Source: Haliotis cracherodii (taxonomy: Eukaryota). From it: a stretch of DNA of 64,000 nucleotides. The stretch spans positions 46,376,001 to 46,440,000 of the forward strand of contig NW_027266286.1 of NCBI RefSeq assembly GCF_022045235.1. The letters run 5' to 3'. Numbering within the stretch: position 1 is the first letter of the stretch; every line of letters begins with the position of its first letter. Of this stretch, positions 1 through 64,000 are shown one piece after another. The notes beneath the pieces were generated by a model that had not been told where the DNA came from, made no database searches, and worked only from the letters and a program-made list of their open reading frames with translations. The position numbers and the translations under genes are program-made.

Positions 1-569
1 ACAGTTTCTTTAAGTTTTAAACTGTACGGATATACACATATCAGTCATCCATTAATGAAAAGGAACCTCATATACTTAATTCAGCCTTGCTATGCTTCGC
101 ATCCACTACTTCATAAGGGTGCATTCATAATATGATACTACAAGCTCTACATTACATGGCGAGACATACTGAAGGAGCGAATATTTGAAATGCAACAAAA
201 TATTTATTCATATGTGCAGGTTTGTTCTATCTGTACATAAATGATGCTCGCACACTGGTAGAATGTATCGGTTTTGACATCAAAATACAAATTGATAACA
301 AACCCTAAGGAATACCAAAGCCGACAGGTAACACGTGTAAGTTTACCTTTACAGGAAGTTCTTGAAATTAGAATAATCATTGTCAATTAGCCATGGCGGA
401 TTTCATCATTTCAAGAGACTGGGCTGAAGACGTATGGTGCATCCGGTTTTAGTTATACTAAAACAGGCGTGTGTAGCCTTATGGTTTCAATGCGAGGGTG
501 CTATTAATTTAAGCTTATTGTAATTATATGTTAGCATCTTAAGAACTGCAATGAACTACCCAAAGGAAA

Positions 570-1075
570 CCATTAATTGTCTCATCCAAACACATGTATG
601 ACTTGTTGACACTCGACTGTAGTTTTTTGTCGTGGAAAAATGACTGGCACTTGTTCCTGTACTTGTACCTGTTTGAATGATAACATCTACATGCATGTGC
701 AATCTGAGGATTAGACAGTTCGGCAAGAAGCAGGCTTCCCCATGGTGACAAACTGTGCTTCTCTCATTGCTGATATTTCCCTTCATTCATTGGAATCAAA
801 ATTGATCAATCGACTGACAAAATAGGAACTTAAGAGTCAGGGATATTGTTGGTCTGATTTCACCAAAGTGGTCAAATAGCCAAAGGCCCTCCACAGATCT
901 ATCATCTGAACTATAAATAATCCCCGAGAAAAGTGAATCCACCATATCTGTTTCATATTCATATAATAAAGATTCAGAGTGACTAACAACTCTACATAAG
1001 ACTGTTTGACCAGGGGACTGACTTCAATGTTCCAATAAACAGCTTTCCCTTTATGTCGAACTACATGTTAGGTAC
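570..1075 (+). mobile_element. Penelope-like RT relic
   Basis: GFPMVTNCASLIADISLHSLE (~733-795) and LYIRLFDQGTDFNVPINSFPFMSN (~991-1060) resemble common lophotrochozoan PLE RT motifs. Confidence 0.65.
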
Positions 1076-2479
1076 AATCGAGCCTACACGTCATACGATC
1101 AGAGTTCAACATTCAACAACATTCAAGGCATCAATAAGCTTCATAGTATATATGTGGAGGACACTTTCAAGTTTGGGGCATGACAGACAATAACTACAGG
1201 TTTGTCCAGTGCAATTCACTGTTTTCCAATATGTCTCTGTGTTTGCCCAGGAGAACTAATAACAACCCCTTGCATGTGTTTGTGTTTGGTGCCATCAATG
1301 AAGCACCGTTTTGTCAACATCTTGATAGTGATTCATATAAAACATGTTCATGATATACTCGGAATCGAGTTTTGTTGCCTTTGTTTACCAACGGAAGAAT
1401 GAGGAGCACACCTGGTTGGTTTTCATCTTCGAATTACATTTTGAAGTTGGTACAATAACACATTTGAATAATTTGAACATTGCATGTTATCATCGGAAGC
1501 TGTGCATCATCAGATTTATTGTTTTGATTATCATGTTTCACCATAACCTTATCAATTTATCACTACAGTCTTTCACAAGTGATGAAGTGCAGTTGTTTCA
1601 GTGCACAAAGTGAACAGGCGACATATTGACACTGCTTGGTGTCGGCCGCTTGTGCCTGATTTTTGTGTTTTTAAATATGTGACTTGTTAAGATCATTTGA
1701 AAGTAAAAGACCAAGTTTTGCTTTTATATATATGACACATATCAAATAAACATCATCCCAAGTGATTGTCCGTTATTAAACGCCGCACTCAGCTATGTGG
1801 TGTGACGAAATATCTACTGAAAATGTAAGTATGGGACATGTTCCTAACTCTCCATCCCTGAAGAAAAGTGGGTCTGTCGTCCACTTGACCAATGCCATGT
1901 CTGTTTAAGTATCAGTTGTGTGTGCATGACCACACATTGATAACATACAAGTGGATAATCCTTTCGTTGTAATTCTGTATAATATCCTCATTTGATTCTG
2001 AAACTGATGATAACCACGTTACACCGGACAAACTATCCTTACAAATTAATGTCCTGCGTTCTGTGCCAAAGACGGTAACTCTCAAATAGAGATATCGCAA
2101 CCAACCTGCAATCTGCTCGACTCAATCAGGGGATTTTAATTTCACAAAACTATCCATATAATTATCACTGGGATATACTCGAAGAAGAGTTTTCCACATG
2201 TCGTTTAGTCTGTGCTTTGTCACGTGGTTACCGAAAGGAGTGGAACATCCAGTTTTCAGTGCACGTACAATAGTGAATATAAGTTGTTGCAAAGAATAGA
2301 AACCATACCATATGCCCTTTGTAAATTGTCGAGGACAATATAACTTCTAGATTATTTCACAAGATGGATTCAGGTACCACAACCTTCTGATCACGTTTTC
2401 GTATAATTACATTTTTTCCCGATAACAACGGTAACAACTAAGTCCAGTTATTCAGCCAATACTAACAATAAACACTTAC

Positions 2480-4764
2480 TTTCAATACACTGATATTTGA
2501 AAACAGAAAATGCAAGAACTGTACTACGCCGGGGGGCAGGATGCACACACCGAGTCTCTGTTGAACAGTTGTTGTAGAGGGAGACCAGCTCAGCGTTGTT
2601 GAACATGTGATGTCCACGTTCTGTCACATTGTCCGGGTTCACTGTGCAACTAGAGAGACCTAAACCACACTCTGTATTTTCAGTGTAGTAGGCGTCAGAA
2701 ATGGCGATCTTCTGGGTGCTCCTGCAGCTAATGTCATGTTGAGTACAGCGAATTGTGGGGTGAAGGGTTCCATAGCATGCTCTACTGGTTCGTGTTGTGT
2801 CTACACAAAATACTTGTCATAACAAACATGCATTAAAAACGGGAACGGTGTACCATAGCAATCCTTACTGACATGTGTTGTGCCTACAATATAAACACGT
2901 CACAACATATTTAATGTTTGAACATTTAACGTACGTATTTAATTAGTTTGAATGTAGAATGTATTATTATAACAACGCATTGGTTTCGATAATATACAAT
3001 CAGACATTTCATAATTGTTTAAGTAACTTTTGGGAAAATGTAAGGGTCGGGCATGGTATGTGGATACCAGATTTAAGTACGTATGCATTATTGACACAAC
3101 TGTAACCGAACTTGGTTGTTGATAGTATTAGCATATTGTCGGGCAAGATGTCACACAATAAAGAAGGCTACACCTCGTTTCCCTCATCCATGTGAGGAAA
3201 AGGAAGGGGGTGGAGCAAGTCAACATTTCCAGGGAACGAGGATGAGTGAGTATCACTACAGAACAAGGTGATGTCTTTAAGCCTCAACTGGCCGAACAGC
3301 AATGAATACAAATTTACACATATTAGTAAGTTAAAGCACTCTTTTCTGTATGATAAGTGATAATTTTAAACGTTAGTTCTTGATCGTTACTGTTAATGTA
3401 TAGCAGGATATATGCTATATTTGAAGAGTATTGCATGTTCTAAAATTAACACACAGTTAACTTTGGACTTCATGAACAACAAGGTAGCGGTCATCAAGTT
3501 CATCATACTCGATGGTTCATATTCACACGAACAACAACGTCCATCTAGAATAGATAAAGGAAATAAACTGTTGAGATGATTACCAGATTATATTCTTTAT
3601 CCGGGTTCGTTATATCCGAAGTTGACTTCACACCTATAAATATAATGAATACAATTTCTTCTAATCTGAATTATAAATTAGATCTACTGTGTACCTTAGC
3701 AAACACGGGTTTGAAGAATGAACATTACCTGAAGCATCATGATCAATCAAAATGAACACGATCCAACATGATAGCTACAGATAACACCACTGGAAACTGA
3801 AATTATTGTTCCATGTGCTTGTTTCCCCTAGAATACATACACTGTATCATTCGTCACCACTCGCCTCTTTCCGTAACCTGCAAGGAGACTCGTCCCCCTA
3901 TCGATGAATGCTATGTGCGAAAATACGACAAACCAATCAGAATGCGCGTATGATGTCAAGTTCTTCGTCAAAGAATCCCTCTGAAAATTATTTTTGATTT
4001 TGCATATGTCTTGCATCTATACCCAAGACAAAGTAAAATGTGTTCAATCATACTGTATAATTCCGCACGTCCCGGTGTGCTTTAAATTGCATCTGATATA
4101 TATATATAATATATGGGGAAATATATGTGAACCATTACGCAACGATTTGACAATTGTTTTAGGTATGCCCGTTTGCGCTTAGACAGAACCCGGTCGCAAA
4201 AATGGCCATGAGCGGGGCGAGAATCGCTATTCGGCTTGTCCCGGAATAACACGAGTTGGTCACGAATGGCACTGTATGCAGCTGGCCAACTAAAGTGGAC
4301 GTATTTGAACAGACATCTGGGCACTGTGATTTTGATGTGACAGACATTACATTTTTATCTGGTTGTATTGACTGTCCTTTCCTTATTATGATACTGGATA
4401 CTGCATAACTTCAGACAATGGAAACCGATAATTAGTACGCTATGAGGAGAGAACTTTCTCTTGACATCGGCAATGCAAAGTTACCTGTAAACGTATTGAT
4501 TTGAAACTTGAAATAAACCCTCCCGCGACATGTGTCTTTACACGTATAGAGCATGTCTGAGACAAAAATGCGTAAACAGCTTATCATAAATCAACATATC
4601 CTTTGGTTTCCATCATTATGTATACATCGAATCACTGTACTTTATGTCAGGTGCTCATCTAATATCACCATCTTCATTTTGATGTATATCTTACCTGTAG
4701 AAACTGGCTGAAGAATGTAGTAAATAAAGGTGACACATTGCCAAACGAATACAAATTTCGCCAT
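2480..4764 (-). CDS. G1: SUEL-like/CUB-like membrane receptor paralog, 5' part only (remaining exons probably left of the window)
   Basis: Signal exon 4764-4695 (MAKFVFVWQCVTFIYYILQPVSTG|gtaag). SUEL-like exon 2800-2480 (321 nt, phase 1-1, open): DTTRTSRACYGTLHPTIRCTQHDISCRSTQKIAISDAYYTENTECGLGLSSCTVNPDNV...LYNNCSTETRCVHPAPRRSTVLAFSVFKYQCIE|gtaagt. Both are homologous to exons of G2-G4. Confidence 0.8.
2843..2883 (-). pseudogene. 5' remnant of an older SUEL-like exon (G1)
   Basis: ttgtag|GTTHVSKDCYGTPF just upstream of the intact exon; the adjoining intron matches the intron of the paralogs. Confidence 0.7.
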
Positions 4765-6049
4765 AATGTTGACAGCTCAAATCTCTATGATCAGCTCATC
4801 TGTAAATATACAAAATGTGTGCGGGGTGCATTATCACAAATAACTTACTTCCTTGTTAAATGACGTCTGCCCATAAGACCTGGATGGTTACAGTAATTTG
4901 CCTAAGAAGACACCACACGTTACATATATCTCAGTGTGGATATCATCGAAGCTTTAGAAACCATAAACAGTCAAGTTTGCCGAACACTGTCACATTTCAA
5001 CCTACATGTATCAATGCGACCATTTGCTTTATTTGACCTGATTTCTGACCTGTGTTCTGTACATAGGATCACATTCTACCACAAAGACGTAGAAACTGAA
5101 TTACTAGTCTAAAGCACATGTGACGACGGCTATACAATTGCAAGGTTATCAACAAGGAAATAAAACTGGGGCGTTAGGTTTAGGTCAGCTTGAACTCCTT
5201 GTGTAACTCACCTGACTGATCAGTCCGTTCAACTGCACACAACCGACCTAGGTGTGATGCTTTCTTACTACATGTGTACACAACCACATTATGTGTTGGT
5301 AATTGTCACTACTGTACTAATTACTACTTGAGTAACACGGCTGTCACATAAGTCAGTTATTCAGCTTAAACCTATTAGATATCGAGACGACACCCGTATA
5401 CATAATTCAACCCTAAGATACAGGTATCACTGACATAATTGACATGTATAGTTCGGGTCTGATGGTCTTACAAGGGACATCACAAACATGCCCTTCAAAT
5501 ACATCTGCTATACATACATGTATGATCACAGGCACTATGAATAAACACAAAGAGTTATGGATGTCAACTAAGTCTTCTTTGTTGCGGATAGACACACAAC
5601 GTTCAGGAGCGTGTTCGTATATATATAATTACTCCTTTAGTAGTGAAATTGACATCACAGGCAGTTCGGTGTCATATGTATACCTATCAGTTAGGGCTGT
5701 TGCCGCGGCGACCTCGTGTAGAGTTGCGTGCCTTATGGGTATCGGAATAGTTAACTGTGCTCGTATGTTCCGAGTTCATGATTCGCCCTGATTATGTTTC
5801 TATTTGACAGCACCAGACCTGTGCTTGTGGTATCACCAAAGTGGTAAACGTCTCATACACGAATCCCTCCGGGCTTTACTCCTTAATCCAGCTAGCGTGA
5901 TATATCTGAAATAATGTTTACAGCGGCGTTTAACCATGCACGCTCTCTAATGCAACTTGCGGCTGAAACAGCTGATTATCATCCTGACAAGGTAATATGC
6001 TAAACTAAACAAATATTGAACCTTGAGCAACATATGGTCCTTTGTGAAG

Positions 6050-9000
6050 CTTCACTATAAACAGTAGAAACAACAAACGCAATATTTGTGTGGAATAGAA
6101 TATGGGCGCAGTTTATTACAACATTTGTGACGAAACCCTGTGGGGGAGAGGTTTAAGACTAATACTAAAATAATAACTGAGCGCCGATATATCAGACGTG
6201 AGCAGCTCAGAGCATAAACAGGAGAGACTTTTCTCACTGGGGTCGCCTCAGATGAGTAACCCCCCCTGAGTTCGAGTCGACAAGCCGCCGACTCCACTCT
6301 GGTAAATATGCACAACCCGGCCAGCCGCCGGTAACCACCACTTCTGGCCAGCCGCCAGTAACAACACCTACGGTCAGCCGCCGGTAAAGCCACACCCAGC
6401 CAGCCGCTGGCTACCACCAACCTACCTTATTGAAGAATGTTATCTGTGAGGAACATCACATCAACAAATCCATTCTCCAATTCAGATCATAACAATAGTC
6501 CCGCCCACAGGGTCCCGCCACCGATCGCCACCACAAATGTAAGTCAAGTAGAACTGTTTAAACATATACTCTCCCGTACGTCCTATACTTCCTGTAAGAA
6601 AATAGCTATCCCCACATCGGAACGGGTGAATGTCATCATTGTGATATAAGTTGGAATCGCTTGCTGTTATATCATGCTTAATTCGACGTCCCCCGTTTTG
6701 CATATTAGATCCGTAACGAAACAGTTTACTCTCTTCCTCTTCCGTTTCAATAGCAGCCCCGTTTTGTGCGCCACGCCACACCCTTCTAGGTAGGATTTCC
6801 GACCACACCAGAAGTGTTTCAGGCATAGGCTCTGTGATACAAGAAACCAACCCTTCTATTTTCTTACTTAAGTCTACACCACTATCCTTAACATTGAAGA
6901 AAACTGGTATCTTGTAACTGGAAGACCATCAATATGTATGAAAAAACTCTCTTGGGATGATTAATGGGGTCTGATATCCAAATACAATCTCAGCAATGCC
7001 ACCGGGCAAATTGAAACATCAGCATGGGCTCCAATGTGCAGTTGAGCTGCTCTCAAATCGGTTTTGGATACTGATACGCTGGGTCTCTGTTACTCACTTG
7101 TTCACCTACACGCAAGAATCCAAAGAATGCCAAGGAGAACATACTCTGAAACAGAATAGTCTCGTACACCGACTTTGAAACAGATCGCAAGACTTCCGTT
7201 AACTGTTTTAACAATGGTAAGGTGATAGGAGCTCTTGTATCCGGCTTCTGAGCATCTCTTCTTATTCCTTGTAACAACTTCTTGATGAAACAATTCTCTG
7301 TAGGGTATGATGATGAGGCTAATTTATGATATCTACTAATATCTGAGATATGTTGATAAGCTGTTGCTGGAGACTTACCCTCCAATGATAGGTTGGCTAT
7401 GTAATGAGCAGTCTGCGAAACTGGAACCGGCCAGGTCTGATCTAGGTTATTGCTGAAACGAAACTGTTTAAATCCATGCAACGCATACCTGCACGCCTTA
7501 TTGGTGTTTTGAGATACTGACATACTTAATAGCCTGTTAGCTTCGTCTTCCATATCTGCCATAGAGAATCTGGTATTGGGGTTGGCTGCGGACAAGCCTG
7601 GGGTGCTATAATCCGAAACTGCTGCAACTGAAATTGGGATAAAGAATCTGCTATGCTGTTGTAGCACCCTGGAATATATTGAGATTTCATGATTATGTTA
7701 AGCTTCAAGCATTTGAGAGTAAACGAACGGACTAAAACCATTACTCTCGGTGATTCAGTATAAGCACTACTGCCTGGTTATCAGAATTATATATAGCTTT
7801 CTTGTTTGTAAGATGTTCCCCCCAAATATGAACTGCCACAAATATTGGGAAAAATTCCATGAATGTGATGTCTGAGGTGTAACCTTGGAGTCTCCATTCC
7901 TTGGGCCATAATCCAGCTGCCCACCTGCCTTTGAAGTACAAACCAAATCCACAATGCTCTCCACCCGCACCATCTGTAAATAACTGTAGAGAGTCACTTG
8001 ACATCCAATATTGGTCTGGGAACACTGTTTGCCATTGTGACAGCTTAAAAATTCCAGCCATGTATTAATGTCTTCCTTCATCTAGTCAGCCTGATATGAT
8101 GATATGCTCTCTTTTTATTTCTTGTTGAATCTATAAATCTTCTTGAAAATTGGCGTCCCATGGGGACTGCTCGGCAGATAAAGTTCAACAAACCTATAAG
8201 TGACTGCATTTCCCTCAATTTTACTTTATTACGATCTGCAAACCCATGAAGTAAGTTGTTACATTGATTGATTTTGTCTGTCGGTATTCTCAATTCGATT
8301 GTTACTGTATCAATTTCAATTCTCACTAGCAATAGGAACTCCCAACTACTGACATAGCAACAAAAAGGTGTCAAGAGCGTCTTGGCAACGATTAGGGTTA
8401 GGTGAGCTACCAAAAAGAAAGTCATCCAAATAGTGAAGTAATGTCCCTTGTTTCAACCTGCATTGAGTAACCCAGTGTATAAAACTTGCTACTTTTTCAA
8501 AAACTGCACAGCTCCATGGGGAGCACATATCTACATGATAGTTATCCTGAAAAAATATACCTAAGAGATCAAAATCTTGCTTATTGATTGGACATAATCG
8601 AAATCCACTTTTAATGTCTGCTTTTGCTAACATTGCCCCTTTGCCAAATTGGTGGACTAAGTACACTGCTTCGTCAAAACTTGTGTAAGAAACTGAGGCA
8701 TACTCATCATCAATATAATCATTGACTGATATACCCACTGGGTATGACAAATGGTGAATTAACCTATATTGCCCTGGTTCTTTCTTTGGGACAAGCCCAA
8801 TTGGCAACACCCTTAATTTTGGAAGTGGTGGGAAACTAAATGGCCCTGCCATCCTACCTGATGTAATTTCTTTCTGTAATTTCTGCCTGACTACTTCTTG
8901 TAGTTCTGTACATGATTTCAAGTTATGGGAATAACATGATTCCCTTGGACCTGTATAATTCAAACTAAAACCAAACCCCCTTGTGCATCGAGGCCCATGA

Positions 9001-9700
9001 GTCCTACTGGTTTGTTGTCATAGGTCTCCTGTCTGAGCCCTTTAGTTAAGATCCCTAATTCCACATACTCATTTTTCCAAATATTCTCCTTGATATTTTG
9101 AGGTATATTGGAACCTAAGTTATCTAAGTTATCGATAGGCTGAGGAGCAATAAACTGTGAGAAATCATGCACACCAAGCCCCTGTGACTGACTAATGCTG
9201 GTTTCCATAGCAAACGTACCGCTGTCGCTGCTATCAAGCTCAATAGGCCTATCGCCTACTGGTTGGAATCTAACTGTAGCTGTACTACTATCGGTATTAC
9301 TAGACCTACCACTTGATATATTTATGCAGCTCATCAACTAAGGGGGATAACTCACCTGTAGTTGAGACGAAACTGGCGGGCGCAGTCATTGTCTGCTTGG
9401 CCAATGTCGCTACCTCGCTGTCCGCTCGCTGAACAAGTTTCCTCTTTCTGCCAGCCCCTCTAGACTTAACAAACGCCAAACGCCCTGCCTGTCTACCCTA
9501 AACATCTTGAGACATCCTTTTTCCGTGGCATAGCAAGCTGGAAAGCTGTTAATCTTGATACAATACTTATTGTGCAGATCGAGCAAAAATTGTTGTTGCT
9601 GTCTATAGCGCAACATGAGCGGAAAGGATTAACACGTGACAACTGCACGTGAATCAGACAGATCTAGAGTAACCTCCCTTTCCCTATAACATGAAACCGG
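6050..9700 (-). mobile_element. Degenerate Ngaro-type (DIRS order) tyrosine-recombinase retrotransposon
   Basis: gag-like 8960-9337; RT 8346-8963 (YRLIHHLSYP, KADIKSGFR, HYLDDFL); RT/RNase H 8078-8425 and 7741-8061 (LFTDG, FMEFFPI, SDNQAVV); YR 7053-7560 (AFFGFLRVGE, then ICPVALLRLYLDIRP); SGNH-hydrolase-like 6482-6850 (VWSEILPR...DDIH). Frameshifts and internal deletions. Ends approximate. Confidence 0.88.
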
Positions 9701-11046
9701 CAGTTGATAATTGAATTTTATTATTACACTGAAGATATAATACAATTATTTATGCACATCTGCTTGGGTGACAAAGCAGCCACTCGAGTCCTTGACGAGG
9801 TCCCTTGAGTTTTTGTTGAAATGGGTGTTTCTGAATGATGAAGCCACAAATGTGAACTGACAAGGAAAAAAACGCCTAAGGGCTTTGCTATTTTAACTTT
9901 ATATACATGTAAGCTATATGAGGAAATTTCAATTATTAATAGCACCAAACACACGTTACCACTGATGATTAAGAAGAAACAGGCTTCAAGTTTGTGTTGT
10001 ATTTCGTATTTATTAGGTTTTTTAACATACGTGGATATCAAGCAAGCAAAATTCGAAAAAATGAGTCTAAAACCAGACTTTCGTCCATATAATGCTAAAT
10101 CAAATAAAAATTACATTGCATAGTCTACTTTGCAAAAAGTTAAATCGTTATGCTTGTGCTATTACACTTTGTTCACAGTGCACGACTGACATCATCTTCA
10201 ACTTGTATGAATAACGCATATACGTCGTGGGCACGGGTGGCCCAGACTTTTCAGGCACCGCTATTCGCAGTTGCGTCAGTTTGTCGCGCTCCGAAACTAT
10301 GCCCATGCTTTTCACCAACGTGGTAAACGTCACAGACCTGCATCATTCCGCCCTCTAATTAAGCTGACACGCCATGCAATAACTGTTTGAAGCTGCGCAA
10401 AAGGTCACTCATACACACGGGCATATTATTAAACAAGTACAATGTTCACATTGAATCATCATAGTCAACATTAGCTCCTACAATCATGGCAACAAAAACA
10501 GTCACATATACTTCAAGTTGTTATATGTGATAAATCCGCGGGGGATTCCAGGAATGAATTATAGGTCTCCGACAACCTGTCCTTGCCTTACGAGGCGACT
10601 GAATGGATGGAGGGGTCAGGCTCACTGGCATGGTTCACTTGATTAGAAGTCACCGTATCACAATTGCGTGGATGATGTGCTGTGTTACACGTGCATTGAT
10701 ACAATAGATCATTTAATGTTGCGCGTGATAGTGATGGTGCTATATCATCAATCAATGTTTTAGTGATCTTGTTCTCCATCCCGTCTTAAGGTGAGTCATG
10801 TTGAGGATGTTGGTGGCGTATGATCAAGAGACTACTAAATAATTGTCCAATTTAGTATGATTTAAGCCTCTGCTATCACTTTAAGATAATACTGTGGCAG
10901 GTAGATGGCACTGATACGATTCCACAAATCGATCTAAGTGCGAAGGCGAACTGAACTCCAATGCTTTAACATTGTAGCTCCAAGATGGCTTAGTGGGACA
11001 AATCACTGGTCTGTACAACTGATAGCAGCCAATCACAACTATCGGC

Positions 11047-11301
11047 TTATTTGTCACCGTCTGTAAGGTGAACATAGATGTTGTCTTCAATTGGACTGTC
11101 CATCTTTACTTCATCTTCAAACGTAGCAGGCGAAGAAGGGTGTAATGGTTTCATCTGACAAATGCGATCATAGTCGCAATCGGGGCGTACCGACGTTTCT
11201 GTTGAGTCTTGGGTAGAATAAGTTCGATCATTTGACGCGGACTTATAGAACGAAACATGATCGTTCTCGTTCGAGTTCTTGTCACCCAACACGAAATACA
11301 A
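11047..11301 (-). pseudogene. Possible orphan, diverged tyrosine-motif cytoplasmic exon
   Basis: YFVL...DCDYDRI...EDNIYVHL occur in the same order as TYFMI...SDYDHI...EDDYGYNLF of the G5 tail; no TM exon recognised nearby. Confidence 0.4.
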
Positions 11302-11400
11302 CCACAGGCAGTGACCCGAACAGATGTGTTCTCACAGATGTTTGATACAGTACAAAGACAATTATGCTGTTATTATACGATACAAAGACCATTATGCTTT

Positions 11401-11546
11401 GGGGCGGTGGGATAGCCTAATAGATAAAGTATTCTCTCGTCACGCCAAAGGCCGGGTTCGATTCCCAACATGTGTACAATGTGTGATGTCCTTCTCCGTG
11501 ATATTGCTGGAACATTGCTAAAAGCGGCGTAAAACCATACTCACAC
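11401..11546 (+). mobile_element. SINE family A copy
   Basis: Same head and tail as 61117-61281. Confidence 0.75.
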
Positions 11547-12262
11547 ATTATGACATCATGCCATCACATAGGGACCCACGAAGAGCGGAGAGATACTCTG
11601 TGGCAAAATGCGTATTGATTTGTGTGTAAAATGAAACATAAGGAAATAGTTATTGCCTCTACACCATTCAAACCCAAGCTTACCAAAAATATAGAATAAA
11701 TTATGTTCAATTATGAAATGTCAATATCGGTAAAATACGCATGCATCTTTCATACTCTAAATATATGTTCAACAACATGTTGTCAAAAGACATTCCGTAG
11801 AATAAATATATGAAGGATAGTTCTGTTAAAGAACAAATGTTGTTGTTTTTTCTGGTAAGGATGTTCTGACACCAGCTAGCGATAGAGGTTGAATGATTGT
11901 ATGAGCGCATCATAGGTGTCGCCATTGATCACACCTGTTGGGAGTTCAGAAAGTGAGTTGAGATAAACTTCGACGGCTGTAAACCTCACATGTATACATT
12001 AGGATCCTTTACATATATGTGTATATAGCTAGGTAGGGTGTACATCAGTTTGGTTACTATATATTCGGTCTCGAAACTACCGATGCCTGTGGGTGGATAC
12101 AAGCAGAGTATATACATGTACAAGTATATGTGTTTCGTTAAGCAGTGCTTTGAGCTTGTATTCATGAAAAATTTCTGATACAAGCGAAATCTTAAAAAAG
12201 AATTGTGCAATGTCAGTCCTCTCTCCTCTCTCGCCCTCAATCTATTTTTTTCTCTCTCTCCC

Positions 12263-12551
12263 GGGGGCACGGGTGGCCCAGTCGTCTAAGGCGCCGCGAT
12301 TCGCTGTGCAGAGTTGTGTCCCTTTGGCACGCCAGAAATCTATGATTGTGGGTTCGAATCCCGGTTCGCCCCGATTATGTTTCTAGGTTTGTCAGCACCA
12401 TACCCGTGCTGGTGGTTTCACCGAAGAGGTAAACGTCTGAGACCTGCATGACTTCGGGCTTTCCTCCCACATCAAGCTGACACGCCGTGATATAACTGGA
12501 ATACTATTAAAAGCAGCGTTAAACCCAACTCACTCACTCACTCACTCACTC
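12263..12551 (+). mobile_element. tRNA-derived SINE family B (relics at ~5690-5935, ~10228-10400 and ~16340-16520)
   Basis: gggtggcccagtcgtctaaggcg A box, ggttcgaatccc B box, (ACTC)n tail; near-identical reverse copy at 33719-33990. Confidence 0.85.
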
Positions 12552-12678
12552 GCTCTCTCTCTCTCCCTCACTCTCTCTCTCTCCCTCCGAGGTTGTGAAC
12601 AAATTTTATGTGCAAACTCTCATATCTTCTGACACTGTATGTTCGTTATTTCTGTTTTTACAAATGAACCCACTCAGG

Positions 12679-12869
12679 NNNNNNNNNNNNNNNNNNNNNN
12701 NNNNNNNNNNNNNNNNNNNNNNNNNNNNNNNNNNNNNNNNNNNNNNNNNNNNNNNNNNNNNNNNNNNNNNNNNNNNNNNNNNNNNNNNNNNNNNNNNNNN
12801 NNNNNNNNNNNNNNNNNNNNNNNNNNNNNNNNNNNNNNNNNNNNNNNNNNNNNNNNNNNNNNNNNNNNN
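12679..12869. other. Assembly gap
   Basis: Run of N. Confidence 1.
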
Positions 12870-13149
12870 TGTATTAACACCCGAGTTGTATAATCACAAA
12901 GAAGTTCTTAGAGTACTATTATGCTCTTGTTTTCCTCAGCTGAAAATGTTACTTTAGCATTAATCAGTACCCAACTGCTGGGTATCTATTCTCGAAACAT
13001 TCGTGGCGCTACGAATTCTCAGGCCCGAACGGCACCATTGACGATAACTTAAAAGAATAAGATAAGATGTATTCTCGAATCGTTGTTATCGTTTTCTTAG
13101 TAAAAAGTTCGTAAGTTAAGATAAGATCTCAGAATAACAATTCGTCCGT

Positions 13150-13400
13150 ATTTTTTTATGCGAAGTTACACGCACTGTTGAATTCCCCTCGCGCCGCCGA
13201 CACTCGGCCAGGGTGTTATAGTGTCGCCTCATCAGCAATAGATTGAAATCTGCCCCTACAGAATTCCATGCAAATTGAAACATCTACCGTTGGAGACGAA
13301 TTAAGATTTTGCCCCTGATCAGTATGGGGTCAGAAGTGTGATGGTGTGGGGCAGTATTACTCAGTATTATTGCTGATTTGGTTATCATGAATGGACATTT
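13150..13400 (+). mobile_element. Short Tc1-like relic
   Basis: GDELRF and YGVRSVMVWGSIT (cf. SDESRF and GGGSVMVWG). Confidence 0.45.
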
Positions 13401-14677
13401 GACTGGCCATGGAAATATTTTGCGTCGTTGTTCCATTCGCAAGAATTATCGGCAGAAATGTTGAACTGCAAGATGACAATATTAGACCACAACGTGCGCA
13501 GGCCGTCACCTTTTATCTCCGACGAGAAGGCATACGGACATTGGACTGGCCCGCTTAGTCCCCTGATCACGACATGGTTCCGATCTGTGAAAGTTCTCAA
13601 GCGGATAGGGAACTCAATTGGCCCAACTTGGAGTAGCTCTTCAGGAGGAATGACGGGCAATAAATACCAAGAGCAACCATACGCAGGTTAATCAACAGTA
13701 TGCCATCAAGATGTCGTGCATGTATCGCCCAACATAGTGAACACACTATATATTGATCTTCTCGCCCAAAATGTATTTTACAATAATTTTTTAATTTGAA
13801 GTTTACACGATATACGGCTTTTCCATTGGACGAGAGGTCGGTCACATGACCGCGAAATTGACGTTCATAAGTGTATGAACGACACAATTTGACGTTCATA
13901 CGTTTTTCTCGAGACCGTGTTCTTGAAATGACGTAAACACTGACGGACTACTTCCTCATTCCTGGGGAAACCCCTGGGAATTCCCTAGCACGAAACATGC
14001 ATAAGCGTTCTTTCTGATCATTTAGAACCTTTATTCTTGGTCTCAGCCTTTCAGTATACATTGAGAAATGTCAGAGAGCGTGACTGCACGATTGTTCACG
14101 AATATCCTCGCTACGGCCCATCCTAATGAACAAACGAAGAAATGCACATCTAAACTATCGTAGTATCGACTCGATCCGTGCCTAGGCTGACATTGACCGT
14201 CTCCATCAATCTATGAATTTACCTTTGTGTCTGTTTGACGCATCTTTATTCACCTTTCAATGATCGGCCAGTTGATCAATGATGACTAACACATGTAACC
14301 GCCACAGGTTCATTAACAACTTCGGAAATCTCTCCCGTCACGTTTATCGTGTCGGCCATTTTGACGTCTTGTACTTGATGTAAATGTATTACGACGCGCT
14401 GTCATTGTGACTGACTTACTGAGGTAGTTCTTTACAGACCTTTCTCATCTGATGAAGATATGATTTGAACACATCTGCTGCGTAAGATGTTTCTGAAGAG
14501 CAAGTTGTGCATCCATACGCCCATGTCACCTCTCTTTTTGAGGAACTATTTTACTCCGCGATGTAGCTGGTTGTTGTATGGCTGTCAGTGTAAACATGAA
14601 GTCACACGTACTAAATATAATTGTGTTTAGATCTTGGCCTACATCCTTTGAGGTAAGAAATTGTGATAAAAAAATTA

Positions 14678-14847
14678 TAAGAATTGACTTTCACTTTGTG
14701 TGAGTTCATTGGAGTATGAACCTTCATAGAGTGAGGGCCAAACATTGTATGAACGTCGTCGCAAGCTCCGACGTTCATACAGTTTGGCCCTCACTCTATG
14801 AAGGTTCATACTCCAATGAACTCACACAAAGTGAAGGTCAATTCTTA
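14678..14847. repeat. Near-perfect palindrome (~80-bp arms, ~10-nt loop), MITE-like
   Basis: taagaattgactttcactttgtgtgagttcattggagtatgaaccttcatagagtgagggccaaac...gtttggccctcactctatgaaggttcatactccaatgaactcacacaaagtgaaggtcaattctta. Confidence 0.92.
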
Positions 14848-16938
14848 AAACATTCATGGTCATTACACCTTTACTATGATTTCATCAGTTCTCCTGTTTT
14901 GTCGGTAGTATATTCATTGGAGGAACCAATACATTGCAAACAACAAAGGAAATGAGTATTATGAAGTCATGTTAAAGTAGATGTTTAATACATTCTTTGT
15001 TCTTTGAATACAAATTATCTTAGAATCATTCAGAGAATGTCGTTTCTTTGTGTTCATACAGAAAGCGTATCACCATTATGATTATCGGATCAATTCATGC
15101 GTTTTTCCTGAACACATGGCTACAACACTAGCGTTCGCCTTGATTAATTAGCACGTAACAATATTTACAAAGTTCATAAGGCTATTTGTTGGCGTAGGAT
15201 TAAATGGTACTACATTTTTTCGTAGATTATAACAGATAATAACAATGTGTGCCATCAAATGTGATATTATACACAGTACATTTATTATACACAGATTTTA
15301 TTCATCTACAAAATGGTGCGATTTATAATATCACTCAACTAACAAAAATTGTGCCACAATTTTATATGCAAGAAACATGACCTTATCATGACATTGCATT
15401 ATCAACTGCTTTGCAATGATTTATGGCAAAATGCCATTCGCGCGTTGCAAGTATAATTCAGTTTAACTACGGTAATACAAATAATATAATAACAGTAACC
15501 GCATTAGACATTTTCCTGTTGAGATATCGTGTTTCATTTTACACCAGGTATATTATACAGCAGCATGCATATTTGAAAAGTCAGTGTCTCTATTTTCCTT
15601 ATACATGTATATGTAGATGACAACTACAATATCGCTGTCCGCTTTATTGTGACGTGTGCATGGCTGTTCTGGATAGGCCTTCTTAATAAAACAGCACGGT
15701 CATCACAATTATCATTCGCCTTCCTGCTTCACTGATCACGCGTGTTTGATTTGCAAGCATAGGTATGACGAAAATGCTCCATGATTTTATGCAACAGATA
15801 ATTGTCAATAACCTACGTGGTACCTCAGGTATCTATCACTTGGTCTCGAGTACTGCATACATTTTAATGCGGACTACGTATTTGTGTACAAACAAATGAT
15901 ATTTCGCTGGTGTCTCATATGGTAGTCAGAAGCTTCACTCTGAACGCTTCTACCTCCTCTGCTTAGAATTGCATGATGACATATATCGGCACGCACAGTC
16001 GATTGGCGTGTTTACATGCGTTATATAGTCAAGGAAGCAAATACCGACCAGTGTCTGAACGAGGAAAGTGTGGAGATTACATCAGACAATACGGTACCTC
16101 CTTGCCCTTAAACTACAAACACTGTCATTGTGCTTAAAATAATTGTAATGATCAGACGTATATGTAGTGTCGGTATTTATTTCAAGCATTATTTAAAAGG
16201 CCGATTAAAATATACATGTGGAGTTATAGCCAATATTACAAAAAATACAAATTATAGAAACAGCTACTGTGAAATGGCAAACATTTCTATAATACACTTA
16301 TACTTTGTTACCCCAATGAAGTTTGTGGCAACTCCTTGAAAAGCAGTGAAAGGCGCGGCAATGAACTGTAGAGTTGTGTTTCTTACGTCCGCCAACATCC
16401 GCATTTCGCGGGTTTTAATCTAGCACCATACTGTTGTTCCTGGGTTTCAGATCAGGGGTTAATATTTGAGACCTTCGTCCCTTTGCACATGGAGTTAGAA
16501 TATTGTTACAACTGAAGTACTGTTCAAAAAGTAAAAGCGACAAAATCTTTTCCATATTCATAAGAAATACCTGCAGAAAGCAGAGACCATTGTACGATTC
16601 CGACTATATCATCAGCATGTACTTATAAATCACAATCAAATAGTGATGCTACCAGTTTTGGCGAAACCATGCAATCCACACATACAGTATAGTGCTAACA
16701 GCCTAACAGTAATTTATATTTTTAGAAGAAAAAAAAAACTTACATGGGGGTGTGAAATATACATTTCAAGGACTAAAGCCCTACCTTTCTCTCGGGCTTA
16801 CTCCAAGACCAGATACTAATTGCATATGTGCTGGAGCCAAACTGAAACCAGTACATGACACGGATGAGCACAATATAATTATCATAGAGTCATTATCTTG
16901 TTTTTGTTACATTTACAGAATGATTGACTGATGGTAAA

Positions 16939-17122
16939 TCAAAGGTTCTGGTAATCTTGTGTAGCCGCCACCTCATGTGCCGTATCCCCTTGAAACTTGG
17001 AAGTCTGTTCAATAATGGCATAGTTGTTAACATGAGCTCCCGCTGACAGACCGGAGTAGGTCGGGTGTTCAATGGAAGCTGGGGTGTCACCTTGTTTCTT
17101 CACAGTAAGATCGTACCGACGC
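16939..17122 (-). CDS. G2 cytoplasmic exon (ITAM-like + YxN)
   Basis: RRYDLTVKKQGDTPASIEHPTYSGLSAGAHVNNYAIIEQTSKFQGDTAHEVAATQDYQNL*; phase-2 acceptor matches the TM exon. Confidence 0.85.
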
Positions 17123-20100
17123 CTGAAAAGACACATAGTTGGAGACTATAATCTGTAGGATAAGTGAATGGGGACGTCAGATCAGTTTCAGTTGAGGGTA
17201 AAATATCTGATCATCATGGCGAATATCCCTTTGCGATTCCCCACATCTGTAAATAGGTAATAAATCCCAATCGTGGTGTCCTCAGCTGTGATATGGCAGG
17301 AGGGATTTGTCAATAGTAAATCAAACATTTCACAGGTCAGATGGGTGTTATTACTGGGCGTGTTTCACTACATGATCCCGGAAAGGTAGCTTGTGAATGT
17401 GCTTTTGAATATACCTGACTACGAGGACGTACACTGCAAGATCGACCAGAATGACAATAACAACTCCAACAGCCATCCCTCCAAAAAACACACCGGCTGC
17501 AACACGAAATAGACCCTGTGTACTACAGAGAACAAGAACGGGAATACTGTTAATAATTAACATTCAATGAAAAAAACAGTTGAAAACAAAACATTTTGGA
17601 AAGCTTCCACACATTATACGTGATGTTGAATGGATGCATGCAAACGAGAAACAGTTGCATGTTTCAACTTCACAAGTTGAAACAAAACCTGACCAACCAT
17701 TGTGTACAGTATACAACTTTAATTTGCACATACATGTAGCTAATACGTTTCTACACGCCGTTTTGTACGTTGCATCGACGATACATAACTAAATAAGCTA
17801 TCAATTTATAACCGGCAGAAGTTAATCATTTGTTTGATGTTTTAAACTATCACGTATGAAATCCTACAATGAATAATGCTCACTTGCGAATTGTGAAGAG
17901 GTGGAAACAGGAGATCTGTGCTTAGTTGACTCAGTGCTAAGTCCCACTGTTAAAAGATGGACAAACGTGTATGTGCTTTCATGATCCACAGTGAGTATCA
18001 GCGATTGATGCAAAAGACAAAAATATATGTTCTTGTATTTGAATCGTAAATCAGAAACTAGGTAATGCAAATATTTAATAAGCTATTAATTCAATACACA
18101 CAAAACATATGTGACATCGCTTTGATAATGAGTAACGCTATCGATGGTAATAATAACCAAGGTCTGAGTGTAGAATCTCCTGTTCGAGAAAATGTACTTG
18201 TCGAATTTGTGAACAATTCCCATTTGGTGAGGAACCTGACGTGTATACCATATGAGCGGAATATAATCATCAACAATCTTTTTGTGAAATTGGGATGAGA
18301 TCGAAATAGATTTTAGGTCCAGTTTATGAACTATTTTAAAACTTCCCTGGAGCAAGAACTTCAACAGAGTTGAACGTTTCATGTGAAAATATCAACTTAG
18401 GGTATATACTTATTCTGTACTTTCAGATACAATGTACTCAGTGACAAGTTATTGAACGAAAAGCATGTTTTATGTATAATTTGAAAATATATCAACTTTA
18501 AAAGAAATGTGTTGCAACCGTTTAAACAGGTACTGTACAACATTTGTTTTAAGAAATAACGTAACTTTTATTTGCAGTGTGAACAAACGCGATGCAAACC
18601 TATGCTCACAATTGATGATGTTTATTTTTAACCGAAGTTGAACAAAATATGATGTACGTGTCTCTCCTACTTACTTACTTACTTACTTACCAGAATCCAA
18701 AGTAGGGTTGATGACGGTAACACCGAAGACGTTCAGAGACATATTTAGTTAACAGATAGGAACAAGCATAACTATGTTTATCATTTTAGAGACCTTTTGC
18801 TGCAGAATAGGTATCGATAAAAGACATCGAACTGGTTGCTCTATATTATATTGTGCTAAATAGTGTGTACATGTCTCTTGGCGTTGTTGGTGCCGTGGTC
18901 CTGCATTAAAAGATAATGTGATCATTGATAATAATACATTTTCTATTCATGAAATCAACATTTATTAGATATTAGGTCTTTAATAACCTTATAAGAAAGA
19001 CATCTCACAATAGTGAGACACGGTATAGGTGTCGGTATCAGTAACGCGACTCTTATTATTTAAAGATGCATCTTGCTTGATCTGCATTCAATATGTGTCT
19101 CCTACAAGTGTGCAATTACATGTTAATTACTAAGTCTTAGGAATAACAAAGCTGACATGCAATATGTTTACCTTTCGAGAAAGTTTCTGAAATTAGAACC
19201 GTTATTGTTTTTGAGTGTGTAATCATAAAAAATACTGGACTGTACATATACTGCATCCGATGTGACTGATAAGGGTACAATTTGTCTGGGCTATACTTAT
19301 CTTGGTTTAAAGTAATTAAAAGAAGTATGCATACATTTTGTGAGTGCGTATGGTTTTACGTCACTTTCAGCAATAGTCCAACAATACCACGGAAGGTAAC
19401 ACCAAAAATGATTTTCACACATTGTACTCTCGTGGTATATATTTGTGATCATATCGAAAACTTCACTAAATATTTCAAATGAAGCCACTGATTGTCTTTA
19501 CACCCCAACGTTTAGCCAGCTGATATACAGGTGTTGTTGCGGAAAGATGCCCGTTTGATTACAGACACATGTTGGATATTTAGATAAAAAATAGTGCACA
19601 TGGCAATATCAAATTACAGTTTATGCAGCATGTACTTGCAATAAAGTGAAAATCTGGACATGATGCCTACCTGTGCTTGTCACTGTTTCAGTTTCGCACT
19701 TCACATTGAAAGGGTCTGATGCTGCAACACACACAGTAACAAATGAGTATGTAATTTTCAGAAATTGAGATTTTTGGAAGATCAATTTTAATTATACACA
19801 ATCAAACATTGGAAATAGATTATGATCATAATGATTCCTATACAAGGACACATGCTGTTGCTGGGGGTACAGTACGAAAACATCAATATATAATTACACT
19901 ACTCATTCTCACCATTGATCAGAAGCCACACTAATGCTGATGACAGGCTTGGAATATCTGAGAAGTGTAGAGATATCGGGAGCTCCGCTGTTACGTTGAG
20001 TCTCTCAAACGGTATGAACTGAGTTGAACAATTATTTGTTGTGATGACATTCCCAGGTAGGACTGACAACCATGATAAGCATTCCTCTGGAGTTCCTCGT

Positions 20101-23100
20101 CCTAACATCGCGTCAAGAGCATACATTGATATGCTTGTAGCGGTGACATTAGACTTGAAAGTGCACAAATAATTGTTGGTTTGTGGTGTAGAACATGGTA
20201 TTCTTTGATCTCCATGGGTGAGTGAGACTTGAGACAAGCCTACTGCAACACCTCCACTGAGGTACAATGAATCAATTTCTGAAACATGCATACATTCAAT
20301 TAATAGACACTTTAAGATAAACCTTTGTCTCTTGAAGGTACCATATCCTAGCCGTCGTTATATATGTATTGGTTTGTCTTCAGGAATTATATATTCTCTG
20401 TTCTCGATGGATGAGTGAGACTTGAGACATATCCTGTGCAACTCCTCCACAGATGTACACTGAATCATGTCTGCAACATTTCATGTGTATACATGCCGTT
20501 GGTGCCATCATGTTTGACATGACATCATCTTTACTGTCTTCATTGTCATCTACATGTATTGGTTTCACACCTTCACACATGCACTCATATGGTAAGTCTA
20601 CGTGCGCTTCGAGATTTGTACACAGACATAGAGTTGTAGGTAATCAAACCCTATAATCAGATCATCGGTACGGTCGACCAGCTGAATGGCCATGATTACA
20701 ATAGGTAAATGTAAAAGTTACGATGATTGACGCCATAATGCTCTTTACTCAATTTAAACAAGTACTGAATAAAGACCACAAATTAAATATGAGATCGGTT
20801 AAACAGACGAATGATTCAACACATACTTGCAGAAATTATATATGTAAATGATGTAATAGGTATTCGAGTGACTGTATTGTTGTGTGCCAAGGTGTATTTT
20901 TATCAATTTTGCCAGACATATCACGGCGGGCAACACCTACAATGAGCTTCACAATAACTGCACCCTCGTGGAAGGGGGCGAATCAGGAACTCCTACTTTC
21001 TCTTATAGCTTGAAGCCGTTATAGAATCACAAGTGAACTCTGAAACATAACTGAGCTGATGTTCTCGTTTTTCTGTCATTAGTCTGTTATCGAATACATT
21101 AGTGTGTCACAGCATACACCTTGGTCGGAGGCGGGATACATACACCGATGTTCTGTCGACCAGTTGGGAGTCTGATAGCCATGCTTTGTCCGACTGTCAC
21201 ACCTTTTTCACAGATCAACTAGAACGACCTGCTCCACATGTAGTTATTATACACGGGGAGCTTGGTTGGTTTTAGTGTTAAAATTTATTATGTACTATTT
21301 TACTAAATCCATTTTAGGGAATATTTATTGAATGAAACATCGCGACTGCTCACCTCGTAGAGTGATTTTAGTTTTGGTATTTATGACAGATGTATCTTTG
21401 TTTCGAATAAATGTATGATACTTCAATATTACTTGTGTTATCAGACACCTACTTTCATTGAATCTGAAAAGTAAAGGTCGGGGGGACGAGAACATCATTG
21501 GTTGCCTGTCGCAAACACTTACAAACATTCATTGCACAACACACATTAAATAACATGTGATATTTCATCAACGCTGATGCTCATCCAACTGCACATAGGA
21601 AGCTTTTCCTACTCAAATAGTAGCAACAGTTATCAATTATTCATCTTCTACCAATAAACACTTACTTTCAATGCACTGATATTTCACAACAGAGAATGTA
21701 AGAGCTGCACCTCGTCGCAGGGCAGGATACACACACCGAGTCTCTGTTGAACAGTCGTTGTAGAGGGAGATCAGCTCGGCGTTGTTGGACCTGTGATATC
21801 CACGTTCTGTCACACTGTCCGGGTTCCCAGTGACGCAACTGGAGAGACCTGTTCCACACTCTGTATTGTCAGTATGATATGCGTCATAGATTGCGATCTT
21901 CTGGTTGCTGCTGCAGATGAGTACATGCCAAGTACAGGGAAGGCCAAGAGATCCATAGCATGCTTTACTGGTACGTGTTCTACCTACATAAATGACACGT
22001 CACAACATACAAGTATGAACACATATAGTGAAAGTAAATCAGTGTGAATGTATTATTTCTGATTGTACCGTCTTTCTCTCAATTGTCCATCACTCACTTT
22101 TTCAGGAGTATGCCAACTAATTGATAACCTGAAACTCTATATTGTCAGTGTTGTATACGTCATACCGCCTCAGTCAGCAATATTCCATCTATACGATGGC
22201 TGAATACAAGACACGCAACGAAAACAATACATGCTCTGCTTGCCTGTCCTTTGTAATCCTCATGCAGTGCAATTTTGTCACTTAATTAATGTTAAAACTG
22301 ATGTGTTTCAAGAAACATAAGGCGATATATGACACACCCTGCGTACAAGTATGTGTCTAATGCAAAATTGGACAATTACCTGTTCTTTTAGTGTTTATAG
22401 TGGTAGTGTCGAACATATAAATTTATATCGTGAACATATGTTATGCCAATATATAAAATGACATGATAAAACATCATATATTATACAATTCAGATCAATG
22501 CACAGCATATTATAGCTTCACAGATATCAAAGATAATATACCAAGATTGTGTGAAACGGAGTAGTGCTAAATATTTTGCAGATGTGAAGTTGTGGTGGCC
22601 GATGGTGTCTTTTCATGTAGGTACTTCAAAAGTACATTTCTGTATACATAACTATATCCTGTGCGTTATCAGAGTACATATACATATGAACCTGTCCGAT
22701 CTTCATGTGAAATTTGGTTTGAATCACAATAAAAATCATAACTTGAGAACAACTTTTTAGCATCATTGATAAACTCCGATTTGGACATTTTCACATGTTC
22801 GACTTTTACGCTGTTAGGAGGTATCCTTAACATCATTAGTCTCTGGATCATGAACATGTGTCTGTTATCGCATCTGTACATGGCCGACCTTCACTTTAAA
22901 TTTGGTTTGTACGACTAAAAAATATTGTGACTTTAGACAAAAGTTTAGCATCACTTAAATACATCAGCAATTTCAACCTGACGGTGGACTCTTAATAACC
23001 GAGTCTGGACCAGACAATCAAGTGATTTACATCATGTGAGCATTGATCTACGCAAATAGGATTCGATATCATGCATCAACCAAGTCAGCGAGCCTGACCA

Positions 23101-24139
23101 CCCGATATCGTTAGTCGCCTTTTACGACAATCATGGGTTGCTGAAGATCAATTCTAACCTAAAGTCTACACAGACACCCATCGATACAATGGTGTATGAA
23201 ACCGGTAAAGGGAAATCGATGGTGAATATCCTGTAGTAGGAATAAACATTGTATTCAGTGAACCTTCCTTTTTTAAGGAATCCATAATGAACATAATAGT
23301 ATAGTTAATAGGTAAGCTTTAACTGGTAGTCCGTTCATAATACAAACAGCAACTGTCTGTGTTTCCTAAACAGTGAGTGAGTGAGTTGGGTTTAACGCCG
23401 CTTTTAACATTATTCCAGTTATATCAAGGCGTTTTTCCTAAACATGCATGTAAGAAACATTAAAGTGCTGCTGAAACTAGAAAATTAGAAGCTTCAAACT
23501 GAATTTAGAACTACAATATACAAATAGCTAACTAATTCACCCACTTGTTACACTATATGTAGCTTTATGCGCTAGTCAGTGAAACAATAATACAGTCATG
23601 TAAATTTGTTTGATTTTCCACAAAGCGGTATCATGTGTACCGTTACTAACTGCAGCCTCCAGGAGTCAGGAGCTTACAGTTGCTGAGGACGATTGAAGAC
23701 GAGATAGAAGAGAAAAAGGTGCATATTAATGTTAACCTTATGATAGGGGCATGTGTTATGTTGTTTTATTTGAAGGTAAACAAGATTTCGTGTCCATCAT
23801 ATTCCAACATCATGGATCTGCACAGCCCAACTGAAACATAAATGTCCTACATTCTTACCAACAATATTATTGGTTAATGTTGGAAATATGAATGATACCA
23901 TTTGAAAGTTATAAAACTCAAAACATGATTTAGTTGACAATTTTGGTTGATTTTTATACAATCTAGCCCCAACCAAGCATGATAATATTGCATATACGCG
24001 GATTTGTAATGAACGCGCATGAGGATTATATTTACTGAAGGATTAGGGTTCATTTGAATAAGTCCTTACCTGTATAAACTGATTGCAGGGTGTAGAGTAA
24101 AATGGCTATACCATTCGTTAAGCACACAGTCTTAGTCAT
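16939..24139 (-). CDS. G2: SUEL-like + CUB-like single-pass receptor with short ITAM-bearing tail (~377 aa)
   Basis: Exons 24139-24070 (MTKTVCLTNGIAILLYTLQSVYTG), 21983-21666 (SUEL-like), 20278-19913 (CUB-like), 19721-19671 (ASDPFNVKCETETVTST), 17946-17884 (S/T stalk), 17496-17415 (TM GVFFGGMAVGVVIVILVDLAVYVLVVR) and 17122-16939 (tail ...PTYSGLSAGAHVNNYAII...DYQNL*). All are GT-AG with compatible phases and total 1134 nt, open. Extra stalk mini-exons are possible. Confidence 0.85.
19913..20278 (-). CDS. G2 second ectodomain exon (CUB-like beta-sandwich, inferred)
   Basis: ORF 19899-20291 trimmed to the cag/gtgaga splice sites; 366 nt; paralogous to 50026-50388 and 61564-61926. Confidence 0.8.
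20385..20470 (-). pseudogene. 5' remnant of an older CUB-like exon (G2)
   Basis: tgcag|HDSVYICGGVAQDMSQVSLIHREQRIYNS*, one nt out of phase, upstream of the intact exon. Confidence 0.8.
21666..21983 (-). CDS. G2 SUEL-like lectin-fold exon
   Basis: GRTRTSKACYGSLGLPCTWHVLICSSNQKIAIYDAYHTDNTECGTGLSSC...LYNDCSTETRCVYPALRRGAALTFSVVKYQCIE; 318 nt, 8 Cys. Confidence 0.85.
23373..23433 (-). mobile_element. 5'-truncated SINE (3' end only) with TSD
   Basis: SINE tail flanked by tttcctaaaca at 23362-23372 and 23434-23444. Confidence 0.7.
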
Positions 24140-25773
24140 ACTGATGTGTAGCCTGCAAAGAAGTCAAAGATGTGCTTTGATCTTTGGTAATCATTCCATA
24201 CGCAGTTAAGGTTATTCTTAGCCAATCGATATAATTTCATAGCTCAAAACTTTACAGTAGATAATGTTTGACTACTCTCATTAGATAACATATTTATCTA
24301 AACAAGTGACGAGAGGGTAAAATGCTTGCCTTCCGATATGTCAGGAAAGAGATATAATTGTATGATAAATTACGACATCTAAGTGCAATACACTTTCAAT
24401 GCCTCTCATGTGTGACAGTTATCATTACTGCTGTAAAAGCAATGGAGTATATACAGCACAATACTTTGTCGATTGTCGGAGCTTCCTTGTATTATTTTCA
24501 ATCGTAACCTACTCGAAACACTTGAAAGAAATAATGCATTATGCCGCCTCAGTATCTTCGCCAACACCAACTGTTGAGTTTAATTTTATCATGACTGAAT
24601 GGAGATAAACACTCTTTTCAGTGTAGATCTAGGTTACCTGTAGACACGTATCTGGGCTATATATAATAGTTGAAACTTCACGCTGTGCTTTCAGTTCTAA
24701 ATTCAATGTAGCAACATCAAATCTAAAGGTAACAAAGCTCGATATTGAAAACACTGTACAGTTTATCTCCGGAGTACTGGCTATTGAATGTCATTAAATT
24801 CTAGTTGGTAACGTGGAAATCGGTAAATGTACAGCGATAGCGGTCGATCAAAATCTTACCTCCATCCGTATAATAGACATACACACACCTACCTTTTCCA
24901 CACAGCACTATGTGTCACACATAAAACGTCGAGGTAGGCAGAAAGTGTATTACTTAGTATCAAATACTGATGTATTTATGCATGCAGTAGGGCTCTTCGA
25001 CCTACATATATTGGACATAAGCAGATTTGACAGGAAGGATTAAACTTCGTGACTCATTCAGGATAACAATAGCTCGCGCAGGTGCACGGTGAGTTAAGTC
25101 GGCATAAGGAAGTTTCACAACCATCTCTTTGTAGGTCTAGATAGCTGAATGACAAATGAATGGGGGTTTGTAAATAATAGTGTGCGTATTTATAATGAGC
25201 CAAATCCACACCCTAATGAATGCGCAAAGCGTTACATTATTACCACGTTTAATGCATCATTGAGCACTCTAACTTCATTCTCAGCTCCCTGGGGAGTATG
25301 CAACCCAAATTGAATTCATGCATTAGAAGTTTACCAGTCACATTATCTATGTGCTCTATGTGGTTCAATGTAGGGCACGACGTAAACCCTAGAAACACTC
25401 AGGTGTCAAGCTGCTGAACGCGATCACCCATCCCACTACTCTCCGCGGTCGAAATTGGTTAACATCACCTGATTTGTGACCTGTAATTCATGATATGTTT
25501 CAAAGTAAACTGATCCAACAAAAAATATTGAACATACTAAAATATGTTATCTACCATATAATATCATGTGAACAACGTCGGTGGTTAACAACTGTTGTAT
25601 GTAAAACGTAAAATGTACCCTTGCAGTTCTAGATAGCTAGATAATTGGTAGTATCTGTGAAAAAAGAAATCTGGACACTCCAATGCAATCTTTATCGAAA
25701 GAGGGATTAATTACTCAATGTTTTTAAGTTCCTTTCGATTTTACTATGAAGGATGTGGAACATCTAGTGCCAC

Positions 25774-26410
25774 CTATTTTTGAATTTTGACATGTTTGAA
25801 TGTTTCTAGGGCTTTCCCTTCAAGGTGGTTCATAAATATCTCGGTGATCAAGGGTGATAGTGGGGATCCCATGGTGAGGCAATGGGTTTGTTGATAGATA
25901 TTATCTCTCCAGGTAAAGTATGTTGAGCTGATACAGGAGTGTATTAGCCGGATGGTGCAGTCAGTTGTTGGTCTGGTATCTAGGGTAGATTTCATCGATG
26001 CGGGTTCAGATGACATGAGTAGCCTCATCCGGGGGTATATTTGTGAACAGGTCGACAGCGTCATAGCCGATTAAGGTGACTGGTTGGGGAATGTCGTGGA
26101 TCTTCTTGCAGAATTCAGACGAATCTACCGCAAAGGGCTTGGCAGTCTTCCCAAAAGGTGAGAGGGGGAGGGCGAGGTACTGGGCAGTATCATAGTCGAC
26201 AGTGTCTCTGCAGCAGACTAGGAGACGGGCTTTGACGCTTTTTGTGAATTGTTATGTTTGCCCAGGCATAAGATGGCTTGGGGTGAGGAACTTTCTATGG
26301 AGGGTGGGGCCGATTTCATTGTTGTCCCGAAGTTGGTTGAAAAGGGTGATGCGTTCTTTCTGTAGGCTGTTTGTAGGGTCTCTCTTGAGCTGCTTGTAGG
26401 TGGATTAATC
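25774..26410 (-). mobile_element. Penelope-like RT fragment
   Basis: YFTWRDNIYQQTHCLTMGSPLSPLITEIFMNHLEGKAL motif; frameshifted upstream. Confidence 0.75.
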
Positions 26411-27428
26411 TATCACTGCCATTTAGATAAGGTCATTTAAAGTGTCTCTTTCTCATCATTTTTTTCAGAGAAACTAGGTAAGTTTTGAATGAAAAGGAAT
26501 AATTTCCAGGAATATTCACGCTTGCAAGTAGTGTTTCCATCCCTGTGGATGCAGACAGGAAGGTACTATCAAATATGAACAAGTTATACTATCACAAACT
26601 ACATCATATCACTGAGTATATCAAGTACAGTTTGTAATAATTAAAGTCTATCTTAGAATTCATAGATCATGAACAAGAACAATCTGCAAATATATCGAAG
26701 TATATTTTCTATACCTGACAGGGGTGGTGGGGTAGCCTAATAGTTATAGCTTTTGCTCGTCACGCCTACATGGGTAGGATGTGTGAAGCCCATTTCTGGT
26801 GTCCCCTGTCGTACAGCCATACTCCCCTACTCTGTCATACTCTCTATCTATAAACCTTGAAACTTTGTTCAAGTTTTAGGAAGGTATTTATGAGTGAAAT
26901 ATAAAACATCCTATTGTCATTGCACAGTGTGATGCAGCTGAAGATAAGGTAAGGCTTCATGACACTAAACAGTGCATGCTCTTTGTTAAGACACAATGTA
27001 CTGTTACCCACTTTATATTATAACGTTCGCCTGTAAGATCGACCCGTGTCAACACTGGCTGCTCATCTGTGGAATTTCCGGGGTAGAATTTATCTCCAGA
27101 AACGTATGGGTGTCTTCCTAACTGGTAGTAGTTGTCAGGAGGTTCGACAACTTGAAACGACGTTGGTGATTGTTCATAATATCAACCGCCGATTAAAGAC
27201 TGCAGTAAAACATATTAAATGTTCAGAAAGAACAGTTCACAAGCACTCTGAGCTAACAACATCCCTATTATTCTGAATGTACTTAAGGCATGTGTGTCTT
27301 AAATGTTCCTCAGGTCATCTGTTATTTAATAAAGGTTTTCTTTTGGAAACATATACTCACTGCCATGTAGAGGTTTCCCTGCCAGGAACATTGTAGACAT
27401 ACCTAACTCTGGTAGGTATATATTTGGT

Positions 27429-27695
27429 CCCGTGATGATCCGGAGTAGAATAGATCTTCAGTAACCAATGCTTGTCGTAAAAAGCGACTAGGCTTGTCGT
27501 ACGAGGCGACTAAGAGGACCGGGTGGTCAGGCTCGCTGACGTGGTTGATGCATGTCATCGTATATCAAATGAGTCTTTTCGATGCTCATGATGTCAATCA
27601 CTGAAATGTCTGGTCCGGACTCGATTATTGACAGACGGCCATCATATAGCTGTAATTCTGCCGAATGCGGCGTTAAACAACAAACAAAGACAAAC
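27429..27695 (+). mobile_element. SINE-like family C copy
   Basis: Reverse complement homolog of 43473-43751. Confidence 0.78.
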
Positions 27696-28809
27696 GACAA
27701 TAGGTATAATTTTACGACTGGATCTATATAATTATAATATTAACACCTGTTGGCGTTTATACTTCAAACGAGTTACGGTTTTTGTTTCTATCCTGACGAA
27801 GAATAGTATAGTACATATATGTACTTGTAGGTGGCATACGTCATTGATACAGATGGATTGGCTCCATTTTCTTAAAACATCTCCTTATTCTTCTTGAATC
27901 TTATTAGCTTCAGTTGAATATATACGTATATTTAGATGTGCACACGTATGTCCAACAACGTAGCTTATTTATTGAATGCTGTTACATATCTTCCACATCG
28001 CCATGGCCTTTTGTCAGATGAATAATGCTTCAACAATAATGCTTTAAAATGTAGCATCATACATGTAAAAGCTATCCTAATCCATCCAATTTCCTAGTTT
28101 AAATTTCTGGCTCAATAAAACATTCATGCCTGCGTCACTTTCCAGGGCTGAGGTGCAAACTGTAATGCAGTTCATATTACAAGGGCAGATCTGTTTGTTT
28201 CGTGTTTCGCTTGAATTCGGAACTCGTGTCAACAGCATGCAACATTCATTGTTACTGATTTTCATCCTGGTCTAAATATACCCCTTCCCCCTCTATTCAG
28301 TTAGGCAACATTAACGTCACTCTATACAGATGTGTATATCTCTATCATTATTGTCTGATTATGTTGCCTTTTACGGAATCTATTTCGGCGGATAATCGAG
28401 GATAGTTATTCTCTGGTTTTGACGTTTTATATTTAAAGGGGTAATCCATGCGTACATGGAGAAGTAATTCGTATGACTACAGGGGCATGGATAAGCAGAC
28501 TGAAACAAGCCACGCTACACGTATACGATGGTCTATCCCCAACACGGGAATGCTATTCAATATAGTGGATTCAGCATTTGTTGTAGATGCGGTGGGATTT
28601 GCAACGATATGTCACGTGGTAAAACAATCACAGCTGCTAATAGCAGGTTAATACCCTTATGTCGTTCACACAGGCATGATCCTGATACTTTATTTTTGAT
28701 AGTGTTATGCTAATTATTGATTTATCAATGCGGTGTGGAAATCAAAATGGAAATGTCATCATCAATAAAACGCATCAATCAACACACCAAATACGTTGAA
28801 CTAAAGTGA

Positions 28810-29350
28810 CTATTGCTCATTTGCGGAGTCTATACATATTCTCAAATAAAGAAAAATGTAATTGACATCACTACTTGCAATAACTCTAACTGATATGTGC
28901 ACTGGTGCATTGTCCTTATTGAACAACACAAAGATTAACATGATCACATTGGTCATTAATAGTCTGGAGGTAGTCCACGAGTAGGAATATTTCACATTGA
29001 CAGCTGATGTAACAGGCCTTGCGTTCTATGACTGATAGTAGTGAACTCAAGACTTATCCATGGTTACAATTAAATTTCACAAATCAGCTGTCTCTTCTTC
29101 AAAATGACGTGAATTCTAACTCTATCATAAGAAATGCCCACTGGATAGGAATATGACACGGGATGAGTCGTCGATCATCTACAATCATATCACAAAAATA
29201 TGACATGTAAAAAAAGACTTCATGACCTTGGATCATCTTCATAGCTCTATCTTTCCTCTTGAAAACCGCGTCAGCCAATTTGGTCCATTTTCAACAACAG
29301 AAAATACTTAGCCTCTTTGACACCACCAGCAATCGGTTGCCTTGTTGTGT
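28810..29350 (-). mobile_element. Mariner-like relic
   Basis: LFNKDNAPVHIS (cf. LxHxDNAPxHxS); otherwise heavily decayed. Confidence 0.4.
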
Positions 29351-30681
29351 ATTAGATTGAAATGAGCTCTATAGTCATGTAAAGTATAATGTGCATGAAA
29401 ATGTAAAGAGTGTATTATCGGATTTCGATCAGAACGTTTCAGCCACTCCTCGTATTACAAAAGTCAGTGTAGAAGGTACAGTTAGTGTATGACACGGAGA
29501 ATCAAACGAATGATAAGCACGCGTGATGTATGTCGGCGATACTTCCACTGTGGCCAAGCAGGACATTACCATACGGACATGATACATTAATACTGATCAT
29601 GTTATGCTGATTGTTACTGCTGTAAGTTGTTACCAATGCTTAATGTGGACGAAGTTGAAATATAACTTGTCATAGTTCGATAAAACATATCAACTACACA
29701 CTAAAACCTTGAATTTACTATTGTTCTTTGGTGGAGTCTACATACTCTTGCACGAAGGCACACGATGTCCGGTACTACTTTGACCACGAAGCTTGAAGGT
29801 CATTAACCACGGCTGGTATGAAAGTATGAAAACGAGTACTTGAATTATTTCTTTGCCGTTGTTGATATGATGAAGTCGACCCCAAGGAAATGATGTATGT
29901 GAAAGGTACTATCCAAAGTGACAGATACAGTGAAGAATTAATACTGTACAATATACAATTTATTTTCTAATATGAACAAAAAGACATCCTGAAATAGTTG
30001 CCCCGTCGTCTGTTACAGATAGTATGTACTATTTGGAAGTAAAAGTATTAATTAAAGTACCCACACTTACATAAAGAAAAAATAAACTATACAAGCTCAG
30101 CAAAAACCGATTAATCAAGGTTGAATTTTACTGATATACACTAATCTATTTTACTCTATAAACAATATTGTTGTGCTTAATTGGTATTTACCTTGTATGT
30201 AATTACGGCTTGTAAACTGTATAAGAATTATCACAGTTGTATATCTGATGGTGGTCAACCAAATCTAATGGCTGTTAAAATACAAAGAAGGATTAAAGTG
30301 AATGTGAGTGAGCAGAATTGCAGCTAATCGTGCAGTGTCATCTTAAGAGAATAGCAATTATTACACGTTTCTCATGTTGGCACATCCCCAAAGCATGTGC
30401 TGACAAACCAATAACAATGAATTGATCAGGTCGAAACTGGGGCTTTAACACATGACAATGGATAGATACACAGCGAATTGTGGTGCCTTTAGACAGCTTG
30501 GCTACCCGTGTACAGCTTTAAACATATGAACCTTATATATTAATTTCCGACATACAAAAAAGTTATGTAAATAAGAAAAGCTTTTAGTGCCACAAATCCA
30601 TTGTCAAGTTCAAGGTAACAATTTACGTAGATGCCGCGTGAATCACAACACACAGAAACAAATTCCATTTTAGGAATATGC

Positions 30682-31222
30682 TCATTTGATTTGCCCCGCA
30701 ACAGAATGATCATAGTTGTCTTCCATTCCTGATGCAGTATCATACGGTGAACAAACAAAGTCATTGGTCACACTACGAAAATGGTCATAGTCGTCATCAT
30801 CAGTGTTCCTATCGGCCCTAGTCAGTTGTGCCACTGACTTTGATGCAGAGGCAGCTGTGTCGTAGTCATTCTGGTGTATCTGCGGGTTGGTTTTCTCGTG
30901 GAAAAGATTGTAACCATAATTGTCTTCTCCAATTGTTCCTCCTGTACGTGTAGATTGAGCCACCGAGGCTGTTGTGTCGTAGTCACTGGTTTGTGGGGAT
31001 TGTTTGTCCCCGATGTGATCATAATCACATTCGGTGGTAGAGGATGTTGAAAACTGTTCTGTATTTTGCTTCCCATAATCATAATTACTGTTCTGTGTCT
31101 TCAGATCCTGGATTTCATTGTATTTGTTCTGTGTGATTTTACCGGCCAAACTGCATGTCATATCAGGCTGTACATCCTGTGGAAATGATGCGGTCTTCTC
31201 CTTTACTTCACGTTTAGCCTGT
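30682..31222 (-). CDS. G3 long cytoplasmic exon (11 Tyr, repeated DYD motifs)
   Basis: QAKREVKEKTASFPQDVQPDMTCSLAGK...ECDYDHIGDKQSPQTSDYDTTAS...NYGYNLF...NDYDTAAS...DDYDHF...PYDTASGMEDNYDHSVAGQIK*; paralog of 57848-58469. Confidence 0.85.
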
Positions 31223-34200
31223 CTAAAATCAGTTTAGAGAAAACAGATAACTTAAACAGTAATGCATGTGGTATTATGAAGAACACATTTCAATATATTC
31301 GTAGTTTCTTTAACCAATAAAAAATCTTGACTTTTCAGTGATGGTGAAAATGTTTGTTCGCGTTGTGTACATAATTGCAAGATGCTTGGTAAGAGACTTT
31401 GCTAAGGGGGACACGTGTATATGTTTGTGTTTGGGCAACGGAAACTGACACAGTGTGTAAAGGAAATCCCTTTATGAGCTTTAAATAAATGTGTGAATGT
31501 GTTGCAGGACCTCTGATAAATGATGCACGTCTCTTATCTCGTGTCACCTCATAAAAGTTTAGCTTGTTCCTTCTATATGTCATAGCTATTACCATGAAGC
31601 GCAATGCACGTTTTTAGTTGTTGTTGATAGCTACAATGGGCCTAATTAATATGTCACTGTAACGATACATGAATTTGAATACACTTGAATACTTACCTCT
31701 TCCGTATAAGCGCCACTGACACCAATGTTACAACCAATACAGCTAAGACTGTGGCCACAACCCCACCAATAATTGCACCTGTATCATCTTCTGAAATCAA
31801 GCAAAGTTTATTCTCGGTACATGTAACATGAATATCAAATTTGGTGCTTATATATGACAATACACATTGTTAATAAGTAAATTAACTTTTCCCATACACC
31901 TTTTCTTTTCTGTTGCTAATGGGTTTATTCTTCAGTTGGCACATGAAATACGCCCCATGAAAAAACCCTACCGGGATCGGATGGCCAAGCCCTGTTGATA
32001 CATGTCATCATATGCCATTGGTTAGATTTATACTCATGATGTTAATCAAAGGTTTGTCCGGTCGAGCCTTGGTTATTTACCAACCGCTGACATATAGATG
32101 AAATATTGCGGCGTTAAACAAGAAACAAACATGAAATACAATTACGCCTATNNNNNNNNNNNNNNNNNNNNNNNNNNNNNNNNNNNNNNNNNNNNNNNNN
32201 NNNNNNNNNNNNNNNNNNNNNNNNNNNNNNNNNNNNNNNNNNNNNNNNNNNNNNNNNNNNNNNNNNNNNNNNNNNNNNNNNNNNNNNNNNNNNNNNNNNN
32301 NNNNNNNNNNNNNNNNNNNNNNNNNNNNNNNNNNNNNNNNNNNNNNNNNNNNNNNNNNNNNNNNNNNNNNNNNNNNNNNNNNNNNNNNNNNNNNNNNNNN
32401 NNTTTGGCTCAATTCCTTACCTCGGTTACAAAAGGTTCCCTAAATTGTTTGTAAACATGTACAATAAAACTGTAACAAGGTAAGTTAAACATTATTGCTC
32501 TTTAAGTTAGTTTTTGCTGTTTTTGCCAACACAATATACATGAATGTCATGCCTTAACTCGGTCGTCTAACCTCGTGTACGAGTATTTTTAATTGTTAGA
32601 ATTTGCTTTCTAAATGTGTTCTTAAACGTCCAATTTATGTCCCAAGAAAAGAATCCGGGTATTGTCTATTGCAAACAATAAAACGACTACGCAATAGGTT
32701 TAAATGGAATTAACAAGATGTTGTTTGTTGAAGAAAAAAGCTATATAAAAATATATTGAACTGTAGTTAATAATTTGTACTAATCCATAAATAGGTATCT
32801 TAATCGAATCCATAAACATATGGCGCATTAACACTGCATCCTACCTGCTGTGCGAGTGTCGTTCTCCCTTGTCACAGTTGAGACTATATTATTGGTTGTT
32901 GTTATTGCACTGGATTCTGCAATACAAGACAGGGCACTAAAACAATACAAGTGTATTTTGTGGAGGAAACATGATCGATTTTTGTTCCCATACTTGTACC
33001 TGTACGACCAGAGTCACCTTTTTTTATATTCAGATACACATGTTGACAATGTGACAATAGAACATTACAGAAGTGACCATGCAACAAGTGCATACAGAGA
33101 AATAAAATGTAAATGCGGATACATTTAGTGGTTGCCTACCTGTGTTTGTCACTGTATCAGTGTCACACTTCACATTGGAAGAGTCTGATGCTGCAATATG
33201 GCACACACATAATATAATACAGTTATGTTATCTTACTGCTTATTCATACAATAAAATAAACTACTGCTGATGACATTGTGTTGTGTGACTACACAATCAA
33301 AAGCATGCGAACAATCAGAAAATGATCAATTGAACAACTTTTTTGCGAAAGGGCCTGTGATTTCATACTCTACAATTGAACACACTGTAATACTTCTATA
33401 AATGCAATATCTCAGTTTGCCTCTAACATCACCTGTACTGACATAACTCATGATCATACATCGTGTGTCTCATTTTGTATTTTGTAAACATGATTTCACT
33501 ACTCATTCTCACTATTGATCAGAAGTCAAACTAATGTTGATGGCGGCCTTATAATATCTGAGAAGTATAGAGATATCGGGATCTCCGCTGTTACGTTGAG
33601 TCTCTCAAACGGTATGAACTGATTTAAACAATCATTTGTTGTGATGACATCCCCAGGTAGGACAGACAACTGTGATAAGCATTGCCCTGCAGTTCCTCGT
33701 CCTGACCGCGCGTCAAGAGTGAGTGAGTGAGTTTGGTTTAACGCCGCTTTTAACAGTATTCCAGTTATATCACGACGTGTCAGGTTAATGTGGGAGGAAA
33801 GACCGAAGTGATGCAGGTCTCAGACGGTTACCACTTCAGTGAAACCCACGAGCATGGGTATGGTGCTGACAAACCTAGAAACATAATCGGGGTGAACCGG
33901 GATTCGAACCCACAATCATAAGTTTCTGGCTTGCCTAAGGGACGCAACTCTGCACAGCGAATCGTGGTGCCTTAGACGACCGGGCCACCCGTGAAATTCT
34001 ATAGTATGCTTGTAGTTGCGCACAGCCATGGATCTATGACCAGCCGCTTCACATATAAGCCTACCCACTGCATGATGAAGACAGCAAGCAGCAAACGCAT
34101 GCAGTGGTTAGTGCGGTATCCAGTCAAGCCAGCTGTTTTACACATTCTAACTAAGTCGCAAGCTTATGTTGCCCCGAACGTTTTTCACAATTCATTCTCC

Positions 34201-36661
34201 CTAGAAGGTTTATCTAACGGTCGGAAATGAAACGCAGCTGTTAGAGTTGATGATGGACACAGCAGGAAACAGTTCCACAACACATCTGTAAGGGTTTTCA
34301 AAACTTTCGTAGGCAACACTATCTGCTGTGCTTGTTTACTCCACTGTCAGTTAAAGATGCTTGTTCATTGTCCATTAGATACCTTCCATCTCCGAGTTAA
34401 CAGATCTGAAGCTGGTCCCCTGTTATGCGGATATTCTCCTCTGTCTAATAGTTTCAGCAACTGCTTTTTCTTATCAACTTTCCAAAAACTGGTTGCATGA
34501 GTATAATGTCACGAATTAATTGACTGTTTTGAATGTGATAAAATCTCTGTTTGTTTATTCTTTTGTTTGTTCTTTTAGAAGTAGAGATGTAAAAGGTACA
34601 GTGAGCATCATGCCAACGTTTTCAGTGGGTAGCCTTGCTCTGAATTATCGCAGTTTGCTATTAAACTTGCACAAGAAATGCTTAAAAACATTAGAAAGGC
34701 TCGTTTATGCCTCGTATGTCTTAATACAAACATCCTATAATATAAGTTATCAGTTAACATATACCACATCTTTGCACAACCCCAAACACAGGACACGCCA
34801 TTCTCACAAAAGAGGCGCCATTTTGTCGTAGACATGGTACGACCAAGCTGGAGACCCCGCAATATGTCTGCACACCGCTTAACTGTCAATAACTGACTTG
34901 TAATTCGCATAATTATTGACATGCCACCATGATATACCCGACGTTGTGTTTGACAGCAGCTATGTTGTCCTCCGTCGAGTCGTGTCACACGAGGGCACAT
35001 AAAGGAGAGCGGATAATTCATTATTCAGTGGAGGTGAAATAGTGAATAGGTAGTTGCATATATTGGACAAAAAGGCAGTTTCATGGGGAACGGAAATAGA
35101 CGAAGAAACTGGTGTGGACAACTTCTAAATTGAATTAAGTTCTATTCTAATTAAGTCGATACAAACTAGAAAATATCGATGCCTGAGGGAAAAGCAGAAG
35201 ATCAACAGCGTTTCTTATGTGTTATGTATCACGACCAATCAGTTATTTTGAAACCAACCCTCACTTACTGTCAATACACGGATATTTCACAACAGAGAAT
35301 GGAAGAGGTGGACAACGCCGGATAGCACGAAACACACACCCAGTCTGTGGAGAACAGTTGTTGTGAAGTAACTCATCCAGCAACATATATTATCACAGGA
35401 ATAGTATCAGAGATCAATTATTATTATTCTACCAATAAACACTTACTTTCAATGCACTGATATTTCACAACAGAGAATGTAAGAGCTGCACTGCGCCGGG
35501 GGGCAAGATACGAACACCGAGTCTCTTTTGAACAGTTGTTGTTGAGGGAGGCCAGCTCGGTGTCGTTGAACCTGTGATGTCCATGTTCTGTCACACTGTC
35601 CGGGTTCACTTTGCAAGTAACCAAACCTTGTCTACACTCTGTATTGTTAGTGTAGTAGGCGTCACAGATGGCGATCTTCTGGTTGATGTTGCAAATGATG
35701 TCATGTCGTACACATAGAGGGCCAGGAGATCCATAGCATGCTTTACTGGTACGTGTTGAGGCTGCATAAACGACAGGTCACAAAATGCATGTATGAACAT
35801 TTACGATGCTTTGAAAGTAGTTTGCATCTAGTATTTCTAGTATATTCTATTGTATCGCTATCCATTACGCAACGTTATCGTATACATACTAACTCATTGT
35901 TTGGACATTCCATAAATGTGGTAGTAATGTTAGAGAAATTGTAAAAATTGAGGATCGTGTGCGGATCTAAGATATAGGTTACAACACAAATGTTTGTTAT
36001 CGTGTTCTGCAGTACAATTGCGAATACTCCGCGAATAATTTGGATATAATTTGCGAATAACTCGGGAATAATCCTTAGATATCCGCGGATTTTTTCGAAA
36101 ACTATTTCATTGTTTTATGGTACTAATTTGGAGCTTTATAGGATTATCACGCCGTCAACGAGTGGCGGGCCATGGCAATACTCTCCATATATTTACACTA
36201 TATACTGCTATTCTGTGACTTTAGTGCAGGTACATGTATTATTAGGTTTGATAAATACATGTAAACACCAGTTTGTAATATAGTCCTGCTTTGATAATGC
36301 TGTCATGAAATGTTCTTTTGGACATGATGAATATTTAATTATGGTCGAGTTGCAAGTCTTCTCGCCCCCGGCTTTTTGTGTAAAACAAAACACGCGCATA
36401 ATTATAAAACCCAATGTACCCAACGTGATAATGCTACAAATCATAACTTTGACACTGGTTTTATCACAGTTAATGTGTGTACATGTACATTTACTTTGTT
36501 AAAAAAACACATACACTGTTAATGTATGGAGGGACGACCTGCATTACATGTTCTCCTACAAAACTGTAGATTTTCTACTGGACTATTTATATCACGACCC
36601 AGAAACAAAAGACAGCATGGCAAACAGTTTCTACAGAATATTTAGAATGATCACAATGTGC

Positions 36662-36725
<64 letters not shown>

Positions 36726-37442
36726 TTAGTACTTCAACTTCTAAAAGTCTATCAAAGAACTACATCGGAAGAGTAACACACTCGTTTTGTATGAGAGATA
36801 GTATCAAACTATAATTCATCGTAGTTTCTGTGAATTTATTGCAGGAATATGTATTGTATTGAAAGTCTTCATGCTCTTTTTGCCTAGTGATATTACAACT
36901 TTTACAATGGACTGCAAGGTCATCCAGTTTGCCATACATGAGTTTTGTTATTCACACAAACAATATCGTTCATGTGGATAAATTAGTATAGGGTTCATCA
37001 GGGCATTTTGAGATCGGGCTTATCCGCCTCGTATTACAGATTGTTGTCCCGTCCTTATTCTCACTCAACGCAATGTAGTTTTAGGCTATTTCACAATCCG
37101 ACATTTAGTACACACACGATAAGGTGAGAACTTACTCTTAACACTAACTCTTTTCCAGTTCCCTGTACACGTTCTGAATTTGATACATCAAATAAACCTT
37201 TCCTATACACGTATATGGCTTACCTGTGACAAAAATGCATAAACTCCATGTTGAATATCGATATATCCTCAAGTTTACTGTCAGTGTGTATACAAGGAAC
37301 AATATCATTTTTCTATATTTCATTTGCTCACCAACTATTAATTCCCCATCTCCATATAAATGTAAGTCTTACCTGTACAAACTGGCTTAAGAATGTAGCA
37401 GAGAATGGTGATACATTGCCAAACGATCACAGACGTCGTCAT
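30682..37442 (-). CDS. G3: SUEL-like receptor with long multi-tyrosine tail; CUB-like exon destroyed (exon-skipping form of ~380 aa, or pseudogene)
   Basis: Exons 37442-37373 (MTTSVIVWQCITILCYILKPVCTG), 35761-35447 (SUEL-like, open), [33718-33513 broken CUB-like], 33190-33140 (ASDSSNVKCDTDTVTNT), 32916-32845 (ESSAITTTNNIVSTVTRENDTRTA), 31790-31697 (TM DDTGAIIGGVVATVLAVLVVTLVSVALIRKR) and 31222-30682 (tail). Total is 1143 nt in frame without the CUB exon. The gap at 32152-32402 could hide a mini-exon. Confidence 0.75.
32152..32402. other. Assembly gap inside G3
   Basis: Run of N. Confidence 1.
33513..33718 (-). pseudogene. G3 CUB-like exon, 3' half only, with in-frame stop
   Basis: LDARSGRGTAGQCLSQLSVLPGDVITTNDCLNQFIPFERLNVTAEIPISLYFSDIIRPPSTLV*LLIN. 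The conserved Trp is TGA, and the 5' half is replaced by a SINE and Crypton-like sequence. Confidence 0.85.
33719..33990 (-). mobile_element. SINE family B copy truncating the G3 CUB-like exon
   Basis: Reverse complement of 12263-12551; no TSD, joins exon to Crypton relic. Confidence 0.85.
33991..34500 (-). mobile_element. Crypton-like (DUF3504-type) tyrosine recombinase relic
   Basis: RMCKTAGLTGYRTNHCMR and ICEAAGHRSMAVRNYKH, the catalytic HxxR and H...Y motifs, in broken frames. Confidence 0.7.
35263..35366 (-). pseudogene. 3' remnant of an older SUEL-like exon (G3)
   Basis: HNNCSPQTGCVFRAIRRCPPLPFSVVKYPCID|gtaagt, about 80 nt downstream of the intact exon. Confidence 0.8.
35447..35761 (-). 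CDS. G3 SUEL-like exon
   Basis: ASTRTSKACYGSPGPLCVRHDIICNINQKIAICDAYYTNNTECRQGLVTCKVNPDSV...NNNCSKETRCSYLAPRRSAALTFSVVKYQCIE; 315 nt. Confidence 0.85.
36664..36722 (+). repeat. (GA)n microsatellite
   Basis: Direct observation. Confidence 0.95.
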
Positions 37443-37939
37443 AATGTTCATTGCTCAACTCGACATGATGAGCTCATCTGTAAAATATACAATATGGGAG
37501 AGGGTTACTTTCTCACAAATAACTTACTTCCTGGTTTAACACCGTCTGTATATGTAGGTCATGCAATACAGGTAAAACACAAAGTGAATGCAGTCATTAC
37601 GCCATCTTGAGGGAGATAGTCTGGTGATACACTGCGCAATGAGAATAGTCCTACCTGACAACCCCACCCGTGACTTGCCAAGTTGTGAGATTAGATCACA
37701 TAAAACTACGAAATGCCATGACCCGCACGTGAAGTTAAACAGGCCACTGTGTTTGTGTTTGTAACCATGATATGACAGTAATTGATATGTATCACACTGA
37801 TCTAAACGGAGAGGGGCCGCCGTGTAAAGTGTCTCGGGTCTGGGGTCTCCCAGTTACAATACAAACGTCCCGATGTAACTGAGAGTTCGTATCTGGACAA
37901 CGTACATGTAAGTGACCCTGTTAGTGGGATAATATATAG

Positions 37940-38820
37940 AGAATACTACACTCACTCTCGCTAGATACCATTTTTAAGAAACGAGTTGACATTCTATTGT
38001 AACTGACCGAGCGAAAGTTCACGAGTTACCTAAAAATGGTATCTGACGAGAATGAGTGTGGGTATGTTATTTATTACCCGCGTTAAATACATATTTAAGT
38101 GTAAATACATAACAACTTCCGTTCGTTGACAAACCAAAATGATATCGAAAATCTGCTTGCGCGTGAATATTGACATATGCCAAAATATGGGCAATGTTGA
38201 CATTTCTATACATAGGCATCAACAACATGCTCTTACTATTGTGTTTGCAAACATAACAGCACCGACGCTCAGGATTCATTTTGAAGAATTTACTAAACTT
38301 ATGGTAGTTAAGCGCATTGTTGTTAGCACGCAGGACACCTATAATTGTTTTTTGAAAGTCACATTAGCGCCGCGCTTTGAATCTCTGACCAACAGTCGGT
38401 CACTCGCACTTCATTTCATCACGCTTTAACCTTTTACATTATATGTGTCACGATCATTGGGACCCTCGATAGAAATTGCAGATATGGATATGGCTCGTTT
38501 GTATAATGTCTAGAGTAGCTCTATGCATAACTTTTATAGAATGCAAAGCGGATATAATGCCTGCGACGATCTTGTTTGGTTTAATAAATTGTGTGTAAAT
38601 GGCTCTCGTTTTCGTGAGATTCCTTCAGTTCTGCCTTGTAGTTGTAAAAGTGAATGATGTCTCGCGATTTTCGTTGAATGAAAAAAGTAGTCCTGTGTGA
38701 TTGAGGTCACGGTTATCCAATCAAAACAAATAAAACGAGGTCAGCCTTGTACGACACACGTGTGACATACGGATTTAGTATCGTACCACCTGTATCTACA
38801 CCAGGTGAGTAATAAATGTA
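37940..38820. mobile_element. Hairpin-ended insertion in G3 intron 1
   Basis: Absent from the colinear G4 intron (~55540); begins with an imperfect hairpin at 37943-38065. Confidence 0.6.
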
Positions 38821-39436
38821 CATACATGATAACCTTGTGCTACGACTTCACGTTAACTAACACAGTCAAATGTATTATGTAATCATCCGCCTTTGTTTCC
38901 TTTTCAATGTCGTTACATTTACTGAAACACCTTGGACCAAACTTTCATGTATGTTGCGAAACATACGTTGATGAGCGTTGCAATCGGACTAGATGAAGAA
39001 AAAGATGAATATACAATGTCATTAATTTTCCTGTAGCCGACTGACTGGTATTCTACAATTTAACGTGGTCATGAGTGGGTAATTCATTAAACATCGAGCA
39101 GCAATAAATTTGACAGGCGGTATCAAGATGTACATGTATTTGACAATCCTTAATTCTGAATATTGAACAGAAGCTATTTCCCCACGACAGTGATTTGTAC
39201 ATGTATCCCACGAGTAATTAACCCCATATCACGATACACTGTTCTCTCAAGCAAATATTAAAACGTGACTTATCTGTTCATACCAAGCACAGTAGCTTGT
39301 GGGTCACACATCAACGTGCACCTATGCTTAACTTCGCCTGATTTGTGACGTTTGTGTTGTACATAGGACCACGTTACACAACAAGGACGTACACAAGCTA
39401 TGTTTGATCTAAAACAAATTCAATTCAAGACCTTAC

Positions 39437-39620
39437 CTGTATGAACTGCATTCCGGTTGTCAACAAGGAAGTAACACTGGCGCGTTCGTTTAGGTCAGCT
39501 TGAACTCATACCTCGTGTAACATTGTCACCTGATTTTTCATTCCGTTCGACTGCACACAACAGGCCAGGACGTGGTTCTTTCTTACTGCCTCTGTAACCA
39601 CATTGCATATACATGTTGGT
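39437..39620 (-). promoter_or_regulatory. Putative promoter / non-coding first exon of G3 (copies at ~56167-56310 for G4 and ~5130-5300 for G1)
   Basis: Conserved block ending in a gtaagg donor in G3 and G4. It contains AGGAAGT (Ets-like) and, in G1 and G3, AGGTCAgctTGAACT. TSS unknown. Confidence 0.45.
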
Positions 39621-39713
39621 GATGTTCTAGTTTAGTAACACAGCGGTCACATGACTCACAGAGCTTTGAAATGACTGATACATTGAATCGAAATATGATG
39701 CCATGTATGTAGG

Positions 39714-39782
39714 TGAGGCGGTGAGGTGAAATGGGGTTTAACGTCGCGTCCAAGATCATTGCACCTATATAGCGACATGCAT

Positions 39783-39830
<48 letters not shown>

Positions 39831-40110
39831 ATGTGTGTGTGTGTGTGTGTGGATGCTTGTACTAGTCAAGACTGATGCCGATTTATAGTGCCAGCCCACT
39901 GAGATACCATGCAGCAGTTTACCATGAATACCCCACTCTGACACAATATACTGACTCCGAGCCGACCAGTCCATGTTTTAGCCCTTAATGCCGAGCGCCA
40001 GACAGGGTACCAACAAATACCATCTTTTAACGTCTTTTGGTAGGACACGGCCGGGGATCGAACCCCGGACCTCCCGCACTCCGAGCGGACTAGACCACGG
40101 AGGCGGTCTT
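39714..40110 (-). mobile_element. tRNA-derived SINE family D with internal (CA)n, inserted upstream of G3
   Basis: ggttcgatcccc B box; core aaaagatggtatttg...ctggcgctcggcattaaggg; TSD tatgtagg at 39706-39713 and 40111-40118; empty site in the G4 paralogous region near 56390. Confidence 0.82.
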
Positions 40111-43100
40111 TATGTAGGACTGGTAATATCGTAGCAATATCTAGTAAACACATATTACATATAATGTGTGACGGTTTTAACAGTAATATGTCCCTGACAG
40201 TGTTGACATGGATGGACCGTGTTTGGTGGTCATCGCTGGGTCATTACAAACGTGCCCTGCAAATACATCTACTGCACATGTTCTTCTCCATTTGTCGGAC
40301 AACCCGATTGTAACACAGGTCCCCAAGGAAGGGCTGTGATGATAAGCTTGGTCTACTCATTGTTACAATGGATTAGCTCATGTAACACAGTCATCGTTCA
40401 AATAAATCTTAGCTCACAATTTTCTCACATCAAATTCATTTCGTTTTATATTATACTGAAAAATAACCACCATTTTTTTAAATTATACATGAATATGTAT
40501 ATAATTATTTTTTTTATGTATATGCCCGTTTTCTGTATCAAATGGACCTTTATTTGTAGTTCGAACCGGTTATATCTACAGAAGAGTTTTTTTATGAAAT
40601 TGATAAAACTCACTGAAGGAAAACAAAGTGACTGTTGTTATTGTATGTAGTTTAGTAGACAAACTGAGACAATTCAAATAAGAAATTAGCTATTTCAAAA
40701 TAGTGTCAGAGTTGATAAGTTCTTGGTAATGGGAAATTGACAATCGTCTTGGTAGACTGAAGGAACAGCTTGCCCATGGAATTGAGACCCCACTCTAGTA
40801 TTTGGATGACGCCGGAAAGTGTATCAGAATTTTTGAGGACTACATGTACATGTATGTGCTATGTTGTTAAAATGCTGTTAATGTGATCGTTAACTGTCTG
40901 ACAGTGGGGTGCCTGACAAATGGGAAGACACAGTTAAGACAGTTGCCTCGGGGGCCCTGTCATCTAAAGTTGTATGTCACATCTATACGCGTACATTTTA
41001 ATGGCAACGAACTGACGTCACAAAGCAAATTTAGCTCATACATGTATGTTATTATTGTGATAAAACAAACAACTACAATTTCTATCCAATGAGATATGCA
41101 AACAATTTACATGATTACCCCCCTCTTCCAATAACTAAATATTGTTTCGTCACTTACTTTCCTTCGCAGTACTGGGATAATCATAACCACAATTGAGATG
41201 AAAATGTTGAGTATGAAAATATTTCATAGACACGAACTGACGTTTTCACCAAATCATAAAAATTGTCTGTCGGTATATGCAAATTGTACAATTATCTTCC
41301 TCTGTTTTTTTAAGCACGTCACCATATGGCAATATTTGAGATAGCGTCTGTGTTAGATTGAAAATGTATGTGAGGCTCAAGGGTTCATGAACAGCTCCTC
41401 ACGTGGCAACCACTAAGAAGACTGCAATGACAAAGAGAACGACAGCAACTGCACCGGCAGCTTCACCCCACATGCTCAAATACAGTTGGAATCGTACAAT
41501 AGACTCTGCATTAAACAAAGATTTATTATGAATATAGAAAGGGTTCTGTCGCTTTTATAACTATGTAAAGCAGGTTATAGAGCTACGTTTTAGATGCGTT
41601 AGACAATGCAAAGTTGCCCTCAGTAACACACTGTCCACGTTCATATAGAAGTTACTGGCATTATCGGTAAGTTTGCATCAAAACGGTCTTATCCTCAGCT
41701 ATATGGGATTTATTGCATAGCAAATACTGAACAAAAAGAGATCTCGAAAGCCACGTCGATTTACCGAACACAACAAAAAACAATGATTAATTGATTATAT
41801 TATAAATTTTCCGAGAAATTTGTGTCGTGGTACTCAGAAAGCGGATATTATTTTACATATTATACGAGGTCCGGTCAGACCGCCAATGAGGTCTGATCCA
41901 AGGGTCCTTGTTTTCGCATATGGACCTCATCAAAAGTAATCATTCGTTTTGTTATACCGGAATTCAATTTAAAGTTTATGAAGCCTATCGACCGTCCCAA
42001 GTTTCATTACATATGTAACTTAGCTGCGAACCGTGAAATGTAAGCATACCAGACGCCGTCGTGTTTTCCAGCAGCCGGAGTCAATATTCATCACGTTATA
42101 GGTCATTACTGATCATGTGACGTGTCAATATTCGAGGTCATTGTCAGTCACATGATTTCGTGTATTGTTTCCTCACGTGGTACGGATTTACGAATGGAAT
42201 AAAAAGATTCTGAATTGAGGTATAACAATTTTTATTATGTGATAAATACAATTCAATGTTTCTTGTTTTCTGAACACATTGCATCCGCAGTGGCGTGTTG
42301 CTGGATCGATGTGAACGTGACAATATCTACAAAATTCACAAAGCCATATAAGTGAAATATGGTTTACCTGTGCTACATTATCCGAGGATAAATATTACAT
42401 AATAACATTAAATAACAAATGTGATACACTAGAGGAGAGGCTCATTGGCAAAATAAAAAAAAATCGTTAAAAAATACACATATCTATCAATCTACCAAAT
42501 GTTGTGATACTAATATATCATTAAGGTGGAAAAAGACTAACTGAAAAAGCGCCACTAATATTACATGCACCAAACATGACCTTAATTTGACGACTGATCA
42601 TCTATTATGTAATATTGTGTTATTGAAACAATGTGTTAACCCAGAAATCTGTACGTAAAACAATCTTGCGTGAAACAAAGAAACATCCAACAAATGGTAA
42701 ACAATTAACAAATTTATTACCAAAATACTCTAGGTTTACAAATCAACAAAAAGTACTGCAAAGCAATTACAATGGCAGTACACAATCAAGAGGCGTACAC
42801 TATTCAATGACTGTATATAAAATGATAGCAGTGGGCAGTATCAAATACAAAACTACAGTGGTGATAGCTAAATTCAGAGATAATAATGTATATTCACCAG
42901 GCGGCGACAGTAGTCAAGCGTACGTAATGGGCCAAGGCAGGGAATCAGGGGTGTTGAGCAATCCTCACAAGAAAGCCGGTCTTAATGTCTTAATGAGAGA
43001 TCCCTAAACACGCTCTTATCCCACTATAAATACAGACTAACAAGCTTCTGGAAATCTCGATACCGTGCCCTCACCACATAGAACATTACAGATATTTCGG

Positions 43101-43472
43101 TAACATTCTATCACTGTCTGCGGTACACTGGACCGTAAGTTTACACACCACACTAACATCTTACTATAATAACTTCCCGACGACTGATCAATGTCCAAAA
43201 ACAAAGTATTGAGCTGAGCGTCTGCAGAATCTCAACGGAAACATTGCACCCAAGCCACAATCACTGTTAAACAACAAAATACACCGCCATGTAATATCAC
43301 GCAATGTACATTTCAAAGCTGCAAACATATCTGATAAGCCTTTGTCTCTATTTTACTTACATACTTTAACTATGATATCTATGTCGTTGTTATTTTCCCC
43401 TTGCACATGCTGGTAACAGTGAGGCCAACGCAAAGAAAGTGCAGCAGCAACACATGTACTATTCCCCTTCCT

Positions 43473-43751
43473 TGTTTGTTTGTTTTGTTTTGTTGTTGTT
43501 TAACGCCGCACTCAGTAATATTCCAGCTATATGATGGCGGTCTGTAAATAATCGAGTCTGGACCAGAGAATTCAGTGACTGACATCATGAACATCGATCC
43601 ACGCAGTTGGGATACGATGACATGCATCAACCTAGGCAGCGAGTCTGACCACCCGGTTCCGTATGTCGACTTTTCGACAAGCATAGTCGCCATTTACGGC
43701 AGACATGCTATTGGGTTGCTGAAAACCAATTCTGACCCGGATCTTCACGGG
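43473..43751 (-). mobile_element. SINE-like family C (copies 27429-27695 +, 22960-23170 -, 10545-10720 +, 31955-32130 +, 59260-59400 +)
   Basis: Shared cccgtgaagatccggg...gtggtcaggctcgctgac...ctggtccagactcgattatt...gcggcgttaaacaacaa sequence in multiple dispersed copies. Confidence 0.8.
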
Positions 43752-44687
43752 TGTATTGTCCTTCCTGCTTCACTGATAACGCGTGCTTGAGACGCCCGGG
43801 AGTGATTTGCAGGCTTGCGCATGACGAAATTGTATCAGGAAGTTCTATTACAGATACTCGGCCATACCCCACTTGGCCGCTCACCACCACCAGGTCAACG
43901 CACCCTCCTGTGACATGCATTAGTCAGGGGAAGAAAATATCAGTGTTGGAATGAGGATAATTTATGGATTATATCATAAAATATTATTCCTCCTCAACCT
44001 GAAATTAAGAATATTGTCATCGTCTTTGAAACATTAGTTATGCTAACGCATCATTTGGGTATATATTTCAAACATTAATAAAACATACATATGTGGAATT
44101 ATATATTACAAGAAGACGAACTATAGCAACTGCGAAAAGGCCACAGCATGCAAAAAGATACAGATGGATAATTATGTCTTTGATGTTTGAGACAGCTATT
44201 TGAAAAGAGATGGCCCTTAGGTCAAATGCGCAGCAATGAACTTTGCAAAGTTGGGCGCTCCAGAAGCTGATTATCGCATGTTCCGATCCAAAATTCGCCC
44301 TAAGTATCATGATCAATATCTGTCGCGGTCGTTTATGTCGACCTCCTCCTTCACTTCGCCATGTCTCCCCTCATATCGCATTTTTTTCAATTGAAACACT
44401 GTTCATAGCATTCGATCCAAATCCACATAATCACTCAGATCCAGGTCCTACAATATAATGGAGTTTGTGCAATAAACAGTACTGTAAATCTCACGGACGC
44501 ACACTACTTATCTATCGGGATCACTCCCGGGGACAGGCATTACTTTCGCCTGTGTTGGAGACAAAGTTACCCAGCTACGTGACACAGATGTGTGTAAGAT
44601 GATTATCGTAAATATCTTTTCTGTGAGAAGCGTGTTACATTTGTGTTACATTTACAGATGTTACAGAATGGATACACTGGTTGCAAA

Positions 44688-44877
44688 TCAAACGTTCTGG
44701 TAATCTGGTGTAGCCGCCACCTCATGATCATGTTTCGTTTCGCCTTGAAACCAGGTAGACTGTTCAATAATGCCATAGTTGTTGACATCACCTCCCGCTG
44801 ACAGACCGGAGTAGGTGGGGTGTTCAATGGAAGCTGGGGTGTCTCCTTGTTTCTTCGGGGTAAGATCATACCGACGC
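44688..44877 (-). CDS. G4 cytoplasmic exon (ITAM-like + YxN)
   Basis: RRYDLTPKKQGDTPASIEHPTYSGLSAGGDVNNYGIIEQSTWFQGETKHDHEVAATPDYQNV*. Confidence 0.87.
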
Positions 44878-47800
44878 CTGCAAGGACGCGTAATTTGAAG
44901 CACGGTGATGAAATTGACGTCAGAGTCAGTAAATAGAGAAAACAAATATAATCATCAAGGTAAATAACCAATTGCGATTCCCCACATTGATAAATCCCAA
45001 TCGTTGTGTCATCCGATGTGATATGGCAGAAAGGTTATTAGAAACATAAAGTCACTCACTCACTTCACAACTGAGACTTGCGTTATTACTGGACGTCTTT
45101 CAAAGTATAATGTCCACTAAATAATATAAGGATAGATAGTGAATGTACTTTTAAATATACCTTACAACGAGGACGTACACTGCAAGACCGACCAGAATGA
45201 CAATAACAGCTCCGACAGCCATCCCTCCCACAAACAATCCGACTGAAACAGAAATATTCAATGTTTATTAAAAATAGAACTAAAATTCTTCTAATTAACT
45301 TTCAATTAAAAGAAACATTCAAAAGAAGGCAGTTAGTCAAATAGTCATGCAATGTACATCTGTATTTCTTAACGAATAGGTAGAAGCAAACGATCAGCAG
45401 TTAGTCAAATAGCCATGCAATGTACATCTGTATTTCTTAACGAATAGGTAGAAGCAAACGATCAGCAGTTAGTCAAATAGCCCTGCAATGTACATCTGTA
45501 TTTCTTAACGAATAGGTAGAAGCAAACGATCAGCAGTCCTTATTTACCAATACCTGCAAAACCTGATACGATCATGCTCTTTGCAACTTGCTCTTGTAAA
45601 GCTATTTTGTCCGAGCAAAGGAAAAAAAACCCAAACATCTGATGCATGTACACGTACAAGTAATTTGTAGTGAGATCACTAAGAAATATCGGGAGGTTTT
45701 ATTATTTATTATTTTATCTTTTGAACAAATATATATGAAATACCACATTATACAATGCATACCTGGGAATTGTGAAGAGGTGGGTATAATCGATTCGTCC
45801 CCAGTTGACTTAGTGGTTAATCTCACTGATAAAAATCATCAGCAACGAGTATAAACGATCAATACAAAGTCATTATATCCTCACAGTAAAACCAACACAA
45901 AAATATATGATATAGGTATAACTAACCATATATTCCGAACATTATAAACCTAAAATATTTTATCAGATATCGATTTTATTTAAAACACATTGTCACGTCA
46001 CATTGAAAAAGATTAATGCTGTAGATGCTATAAAGGAACATTACAAACATATTTACCTAATAGGATTGAACAAGGTGGCAAGCCACAATGTCCCATCAAT
46101 ACCTGGTATTTATGACGAGTTGACTGTGAAAAAAATGAAATTACTTGTTTTATCTTTTGAACAATTAGACAATTAGATAGGAAATCCCACACTGATTACT
46201 GCATACCTGGAAATTGTGAAGATGGGGATATAGTAGAGCTGTACTCAGTTGACCCAGTGGTTAGTCCCCCTGATAAAAAAAAGTAGACACACGTTTATGT
46301 GCTGTACATTCAGTACATCTTCCCAAGGCAAGTGAGTTAACTGACTATAAAAGTCCAGTTTCCACCCTTGCCGAACTAGCCTGGGATTATGGAGTTACAT
46401 TTTGGCTGGACTAACAAGTCTATGCATAGTCCAATCAAAATCGCGCACCGAAATCGAAATCCGGTTCGTTAAGTGTCATGCAGATTTCGGTCGACTGCAG
46501 CATTTGCAAAACATGTGCACCGCTAACTCGTTGTCAACAGATATTTTCTAAATCTATTCATGTTTTTAATCAAGGTGCTCATGTGATGTGATGCACTTCG
46601 CGATGTCAGACTCGTTTCATCAAAATATAGATCTTGATTATCGATCAGATCGTCTTGACTGGGCGCCACCCTTTTGTTTGAAGCAAATGCAAGTGATACG
46701 AGAGGTTGCATCTGATTGGTCAGTAGGAGAGGGATAGAAAGGACATGACTCGCAATAGCCACTGGTGGCGCTACGATCGAGCCCAGTAATTACAGCCTAG
46801 TTCGGCAAGGGTGGAAACTGGACTTTTAAAGTCAGTTAACTCTCTTGCCTCGGGAAGATGGATCACCAGGTGGTGCATGGGGTTTTAAGCGTCCCGCGTT
46901 AGGCTCGTGGTATAAAACCTGATGGGGGACGCATAAAACCCCATGTACCTTGAGTGATCCTGCTACAACGAATTTATCTTACCGACATGATTAAATGTGA
47001 CATTGTAAAAGAATTAACACAAATTCAATAGTGATAGAAAACAGCTGTTCGATTGAGGTGAGGTTAACTTGTGCTGTGTCACGTGACTGCCATTCGTGCG
47101 GCTTTTTGCTCTGAAGCGGGTTATAAGGGATTTATTATGTCTCTCAGATATCCACGTGCAGCCTGTACTGTTCATGGCGGGGTATTAGAGATTTAATGCC
47201 CCGCTGAGAAAGGCGGGTTACACAGTATTTTAGGAAGATCACGTGGACCAATCAGATCTCATCATTCTGATATGGAGGTATCATAAGATTGGTTATGAGT
47301 GTATTCGGAACTACGTGATGCCAGTATGTAAAGCACATTCTTTCACATCACATTGATAAAGATTTATGGGTGCTTCTTTATACCGATGTTTACATGATGG
47401 CATTATACAATACCTTAAAGTTTATGTTTTACCCAACACGACTGAATGAAACATGAACGATGTACATCACGACAATGGGACTCGAATATGGCAATATCAT
47501 TGGATTTAAATGATGGCAATATGTTAAAGACACATTCATGTGTGTGTTTGTGTGACCAGGTACCTACACGTACGAGTCCGTACCAAACCAATGGCGGTTT
47601 AACAGTGCTGGACCACTGAGATAGTGAGTGAGTTGGGTGAGCGGCGCCTTAGACAACTGCCCCCCCACCGTGTTTTACAGTCTGTCATTAGCAGACTATG
47701 AAACAGGTACAAACAAACCAAAATGTTGACAATCGACCCCTTTCTTGGCGCCCCAGGTCAACGACAAGAGTGTAGGTTCGATTGATCCGAAACAAGGCTC

Positions 47801-49537
47801 TACGAAATTGACCTCATACGGCCAATAAAATTGCTACAAGCTTTCAGGCTACTGGAGTACGAGTTACGGGTCAGACGATTAGAAATCGTCTACATGCAGC
47901 TTATCTCCATGCACGGTAGCCTCGTGTACATGTTGTGCCGCCCCGAACAAAACGCCATATTGCCAACATGCGTCAGTGGTGAAGACAATGTCGAACCTGA
48001 GAGGTAATCGTCGATGGTCACGAGTTACGTTTTCAGATGAGTCCTTATTAACGTTGCACTTTCGTGATAGGCGTGGTCGTGTCATGAAAGTGTCGAAATG
48101 AAACTTAAGTCAACGCCCGAGATCAGCATGCACGAATCGTCAATGATCACCTTCAGTAGCATCCATCGAATGCCATGGCCAGTAATTAGCCCTTGACCTT
48201 CCCCCAGCTGAACACGTCTGGGAGAGACGTGTGCGCCAACGTCATAAGCCGCCGACCATGCTGAACTTCGCAAGGCGCTACAAGAGGAGTGAGGCAGACT
48301 CTCTCACATTGTCATTGGGAGATTCATGCGCAGTATGCCTCGTCGAGTGAGTAAATGTAGACAAATCGTGGCAGTATTACGTACCACTGATCCAAAACGT
48401 CAACTTTGAAACTTCCTATCTTTTCCCTATCGTCCTTCAAGATCGTTGACGGTCATGCCATCTACTCTCATACCAGTTTTAATTATGTTGTGCCCTTAAT
48501 TCGTTCATTATTATCATACAACTATTAGTCGAAACTACTATTTCTTACAATTTTGGAAATTTCAGTTATTTCCAAGTATCCCATACATTTTTAAAGGGAA
48601 TATATAAAGCACTACAAGGAACTTTTTTGTTCAAAGCATAAACAAGAAACCTTATATACAAACATGTTTTCACATATCGTCTCACACACACACACTTTAG
48701 GGATTGCACCGCAATGGATTTCTATAGCATGAAAGAAATGTGAAAATTAATTATTTGCTTTGAGAAAAAACAAGGCATGATAATCGGTTCAGGCATTTTG
48801 ATCGGTACTCAAATTCGGCCAATGTTTTTTTTTTCTTTTTACTTCATACATTTAGTTGCTGCGGAAAGTTAGGGTACATTTTGATTCACTGATGTAAAGT
48901 ATAATACCTTGTTTGAAGCCAGTCGGTTAATACACTTCCATCTCCCTCATATTCTGTTATTATGCATAATAAATCCATACGGCATGATCGAAAGTGGTCC
49001 ATCACTATCAATCCGGTATGTACATGTACACTATACAGTGAAAATCTTGATACAACATTGGCCTACCTGCGCCTGTCACTGCTTGACATGTCACATTAAA
49101 AGGGTCTGATGCTGCAATATAACAATCACATGATATCATACTGTCAGTTAAAATTACTGTTTATCTGGAATTGGATATATAACCAATTTGACATATGCAT
49201 TTATATAAGCACTATGAACATATATCGTACAATTAAAACTATACAATAACCAAAACTACTGCTGATGGCGCAGTTTCACTCTACAGTCAAAGAAAACATT
49301 TTGGTCAATCGAAATACCCCTAGATCTTTCATTTGATTGTATCCGACTGGTTGAGTTACGACTAAGGATTTCTTATTTCACTGTCGAAGTTCAATAAATT
49401 TGTGTAATGCATTTCATGCAGCCCCTACTAAAACATCCTTATTGAAGTCATATATGTATTCGGTGTTTCATTTATGACAAAGACACATGCGTAAGTTCAC
49501 TTCTCATTCTTACCATTAATCAGAAGCCAAATTAAAG

Positions 49538-49575
<38 letters not shown>

Positions 49576-52500
49576 GATCTTGGGAAATCAACGAAGGTTA
49601 AGGATATTGGGGGTTCCGCTGTTACGTTGAGTCTTTTAAACGATTGGATAACTGATGAACAATTATTCATTGTGATCTCATTATGAGGTAGGACAGATAA
49701 CTTTGAGAAGCACTACCCTGGAGTTGGCTACCCGACCGCCCCAATAATTAAAACTACTGCTGATGGTGCAGTGTCACTCTACAGTCAAAAACAACCTTTT
49801 GGTCAGTAGAGATACACCTTGATCTTTGATGTAATTGTATCAGGACTGGTTAAGGTACGACAAAGGAATTCTTATTCTACTATTGAACTAACTTTTATAA
49901 ATTTGTGTAAATACAAAAAACGGTTTGTGTGCAACCCCCACTAAACATACTTATTGAAATTATATATCGATACATGTTTTTATTTGTGAAAAAGGCACAA
50001 AGATATTCTCACTTCTCATTCTTACCATTAATCAGAAGCCAAATTAAGGTTGACGATGATCCCAGGAAATCCAAGTTTAGATATATTGGGAGTTCCGCTG
50101 TGACGTTGAGTCTCTTAAACGGTCGGAACCCAGGTGAACAATTGTTAATTATGATCTCATTCTCAGGTAGGACAGATAACTTTGAGAAACATTGCCCTTG
50201 AGTTCCTCGTCCCAGCCTCGCGTCAAGAGCATACACTGATATGCTTGTAGCAGTGACATCAGACTTGAAGCTGCACATATAATTGATGGTTTGAGTTGTA
50301 GGAGTAGGTGTTCCTTGTTCTCTGTGGATGAGTGAGACTTGAGATACTCTCTCTACAACACCTCCACTGATGTTCAGCAATTCACCTTCTGCAACATTCA
50401 TAGTTTCAGTCATAAGAAACATTAAGATTAACATGAGTGTCTCGAAGGTACCATATCCTATTCATTTTCGTTATCAAGCCAGGATAGCGTTCATTTAGAA
50501 CAATTCATGATTGCTTGGTAATACAGTGTGCTTTCCACATTTCTAATATGACTAGTATGATTTTAGGCACACCGTGTTCTCTTCCACGTCATTCTATGGC
50601 TCCTACACTATACTATTTTATTGCTTGAAGGGACTTACAGGAATCGAAGAGTGAACAGCGAAGAGCGACTCTTATGTTTAACGTGTGTCGTAGAACTAGG
50701 ACCACTCGCAGTACGAGGCGGAAATTCAATCTAGAGGAAAACCTGCATGTACCCGCACAAGAAAACAGATCACATACATGGATACGATGACATTGGCAAA
50801 TTTTAATGATGGGGAAGTACATCGCCATGTAGTAAACAATAATGGCATCCATTTCAGTTGCATGCAGATTTATGTTTATCGCAATGTTCTGTGTTTTGAT
50901 ACGCTCCACCACGAATCTCATAGGTAGGCTCCTCGGCCGAACTGGCATTTCCTTAAATAACAGTGCTTACAGATTTCAGCTGAGATTCTGTAGTACGCTT
51001 ACAGTTACGCACATCCATGACTCTATTAGCTATTGATCAACCAACTGCCTGGTAAAGACGTCAAGCAAGAAACGTTATCAATACAGTATCCAGTATAGAA
51101 AGCTCTTATCCTACACATTCTTCATAAGGTTGTCACAAACGTCTGTCACCCCAAAGTTTTTTCGATAAACTACGGACGGCTGCGAACAAAACGCATCTGG
51201 TACAGCTAGCATTGCTTTTCAAACAATTTCAATCACATCTGTAGGCATTGCCCGGATATTCGTCAGCAACAATGTCTACATTGAGCCCTCCACTATTTGT
51301 TTTAGTAATTTGCTCACTATACATTAGACACCTTCCTCCTTGACCGATCTGACATAGTGAGGTTGGTCACTGCGCAGTTTCCTATGTTCCTGTCCACCAT
51401 GTAATGCAAAGCTACTACCAGCAATATACACCATCGTGCCCAGCAGCTTCCCAAGGTTGTCGCTTCCCAAACAACCATTTCGACCATAGAACGTCTTACT
51501 CCTCCATTTCGTCTTCAATATCATGACATTATCCAAAGTATTCCGTACCTGTGAATCCAGTTGTAACTGGCTTCACATGACGAAACTGTACAGAGTACGT
51601 GAAGATATAATCTGAACCGTCAGCGCATTCTGGGTCGTGTCTTCGAATTCCGTCAAACCATGACGTATTTCTGCTAATCTGTGCCTGTTACACTCCTTGA
51701 AACTCTTCACCGCCAATACTACTGGTAATTACCCTTTATCCTATAATGGGTAGGTTTCTCGGCAAGATAAAAGAATAAAAATGATATCCGTTGGGGTCAT
51801 CTGCGGATAGAGATGCAAATATCAAAGATCAAATAGGGACTACTTTCAGTGTTTATTAACAAACATGGCGCAGCCCTTGTCATTCGGCGATCGAGTCAGA
51901 ATTAACCATCGGGAATCTGAATGAACTACAGAGATAACTGCTATCATTATCAAAGGAACAGCCTTATATCCTGAAAATCAGTGTCTAACTGTGAACAGCT
52001 ATGACAACTTTGCAGATATAAATTTCGAAACAATTTTGCGAGGGCACTAGGCCAAGCCATATCAGAAGCCATATCTGTGCTTGTAGACCTCTGCGGCTTG
52101 AAAACTTTTCCACAAATTAATAAAGTTGGATTTGACCGAAATATGTTACCTTGTTTCGTTGTGTCGCTGTGTGTCCATCTGACTGCACTTTTTAACGTTA
52201 TGACAGAACAGGCCGACTGTCAACAACGTCTGAACGTGGTCGTGACGTCTCATACACTAGGGTTAGAGTAGCTTCTCTTTGACAAAGGGCAGTAACTCAA
52301 GCGGACAGACCGATGGATTGCCGCGAAAGACAAGTAAGAAAAAAATGTTGTTTTGCGAATATGTTGCTTCGCTACTGTATTAGAAACAGATTTCTGTTGA
52401 AACTAAATTGGCTACTGTCACTGTCCGACTGACACATCACTTACCCTGTGACGTAATAAATATAAATGCGCGCATTCCAGGAAAACTCACAATGTTTCGG

Positions 52501-54934
52501 TAATATTTGTGCGAGAGGGAAGGCGATTTTCAAGCACAGTATTAAAGAATTACATTATATGATAAAGAGGTCGCCAAGGCTCGCTAAATACAATGTTTAT
52601 TCCTAATGCAGGATATTTAAATTTACCATCCCCAAACACACTCGCGTGATAACCTCCATATCCTTTACAAAATATACTCCACCCTAAGGCAGACGTTGGA
52701 GGACCCACCAAGGGACATCGCAGCCCGCCTGCACACACTTAACTGCCAGTTGTTAGTTATCGGGGAATGTTGTCTTCGTATATTTATCGAGATGTAACCA
52801 TTATAAAGTCTACCATGAGAATGGCAGTAGAGGTTTTGTCGTCTTGCGCGTTTTTTGTCAAATGGTGACTGAATTTACAACTGTCAAGGAAAAAATAACT
52901 TCGAAAATCGCCACATGACGCACATTTGCTACATTTAGTCTTTCTCTACACGATCGCGAGTTGATGCAGATTGTCGATGCACTGGTGTTTTACAACAGAG
53001 ACTACAATAAATGGATCTTGAGTTGAAACAAAATACCAGCAGCGAGTGAGATTTGATTAAACCCATAAGTTATTACTAAATTAATTATTGTCTAAACACA
53101 CTTACTCTTAACACACTGATACTTCACAACGGAAAATGCAAGAACTGCACTACGCCGGGCAGGAGCAGGATACACACACCGAGTCTCTGTTGAACAGTTG
53201 TTGTAGAGGGAGACCAGCTCGGTGTTGTTGAACCTGTGATGTCCATGTTCTGACACATTGAACGGGTTCACTGTGGCGCAACTAGCGAGACCTATTACTG
53301 CACACTCTGTATTGTCAGTGTAGTAGGCGTCATAGATGGCGATCTTCTGGGTGCTGCTGCAGCTGATGTCATGCCCAGTACAGGAGAAGCCAGGTGCACC
53401 ATAGCAGGCTTTACTGGTCCTTGTGGCACCTACATGGAGGACACGTCACAACATGCATGGGTGAACATTTACTGTGAGATGAAATTAGTTTGAATGTAGT
53501 ATTTATAGTTATAATATCTCTGTCTATATTGTCCACAATACAATGTTTTCGCGTATATACTAGTACTTAATCATTTGTCAGACATTCATATACATGTGTT
53601 AGTAAAGCATCTACATGGAGGACACGTCACAACAAGCATGTTTGAACATTTACTGTGAGATGAAATTTGTTCGAAAATAGTATTTAGGATTATAATATCG
53701 CTGTCTATATTGTCCACAATACAATGTTTTCGCGTATATGCTGAATTATTTGTCAGACATTCATATACATGTGTTAGTAAAGTTTGCGAAAGTGTTAGGG
53801 CCAGGGATACCATTTTAATATAATATAGATACATGTACATGTCCATTTGTAGATCGCTGATAGCACTGTTTATGATATAAAGGCTTGTTTTTTCGATGCG
53901 ATGAACCAATCCCATAAACTTGGTATCATGATCCGATCAATATGCCTAAGTCTCCTAACATTAAGAATCCCTAAAATACAAATTTACATGTATCGGAAAG
54001 TTAAACACTAGGTTTTCTTTGCAATCAGAGGTTATTTTAAACTTTAAATCTTGGCTGTTACTGTTACTTTTTAAGAGGAGTATATGTTATATTGAAGATT
54101 GTTCATGGTCGTCTGGATTTTTTCCAAGATACAATTGTTAGAATCTGTTCCTGCAGGATATATGCTCTATTGAAGAGATTTCATGGTCTTCTATCATATT
54201 TATTTTCATCAGCACACAATCAAATTTGAACTGCACGGTAGGGCTTATCCAGTTCGTAATACACGATGTTGGTTATTCATTGTAACAATAACCTCTATCC
54301 AGAGGATAAACATGGACTATACACCCGGAGTTGACTTCAATTACATACCTATCATTCTGATGAATACAATGTTTTCTATTCTGAACTATGCATCTACTGT
54401 GAATAATACAACATACACATGTTAAGAGAATGCACTACATATAACTCAACTCGAAACTGAAAATATTGTGTCTCCTAGAATAAATGCAATACGTGCACCA
54501 AACCGACTAAACTGGATTTATCTGAGCAGACATCAAGGCATTGTGACATTGGGTTCACCCGCCTCGTTTCACTGACTGTATGTTGTCCTTTCCTTGTTTT
54601 AACACTGCATACAACTTAAGTGAGTGTATAGCTTCACACAGCCGTCATTTAGTACGCTTTCAGCTGAAAACTATTTGATACTTTAAGTTAACATTGCCGC
54701 AGCATGGATTTATAATTATCCTCGTATATGGCTTAAACTGCATAATGATAAACTGCTTATCACAAATCAATATGTTCGTTGGTTTCCTGTCATTATGTAT
54801 ACATGACATGCTTTATTCCAGTTGCTCACCCAATATTTCCCATCCATATAAATGTATGTCTTACCTGTATAACCTGGCCGCAGTTTGTAGTCAGAAAAGA
54901 TTAAACATATCCAAACGATCACAGAGTTCGTCAT
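44688..54934 (-). CDS. G4: SUEL-like + CUB-like single-pass receptor with short ITAM-bearing tail (~399 aa)
   Basis: Exons 54934-54865 (MTNSVIVWICLIFSDYKLRPGYTG), 53429-53106 (SUEL-like), 50388-50026 (CUB-like), 49111-49067 (ASDPFNVTCQAVTGA), 46269-46207 and 45825-45763 (duplicated 63-nt S/T stalk exons), 45242-45161 (TM GLFVGGMAVGAVIVILVGLAVYVLVVR) and 44877-44688 (tail). All are GT-AG; total 1200 nt, open. Confidence 0.88.
45329..45537 (+). repeat. 3 x 68-bp tandem repeat in G4 intron
   Basis: gcagttagtcaaatag(t/c)c(a/c)tgcaatgtacatctgtatttcttaacgaataggtagaagcaaacgatca at 45329, 45397 and 45465. Confidence 0.95.
46316..46860. mobile_element. Non-autonomous element with ~67-bp terminal inverted repeats, followed by a hairpin at 46860-46960
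   Basis: catcttcccaaggcaag...ccttgccgaactag versus ctagttcggcaaggg...cttgcctcgggaagatg. Confidence 0.8.
47760..48600 (+). mobile_element. Tc1-like transposase relic
   Basis: RLHAAYLHAR, MPWPVISP (cf. WPA.SPDL), LQEE and SMPRR fragments in broken frames. Confidence 0.65.
49511..49725 (-). pseudogene. 3' remnant of an older CUB-like exon (G4), with stop and (AT)n expansion
   Basis: TPG*CFSKLSVLPHNEITMNNCSSVIQSFKRLNVTAEPPISLTFVDFPRSL-(TA)n-SALIWLLIN|gtaag. Confidence 0.85.
50026..50388 (-). CDS. G4 CUB-like exon (chimeric)
   Basis: 363 nt, tgcag/gtaaga; within ORF 50009-50434. Confidence 0.82.
50980..51700 (-). mobile_element. Crypton-like (DUF3504-type) relic in G4 intron
   Basis: GCLGSDNLGKLLGTMVYIAGSSFALHGGQEHRKLR matches the LG...LL.T..Y..G..FALRGG.EHR.L motif; decayed C-terminus near 51000-51060. 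Confidence 0.7.
53106..53429 (-). CDS. G4 SUEL-like exon (absent from the ORF track)
   Basis: GATRTSKACYGAPGFSCTGHDISCSSTQKIAIYDAYYTDNTECAVIGLASCATVNPFNVSEHGHHRFNNTELVSLYNNCSTETRCVYPAPARRSAVLAFSVVKYQCVK; 324 nt. Confidence 0.87.
53430..53782. repeat. ~180-bp tandem duplication of the intron end and acceptor preceding the G4 SUEL exon
   Basis: ctacatggaggacacgtcacaac...gtgttagtaaag at 53430 and 53611. Confidence 0.9.
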
Positions 54935-57847
54935 AACGTTGACAGCTCAACTGATTGTAAAGCTGGCTTGACGGCCGTATCACCGCGGAAGCTAATATTA
55001 ATAGAATAGTATTTTTTTCGGTTATTGTAGGCAGGCAGATTTAAATAATTCTATCAATTATAGGTTACAAAAGTTACTACAGTATGCAAAGAATGTGTGG
55101 CAATAACACGATATTAGTATCTTACTTCCAGTTTTAACACCGTCTGCATATTGAGGTCATGCACTCCAGGTAAAACACGACGTGAATGCAGCCACTACAC
55201 TGTCACGAGGGAGATAGTCCAGGGATAGTCTGCTCAATGAGAATATTCCGACCTGTCAACCCCACCCGTGACATGTCAAGGTGTGAGATTAAAGCACCTA
55301 AAATTACGAAATGCCCTGACCCTCACGTGAAGTTAAACATGCCACTGTGTTTATTTTTATAAACACGATATGACAGTAAATGATATGTATCTCAGTGACC
55401 TAAACGGAGAGGAGCCGCCGTGTAAAGTGTCTCGGGCCTTTGTTCTCCCAGTTACAATACAAACTTCCCTATGTAACTGATAGTTCGTATCTGGACAACG
55501 TATCTGGCCAGCCAGCACCTATTAGTGGGATAATATATGAAGATACATCATAACATTGTGCTACAGCTTCACGTTAACTAATACAGTGGAATGTATTAAG
55601 TCATCATCCACCGTTGTTTCCTTTTCATTGTCGTTACATTTTTTGTACATCTCGAACCAAGCTATCATGTATATTACAAAAATACGTTGAAGAGCATTGT
55701 AATCGGACGAGATGAAAAACATGTTGAAGTTGAAAGTTCAAGGCGTATGAATATTTATTTATTTTCCTGTCAAGTATTCAAATATTCAACATGGTCATGA
55801 GTGTAGTATTCATCAACACCAAACAGCATAAATTTGACGGGGGCTGTCAAGATCCTGAATCCTGTGTATTGAACACAATAAGGCTATTTCATTACGACAG
55901 TGATGTACATGTACATGTAACCCACGAGCAACCCCTCATCACATTGTTCTCTCGAGTAAATAGTATTTGAACGTGACTTATCTGTTCTTATCAAGCACAC
56001 ACGTTTGACGGTCACCCATTCACTTACTCTCTACAACCAACTTTTGTTTAACATTGCCTGATTTGTGACCTCTGTGTTGTACACAGGATCATGTTCCACT
56101 ACATGACCGTACAAACTGTTAGCTTGTATCAATCTAAAACACAATGTCATGCAATCGAAGACCTTACCTAAATTAAACTGCGTTCCGGTTGTCAACAAGG
56201 AAGTAAAAACTGGCGCGTTGGTTGAACGCTTCAAAGCATATTTTGTGTAACATTGTCACCTGACTTTCCATTCCGTTCGACTGCATACAACCACATTGTA
56301 TGTTGGTGATGATCTAATTTTGTAACACAGCGGTCACATGTTTCACAGAGCTAGGATATGACTGATACATTGACTCGAAATATGATGCAATTATAGAGGT
56401 AATACCGTGGTAATATCAAATTAACACACATTTACATACAGTGTAAGGCGGTTTTAACAGTAATATATCATTAACAGTGTTGACATGGATAGACCGTGTT
56501 TGATGGTCATCACTGGGTCATCACAAACGTGCCCTGCAAATATCTATAGTTCTTTTTGGTAATGGCCTAAATAAAAATAAACCTTTTACACCAAACATAT
56601 CATACCAATAATTAAATTCCTTCACCAGATAATAGTTAAATAATTAAGATAAAATTTCAAAGTTAAAATCAAATGGACTTTTATTCGTTGATCAAACAGG
56701 TTATATTTACAGAAGACATTTGATATGAAATTGAGAAAACGCACTAAAGGAAAGCAAGGAGTTTGTTATTATATGTAGTTTAGTAGGCACACTGGGACAT
56801 GATAAGAAATTAACTATTTCAACAATAAGTTCTTGTTATGGGAAATTATCATGACAATCGTCTTGCTACACTGAAGTGATCAGCTTGCCCATGGGAAGAC
56901 CCCACTCCAGTATTTGGATGCCACCAAAATGCTATTATAATTGCATTAGAATTATTGAGGACTATGTGCTATCTGGTTTAAATACCTATGTAACTATTGT
57001 AAATTATTCAATGCATGAGAGGTGACTGAAAAGTTCCGAGCCTAACTATGATCTACTGTAATGATGGAGTTAGCTGCTAATGCTTTTTTGTCTCCAAGGA
57101 CATGATGTACATGAAAGGCAATATCAATAGTTACAGAAACGGGTAAGAATTGATACTGTAAAATGTATTAGACTTTATCATCCAACATGAACAAAAATAG
57201 CCATAGTGGCGCAGAATAATGTTACAGAAACGGTATAATACTTGGTAGTAAAAGTGTGAATTGAAGTGATCACATTTACATAAAGAAGAAATACACTGTA
57301 ACGCTCGGTAAAAACGATTATCCACATTTGAATCAAACTTATATACACGTATTCATTATACTATGAACATTATCGTTGTGCTCAATTGGTATTTACGTTG
57401 ACCTTTTATAAGTCAAACAGTTTATAAACTGTATAAGTATTATCAAAGTGATACATCTGATAACGGTGGGTATCCAAAGACCGTTTAAATACATGGAAGG
57501 ATAATTACAGCTGAAGTTTCAGATTAATATGGAAGAACAACACATTTTAAATGTTTCTAATTTTGGCAAACCCTCCAGGGCCCGGAAATACTGCTGACAA
57601 AGTAATTGTTTTTAATTGATCAGGGCGAAACTGGGGCTCGAACACATTATCATAAATCGTGGCACTGCCAGTTGTGGCGCCTTGGACGACTAGGCTCCAC
57701 GAGTCCAAAACATTTACTAGTATTTCTGAGATACAAAAAACCGTGATGTGAATACAAAAAGTGTTTGGTACCGCAACTGAGGATATTGTCAAGTTCAAGG
57801 TAATCACGAAGCTATTCGTAACACAGCACACAAAAACATATTCCAGT

Positions 57848-58469
57848 TTAGGAATATGCTCCTTTCATTGGTCCTGCAACAGAATAATCAGAATTGTCTG
57901 CCCTTCCTGATGCAGTGTCATACTGTGAACTAACAGTTTTAGGATGATTGATCACACTAGGGAAATGGTCATAGTCGTCTTCATCAGTGTTCCTATTGGT
58001 CATACTCAGTTGTGCCACTTCCTTAGTTGCAGAGACAGCAGTGTCGTAGTCATTCTGGTGTTTCTGCGGGTTGGTTTTTGTGTTGAAAAGATTGTAACCA
58101 TAATCGTCTTCTCCATTAGTTCCTCCTGTATGTGCATGTTGATCCACCGAGGCTGTTGTGTCGTAGTCACTGGTCTGTGGGGATGGTTTGTCTCCGATGT
58201 GGTCATAGTCACTTTCAGTGGTAGAAGCTTTTGCAAACTGCTTTGAATTGTGCTTCCCAGCTGGTTCTATCATGAAATATGTGTCTGCATTTGGAGGAAC
58301 AGCCAAGCCATCCGCGGTAGCGTAATCATAATCACTGCTCTGTGTCTTCAGGTCCTGAATGTCATGGCAGTTGTTCGGTGGGATTTTACCGGCCAAACTG
58401 TGTGTCATGTCAGGCTGTGCATCCAGGGGAAATGATGCGATATTCTCCTTTCCTTCGCTTTTTGCTCGC
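57848..58469 (-). CDS. G5 long cytoplasmic exon (12 Tyr)
   Basis: ORF 57848-58525 trimmed to the ttccag acceptor: RAKSEGKENIASFP...SDYDY...TYFMI...ESDYDHI...SDYDTTAS...DYGYNLF...NDYDTAVS...DDYDHF...QYDTAS...SDYSVAGPMKGAYS*. Confidence 0.87.
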
Positions 58470-61400
58470 CTGGAAGTCACAGAGTTTAGATATACAAGGT
58501 GACATAACCAGTAATACAAGTACAAACAGTAGTATTATGAAGAACATATTTCAATACAATCTTAATTTCAATCATTAAAACAAATCTGTTTGGGTTATAC
58601 TCTCAGGATCTTTCAGCGACGTTCCCAGTTTGTGAATTCTAGTCTCGCTAAAGTTTACGGGATTCTATTGTCTCAAAAATACAATGTTTTACCTTTCTAA
58701 AGGTACATCTGCCTCACTTTAATGGGTTCAAACGTTTCCACGATATAGTGAGTAGTCAAAAGTAATAGCTGATGAGACCGTTCGCTTTGCGTATTGTATA
58801 TAATTGCAAGATTCTTGGTTCGAGATTATTTTCTGAAGAAGAAATGTGTGTATCTTTGTTTTTCCAAAACCTAACAAATATGTTTACAGAGTCACACACC
58901 ACATAACTTCTATAGCAGGATAGCTTTACTGTTAATGATCAGTGTATGTGACAGATATATGAAACTGAATACATAAACGATTACTTACCTATTTCGTATA
59001 AGCCTCACTGATACCAATGTTACAACCAATATTGCTAAGACTGTGGCCACAACTCCACCAATAATTGCACCAGTACCACCTGCGACCGAACAAATATATG
59101 TCGATTAATTATTATTATCATATATCATTTATCATTATATATGTTGGCCATACCTAACATTCACTTTGTGAATGGTTACATTATTGCTGGACGATTAACG
59201 TCCTTCACACAACTTATCTGTTACTGATGTGTATTTACCACTGGCACATAAAATACCCTTGTAAAGATCCTCGCTTTTCATAACAGGTGACTAACCAGAT
59301 AGGTGGTCATGCTTGATAACTTGTTTGATATTTCTTATTGTAACCCCATTTATAACTGGATTGTTTGGTCGAGATTCGATTATTAACAGACCACCAACAC
59401 AGCTAAACAGACATGAAATACATCGTCAATTGTGAATTTACCGTAACAGATATACATATTTCGATCATCATGATGACTTGAACATGTTTTATTTTTATTT
59501 TATCTCTTGCATCAGTTACTGTCATTAAAATGATCTGTTATCATTAGAATCAAGTTTGTACTAACTTCCTTTCCAATACAGAGTATAACTGAGTAGGTCA
59601 AACATAGTAATAGTTTTTAATTATATTTTTCTTACTTGCATCAGCTGCATTTAAACTTACTGTTGCTGTCTGTTGAAGGAATGGGCTATAGCAGGATATA
59701 GTGAAATGTAGTTAATGTTTTGTACTGATCCATACAAGATTGTATTCATCTGATCCATAAAAAATGTGACAAATTACATGTGGGTCAATACATCCTGCTG
59801 TACGTGTATCGTTGTCCGCAAGCACTGTATTATTAGTCGTTGCTATTCTACTGGATTGTGCAATAGGAAAAATATAAATCGCATAAGTAGTATACACAAA
59901 ACCCTATTCTAATGAACGTTATCGAAGTCATTCTGCACGGTGGATCCAGACATATTCTTTATTTATTTAGAAAATACGGAAACTCTTACATTGACAAATA
60001 AGAATACAACAAAAGCCCATATCACTAACTCTACCTTTTAACGGTCGTTTGATCATGAAGAAAAGTCAATAATGCATTCACAGCGAACTGTCCTGAACTA
60101 TTGTCCTAAAGGTCTGGTTTGTGTAATATAAACATTTGTATTTATACATGCATTATACCTGTTGTTGTTTGAGTGTAGTTCCTCGTCGTTGCTTTTGAAG
60201 TGATATCTATAGTCAGTGATGATCTACTTGATCCTCCATAATCAGAAAATATAATCGTTGATGATAATACACTTTCCATATTAACAAGTTTACATATACA
60301 TCATGATGGGGAGATATACTGATGTGTGGGCATTTGAAACGCAACTCTTACATTATCTATTTATATGACTATCTTTATTCTATTTGGATATAAATGCGGA
60401 TCTTACACGTACACGATGTATCGGCTTTCATGCGCAAGCTAGTATTAAAAACAAGCTCTTAGGATCAACGAAGCTAACAAGTATTATGTTTACATTTCGA
60501 TAAAGTTTCTGACAAAAAGACATGAGTGTTTTAGTGAGGCGTTTGTCCTTAAAGGTCGGATTGAAAAAATACTGTGTATCCGACTTTAGCGACACTGGCA
60601 AAAGTGTGTGTAGCAATATGATTTCAATGCGTAAGGCTTGAAGAAATCCATTTTTCTGATATTCAGAACTACAATTAACTACACAATGGACGCTACTAAT
60701 TGTCTCAATGCTAAAGAACTTGCATTACCTGTTGAAATATGGTTGTTACCATCTGTTTGGGAAATATGACTGATTGTTGTACCTGTTTGATCAGAAAACA
60801 CATTGGATATGTTGATACAAATATTAAACGTGGCTAGAGCACATTTCGGATGCGATTATACAACATGTTTTAAACATTATTCAGGGGAAATCTGGATATA
60901 ACATTGGCCTACCTGCACCTGTCACTGGTCGACACGTCAAGCTAAAAGGGTTTGATGCTGCAATATAAGACACACATAACATCATAATGTCAGCTAATCT
61001 TACTGTTTATCTGGAATTGTAAGTATAACCTATTTGTCATATGTGTATATATGTGTGTGTATTTATACAAGCAATGTAAATATACATCGTGAAATTATTA
61101 CTACACAATAATTAAATTGAGTGAGTTAGTTTGGTCTTACGACGCTTTTAGCAATATTCCAGCAATATCACGGCAGGGGACACCAGAAATGGGCTTCACA
61201 CATTGTACCCATGTCGGGAATAGAACCTGGGTATTCGGCGTGACGAGCGAACGCTTTAACCGCTAGGCTACCCGACCGCCCCAATAATTAAAACTACTAC
61301 TGATGGTGCAGTGTCACTCTACAGTCAAAAACAACATTTTGGTCAATAGAGATACACCTTGATCTTTGATGTAGTTGTATCAGGACTGGTTAACGTACGA

Positions 61401-61926
61401 CTATGGAATTTTTATTCTACTATTGAACTAACTTCTATAAATTTGTGTAAATACAAAAAAAAAACGGTTTGTGTGCAACCCCCACTAAACATACTAAACA
61501 TATATCGATACATGTTTTTATTTTTGAAAAAAGCACAAAGATATTTTCACTTCTTATTCTTACCATTAATCAGAAGCCAAATTAAGGTTGACGATGATCC
61601 CGGGAAATCCAAGTTTAGATATATTGGGAGTTCCGCTGTGACGTTGAGTCTCTTAAATGGTCGGAACCCAGGTGAACAATTGTTAATTATGATCTCATTC
61701 TCAGGTAGGACAGATAACTTTGAGAAGCATTGCCCTGGAGTTCCTCGTCCTGACCTCGCGTCAAGAGCATACACTGATATGCTTGTAGCAGTGACATCAG
61801 ACTTGAAGCTGCACATATAATTGATGGTTTGAGTTGTAGAAGTAGGCATCCTATTTGCTCTGTGGATGAGTGAGACTTGAGATAATCCCTCTGCAACTGA
61901 TCCACCGGTGTTTAGGAATTCACCTT
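57848..61926 (-). CDS. G5: receptor paralog with long multi-tyrosine tail, 3' part (signal and SUEL exons expected right of the window)
   Basis: Exons 61926-61564 (CUB-like), 60957-60913 (ASNPFSLTCRPVTGA), 60782-60729 (GTTISHISQTDGNNHIST), 60206-60159 (DITSKATTRNYTQTTT), possibly 59665-59636, 59079-58989 (TM GGTGAIIGGVVATVLAILVVTLVSVRLIRNR) and 58469-57848 (tail). Phases are compatible. Confidence 0.85.
59795..59857 (-). pseudogene. Dead stalk mini-exon in G5
   Basis: Homologous to G3 exon 32845-32916, but the acceptor is AC instead of AG and the GT donor is deleted. Confidence 0.65.
61117..61281 (-). mobile_element. tRNA-derived SINE family A with 11-bp TSD (other copies 11401-11546 +, 26720-26820 +; relics ~19330-19430 and ~20870-20990)
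   Basis: ggggcggtcgggtagcctagcggttaaagcgttcgctcgtcacgcc head (A/B boxes, GTC anticodon-like) and (ACTC)n tail; TSD caataattaaa at 61106-61116 and 61282-61292. Confidence 0.85.
61564..61926 (-). CDS. G5 CUB-like exon
   Basis: 363 nt; the 3' three-quarters are nearly identical to the G4 exon. Confidence 0.82.
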
Positions 61927-62499
61927 CTGCAACATTTATATATGTAATTTCAGTCATTAGAAACATTAAGATAAACATGGGTGTCTTGAAGGAACCATAT
62001 CCTTATCATCTTCGTTATCGTGCCAGGAGAGGGTTCATTTAGGACAATTCGTGATTGTCATAACACATAACATTCTATTTAAGAACACTTTTATCTCAGT
62101 TACGTAACACTTGTGACGTCATTCTATTGTTCGCACACTACATTATTATTGAATAAAGGGGCTTCCAGTATCGAAGAGCAAAAATCGAATACTATACTTA
62201 ACGTGAGCTATAATAGTACTACACCACTCGCAGTACGAGTCGGAAATGCAAACTGAAGGAAAGCCTGCCTTTACCCGCACAAGAAAACAAATGAAATACA
62301 AGGATACGATGACATTGAAAATGTTTAATGATGTTGAAGTACAGCGTAATTTACTAAACAGACGTTGCAAACATTTCACTTCAATGCAGATTTATGTTGA
62401 TCGCAATGTTAAGTCTTTCTGTGTTTAGAGACACCCCGCCACGAACCTCATAGGTTGGCTCCTTGGTCAAACTGATATTTGCTTGAATAAGAGTGCTTA

Positions 62500-63100
62500 C
62501 TTCTTTCATCTTAGTACGCTTGCAGTTGTGCACATGGATCTAAGACCATATCTTACATATTAGCTGTATTCGTGCGGTATCCCGTCTAGCCTGATTTTAT
62601 TGCACCTTCTTCATAATGTAGTCACAAGCTTCTGTCGAGCCAAAGGCTTTTAGCAAACCACGAAACCTCCCTAGACGGTTCATCCAATGATTGCAAATAA
62701 TACGCATCTGGTATAGTTGGCGATCACTTATCAGCATTGCCGGGATGTTCGTCGGCAACAATGTCTACCATGCTTCAACCCTCCACTGATGGTGTTAGAC
62801 ATTTGCTCATTGTACATGAGTCATATTCTTTCCTCACCTTGACATATCTGAAATAGTGAAGCTGGTCCCCTGCGCAAATTCCTGTGTTCCCGTCCACCAT
62901 GTAATGCATAGTTAATACCAGCGATATACCTCTTCGTGTCAAGCAGCTGCGCAAGGTTGTTGCTTTCCTCTTCGTTGAACTTATTCTTCCTCCAGGGTAA
63001 CTAAAAGTATTTAGACATTATCTAAAGTATTCCGTAGTCTTCGAATTCCGTCAAACCAGGATCTATGTAGCTGTCTTTTGTTGATCTGTGCCTGTTACTT
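62500..63100 (-). mobile_element. Paralogous Crypton-like relic in G5 intron
   Basis: Colinear with 50980-51700 (ccaccatgtaatgca and cttcgaattccgtcaaacca shared). Confidence 0.6.
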
Positions 63101-64000
63101 TGTGCCAAATTTTACATGTAGTGCAGTCAGGGTAGGTAAACCCATCTCATTCACCCACTTATCACTCATGTGCTGTTAACGCATCTGAAATGAAGAATAA
63201 TTACGTAGCATCAATAAGTCATAAATAATATATGTATATGTTTACTTATAAAACGAGAACGGTTTATCAATGACCTTTATATTTTATTAACTGGAGTCAA
63301 CGATTGAACAGATGCAATAGTCGGTGCTACAAGATCACATCAAACTGCCAAACTGTAAGGTATCAAACATAAAGTCAGAATGTTCTATCAAAAGATGACA
63401 TCAGGTATACTAGCCAGACACCTTGTTCGGTTTCATTGGATAACTCATTAACAATGACATGTGCATATATTTGAACAAATAGAATATGTAATCAAATCAT
63501 TGCCGATATATCTCATTTTTTGGCTCTATTGTAGCTATATTTTATATACGACATGCCTTGTGCAATAAAATTCCATTCTGACATGTGTTATACGTTGCTA
63601 CTTCCAAATTTAATCCACTGTTAGCCATTGGGAAAAAAAAGCAAATGTGTAACTAGATATCAATTCATATTTATGCAAGATGTCTTATTCGGAACATTAC
63701 AGATTTCAATACACAATGCCGACACTCGCGACTTGTTTAATGTTTTGAATACGGAATTAATGGCGTCACCCAATATTCATCGACTGGTAAGAATATACTT
63801 GCTCAACGGAAGACATACCATACTTGCTCGAAAGGAGGACATGTCTTCTTCCGTTTTAGGTATACCAAACCTAGAAGACGCAGCGGTGGTCAAAGTGTGT
63901 CCAGTCTTCTCATGGCGCGCAGTCAATATGTGTATGGATGCGTAGAGACGATACTAGTTTTACCACAGGAAGGATAAGGAACTCACTTGGTTGCTGATCA

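Follow-up and report, generated by a model that had tools for sequence, protein, structure and literature searches.

Whether a molluscan genome carries paired immune receptors, with one lectin-like ectodomain plan joined to two opposing signalling tails, is the question raised by a 64,000-nt stretch of Haliotis cracherodii DNA (the window). Judging by its exons, five genes of an abalone-specific, 13-gene receptor-like family lie in the window, each with one of two unrelated tyrosine-motif tails.

Overall structure of the array

By comparing the window with itself and reading it in six frames, five minus-strand units, G5 to G1, were identified (Table 1). The blastn E-values of this self-comparison range from 1e-96 to 0, so the similarity of the five units lies far above chance. 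The full array comprises 13 units over approximately 207 kb and runs past the window at both sides. Exon ends were taken from paralogue alignments, and AG/GT splice sites are present at all of them. Each gene follows the same cassette order: signal peptide, first domain (Lec), optional CUB-like domain, short Cys-containing linker, Ser/Thr-rich stalk, and transmembrane segment plus tail (TM+tail). All exons have phase-1 lengths, and the ectodomain exons are all phase 1-1; consequently, they can be skipped, duplicated or swapped in frame. The CUB-like exon is 363 nt in G4 and G5 and 366 nt in G2, G3 keeps only its 3' remnant, and the linker exon is 45 nt in G4 and G5 and 51 nt in G2 and G3. The G3 remnant ends at a repeat copy (33717-33993) that has an inverted relative at 12268-12543. 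In G1, no CUB-like exon was found after the Lec exon. Further exon remnants are scattered through the array introns.

The long TM+tail modules of G3 (30682-31790) and G5 (57848-59079) are 73-76% identical over approximately 1.4 kb, the short modules of G2 (16939-17496) and G4 (44688-45242) are 74% identical, and the two kinds of module show no homology to each other. The original prediction of five tandem paralogues with one ectodomain plan and two unrelated TM+tail modules, grouping across pairs (G2 with G4, G3 with G5), is thus reproduced in all exon lengths and boundaries, including the G3 remnant. The predicted alternation of long (L) and short (S) tails holds from G5 through G4 and G3 to G2 (L, S, L, S), but the order over 13 units, L S L L L S L S S L L S L, makes it a local pattern and not a rule. 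G1, for which a long tail had been expected, has TM and tail exons of the short class, located 1.5-2.1 kb left of the window (C23:46373874-46374458).

Two assembly gaps lie in this span. The gap at 12679-12869 lies between two genes: on one side is the stop codon of G2 (16939-16941, at the lower end of the G2 short-tail exon), on the other the first exon of G1 at 4764. The gap at 32152-32402 falls in the G3 intron that separates the stalk exon (32845-32916) from the TM exon (31697-31790). Both are in non-coding DNA, neither is crossed by any reading frame, and the RefSeq model of G3 splices over the second one in frame.

Table 1. Exons of the five units, in window positions or, where marked C23, in coordinates of that record.
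Unit	Feature	Position	Strand	Remarks
G5	Signal-peptide exon, right of window	C23:46443280-46443351		
G5	Lec exon, right of window	C23:46441861-46442166		
G5	CUB-like exon, 363 nt, phase 1-1	61564..61926	(-)	10-paralogue alignment, AG/GT ends
G5	Linker exon, 45 nt, ..SNPFSLTCRPVTGAG	60913..60957	(-)	RefSeq match, contig joints
G5	Ser/Thr-rich stalk exon	60729..60782	(-)	100% match to P0045
G5	Long-class TM exon, GGTGAIIGGVVATVLAILVVTLVSVRLIRN	58989..59079	(-)	Joint to 58468 in three runs
G5	Long cytoplasmic tail exon with stop codon	57848..58469	(-)	~12 Tyr, mostly D/E-Y-D contexts, three di-tyrosine modules
G4	Signal-peptide exon, MTNSVIVWICLIFSDYKLRPGYT	54865..54934	(-)	
G4	SUEL-like Lec exon, 324 nt, 8 Cys	53106..53429	(-)	
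G4	CUB-like exon, 363 nt	50026..50388	(-)	Sister to G5 exon
G4	Old CUB-exon 3' half (49500-49725) and 17-nt SINE scar (49726-49742)	49500..49742	(-)	
G4	Linker exon, 45 nt	49067..49111	(-)	
G4	Two stalk exons, 63 nt each (46207-46269, 45763-45825)	45763..46269	(-)	
G4	Short-class TM exon, VGLFVGGMAVGAVIVILVGLAVYVLVV	45161..45242	(-)	
G4	Short tail exon with stop codon, RRYDLT..HPTYSGLSAGGDVNNYGII..DYQNV	44688..44877	(-)	ITAM and YxN
G3	Signal-peptide-like exon	37373..37442	(-)	Absent from RefSeq model P0051
G3	Lec exon, 315 nt	35447..35761	(-)	
G3	CUB-exon remnant, 3' half only	33513..33723	(-)	
G3	Linker exon, 51 nt	33140..33190	(-)	Left out by RefSeq model
G3	Stalk exon	32845..32916	(-)	Gap 32152-32402 in next intron
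G3	Long-class TM exon (31697-31790) and long tail exon (30682-31222)	30682..31790	(-)	
G2	Signal-peptide exon	24070..24139	(-)	100% match to P0058
G2	Lec exon, 318 nt	21666..21983	(-)	
G2	CUB-like exon, 366 nt	19913..20278	(-)	
G2	Linker exon, 51 nt	19671..19721	(-)	
G2	Stalk exon	17884-17946	(-)	
G2	Short-class TM exon	17415-17496	(-)	Asp in TM
G2	Short tail exon, YSGLSAGAHVNNYAII..DYQNL	16939-17122	(-)	
G1	Signal-peptide exon	4695..4764	(-)	
G1	Lec exon, 321 nt	2480..2800	(-)	

Gene models and transcripts

Three H. cracherodii RefSeq proteins match window exons at 100%, namely P0058 (G2), P0045 (G5) and P0051 (G3); for G4 and G1, no RefSeq protein was found. Contigs of four public runs, labelled 'RNA?' and presumed to be of RNA origin, lie on the G5 exons; those of runs X2, X3 and X5 are almost exon-only, and X1 adds intronic pieces. 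The contigs stop exactly at both ends of the G5 CUB-like exon (61564 and 61926), with a joint from 61564 to 60957, and joints with CT..AC ends link the CUB-like, linker, stalk, long-class TM and long tail exons of G5, as expected of a spliced transcript. A 15-nt mini-exon of G5 (60494-60508) occurs in the RefSeq model only and is left out by the joint 59077/9 to 60727/9 in X2 and X3. In G2, a 24-nt mini-exon with a GC donor (20913-20936) lies upstream of the CUB-like exon. The G5-matching contigs are 90-99% alike to the window, and some may therefore derive from sister species or near paralogues. Together, these data support a real, transcribed tandem family of predicted type I membrane proteins with a common non-Ig ectodomain and two unrelated tails. 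The family bears the label 'uncharacterized protein' in four Haliotis RefSeq sets and a literature search found no paper on it, in keeping with the earlier view that it has no recognised name.

Predicted folds of the ectodomain

The AF2 model of the Lec exon has a modest pLDDT of 65. In the Foldseek search with this model, 11 of the top 13 entries are Gal_lectin/SUEL domains (prob 0.92-1.0, TM 0.47-0.54), and the twelfth is the galactose-binding-lectin-like C-terminal domain of rice beta-galactosidase (prob 0.60). In the VIA comparison, SUEL domains align over 82-84 of 107 residues with Z values of 5.8-7.0 and an rmsd of approximately 3.1, and unrelated folds mostly reach Z values of at most 5.0, except for one unrelated chain, 8cdd_A, at 6.3. 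These matches support the assignment of the first domain to a divergent SUEL-lectin fold at the level of the model, as had been proposed, even though neither the Lec exon nor its full-length relatives have a Pfam match to PF02140 (Gal_Lectin) at E <= 1. A PDB sequence profile search with the Lec exon also gave no match. The classical rhamnose-binding motifs are YGR, DPC and KYL. By eye, none of them is retained in the Lec alignment, where the corresponding sites read ..DAYYT.., no DPC, and ..VKYQC. This makes sugar binding by Lec doubtful and implies that the ligand may be a protein, as in the latrophilin-teneurin pair.

The second domain is harder to name. Its AF2 model (pLDDT 59, likewise modest) is all-beta with nine strands, and Foldseek returned generic jelly rolls. 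In VIA, the CUB domains of CD109, A2M, C3 and C5 rank highest, with Z values of 7.3-8.5 that are near the noise level, and CUB clusters make up 20 of the 30 ESM Atlas neighbours (0.91, low recognition). No member has a Pfam match to PF00431 (CUB) at E <= 1 or a PDB sequence match. Distant relatives in Lottia and Patella carry the UniProt names 'SUEL-type lectin domain-containing' and 'CUB domain-containing'; the hhalign comparison of the CUB-like exon with the Lottia relatives of the latter name was not significant. The label 'CUB' for this predicted beta-sandwich thus follows weak leads.

Cytoplasmic tails and transmembrane segments

The short tail contains a canonical ITAM, YxxL-x8-YxxI, which agrees with the consensus YxxL/I-x6-8-YxxL/I, followed by a C-terminal YxN. 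The ITAM reads YSGL-SAGAHVNN-YAII in G2 and YSGL-SAGGDVNN-YGII in G4, and both motifs are kept in most of the 15 tails shown from four Haliotis species, with L or M at the first +3 position and I or M at the second. The exceptions are P0056, which has Cys for the second Tyr, and P0004/P0054 and P0063, which each lack one of the two tyrosines. The long tail has approximately 12 acidic tyrosine motifs, arranged in three di-tyrosine modules. One ITIM-consensus site, SDYDHI, occurs in the long tails of G5, U3, U4 and U10 (U numbers denote units of the full array); at its -2 position, G3 and U11 have C, H. rubra has G and H. rufescens has D, and the remaining long-tail YxxI/L sites have N or D at -2. 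Because the -2 position varies, a conserved ITIM, [SIVL]xYxx[ILV], was not found in the long tails of the paralogues and orthologues compared. No ITSM is present in the tails. A charged TM residue is not conserved, Asp being found in G2 only; the short form has its own ITAM instead. The tails had been described as opposing; these motifs suggest an activating role for the short form only.

H. rufescens, H. rubra and H. asinina have retained both tail classes. dN/dS is 0.44 for the short tail, 0.53 for the long tail, 0.60 for Lec and 0.61 for the CUB-like domain. The tail values lie only slightly below those of the ectodomain, and no clear diversifying selection is seen.

Exon exchange and block duplication

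The incongruence expected between exon trees was found, and it is strong. The CUB-region tree does not unite the short-tail genes in one clade (p-AU 5e-6), and the Lec-region tree joins U3 with G4 and U4 with G5, whereas the CUB and tail trees join U3 with U4 and G4 with G5 (p-AU 8e-43). The neighbours G2 and G3 are not close relatives in the Lec region. Both tail classes occur on both ectodomain lineages, which have the 45-nt and 51-nt linker types. The new CUB copy of G4 continues to match G5 through the initial 17 nt of the SINE there (61266-61282) and then switches to the middle of the old-copy exon; the old CUB copy is without the SINE. The 17-nt scar is the footprint of a CUB-like exon copied from a G5-type (long-tail-type) donor into the short-tail gene G4. 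The predicted exchange of ectodomain exons between long- and short-tail genes, by non-allelic gene conversion or unequal crossing-over, is thus borne out.

The array also expanded through block duplication of one- and two-gene units. U7 and U11, U8 and U12, U2 and U9, and U3, U4 and U10 are congruent in all regions, and the two-gene blocks copied are U7,U8 to U11,U12 and U2,U3 to U9,U10. Much of the L/S neighbour pattern is accordingly due to two-gene block duplication, not to pairing as such. Between the CUB-like exon and the tail, U3 and U4 are near-identical (dS 0.04), whereas their Lec regions differ strongly (dS 0.22), and the DNA of the units differs by 12-40%. Signs of decay include the truncated G3 CUB exon, a shifted acceptor in U2, an early stop in the U12 tail, a truncated U4 tail, and the loss of two tail tyrosines in G5.

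Proposed function and alternative explanations

We consider it probable that these genes form a Haliotis-specific multigene family of type I surface receptors, most likely signalling via tyrosine phosphorylation. The ectodomain would bind a glycan or protein ligand, a Syk-type tandem-SH2 kinase and Grb2-type adaptors would dock on phosphorylated short forms, and long forms may act as multi-site docking scaffolds, either activating or damping. ITAM-Syk signalling operates in molluscs, where oyster CgIgR recruits CgSyk (PMC6994640). A rival reading, which we regard as rather unlikely, is that of true paired immune receptors: short ITAM forms and long forms with near-identical ectodomains would meet the same pathogen or self ligand on haemocytes with opposing outputs, and under pressure from pathogens their ectodomains would stay alike through gene conversion. 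As in such systems, clustered genes with similar ectodomains, different tails and exchange are found here, with both tail classes on both ectodomain lineages, the transfer from a long-tail-type to a short-tail gene in G4, the canonical conserved ITAM, and SDYDHI in the G5 long tail; CEACAM1/CEACAM3, whose activating partner has its own ITAM-like motif (PMC5112662), offer a precedent. However, the ITIM-like site varies between S, C, G and D at -2, ITSM and a conserved charged TM residue are lacking, the 13-unit order is unpaired, G2 and G3 are not close in the Lec region, and dN/dS gives no clear diversifying selection. Of the original paired-receptor reading, the shared non-Ig ectodomain, two tails, ITAM and exchange stand, and strict alternation and an opposing-tail motif do not.

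It is quite possible, if on balance not what we expect, that this is a birth-and-death family without functional pairing, in which the L/S pattern arose incidentally, through block duplications and now and then an ectopic recombination within a dense tandem array, many units are decaying, and the products could serve cell adhesion, gamete or larval recognition, or other non-immune roles. The pairs congruent in all regions reveal two-gene block duplications, and the exon remnants in introns, the several degraded units, an ectodomain dN/dS of approximately 0.6, and the use of the SUEL fold in protein-protein adhesion (latrophilin Lec-teneurin complexes are among the top fold matches) point the same way. 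However, the strong conservation of the ITAM tail in four species and the retention of both classes in three other abalones argue for a maintained signalling function of both. This account agrees with most of the signalling-receptor explanation and differs mainly on L/S cooperation. The two tails might also be present or past alternative 3' cassettes of one transcription unit, one signal peptide-Lec(-CUB) 5' part being spliced to a short or a downstream long TM+tail, with separate genes arising by duplication and cassette loss. With identical 5' exons, H. rubra LOC124273454 has short (P0054/P0004) and long (P0040/P0041) isoforms, as does LOC124265724 (P0049 short, P0031 long); in H. cracherodii, an orphan long-tail fragment lies approximately 5.4 kb downstream of the short tail in both U2 and G1, with no Lec or CUB match between, and the phase 1-1 ectodomain exons would allow such splicing. 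This is unlikely, however, given that none of the units in the window lacks a signal-peptide exon of its own, that the orphan fragments are frameshifted relics, and that the fragmented H. rubra assembly may have produced these isoforms as read-through or merged models. An assembly artefact of collapsed or mis-joined haplotypes, which the two gaps and the near-identity of U3 and U4 might suggest, is most improbable: the units differ far beyond allelic divergence, U3 and U4 diverge in the Lec region, both gaps are non-coding, and H. rufescens and H. asinina each have RefSeq models with consecutive gene numbers on one chromosome-length record. The boldest reading, which we hold to be improbable, is an abalone paired-receptor system independent of the Ig superfamily, with ITAM short and multi-tyrosine long forms, a lectin-fold ectodomain matched by gene conversion, and phase-1 cassette or tail choice wiring one recognition surface to different outputs.

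Comparison with known systems

In Hydractinia (Alr) and Biomphalaria (GRC), recombination has shaped lineage-specific gene clusters whose type I membrane proteins have tails with tyrosine motifs. Unlike the abalone array, they have Ig-like or novel domains, and their roles are backed by genetics. CDCP1 is a type I protein with CUB-like ectodomains, several of whose tail tyrosines are Src-family substrates and docking sites. It resembles the abalone long form in this plan; in contrast to the array, it is a single gene that lacks both a lectin domain and a sister gene with an ITAM. The SUEL/rhamnose-binding lectins (latrophilin Lec, SUL-I, CSL3) share the predicted fold (Foldseek prob up to 1.0, TM approximately 0.5; VIA Z 5.8-7.0), and the abalone Lec, Cys-rich and approximately 105 aa long, lies at the N-terminus of a predicted membrane receptor, as the Lec domain of latrophilin does. 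However, the Cys pattern of the abalone Lec is shifted, in addition to the missing Pfam match and sugar motifs.

Oyster CgIgR resembles the abalone short form as a molluscan type I receptor whose own tail bears an ITAM, but it has five Ig domains, is a single gene and was experimentally tested (PMC6994640), whereas the abalone genes form a lectin-fold array with two tail classes, known from sequence. Compared with vertebrate paired receptors, the abalone ectodomain is non-Ig (SUEL-like plus beta-sandwich), the long tail is without a conserved ITIM or ITSM, the TM segment is without a conserved charge, strict pairs are absent, and the system is known here from sequence alone. CEACAM1/CEACAM3 come closest, and Siglec-5/14, KIR and Ly49 are further examples; like the abalone genes, they are clustered paralogues with similar ectodomains and different tails. 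CEACAM3 matches the short form in that one partner carries its own ITAM-type motif (PMC5112662), and in both the vertebrate receptors and the abalone array, gene conversion has moved ectodomain sequence between partners.

Gene and exon organization

By self-comparison and six-frame reading, five paralogous receptor units were identified on the minus strand of the window, and they are named G5, G4, G3, G2 and G1 from right to left. Exon classes were aligned over all paralogues and splice sites were read, with the small exons set by RefSeq proteins; exons were searched singly, and full-length comparisons are those of database proteins (P-numbers). In the 5′ to 3′ direction, the plan consists of a signal-peptide exon, a SUEL-like first domain (Lec exon), a second ectodomain exon (CUB-like), a linker, one or two Ser/Thr-rich stalk exons, a TM exon and a tail exon. 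TM and tail belong to one of two non-homologous modules, long in G5 and G3 and short in G4, G2 and G1. All ectodomain exons are of phase 1-1 with lengths divisible by three, and the TM exons move the phase to 2. A separate signal-peptide exon belongs to each of the five units. On paper, G4 has its full set of nine exons, all with canonical sites; the CUB-like exon of G3 is truncated at a repeat copy, and that of G1 is absent. The original prediction had given exact exon lengths (363 and 45 nt in G4 and G5, 366 and 51 nt in G2), had rightly described a 3′ CUB remnant with a 51-nt linker in G3, and had set its end points, 2480 and 61926, at real exon ends.

The RefSeq model of G2 includes a mini-exon (VARRDMS) whose donor is GC rather than GT; the same insert occurs in the H. 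rufescens orthologue of G2 (P0056). Close to the mini-exon there is also an incomplete copy of the CUB-like exon.

Exon classes, contig joints in G5, and further features (coordinates are those of the window unless C23, the same chromosome record, is named)
Feature	Position	Length (nt)	Remark
Signal-peptide exon		70	coding
Lec exon		315-324	Cys-rich
CUB-like exon		363 or 366
Linker exon		45 or 51
TM exon, short class		82
TM exon, long class		91-94
Joint, tail to TM	58468 to 58988/9		G5 contigs
Joint, TM to stalk	59077/9 to 60727/9		G5 contigs
Joint, stalk to linker	60786 to 60911		G5 contigs
Joint, linker to CUB-like exon	60957 to 61564		G5 contigs
G2 mini-exon	20913-20936	24	minus strand
Partial CUB-like exon copy	20359-20484		near G2 mini-exon
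Older orphaned CUB-like exon copy	49500-49742
Lec-exon 3′ partial duplicate	52952-53056		G4
Lec-exon 3′ partial duplicate	35264-35368		G3
SINE-like repeat	61113-61282	about 170	ends GGCTACCCGACCGCCCC
SINE-like copy	19332-19427
SINE-like copy	11399-11547		inverted
SINE-like copy	26721-26812		inverted
Broken retroelement	7053-9337		minus strand, between G1 and G2
Second RT fragment	25774-26064
Orphan long-tail fragment L020	C23:46481832-46482232		frameshifted
Orphan long-tail fragment L021	C23:46368472-46368783		frameshifted
Second family locus (L030, L031, L044)	C23:21384200-21405019
Weak Lec-like exons	C23:46545600 and C23:192043		plus strand

Transcripts and annotation

The RefSeq model of G2 has the complete short form, CUB-like exon included, and those of G5 and G3 are long forms without it; models also exist for U2, U3, U4, U10 and U11 (U-numbers are units of the whole array). 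The current models are incomplete: in four long-tail genes the proteins P0045, P0046, P0047 and P0048 (G5, U10, U3 and U4, respectively) omit an intact CUB-like exon with canonical splice sites, and we found no RefSeq protein for G4, which looks intact, or for G1. Contigs of four public runs were mapped to 57700-63699. Those of runs X2, X3 and X5 are nearly confined to exons, and their joints have CT..AC ends, that is, GT..AG on the gene strand. In run X2, the TM-stalk, stalk-linker and linker-CUB joints have one common depth value, which suggests that the three belong to a single contig; contig ends also fall exactly at 61564 and 61926, the borders of the G5 CUB-like exon. Long-tail transcripts with the CUB-like exon therefore exist, as seen in contigs that are 90-99% alike to the window, some of which may stem from sister species or close paralogues, and in runs whose RNA label is a guess. 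Since the joints include the CUB-like exon, the CUB-skipping RefSeq model of G5 is at best one isoform, and CUB-plus isoforms were probably missed by annotation.

In H. rubra, RefSeq isoforms of one gene (P0040/P0041 versus P0054/P0004, and P0031 versus P0049) have identical signal-peptide and Lec exons and end in either the long or the short tail; P0031 carries two Lec domains in tandem. Such dual endings could represent read-through, alternative 3′ modules or merged models. In the black abalone genome, the orphan long-tail fragments L020 and L021 are found behind the short tails of U2 and G1, at a distance of approximately 5.4 kb in the downstream direction; neither Lec nor CUB matches occur in between. 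They may be what is left of a dual-tail gene or of a long-tail gene that has been lost. The H. rubra isoforms with either tail, together with the orphan long-tail relics behind two short tails, hint that the long and the short tail could be, or could in the past have been, alternative 3′ modules.

The whole array

Every exon was searched against the 1.18-Gb genome and all matches were mapped, the units beyond the window being seen as 3.3-kb loci around each exon. Thirteen units lie within C23:46.298-46.506 Mb, and a small second locus is found at 21.38-21.41 Mb. Read 5′ to 3′ on the minus strand, the tail classes (L, long; S, short) are L S L L L(G5) S(G4) L(G3) S(G2) S(G1) L L S L. Alternating tails had been proposed from the four units G5 to G2 (L, S, L, S), and that run is real within the window; given the 13-unit order it is only local, and the alternation is not kept over the array. 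G1 had been expected to end in a long tail, and this is refuted, since its TM and tail, which lie shortly beyond the left end of the window, belong to the short class.

The second locus, 25 Mb from the array, contains a CUB-less short-tail gene (P0002) and a second short-tail exon in inverted orientation. P0002 is XP_071115466.1, an H. cracherodii RefSeq protein identical to an exon of this locus on the same chromosome; further H. cracherodii RefSeq proteins agree at 100% with exons of the window. Weak Lec-like exons were also seen on the plus strand of C23.

With regard to the assembly, the gap at 12679-12869 is intergenic, between the stop codon of G2 (16939-16941, at the low end of the short-tail exon) and the first exon of G1 (4764). 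The gap at 32152-32402 lies within G3, in the intron that separates the stalk exon (32845-32916) from the TM exon (31697-31790); the RefSeq protein of G3 (P0051) is spliced in frame over it, and the closest paralogue, U11 (P0036), has no additional exon at the matching position. No result rests on letters within the gaps or on continuity over them. A haplotype mis-join was considered as the source of the array and rejected.

Exchange between units

Trees were built from each exon with its flanking intron, because the tree of the Lec exon alone did not resolve. The CUB-region tree separates a clade with the 45-nt linker (U2, U3, U4, G5, G4 and U10) from a clade with the 51-nt linker (G2, U11, U12 and the G3 remnant); long and short genes are mixed in both, and monophyly of the short genes is rejected (p-AU 5e-6). 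The long-tail tree separates (G3, U11) from (G5, U10, U3, U4), and the short-tail tree gives (G2, U12), (U2, G1) and G4 alone. In the Lec-region tree, U3 groups with G4 and U4 with G5; in the CUB and tail trees, U3 groups with U4 and G4 with G5. A Lec-region tree constrained to keep U3 beside U4 is rejected (p-AU 8e-43), and the dS of this pair is 0.22 in the Lec exon and only 0.04 in the CUB-like exon. Both rejections bear out the incongruence of exon trees named as a check by the original prediction; the array is therefore a mosaic. Block duplications are seen in the congruent pairs (U7,U8 to U11,U12 and U2,U3 to U9,U10), and exchange between units in the incongruent segments.

The clearest exchange is found in G4. 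Over its present CUB-like exon and 300 nt downstream, the sequence tracks that of G5 as far as nucleotide 17 of a SINE carried by G5 alone, and then switches to the middle of the older orphaned CUB-like exon copy. The exon was thus copied into G4, a short-tail gene, from a gene of the long-tail type, and the CUB-like exons of G4 and G5 are near-identical. Pairwise dN/dS showed no clear diversifying selection; the exceptions are two short comparisons of the CUB-like exon, where dS is very low.

The first 17 nt of the SINE-like repeat are the scar in G4, and other copies occur in the window. In four of the four mapped runs this repeat reaches a summed depth of up to 5e5 with hundreds of loose ends, which points to a very abundant element in abalone, transcribed if the guessed RNA label of the runs is right. 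In several units (G4, G3 and beside U11, locus L047), the 3′ end of the Lec exon has been partially duplicated, and the duplicates are located in the intron that directly follows the real exon; these are further footprints of unequal recombination. The broken retroelement extends over several shifted frames and has reverse-transcriptase-like (weak RVT_1, E 0.015) and RNase H-like ORFs; a third ORF, without a Pfam match, resembles by eye the N-terminal region of a tyrosine recombinase, and the element is probably DIRS-like.

Ectodomain identity

Neither single exons nor nine full-length relatives matched a Pfam domain, and PDB sequence profiles gave nothing at E <= 10 for both ectodomain domains. 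The structure of the Lec exon was predicted with 14 paralogues (pLDDT 65). The top 13 Foldseek matches of this model include 11 Gal_lectin/SUEL entries, among them the latrophilin Lec domain, sea-urchin SUL-I and CSL3, and one related lectin-like domain (rice β-galactosidase C-terminal). In VIA, Z is 5.8-7.0 over 82-84 of 107 residues, against a background in which most unrelated folds have Z <= 5.0 and the unrelated chain 8cdd_A has 6.3. Based on the model, the Lec domain is predicted to have the SUEL fold, outside Gal_Lectin at the profile level. The classical sugar-site motifs are not kept in the Lec exon by inspection.

In an exhaustive profile search, only 25 of 1.84 billion representatives were relatives at E <= 1e-3. 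The close relatives are all from Haliotis (rubra, rufescens, asinina and cracherodii) and are named 'uncharacterized proteins', and our literature search found no publication on this abalone receptor family, which the original prediction did not recognise as a named one. Distant relatives occur in Lottia, Patella and Gigantopelta, some with the UniProt names 'SUEL-type lectin domain-containing' or 'CUB domain-containing'. The second ectodomain exon gave an all-beta model of low confidence (pLDDT 59). The leads to its CUB label are weak and none is decisive: ESM Atlas neighbours, the names of the Lottia relatives, and the best VIA matches, which are CUB domains of CD109/A2M/C3/C5 (Z 7.3-8.5). 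By hhalign, the CUB-like profile had no significant match to two Lottia 'CUB domain-containing' relatives; a common ALDxRL..C motif is visible.

Cytoplasmic tails and TM segments

The short tail, RRYDLT-KKQGDTPASIEHPTYSGLSAGxxVNNYxIIEQ...DYQN[LIV], contains a canonical ITAM (YxxL, eight residues, YxxI) and a terminal YxN, and is kept nearly letter for letter in most of 15 tails from four abalone species. The long tail has approximately 12 tyrosines in acidic contexts, arranged in three modules of DYxH[IF], about 10 residues and YDT[TA]; the -2 position of its sole ITIM-like site is not conserved. In P0007, a long-tail relative from H. asinina (716 aa), approximately ten near-identical tandem di-tyrosine modules are seen by eye (..DEYNHLGQGVSPLSGTYDTTASAAKSMMGNNGSNPT..), and the di-tyrosine module thus behaves as an expandable unit.

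Both TM segments start with a GxxxG-type motif. A charged TM residue is a mark of adaptor-coupled activating receptors; it is not conserved in the abalone family. Only G2 has a TM Asp (ILVDLAVY, in its short-class TM exon, 17415-17496, minus strand), and the same position is Gly in G4 and most orthologues, Cys in U2 and Asn in one H. rubra protein.

Proposed function and comparison with known receptors

The products would act as receptors at the cell surface and bind a ligand by their lectin-fold tip, alone or together with the second domain. The short form would signal via its own ITAM through a Syk-type kinase, as described for another mollusc receptor (PMC6994640), and would also offer a Grb2-type site. 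The long form may be a multi-tyrosine docking platform, either activating or damping. Being phase-1 cassettes, the ectodomain modules could be dropped, doubled or swapped, by the cell or by evolution; even apart from function, the array is a tidy model of modular evolution by such cassettes. If the function is confirmed, the family would provide an entry point into ITAM/Syk signalling of gastropods and candidate disease-resistance genes for endangered and farmed abalones.

The original prediction had read the array as paired immune receptors. Its observation is solid and its evolutionary inference largely right; the functional label is premature. The abalone long tail lacks a conserved inhibitory motif. 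A hallmark of vertebrate innate immunity is the tyrosine-motif cluster in which ectodomains are swapped among tails of different wiring, and to our knowledge nearly all such clusters use Ig or C-type lectin domains. The gastropod case is clean and datable, with exon-level incongruence and a SINE scar on a SUEL-like/beta-sandwich scaffold and an ITAM conserved in four abalone species. Among paired and tyrosine-motif receptor clusters, CEACAM1/3 are the closest, and the abalone family, as known here from sequence, would work likewise; if its function is confirmed, paired-receptor logic would be convergent.

Follow-up and report, generated by a model that had tools for sequence, protein, structure and literature searches.

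What leaves half an exon standing beside an intact one in a family of putative receptor genes? The 64,000-nt stretch of Haliotis cracherodii DNA analysed here (the window) holds five members, G1–G5, of a tandem gene family numbering at least 13. All five lie on the minus strand, as do the exons, remnants and tracts described below, which are given in window positions. In each gene a signal peptide is followed by two long ectodomain exons, one SUEL-like (318 nt) and one CUB-like (366 nt), and then by a stalk, a transmembrane (TM) segment and a tail, the last being either short with an ITAM or long and tyrosine-rich. A first-pass annotation had reported half-exons in four of the five genes and read them as recurrent, paralog-templated replacement of ligand-binding exons under selection. 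We compared the genes across a 150-kb cluster whose paralogs gB–gH lie outside the window; its right half (the G5 SUEL-like exon and gE–gH) was covered only within ±1.5 kb of the two ectodomain exons.

The family is uncharacterised and, judged by its sequences, an abalone-specific set of predicted surface receptors. Haliotis annotation names its members only "uncharacterized protein", and for the CUB-like exon a search of 1.84 billion proteins yields just 7 representatives, of which the three looked up are Haliotis proteins. The ITAM pattern (YxxL/I, 6–8 residues, YxxL/I) follows the TM segment, with the last exon of G2 reading ...YSGLSAGAHVNNYAII...YQNL* downstream of the TM exon; it is kept in G4, gB, G1 and H. 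rubra proteins. The ectodomain exons came to us as 'SUEL' and 'CUB', names that find no Pfam support even at E ≤ 10. Four exon translations searched singly matched no family at that threshold, full-length Haliotis proteins matched none at E ≤ 1 (the matches listed being unrelated families below their cut-offs), and a profile of 14 paralogs retrieved no PDB chain at E ≤ 10. The first exon has no profile match to the SUEL/rhamnose-binding lectin domain (PF02140), and the second has neither a profile match to the CUB domain (PF00431) nor a usable CUB-like β-sandwich model. An Atlas feature search gives a lead only, top clusters for the SUEL-like exon carrying PF02140 (score 0.93, 204 shared features, 10/10 agreeing), with no usable match for the CUB-like exon. 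AF2 models from paralog alignments are all-β at pLDDT 44 for the CUB-like exon and unusable at pLDDT 38 for the SUEL-like exon.

The four half-exons first reported (R1–R4, in G1–G4) exist: self-BLAST, BLAST against the 150-kb cluster and nhmmer exon profiles all recover them. Each keeps one splice site, and they lie about 40, 74, 83 and 285 nt (R1, R2, R3 and R4, respectively) from the adjoining intact exon, from which they have diverged to 57–83% identity. The count of four genes was too low, a profile scan placing at least one remnant in all five window genes; the extra copies are one in G4 and two in G2, described below, and that of G5 just outside the window. Every remnant found adjoins a SUEL-like or a CUB-like exon. 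No remnant is closest to the exon it adjoins, as it would be after a simple local duplication, a comparison that is without power for R2 and R3.

We consider it probable (about 0.68) that the half-exons are scars of double-strand-break repair using a paralog as template. Each event would start from a break in an ectodomain exon, mended by a paralog copy through a route like synthesis-dependent strand annealing. One end of the copied tract would join inside the exon in homologous register, and the other would rejoin out of register, non-homologously or via microhomology, so that a piece of the former exon is left, splice site included, 40–300 nt away and afterwards decays. The chief competitor, considerably less probable, is a local tandem duplication over the exon–intron border, by slippage or unequal sister-chromatid exchange, with one copy decaying and the exon later homogenised by ordinary conversion. 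Remnant and spacer do together form an offset direct repeat of 80–480 nt, and elsewhere in the 150 kb introns and spacers contain 13 more local direct repeats.

R4 speaks most directly to this choice, and its sequence makes a strong case for paralog-templated replacement from a gene of G5 type. It consists of the 3' half of the original G4 CUB-like exon (49514–49725, donor kept) with its own intron, together spanning 49244–49725, as identified by profile, tree and SINE-site comparison. Immediately beyond lies a tract (49726–50301) with 95% identity to G5. Within it G4 and G5 differ at 29 of 575 nt, against 125 of the 400 nt upstream (Fisher P = 2e-28), where identity is 69%; sliding identity agrees. 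The intact G4 CUB-like exon (50026–50388; nhmmer and identity comparison with G5) is chimeric, being of G5 type from ~50301 downstream and losing that likeness in the sliding identity upstream. Such a sharp tract bounded by lower identity, with the G5 exon (61564–61926, donor type, nhmmer profile) and its neighbouring SINE both intact, bears the signature of interlocus gene conversion.

The SINE supplies a physical marker of the event. G5 carries a complete tRNA-type element in its intron (61118–61281, minus strand, with TSD TTAATTATTG on both sides) that marks donor-type sequence; it belongs to a high-copy repeat family (also found in the bin 19336–19509) and draws no tRNA call from ARAGORN. 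At the same intron site R4's own intron is empty. The non-homologous junction in G4 holds 16 nt (49726–49741) identical to the G5 SINE head, which is filler from the donor, and the microhomology there is imperfect (SINE head versus exon at the break, GGTCGGGTAG versus GGTTGGGACG, 7/10 by eye). A local duplication cannot give donor-specific SINE letters at the junction together with an empty site in the remnant intron. Nor does it fit the AU test, which rejects a clade of R4 with G4 (p = 5e-6). R4 and its intron resemble gD/gE/gF, and G4 and G5 are sisters in the tract segment (support 100/99). In favour of local duplication, R4, G4 and G5 as a single clade are not rejected (AU p = 0.38).

At G1 the case for paralog-templated replacement is good, resting on a mosaic that can be followed through both introns. 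The intact SUEL-like exon (2481–2800; nhmmer profile positions 3–317, sliding identity) is preceded by R1 (2839–2883), the first ~45 nt of the original exon, 87% identical to gG over 120 nt and matching the profile at 2842–2882 (positions 2–42). An acceptor AG follows at 2884–2885 and then gG-type upstream intron at 2886–2960; remnant and upstream intron are 87% identical to gG, the upstream intron alone 90%, and R1 groups with gG (support 97/89). The intron downstream of the exon is 92–93% gG-like, so that both outer flanks are of gG type and enclose a patch, the first ~130 nt of the intact exon being only 67–84% gG-like. The 38-nt intron leader of the intact exon is ~60% gG-like (hand count on the alignment), against ~90% for the R1 leader. 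Local duplication leaves this difference unexplained, and would need a further event with a tract ending just where the duplication junction lies; R1 is, moreover, closest to gG and not to G1. A clade of R1 with G1 is not rejected by the AU test (p = 0.15; 120 columns, underpowered), and no extant donor of the patch was found. Taken by their sequences, at least two of the remnants are scars of a broken exon repaired by copying a neighbouring gene.

The same two mosaics bear on unequal crossing-over, in which misaligned paralogs would recombine at illegitimate sites and give chimeric genes with part of an exon duplicated at the crossover point. A head-to-tail array in which tail types A and B are intermixed suits such exchange, as does the disagreement in dS between neighbouring exons of the same gene pairs (values below). 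A crossover, however, makes one whole side donor-like and is therefore disfavoured at R4 and R1, where both outer sides of the patch belong to the same lineage: G4–G5 identity is ~80% or less upstream of 50301, and G1 is gG-like on either side. G4, not being G5-like upstream of its tract, therefore carries a patch and not a crossover, and we regard unequal crossing-over as a very unlikely source of the remnants.

R2 makes a moderate case for paralog-templated replacement on sequence comparison. It retains ~119 nt from the start of a CUB-like exon, together with the acceptor (20352–20470 by eye; profile 20360–20467), 'gttgcag' standing immediately upstream of the remnant, and it adjoins the intact G2 exon (19913–20278; nhmmer 1–366, sequence read). 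The 192-nt offset repeat that it forms is common to G2 and its paralog gB, and is therefore older than that gene duplication. The two remnant copies form a clade (support 91/90), and grouping these copies with G2 and gB to the exclusion of gC gives p-AU 0.028. Intron homology between G2 and gC stops exactly at the R2 junction, spanning only 81 nt of intron. Among G2, gB and gC, dS is 0.04–0.08 in the CUB-like exon, as against 0.27–0.31 for these pairs in the SUEL-like exon; trees of the two exons show no formal incongruence (p-AU 0.11).

G2 also holds two older SUEL-like pieces on either side of its intact SUEL-like exon (21666–21981, nhmmer profile). Upstream is a 5' piece (22132–22248, profile 7–128, nhmmer E = 5.6e-5) that is common to gB (E = 9e-4 for the gB copy), and downstream a 3' piece (21094–21239, profile 125–313, E = 1.2e-7). 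Together they read as one old exon split at ~126 by an inserted segment of ~890 nt. Here both tract ends would have rejoined out of register, so that the old halves flank the inserted copy.

R3 (35262–35385; profile 35270–35365) is a 3' SUEL-like remnant with a donor GTAAGT at 35268–35263, adjoining the intact G3 exon (35448–35759, nhmmer profile). It is common to gC, the copies being 85% identical, and most members of the family carry degenerate counterparts. One of these, in G4 (52973–53047), lies beside the intact SUEL-like exon of that gene (53107–53428, nhmmer profile) and belongs to a group from gD, G4, G5, gE and gF with 82–95% mutual identity. Neither R3 nor the rest of the 3' SUEL-like remnants is nearer to one intact exon than to another (56–81%), and they give no donor signal; R3 itself is old. 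That R2 and R3 are too old to reveal a donor leaves local duplication some room at both. The CUB-like exon of G3 is itself present as its 3' part only (33514–33719, profile 160–365, nhmmer), interrupted by a SINE at 33717–33993. Separately, the G4 intron carries two tandem copies of a ~180-nt sequence (53426–53782, 88.5% identity); this repeat stops within 2–4 nt of the start of the SUEL-like exon and is common to gF.

Since R2 is common to gB, and R3 to gC with its degenerate counterparts, we estimate about 5–7 independent events over the history of the family, several of them probably older than later gene duplications and now carried in paralogs. The term 'recurrent' holds in the sense of several events, not of one per gene. 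Replacement from a paralog likewise stands, with the decreasing strength given above, for R4, R1 and R2; R3 gives no indication of its source.

Are these events confined to the ectodomain exons, and if so, why? By nhmmer no partial copy adjoins the signal, stalk, TM-A/B or tail-A/B exons, in keeping with the earlier reading; only at the tails and, in part, at TM does this absence carry weight, because detection power is low at the signal and stalk exons (simulated for a 25%-diverged half-exon: 100% at SUEL-like, CUB-like and both tail exons, 43–78% at TM, 25% at signal and 2.5% at stalk exons). An unbiased scan of the 150 kb found 18 local direct-repeat loci, five of which touch a SUEL- or CUB-like exon, together 3.7% of the DNA (binomial P = 4e-4), an enrichment that local duplication leaves unexplained. 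Two of these five, in G3 and gC, represent a single inherited event. For the restriction to ectodomain exons, allowing for inheritance, we estimate a value of about 0.04–0.06 (from exon sizes, on few events), which is only marginally significant. We favour a neutral explanation for the bias, in that these two exons are the only long stretches which every paralog has conserved, so that no other segment could prime ectopic repair. The proposal that replacement was under selection is not supported, gross dN/dS values being 0.5–0.6 in ectodomain and tail exons alike. A dedicated germline or haemocyte process that directs breaks to these two exons, with the scars as by-products of programmed diversification, is very unlikely; if it were true, such patching in invertebrate ITAM receptors would parallel, in a mollusc, the gene conversion of immunoglobulins.

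We find it scarcely plausible that the remnants are themselves functional, whether by offering alternative or decoy splice sites, by acting as poison exons or by being kept as a store of donor sequence for conversion. Each does keep a consensus splice site, and in the NCBI models family members of H. rubra and H. asinina have several isoforms. Conservation between sister genes is nevertheless not above that of introns (R2 copies 79% identical, against 80–89% for introns; R3 85%), and the possible acceptor-to-donor segment of R3 is 76 nt, so that its use would shift the frame. A non-systematic look at intact exons saw none with remnant-specific states. Among sequencing runs that contain the stretch none is recorded as RNA, and the four best prove to be DNA contigs covering the introns.

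An assembly artefact (false duplication or haplotype mixing) is negligible despite two N gaps in the window, given that the remnants are not near-identical to their neighbours, and therefore no assembly duplicates, that paralogs tens of kilobases away carry the same ones, that R2 and the start of the G2 exon are joined in independent DNA contigs (about 94% identical) from another run set, and that the gaps lie 1–3 kb or more from every remnant. The first gap (12679–12869) lies between genes, with the G2 stop 4 kb above it and the G1 signal exon 7 kb below, and has no bearing on the finding. The second (32152–32402) interrupts the intron of G3 that runs from the stalk exon (33140–33190) to the TM-B exon (31697–31789). 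Both its sides match sister gC in order and strand, no exon is broken, and the nearest remnant is 2.9 kb off.

Gene conversion between paralogs is usually inferred statistically, without a physical trace. The displaced half-exons and the SINE-head scar are direct structural evidence of single events, and reveal for each its direction from donor to recipient, its tract ends and its relative age. Shared and private scars can in addition serve as markers for the order of duplications and exchanges. They point to an invertebrate cluster that reshuffles putative ligand-binding exons singly, exon by exon, among putative receptors restricted to abalone, whose tails are activating-type (ITAM) or long and tyrosine-rich. 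A literature search found nothing on this abalone receptor family or on half-exon scars.

Interlocus conversion in the tandem KIR, LILR and MHC class I/II genes copies a few hundred bases one way, in ligand-binding exons. The abalone genes are similarly mosaic, with neighbouring exons of different histories, in a family that is, unlike those, uncharacterised and abalone-specific. A classical conversion tract is in register at either end and no duplicate remains, whereas the abalone tract is out of register at one end (at both in G2) and the half-exon survives as a dated scar. In chicken and rabbit immunoglobulin V genes, conversion is somatic, programmed (AID-dependent) and fed by dedicated pseudogene donors; the likeness is that binding-domain diversity is copied from neighbouring related segments, but the abalone case shows nothing of programming, somatic activity or donor use of the remnants. 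Human KIR2D genes keep pseudoexon 3, a complete exon skipped in splicing. It too is a non-functional ectodomain-exon relic, kept within a receptor gene of immune type and passed on to many paralogs, the abalone relic differing as a half-exon displaced by a copied patch. The closest parallel in anatomy is coupled homologous and non-homologous break repair (one-sided invasion, SDSA with end-joining capture), known from experiments in mammalian cells and Drosophila, with the same pair of junctions, one homologous and the other illegitimate, additional sequence copied from the donor (intron and 16 nt of SINE in the abalone case) and local duplication. Those experiments used induced breaks in reporter constructs, whereas the abalone products are natural, germline-fixed, recurrent and inherited through gene duplications. 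The repair route is already known, and the abalone cluster adds no new mechanism to it; it lets the route be seen unusually clearly.

The window contains five genes, G1–G5, of a tandem receptor array whose members, at least 13 paralogs all on the minus strand, lie at genome 46.30–46.51 Mb (coordinates are window positions unless marked genome). We studied 150 kb of contiguous sequence (genome 46290001–46440000, window included), and array members right of the window as 3.3-kb pieces around the ectodomain exons only; paralogs outside the window are named gA–gD on the left and gE–gH on the right. Gene models, based on paralog alignments and splice sites, comprise a signal exon (phase 1 at its 3' end), a 318-nt 'SUEL-like' exon, a 366-nt 'CUB-like' exon (frame open in nine of nine complete copies), a 45–51-nt stalk exon, a TM exon and a tail. 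'SUEL-like' and 'CUB-like' are names only, taken from the first-pass annotation: Pfam recognizes neither ectodomain (exons searched singly), feature search with a language model leads to SUEL_Lectin for the former and to no family for the latter, and AF2 models are too poor for use. The CUB-like profile matches only 7 representatives among 1.84 billion proteins, and the three looked up are each an 'uncharacterized protein' of Haliotis rubra or H. asinina, with an architecture identical in layout.

Tails are of two types. Type A (G1, G2, G4 and gB) is short, with YSGL-x8-YAII and a terminal YQNL; type B (G3, G5, gC and gD) is tyrosine-rich and ~600 nt long. The window carries short type A ITAM exons at 16939–17122 and 44688–44877, and long type B exons at 30682–31221 and 57860–58468. 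The types alternate along the array while ectodomains stay similar, and these alternating ITAM and tyrosine-rich tails are reminiscent of vertebrate clusters in which activating receptors are paired with others. An orphan tail-B exon between gD and G1 (genome 46368353–46368899, 7.1–7.6 kb left of the window; profile positions 57–608, E = 2e-83) is probably a gene fragment, since a profile scan found no TM-B, stalk or ectodomain exon nearby.

The four half-exon remnants first listed, each keeping one splice site, are all borne out: R1 (2839–2883, beside the G1 SUEL-like exon), R2 (20352–20470, G2 CUB-like), R3 (35262–35385, G3 SUEL-like) and R4 (49244–49725, exon part 49514–49725, G4 CUB-like). 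That list is incomplete, as nhmmer searches with exon-class profiles add 3' SUEL-like remnants in gA, gC, gD, G3, G4 (52973–53047), G5, gE and gF, a G2 5' piece (22132–22248, also in gB), a G2 3' piece (21094–21239) and a counterpart of R2 in gB. False assembly duplication is ruled out by the 57–83% identity of remnants to their adjacent intact exons. DNA contigs from a different set of runs span R2 and the start of the G2 exon, and the two N gaps (32152–32402, within a G3 intron with flanks colinear with the sister gene gC; 12679–12869, intergenic) leave the finding untouched.

Paralog-templated replacement, the origin proposed at first for every remnant, is right in kind for R4, probably so for R1, plausible for R2 and possible for R3. 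The clearest case is R4. Between G4 and G5, 29 of the 575 positions in 49726–50301 differ, against 125 differences in the 400 nt directly upstream of this tract (P = 2e-28). The tract begins ~86 nt into the CUB-like exon, covers the rest of it plus 270 nt of intron, and terminates in GGGCGGTCGGGTAGCC; directly after this comes R4, a second and diverged CUB-like copy, entered at its middle. In G5, the 16 letters of GGGCGGTCGGGTAGCC are the head of a complete SINE (164 nt), which lies at the intron position of the G4 junction with the target-site duplication TTAATTATTG on either side; in R4's own intron the SINE site is empty and reads through. Local tandem duplication cannot yield a SINE-letter junction beside a copy with an empty site. 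A crossover is likewise ruled out: G4 is no longer G5-like upstream of the tract, so the event was a patch, a tract copied from a paralog. The junction and the empty site together indicate that the working half of the G4 exon derives from a SINE-bearing, G5-type gene and that R4 is original G4 sequence. G4 and G5 are sisters (support 100/99) and have in common a 3-nt deletion absent from R4, which is 83–85% identical to gD, gE and gF; an R4+G4 clade is rejected (AU test, p = 5e-6).

At R1, the remnant plus its upstream intron is 87% identical to gG (intron alone, 90%; clade support 97/89) and beyond the 3' end of the G1 exon the intron is 92–93% gG-like. Resemblance to gG falls to about 60–84% in the 38-nt intron leader and the working exon's first ~130 nt, a segment that carries a private 6-nt insertion. 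With gG-like flanks on both sides of a less gG-like stretch, G1 is probably a gene of gG type with a replaced exon start, the replacement probably pushing the old exon's acceptor and first 45 nt to a place 40 nt upstream. No extant gene was identified as donor; an AU test of an R1+G1 clade (p = 0.15) is underpowered at 120 columns. Within 373–2480, G1 also lacks CUB-like and stalk exons between its SUEL-like exon (2481–2800) and its TM exon (genome 46374375–46374455, a short way beyond the window's left edge); the gene is either broken or encodes a SUEL-only receptor. Further on, the G1–G2 spacer holds a minus-strand run of long open frames (6485–9337, 148–223 aa) that looks like a decayed mobile element.

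R2, an acceptor plus 119 nt, lies 74 nt upstream of the G2 CUB-like exon and is older than the G2/gB duplication, being present in gB too, where a SINE of the R4-junction family interrupts it (genome 46318561–46318650). The two copies make up a clade (91/90) that stands at roughly the same distance from every exon (66–76%); grouping them with G2 and gB, gC left out, gives p-AU 0.028. G2–gC homology sets in exactly at the remnant junction, with only 81 nt of the 1.4-kb intron covered. Synonymous divergence among gB, G2 and gC is 0.04–0.08 in CUB-like versus 0.27–0.31 in SUEL-like exons of identical gene pairs, indicating exon-limited exchange of the CUB-like exon. A patch origin of R2 fits such exchange and is plausible; the event is too old for a donor to be named. 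In both G2 (18687–18742, E = 0.004) and gB (genome 46316724–46316778, E = 0.001), a weak match to the CUB-like profile 3' end (positions 303–363) lies 1.2 kb downstream from the intact exon; these matches may represent an older 3' relic.

R3 shares 85% identity with its gC counterpart, which sits at the equivalent place, and 76–81% with each intact exon, G3's own included. A second 3' SUEL-like group (gD, G4, G5, gE and gF) is 82–95% identical internally and 56–69% identical to exons; a single origin of all such remnants is neither rejected nor established (p-AU 0.33). These are inherited relics rather than gene-specific events. The G2 pieces flank an intact SUEL-like exon (profile positions 7–128 on one side, 125–313 on the other) and read as one old exon split near position 126 by a ~890-nt inserted copy.

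Other rearrangements lie nearby. The SINE family of the R4 junction also interrupts the CUB-like exon of G3 at profile position 160 (33717–33993), with the 5' half and ~700 nt of intron removed. At its tail the SINE ends in ACTCACTCA, a sequence similar to the exon motif CTCACTCAC, and so these elements may insert preferentially at such motifs. A 180-nt intron tandem duplication (53426–53782, also in gF) stops within 2–4 nt of where the G4 SUEL-like exon starts and may mark a further out-of-register junction, one lacking an exon remnant. In the G4 intron between stalk and TM exons, a 68-nt repeat occurs three times (45329–45537, 97–99% identical, ~90 nt upstream of the TM exon). Between gE and gF, identity reaches 98% across the CUB-like exons and their flanking introns (dS 0.04), versus dS 0.20 for their SUEL-like exons, a contrast pointing to exon-scale exchange or partial recent duplication.

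The remnants have a common anatomy, in which one side of the intact exon's tract joins in register and the other out of register, the old half-exon lying beyond the latter. Repair of a break in an ectodomain exon with a paralog as template would produce this if the second end were captured non-homologously: the copied tract would have one end in register and one out, displacing the old half-exon beyond it. We infer such a double-strand break and repair route; at the R4 break, SINE head and exon have imperfect similarity (7 of 10).

An unbiased scan of the 150 kb places 5 of 18 local direct repeats on SUEL- or CUB-like exons, which make up 3.7% of scanned DNA (P = 4e-4). As first noted for signal, TM and tail exons, nhmmer found no partial copies beside signal, stalk, TM or tail exons, an absence informative for both tails (40 of 40 simulated half-exons detected at 25% divergence), partly for TM, and uninformative for signal and stalk. 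From exon size alone, the estimated chance of all events falling in the two ectodomain exons and none in tails is ~0.04–0.06. The bias could have a neutral cause: only SUEL- and CUB-like exons are long and conserved in all paralogs, and only they would prime ectopic repair. The first-pass annotation overstated selection on replacement (dN/dS is 0.5–0.6 in every exon class), a donor role for remnants, and recurrence per gene, there being about 5–7 independent events (R1, R2, R4, the G2 split exon and one to three 3' SUEL-like) and the 3' SUEL-like remnants being inherited. The mechanism itself belongs to known kinds, gene conversion and coupled homologous/non-homologous repair; the novelty lies in a natural, repeated and unusually legible record of such repair in an uncharacterised abalone receptor family.

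What the first reader, a model, noticed from the sequence alone, without database searches (positions are those of the whole stretch)
16939..17122. Canonically spaced ITAM plus terminal Grb2-type YxN in the short tails (also 44688-44877)
Seen: YSGL-SAGAHVNN-YAII (G2) and YSGL-SAGGDVNN-YGII (G4) fit YxxL-x8-YxxI, and both tails end DYQN(L/V)*. All tyrosine motifs are kept while spacer residues vary, including an in-frame 2-aa indel. Known: YxxL/I-x6-8-YxxL/I binds tandem-SH2 Syk-family kinases (Shark in invertebrates, as with Draper), and pY-x-N binds Grb2. Inference: G2 and G4 are activating or phagocytic receptors.
Basis: partly seen in the sequence, partly recalled or inferred. Interest (0 to 1): 0.8.

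Follow-up and report, generated by a model that had tools for sequence, protein, structure and literature searches.

The report
Abalone lectin-like receptors with ITAM-like tails
Two black-abalone genes for lectin-like surface receptors end in a short, expressed tail with a paired-tyrosine motif shaped like an immune-receptor activation motif plus a terminal Y-x-N. The cassette is kept across abalone species, but only about a third of family members fit the strict motif, and whether it signals or only directs trafficking is untested.

Summary
On the minus strand, the last exons of G2 (17122..16939) and G4 (44877..44688) encode the whole cytoplasmic tail. G2 has YSGL-x8-YAII and G4 has YSGL-x8-YGII, they end in DYQNL* and DYQNV*, and they differ by a 2-aa indel.

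Spliced transcript contigs join the G2 tail exon in frame to the transmembrane exon. G2 is an annotated 385-aa "uncharacterized protein" of Haliotis cracherodii. Its head has a SUEL/rhamnose-lectin-like fold.

The tail cassette was found only in abalones. I collected 32 distinct tails from four Haliotis species, carried by two ectodomain families.
- 29 keep two Yxx-hydrophobic motifs at a fixed spacing (x8 or x10).
- 11 meet the strict ITAM pattern and 18 the broad one.
- 21 end in YxN.
- Position +3 of the first tyrosine toggles between L, M and F.
- Three tails have lost a tyrosine, including the red-abalone ortholog of G2.

Composition-matched shuffles give a strict ITAM in 0.3-0.4% of cases, and none of 19 tyrosine-rich long-tail sisters has one. 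The genome encodes a Syk/ZAP-70-type N-terminal SH2.

Verdict: this is a real, selected tyrosine cassette of ITAM type. Syk/Grb2 signalling is plausible but unproven, and YxxΦ sorting is a serious rival. The scan had already noted ITAM-like tails in other abalone receptor families.

The parts
16939..17122 (-). G2 terminal exon. It encodes the whole 61-aa cytoplasmic tail and the stop codon (TGA at 16941-16939).
   Evidence: ORF and translation. The AG acceptor is in the same phase in all 8 genomic copies. The exon matches residues 323-385 of database protein P0021.
17011..17058 (-). G2 ITAM-like segment YSGL (17058-17047), 8 spacer residues, YAII (17022-17011).
   Evidence: Codons read directly. 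Regex and shuffle test.
16942..16953 (-). G2 C-terminal YQNL. It fits both YxN and YxxΦ at the very C-terminus.
   Evidence: Family comparison.
17123..17414 (-). Intron between the G2 TM exon and tail exon (GT..AG on the minus strand).
   Evidence: The joint 17121|17414 (cut +1) appears in spliced contigs of runs X1, X2 and X3, from three organism labels and three studies. X1 record 4 is about 99% identical to G2.
17415..17496 (-). G2 transmembrane exon (…GVFFGGMAVGVVIVILVDLAVYVLVV). Its last 2 nt plus g17122 form the Arg codon that starts the RRR stop-transfer.
   Evidence: Helix 304-329 in the model.
17889..17946 (-). G2 stalk exon.
   Evidence: RNA joints. tblastn of P0021.
19672..19721 (-). 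G2 small exon (ASDPFNVKCE…).
19913..20278 (-). Its fold is unresolved.
   Evidence: No Pfam match. Low pLDDT.
21666..21993 (-). G2 SUEL/rhamnose-lectin-like domain exon.
   Evidence: Foldseek matches latrophilin Gal_lectin domains and RBLs CSL3 and SUL-I (probability 0.94-1.00, target TM-score about 0.6 for the single-domain latrophilin chains). No Pfam hit.
24065..24139 (-). G2 first coding exon (signal peptide).
   Evidence: tblastn of P0021 residues 1-25, 96% identity.
44688..44877 (-). G4 terminal exon. It encodes the 63-aa cytoplasmic tail and the stop codon.
44766..44813 (-). G4 ITAM-like segment YSGL-x8-YGII.
   Evidence: Codons read..
44691..44702 (-). G4 C-terminal YQNV.
45161..45242 (-). 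G4 transmembrane exon, with the same acceptor, donor and phase as in G2.
   Evidence: Alignment with the G2 TM exon. tblastn.

Best explanation
G2 and G4 are tandem paralogs of a family found only in abalones. The proteins are type I membrane receptors: signal peptide, SUEL/rhamnose-lectin-like domain, a second beta-rich domain, a stalk, one TM helix and a tail.

Their last exon encodes a disordered tail of about 61 aa that is a conserved tri-tyrosine cassette:
- HPTY-S-G-[L/M/F];
- then, 8 residues later (10 in a sister family), N-x-Y-x-x-[I/L/M];
- then a C-terminal Y-x-N-Φ.

Most likely mechanism (inferred, not shown): after ligand-driven clustering, a Src-family kinase phosphorylates the tyrosines. 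The membrane-proximal pair, whose tyrosines are 12 residues apart, docks a tandem-SH2 protein, most likely the Syk/Shark-type kinase whose N-SH2 exons are in this genome. The terminal pYxN recruits a Grb2/Drk-type adaptor. The same YxxΦ motifs probably also drive endocytosis of the engaged receptor, as they do in vertebrate ITAM receptors.

Shown here: gene structure, expression and splicing, topology, conservation and selection on the motif, and presence of a Syk-family SH2.
Inferred: phosphorylation, the binding partners, and the activating or phagocytic output.
For: - The sequences fit YxxL-x8-YxxI plus YxN.
- A chance match is unlikely. A strict ITAM appears in 0.3-0.4% of shuffles and in 0 of 19 Tyr-rich long-tail sisters.
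- The tail exon is spliced in frame to the TM exon in transcript contigs of three runs.
- The model shows a TM helix at 304-329 and a tail with pLDDT below 50 and no secondary structure, as expected for a linear-motif region.
- Eight genomic copies share the acceptor phase.
- In 32 distinct tails from H. cracherodii, H. rufescens, H. rubra and H. asinina, 29 keep the paired YxxΦ at a fixed spacing and 21 end in YxN.
- The three motif tyrosine columns show 1, 2 and 1 changes on the tree, against a typical 3-6.
- Tail dN/dS is about 0.2-0.3 against paralogs with dS above 1, yet all three tyrosines, their +3 hydrophobics and the spacing persist.
- Asn at +2 of the last Tyr is kept across the deep split between YQN[LIVM] and YINV, while its neighbours differ. 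SH2 reading predicts this. AP-2 reading does not.
- Two consecutive exons at G000:C34:47.627 Mb match the N-SH2 of SYK/ZAP-70 at E 1e-15 to 1e-17.
- Src-type kinase exons are present.
- ITAM-Syk signalling has been shown experimentally in a mollusc, oyster CgIgR-CgSyk (PMC6994640).
Against: - Only 11 of 32 tails meet Yxx[LI]-x6-8-Yxx[LI], and 18 of 32 meet the x6-12 form.
- Position +3 of Tyr1 toggles L/M/F and +3 of Tyr2 toggles I/L/M. That is the YxxΦ alphabet, not the L/I that Syk-family SH2 domains prefer.
- The H. rufescens ortholog of G2 (P0022) has Cys for Tyr2. P0033 has Ser for Tyr1. P0010/P0023 lost Tyr2 and the C-terminus.
- One subgroup ends in DYQTI*, with no Asn.
- The acidic residue sits at -4 rather than -3, the position in the ELM-type ITAM pattern as I recall it.
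- H and P at -3/-2 of Tyr1 and N at -2 of Tyr2 are as invariant as the tyrosines. SH2 docking does not explain this.
- Only the N-SH2 exons of the Syk-family gene were seen. A Grb2/Drk ortholog was not pinned down.
- There are no phosphorylation, binding, tissue or immune-challenge data.
Confidence: 0.45

Rival explanations
1. The three tyrosine motifs are mainly YxxΦ sorting signals read unphosphorylated by AP-2/AP-1/AP-3 mu subunits. On this reading the proteins are endocytic or lysosome-directed lectin-like cargo receptors, and the ITAM resemblance is a by-product of two YxxΦ motifs lying close together.
For: - Every variant at the three +3 positions is L, I, M, F or V.
- 27 of 32 tails have YxxΦ at or one residue from the C-terminus.
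- One subgroup ends in DYQTI*, the same YQTI as the LAMP-1 lysosomal signal GYQTI* (my own knowledge of the YXXØ literature).
- The L/M/F toggling at Tyr1+3 fits the mu2 pocket better than a Syk SH2 pocket.
Against: - Sorting signals act singly. They predict neither a fixed Tyr-Tyr spacing within each subfamily (12 or 14 residues) nor conservation of Asn at +2 of the last Tyr across the deep family split.
- Lysosomal YxxΦ signals normally lie 6-9 residues from the membrane. These lie 23, 35 and 58 residues away.
- The two functions are not exclusive.
Confidence: 0.25
2. The tail is a phosphotyrosine signalling cassette read by SH2 proteins other than Syk and Grb2. Candidates are PI3K p85 on the YxxM variants, SHP-2, PLC-gamma or Src-family SH2 domains, or an unknown reader that needs the invariant H-P-x-Y and N-x-Y contexts.
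For: - YSGM (G1, L002, P0001, P0018) and YAVM (L006, L007) are YxxM motifs.
- The genome encodes p85-like tandem SH2, SHP-2, two PLC-gamma-like genes, SHIP, Csk and Src-type kinases.
- The conserved -2/-3 residues hint at a reader or kinase other than the classical ones.
Against: - YxxM occurs at only one of the two sites in any tail, and in a minority of tails.
- There are no ITIM/ITSM patterns. The -2 residues are P, N and P/Q.
- It is not NPxY (N is at -2, not -3) and not PPxY (H is at -3).
Confidence: 0.2
3. The motif match is a chance feature of a young, slowly diverging paralog family and has no function.
For: - The close paralogs are 87-97% identical in the exon, so G2 and G4 sharing the motif proves little by itself.
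- Three family members have lost a tyrosine.
- The first-stage scan reports ITAM-like tails in several other abalone families, so some over-calling is likely.
Against: - The motif is retained between subfamilies with saturated synonymous sites (dS 1.2-2.0) and 33-46% tail identity.
- It is retained in orthologs from four species.
- The shuffle probability is 0.3-0.4%.
- It is absent from 19 Tyr-rich long tails.
Confidence: 0.07

Closest known systems
Vertebrate ITAM receptors with the motif in their own tail (e.g. FcγRIIA) and ITAM adaptors (CD3ζ, Igα/β, FcRγ, DAP12)
   Same: - Two YxxL/I motifs in a short disordered cytoplasmic tail of a single-pass membrane protein.
- The spacing lies within the accepted range.
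- The genes sit in a tandem, fast-evolving cluster, with sister genes that carry the same ectodomain on a different tail.
   Different: - There is no sequence homology, and the ectodomain is a SUEL-lectin-like head rather than Ig.
- Half the family has M or F at a +3 position.
- The acidic residue is at -4.
- The sister long tails carry no ITIM.
- Binding to Syk is untested.
Oyster CgIgR-CgSyk pathway (PMC6994640)
   Same: A molluscan type I receptor with an ITAM in its own tail. In oyster it co-precipitates with a two-SH2 Syk kinase and drives ERK activation and phagocytosis. This shows that the proposed mechanism exists in the phylum.
   Different: CgIgR has five Ig domains, is a single gene in a bivalve, and has experimental support. 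The abalone family has lectin-like heads, was found only in Haliotis, and has none.
Drosophila Draper (CED-1/MEGF10 family) with Src42A and Shark (PMC4503800, PMC6219719)
   Same: An invertebrate engulfment receptor whose own tail bears an ITAM read by a tandem-SH2 kinase after Src-family phosphorylation.
   Different: Draper has EGF repeats, an additional NPxY motif and a longer ITAM spacer. It is ancient and conserved. The abalone tails have no NPxY and no homology to Draper.
YxxΦ tyrosine-based sorting signals (LAMP-1 GYQTI*, transferrin receptor YTRF)
   Same: All three abalone motifs fit YxxΦ in every family member that retains the tyrosine. The last one lies at the extreme C-terminus, and one subgroup ends in YQTI.
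   Different: The distance from the membrane is much larger than for lysosomal signals. The conserved spacing and the +2 Asn are not features of sorting signals.
Lectin-headed Syk-coupled receptors (Dectin-1, CLEC-2 hemITAM)
   Same: A glycan-binding-type head is coupled directly to a tyrosine motif in the receptor's own tail.
   Different: Those are type II C-type lectins with a single YxxL (hemITAM). These are type I, have a SUEL/RBL-like fold without a Pfam Gal_Lectin match, and carry a full pair of motifs.

Membership tests
ITAM (immunoreceptor tyrosine-based activation motif) | Two Yxx[L/I] motifs | tested here: met
   G2 has YSGL and YAII. G4 has YSGL and YGII. Family-wide, only 18 of 32 distinct tails have L/I at both +3 positions. 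The others have M or F at one site.
ITAM (immunoreceptor tyrosine-based activation motif) | Spacer of 6-8 residues (up to 12 in broad definitions) between the two motifs | tested here: met
   The spacer is 8 residues in G2, G4 and all of subfamily 1, and 10 residues in the sister family.
ITAM (immunoreceptor tyrosine-based activation motif) | Location in the cytoplasmic domain of a membrane receptor or adaptor | tested here: met
   N-terminal signal peptide, predicted TM helix at 304-329 followed by RRR, and a disordered C-terminal tail. The TM-to-tail splice is confirmed in transcript contigs. Topology is inferred from the positive-inside rule.
ITAM (immunoreceptor tyrosine-based activation motif) | Acidic residue just upstream of the first Tyr ([DE]xxY in the ELM-type pattern, recalled from memory) | tested here: inconclusive
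   The sequence is E-H-P-T-Y, so Glu is at -4, not -3. It is D at -4 in L006/L007, and absent or at -5 in the sister family.
ITAM (immunoreceptor tyrosine-based activation motif) | Conservation of both tyrosines in orthologs | tested here: inconclusive
   29 of 32 tails keep both tyrosines. The annotated H. rufescens ortholog of G2 (P0022) has Cys at Tyr2, P0033 has Ser at Tyr1, and P0010/P0023 have Ser at Tyr2.
ITAM (immunoreceptor tyrosine-based activation motif) | A Syk/ZAP-70/Shark-type tandem-SH2 kinase in the same organism | tested here: inconclusive
   Two consecutive exons at G000:C34:47,627,110-47,631,066 match the N-SH2 and interdomain A of SYK/ZAP-70 (E 3e-15 and 6e-17, next unrelated families at 1e-5 to 1e-8). 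The C-SH2 and the kinase domain were not located.
ITAM (immunoreceptor tyrosine-based activation motif) | Phosphorylation by Src-family kinases and phospho-dependent binding of the tandem SH2 domains | not testable with these tools
   This needs peptide binding or cell assays.
Grb2/Drk-type pYxN docking site | Asn at +2 of a tyrosine in the cytoplasmic tail | tested here: met
   G2 has YQNL and G4 has YQNV. 21 of 32 tails end in YxN, including YINV in the sister family. The L006/L007/P0017/P0033 subgroup has YQTI.
Grb2/Drk-type pYxN docking site | Grb2/Drk ortholog present, and binding shown | tested here: inconclusive
   Three similar SH2 exons at C12:36.80-36.90 Mb looked Grb2-like by eye. 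In the PDB search the one exon tested scored as well against SHP-2, Fyn and ZAP-70 as against GRB2. Binding is not testable here.
YxxΦ sorting signal | Tyr followed at +3 by a bulky hydrophobic residue in a cytosolic, accessible segment | tested here: met
   All retained motifs have L, I, M, F or V at +3. The tail is predicted to be disordered. Function is not testable here.
SUEL/rhamnose-binding lectin (Gal_Lectin, PF02140) domain | Sequence match to the family profile | tested here: not met
   No Pfam hit at E<=1 for the domain exons of G2 and G4. No precomputed Pfam domain on any family protein.
SUEL/rhamnose-binding lectin (Gal_Lectin, PF02140) domain | The fold | tested here: met
   The AlphaFold model of residues about 25-130 has pLDDT 65-84. 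Foldseek matches latrophilin Gal_lectin domains (probability 1.00, target TM-score 0.56-0.61) and RBLs CSL3 and SUL-I. Sugar binding was not assessed.

The most novel reading that the evidence does not exclude
The cluster may be an abalone-specific paired-receptor system. Near-identical SUEL-lectin-like ectodomains are wired alternately along the chromosome to two tails: a short ITAM-type/YxN tail (G1, G2, G4) or a roughly 200-aa acidic multi-tyrosine tail (G3, G5). Some H. rubra gene models list both tails as isoforms. The same TM-plus-tail cassette is also attached to a second, unrelated ectodomain family. That would make it an independently evolved signalling module, analogous to vertebrate activating/inhibitory receptor pairs, read by the abalone Syk-family kinase.
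Probability: 0.2. Interest if true: 0.7.

Novelty: new variant of a known kind. Interest (0 to 1): 0.4.

Why it matters
If the tail really couples to Syk/Shark and Drk, abalones would have a private, tandemly expanding family of lectin-headed receptors with built-in ITAM signalling. It would come paired with sister genes that carry a different tyrosine-rich tail. This would be a tractable invertebrate parallel to vertebrate paired immune receptors, and a candidate recognition system in a group hit hard by infectious disease (black abalone is endangered).

The family also gives a natural mutational series: L/M/F at +3, x8 against x10 spacing, Y>C and Y>S losses, and YQN against YQT. This series would let ITAM reading be separated from YxxΦ sorting experimentally.

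If the motifs are only sorting signals, the finding is ordinary.

Tried and rejected
Searches that returned nothing useful:
- Pfam on each G2/G4 exon gave no domain. There were only sub-threshold DUF hits on the TM exon.
- A profile of eight tails against 1.84 billion representatives gave 15 hits. The non-abalone ones that I read (P0009, P0011, P0012, P0015) are multi-repeat proteins, two of them bacterial adhesin-type repeats (GADVGNYAITDQ), and are spurious. P0008 was not read.
- No relative outside Haliotis was found.

Motif classes considered and rejected:
- ITIM/ITSM: the -2 residues are P, N and P/Q.
- NPxY: Asn is at -2, not -3.
- PPxY/LPxY: His is at -3.

The hunt for Syk took many calls:
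- Tandem SH2 candidates turned out to be Csk-like, PLC-gamma (two genes), SHP-2, p85 (two loci), SHIP and an SH3-SH2-SH2-Src-type kinase.
- A small fetch finally found the Syk-family N-SH2 exons.
- The Grb2/Drk assignment stayed inconclusive.

Other limits and dead ends:
- A literature hit for 'Haliotis + ITAM' was an author name, Itami.
- I did not build or search a joined spliced model of my own. Exons were searched apart, and the full-length query was the database's own protein P0021.
- The N runs at 12679-12869 and 32152-32402 were left untouched.

Full report
**What is in the sequence.**
- The window is G000:C23:46,376,001-46,440,000 of a 1.18-Gb assembly.
- G2's product is identical to the NCBI protein "uncharacterized protein [Haliotis cracherodii]" (P0021, 385 aa). 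The organism is therefore black abalone.
- The finding lies on the minus strand.
- In G2, an AG acceptor at 17124-17123 opens an exon that runs from 17122 to the TGA at 16941-16939. It reads (R)RRYDLTVKKQGDTPASIEHPTYSGLSAGAHVNNYAIIEQTSKFQGDTAHEVAATQDYQNL*.
- In G4, the homologous exon 44877..44688 reads …HPTYSGLSAGGDVNNYGIIEQSTWFQGETKHDHEVAATPDYQNV*.

**It is a real, expressed cytoplasmic tail.**
- I laid contigs of four transcriptome-like runs on 16500-22400. This gave a canonical GT..AG joint at 17121|17414 in three runs with three organism labels. One 209-nt contig is about 99% identical to G2.
- Further joints chain the exons 21666 | 20278..19913 | 19721..19671 | 17946..17889 | 17496..17415 | 17122.. 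.
- The TM exon ends with two bases that, together with g17122, make Arg. The protein therefore reads …LAVYVLVV-RRRYDL… .
- G4 has the same acceptor, donor and phase.
- All eight genomic copies of the tail exon have the acceptor in the same phase.
- An AlphaFold model of P0021, built on a 24-sequence family alignment, shows a signal-peptide helix, a moderately confident first domain, a TM helix at 304-329, and a tail (331-385) with pLDDT below 50 and no secondary structure.
- Foldseek places the first domain with latrophilin Gal_lectin domains and the rhamnose-binding lectins CSL3 and SUL-I. Pfam sees nothing.
- The second domain remains unresolved.
Exons were searched apart, and the database's own full-length protein was used where a whole protein was needed.

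**How far the tail goes.**
- A six-frame search of the abalone genome with the G2 tail found eight copies.
- Five are close copies in the same cluster at C23:46.31-46.49 Mb. They include G1's tail just outside the window. One of the five has TAA in place of the Gln codon, so it ends …DY*.
- Two are about 45% identical, at C23:21.38-21.40 Mb.
- One is about 33% identical, at C23:42.97 Mb.
- A profile of these eight against 1.84 billion representative proteins returned abalone proteins plus multi-repeat proteins. Those repeat proteins that I read are spurious matches.
- Three word-indexed searches returned only Haliotis proteins, all unnamed or misnamed as mucin-like. The species are H. cracherodii, H. 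rufescens, H. rubra and H. asinina.
- The homologous TM-plus-tail cassette is attached to three kinds of head: SUEL-like only, SUEL-like plus the second domain, and an unrelated Cys-rich domain with a mucin-like stalk.
- Other family members with the same SUEL-like heads carry a different TM and a roughly 200-aa acidic tail with 9-14 tyrosines. G3 and G5 are of this type.

**How well the motif is kept.** Counts below are over 32 distinct short tails.

| Feature | Tails |
|---|---|
| Two Yxx-[LIMFV] motifs at a fixed spacing (x8 in subfamily 1, x10 in the sister family) | 29 |
| Yxx[LI]-x6-12-Yxx[LI] (broad ITAM) | 18 |
| Yxx[LI]-x6-8-Yxx[LI] (strict ITAM) | 11 |
| C-terminal YxN | 21 |
| YxxΦ at or next to the C-terminus | 27 |

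- The first +3 position toggles between L, M and F. G1 itself has YSGM.
- The second +3 position toggles between I, L and M.
- Three tails have lost a tyrosine:
  - P0022, the H. rufescens ortholog of G2 (83% identical overall), has NNCDII.
  - P0033 has HPTSADL.
  - P0010/P0023 have NNSTSI and a frameshift-like end.
- On a tree of 22 subfamily-1-centred tails, the three motif tyrosine columns changed 1, 2 and 1 times, against 3-6 for typical columns.
- H and P at -3/-2 of Tyr1, and N at -2 of Tyr2, are equally invariant.
- Pairwise dN/dS of the tail exon is 0.2-0.7 among close copies. It is 0.2-0.3 against the distant copies, whose dS is saturated at 1.2-2.0. The retention there of all three tyrosines, their hydrophobic +3 residues and the spacing therefore reflects selection, not recency.
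- Composition-preserving shuffles produce a strict ITAM in 0.26-0.39% of cases.
- None of the 19 long tails contains one, despite 9-14 tyrosines each.

**Readers available in the genome.**
- An SH2 (PF00017) scan gave 58 exon matches.
- The ones I examined are, by PDB search or by resemblance:
  - a Csk-like pair, SHP-2, two PLC-gamma-like genes and two p85-like loci;
  - SHIP, Abl, Crk, Shc, SH2B, Fes and Src-type kinases.
- Two consecutive exons at C34:47,627,110-47,631,066 best match the N-terminal SH2 and interdomain A of human SYK and ZAP-70, at E 3e-15 and 6e-17. The first of the two exons begins with a Met.
- A Syk-family gene therefore exists in this genome. I did not reach its C-SH2 or its kinase domain.
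- A Grb2/Drk ortholog was not pinned down.
- In oyster, an ITAM-bearing receptor, CgIgR, co-precipitates with CgSyk and drives ERK activation and phagocytosis (PMC6994640).
- Draper-Src42A-Shark is the Drosophila precedent.

**Interpretation.**
- The tyrosine cassette is real, expressed, disordered, restricted to abalones in the databases searched, and under purifying selection.
- Its shape in G2 and G4 is a textbook ITAM plus a Grb2-type YxN.
- Conservation of the +2 Asn across the deep split, and of the Tyr-Tyr distance within each subfamily, favours SH2-type reading.
- Against this, the L/M/F and I/L/M toggling, the DYQTI* subgroup and the extreme C-terminal position of the last motif are what YxxΦ sorting signals would show.
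- Three natural tyrosine losses, including one in G2's own ortholog, show that individual copies can do without the full pair.
- The invariant H-P-x-Y and N-x-Y contexts are unexplained by either reading.
- My estimates are:
  - about 0.45 for an ITAM-type phosphotyrosine cassette read by Syk/Shark and Drk, probably doubling as an endocytic signal;
  - 0.25 for mainly sorting;
  - 0.2 for phosphotyrosine signalling through other readers;
  - under 0.1 for no function.
- 'Activating or phagocytic receptor' remains inference.

**Novelty and score.**
- ITAM-bearing receptors are known in invertebrates, including molluscs.
- The gene is already annotated, as uncharacterized.
- This scan had already noted ITAM-like tails in other black-abalone receptor families on other DNA: F-type lectin/EGF, IgSF and MFS-like families.
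- What is new is the combination:
  - a SUEL-lectin-fold head with an ITAM-type tail;
  - alternation with long-tail sisters in one tandem array;
  - re-use of the TM-plus-tail cassette on a second ectodomain family.
- I found no paper on such a combination.
- I rate it a new variant of a known kind, with interest 0.4.

**Limits.**
- The sequencing runs are coded, so tissue is unknown.
- The runs are only guessed to be RNA, although their spliced joints show a cDNA origin.
- The N runs were not touched.

Noticed in passing
window 17441-17443 (minus strand): The G2 transmembrane helix has Asp (GAT; …VILVDLAVYV…) where paralogs and orthologs have Gly, Cys or Asn. The H. rufescens ortholog has Gly. 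In vertebrates, a charged TM residue marks receptor-adaptor pairing. Here it is specific to H. cracherodii G2.
   Followed up: partly
window 30685-31233 and 57851-58534 (minus strand); database proteins P0025-P0044: Most long-tail sisters (G3's tail and 16 of 19 database long tails) begin with TYSLAG-x5-[NK]Y[HN]EI. This looks like the short-tail TYSGLSAG-x4-NNYxII, but the Tyr-Tyr distance is 11 and the first +3 residue is Ala. The two tail types may share a membrane-proximal module. No long tail fits an ITAM pattern.
   Followed up: partly
H. rubra proteins P0016/P0024 versus P0028/P0031 (LOC124265724), and P0023 versus P0042/P0044 (LOC124273454): The same gene model lists isoforms with either the short ITAM-type tail or the long acidic tail. 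This reflects either alternative 3' exons or read-through between tandem genes.
   Followed up: no
L008 (G000:C23:42,971,682-42,974,807); proteins P0006, P0013, P0014, P0046-P0055: A second abalone family (a Cys-rich domain plus a Ser/Thr-rich stalk, annotated as mucin- or DAN4-like) carries a homologous TM-plus-tail cassette. Its tail has HPTYSG[LF]-x10-YD[IKT][ILM] and ends in PYINV[SPT]*.
   Followed up: partly
L019 and L020 (G000:C34:58,509,000-58,528,999, + strand): The exon order reads SH3, then two successive SH2-like exon pairs, then a Src-type kinase domain (HRDLRAAN). This may be an SH3-SH2-SH2-kinase. It lies in a 170-kb stretch with six SH2 C-half hits. It has not been verified as one transcript.
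   Followed up: partly
L056 and L061 (G000:C34:47,627,040-47,633,440): These loci hold the first two coding exons of a Syk/ZAP-70-family kinase (N-SH2). A reverse-transcriptase/RNase H-like ORF of about 390 codons sits in the intron between them.
   Followed up: partly
L003 (G000:C23:46,313,081-46,316,260): One close paralog of the tail exon has TAA in place of the Gln codon of DYQNL. Its tail ends …TPDY* and lacks the terminal YxN/YxxΦ.
   Followed up: no
window 17018 (minus-strand codon 17019-17017): All four transcript-like runs read T instead of G here. This turns YAII into YDII, the commoner family state. Ala is therefore an allele or assembly-specific variant of G2.
   Followed up: no
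window 20839-20982 versus RNA joint 20278|21666: The annotated protein P0021 contains a short segment (VARRDMS) from a micro-exon between the two ectodomain exons. Transcript contigs of run X3 join 21666 directly to 20278, so the micro-exon is probably alternative.
   Followed up: no
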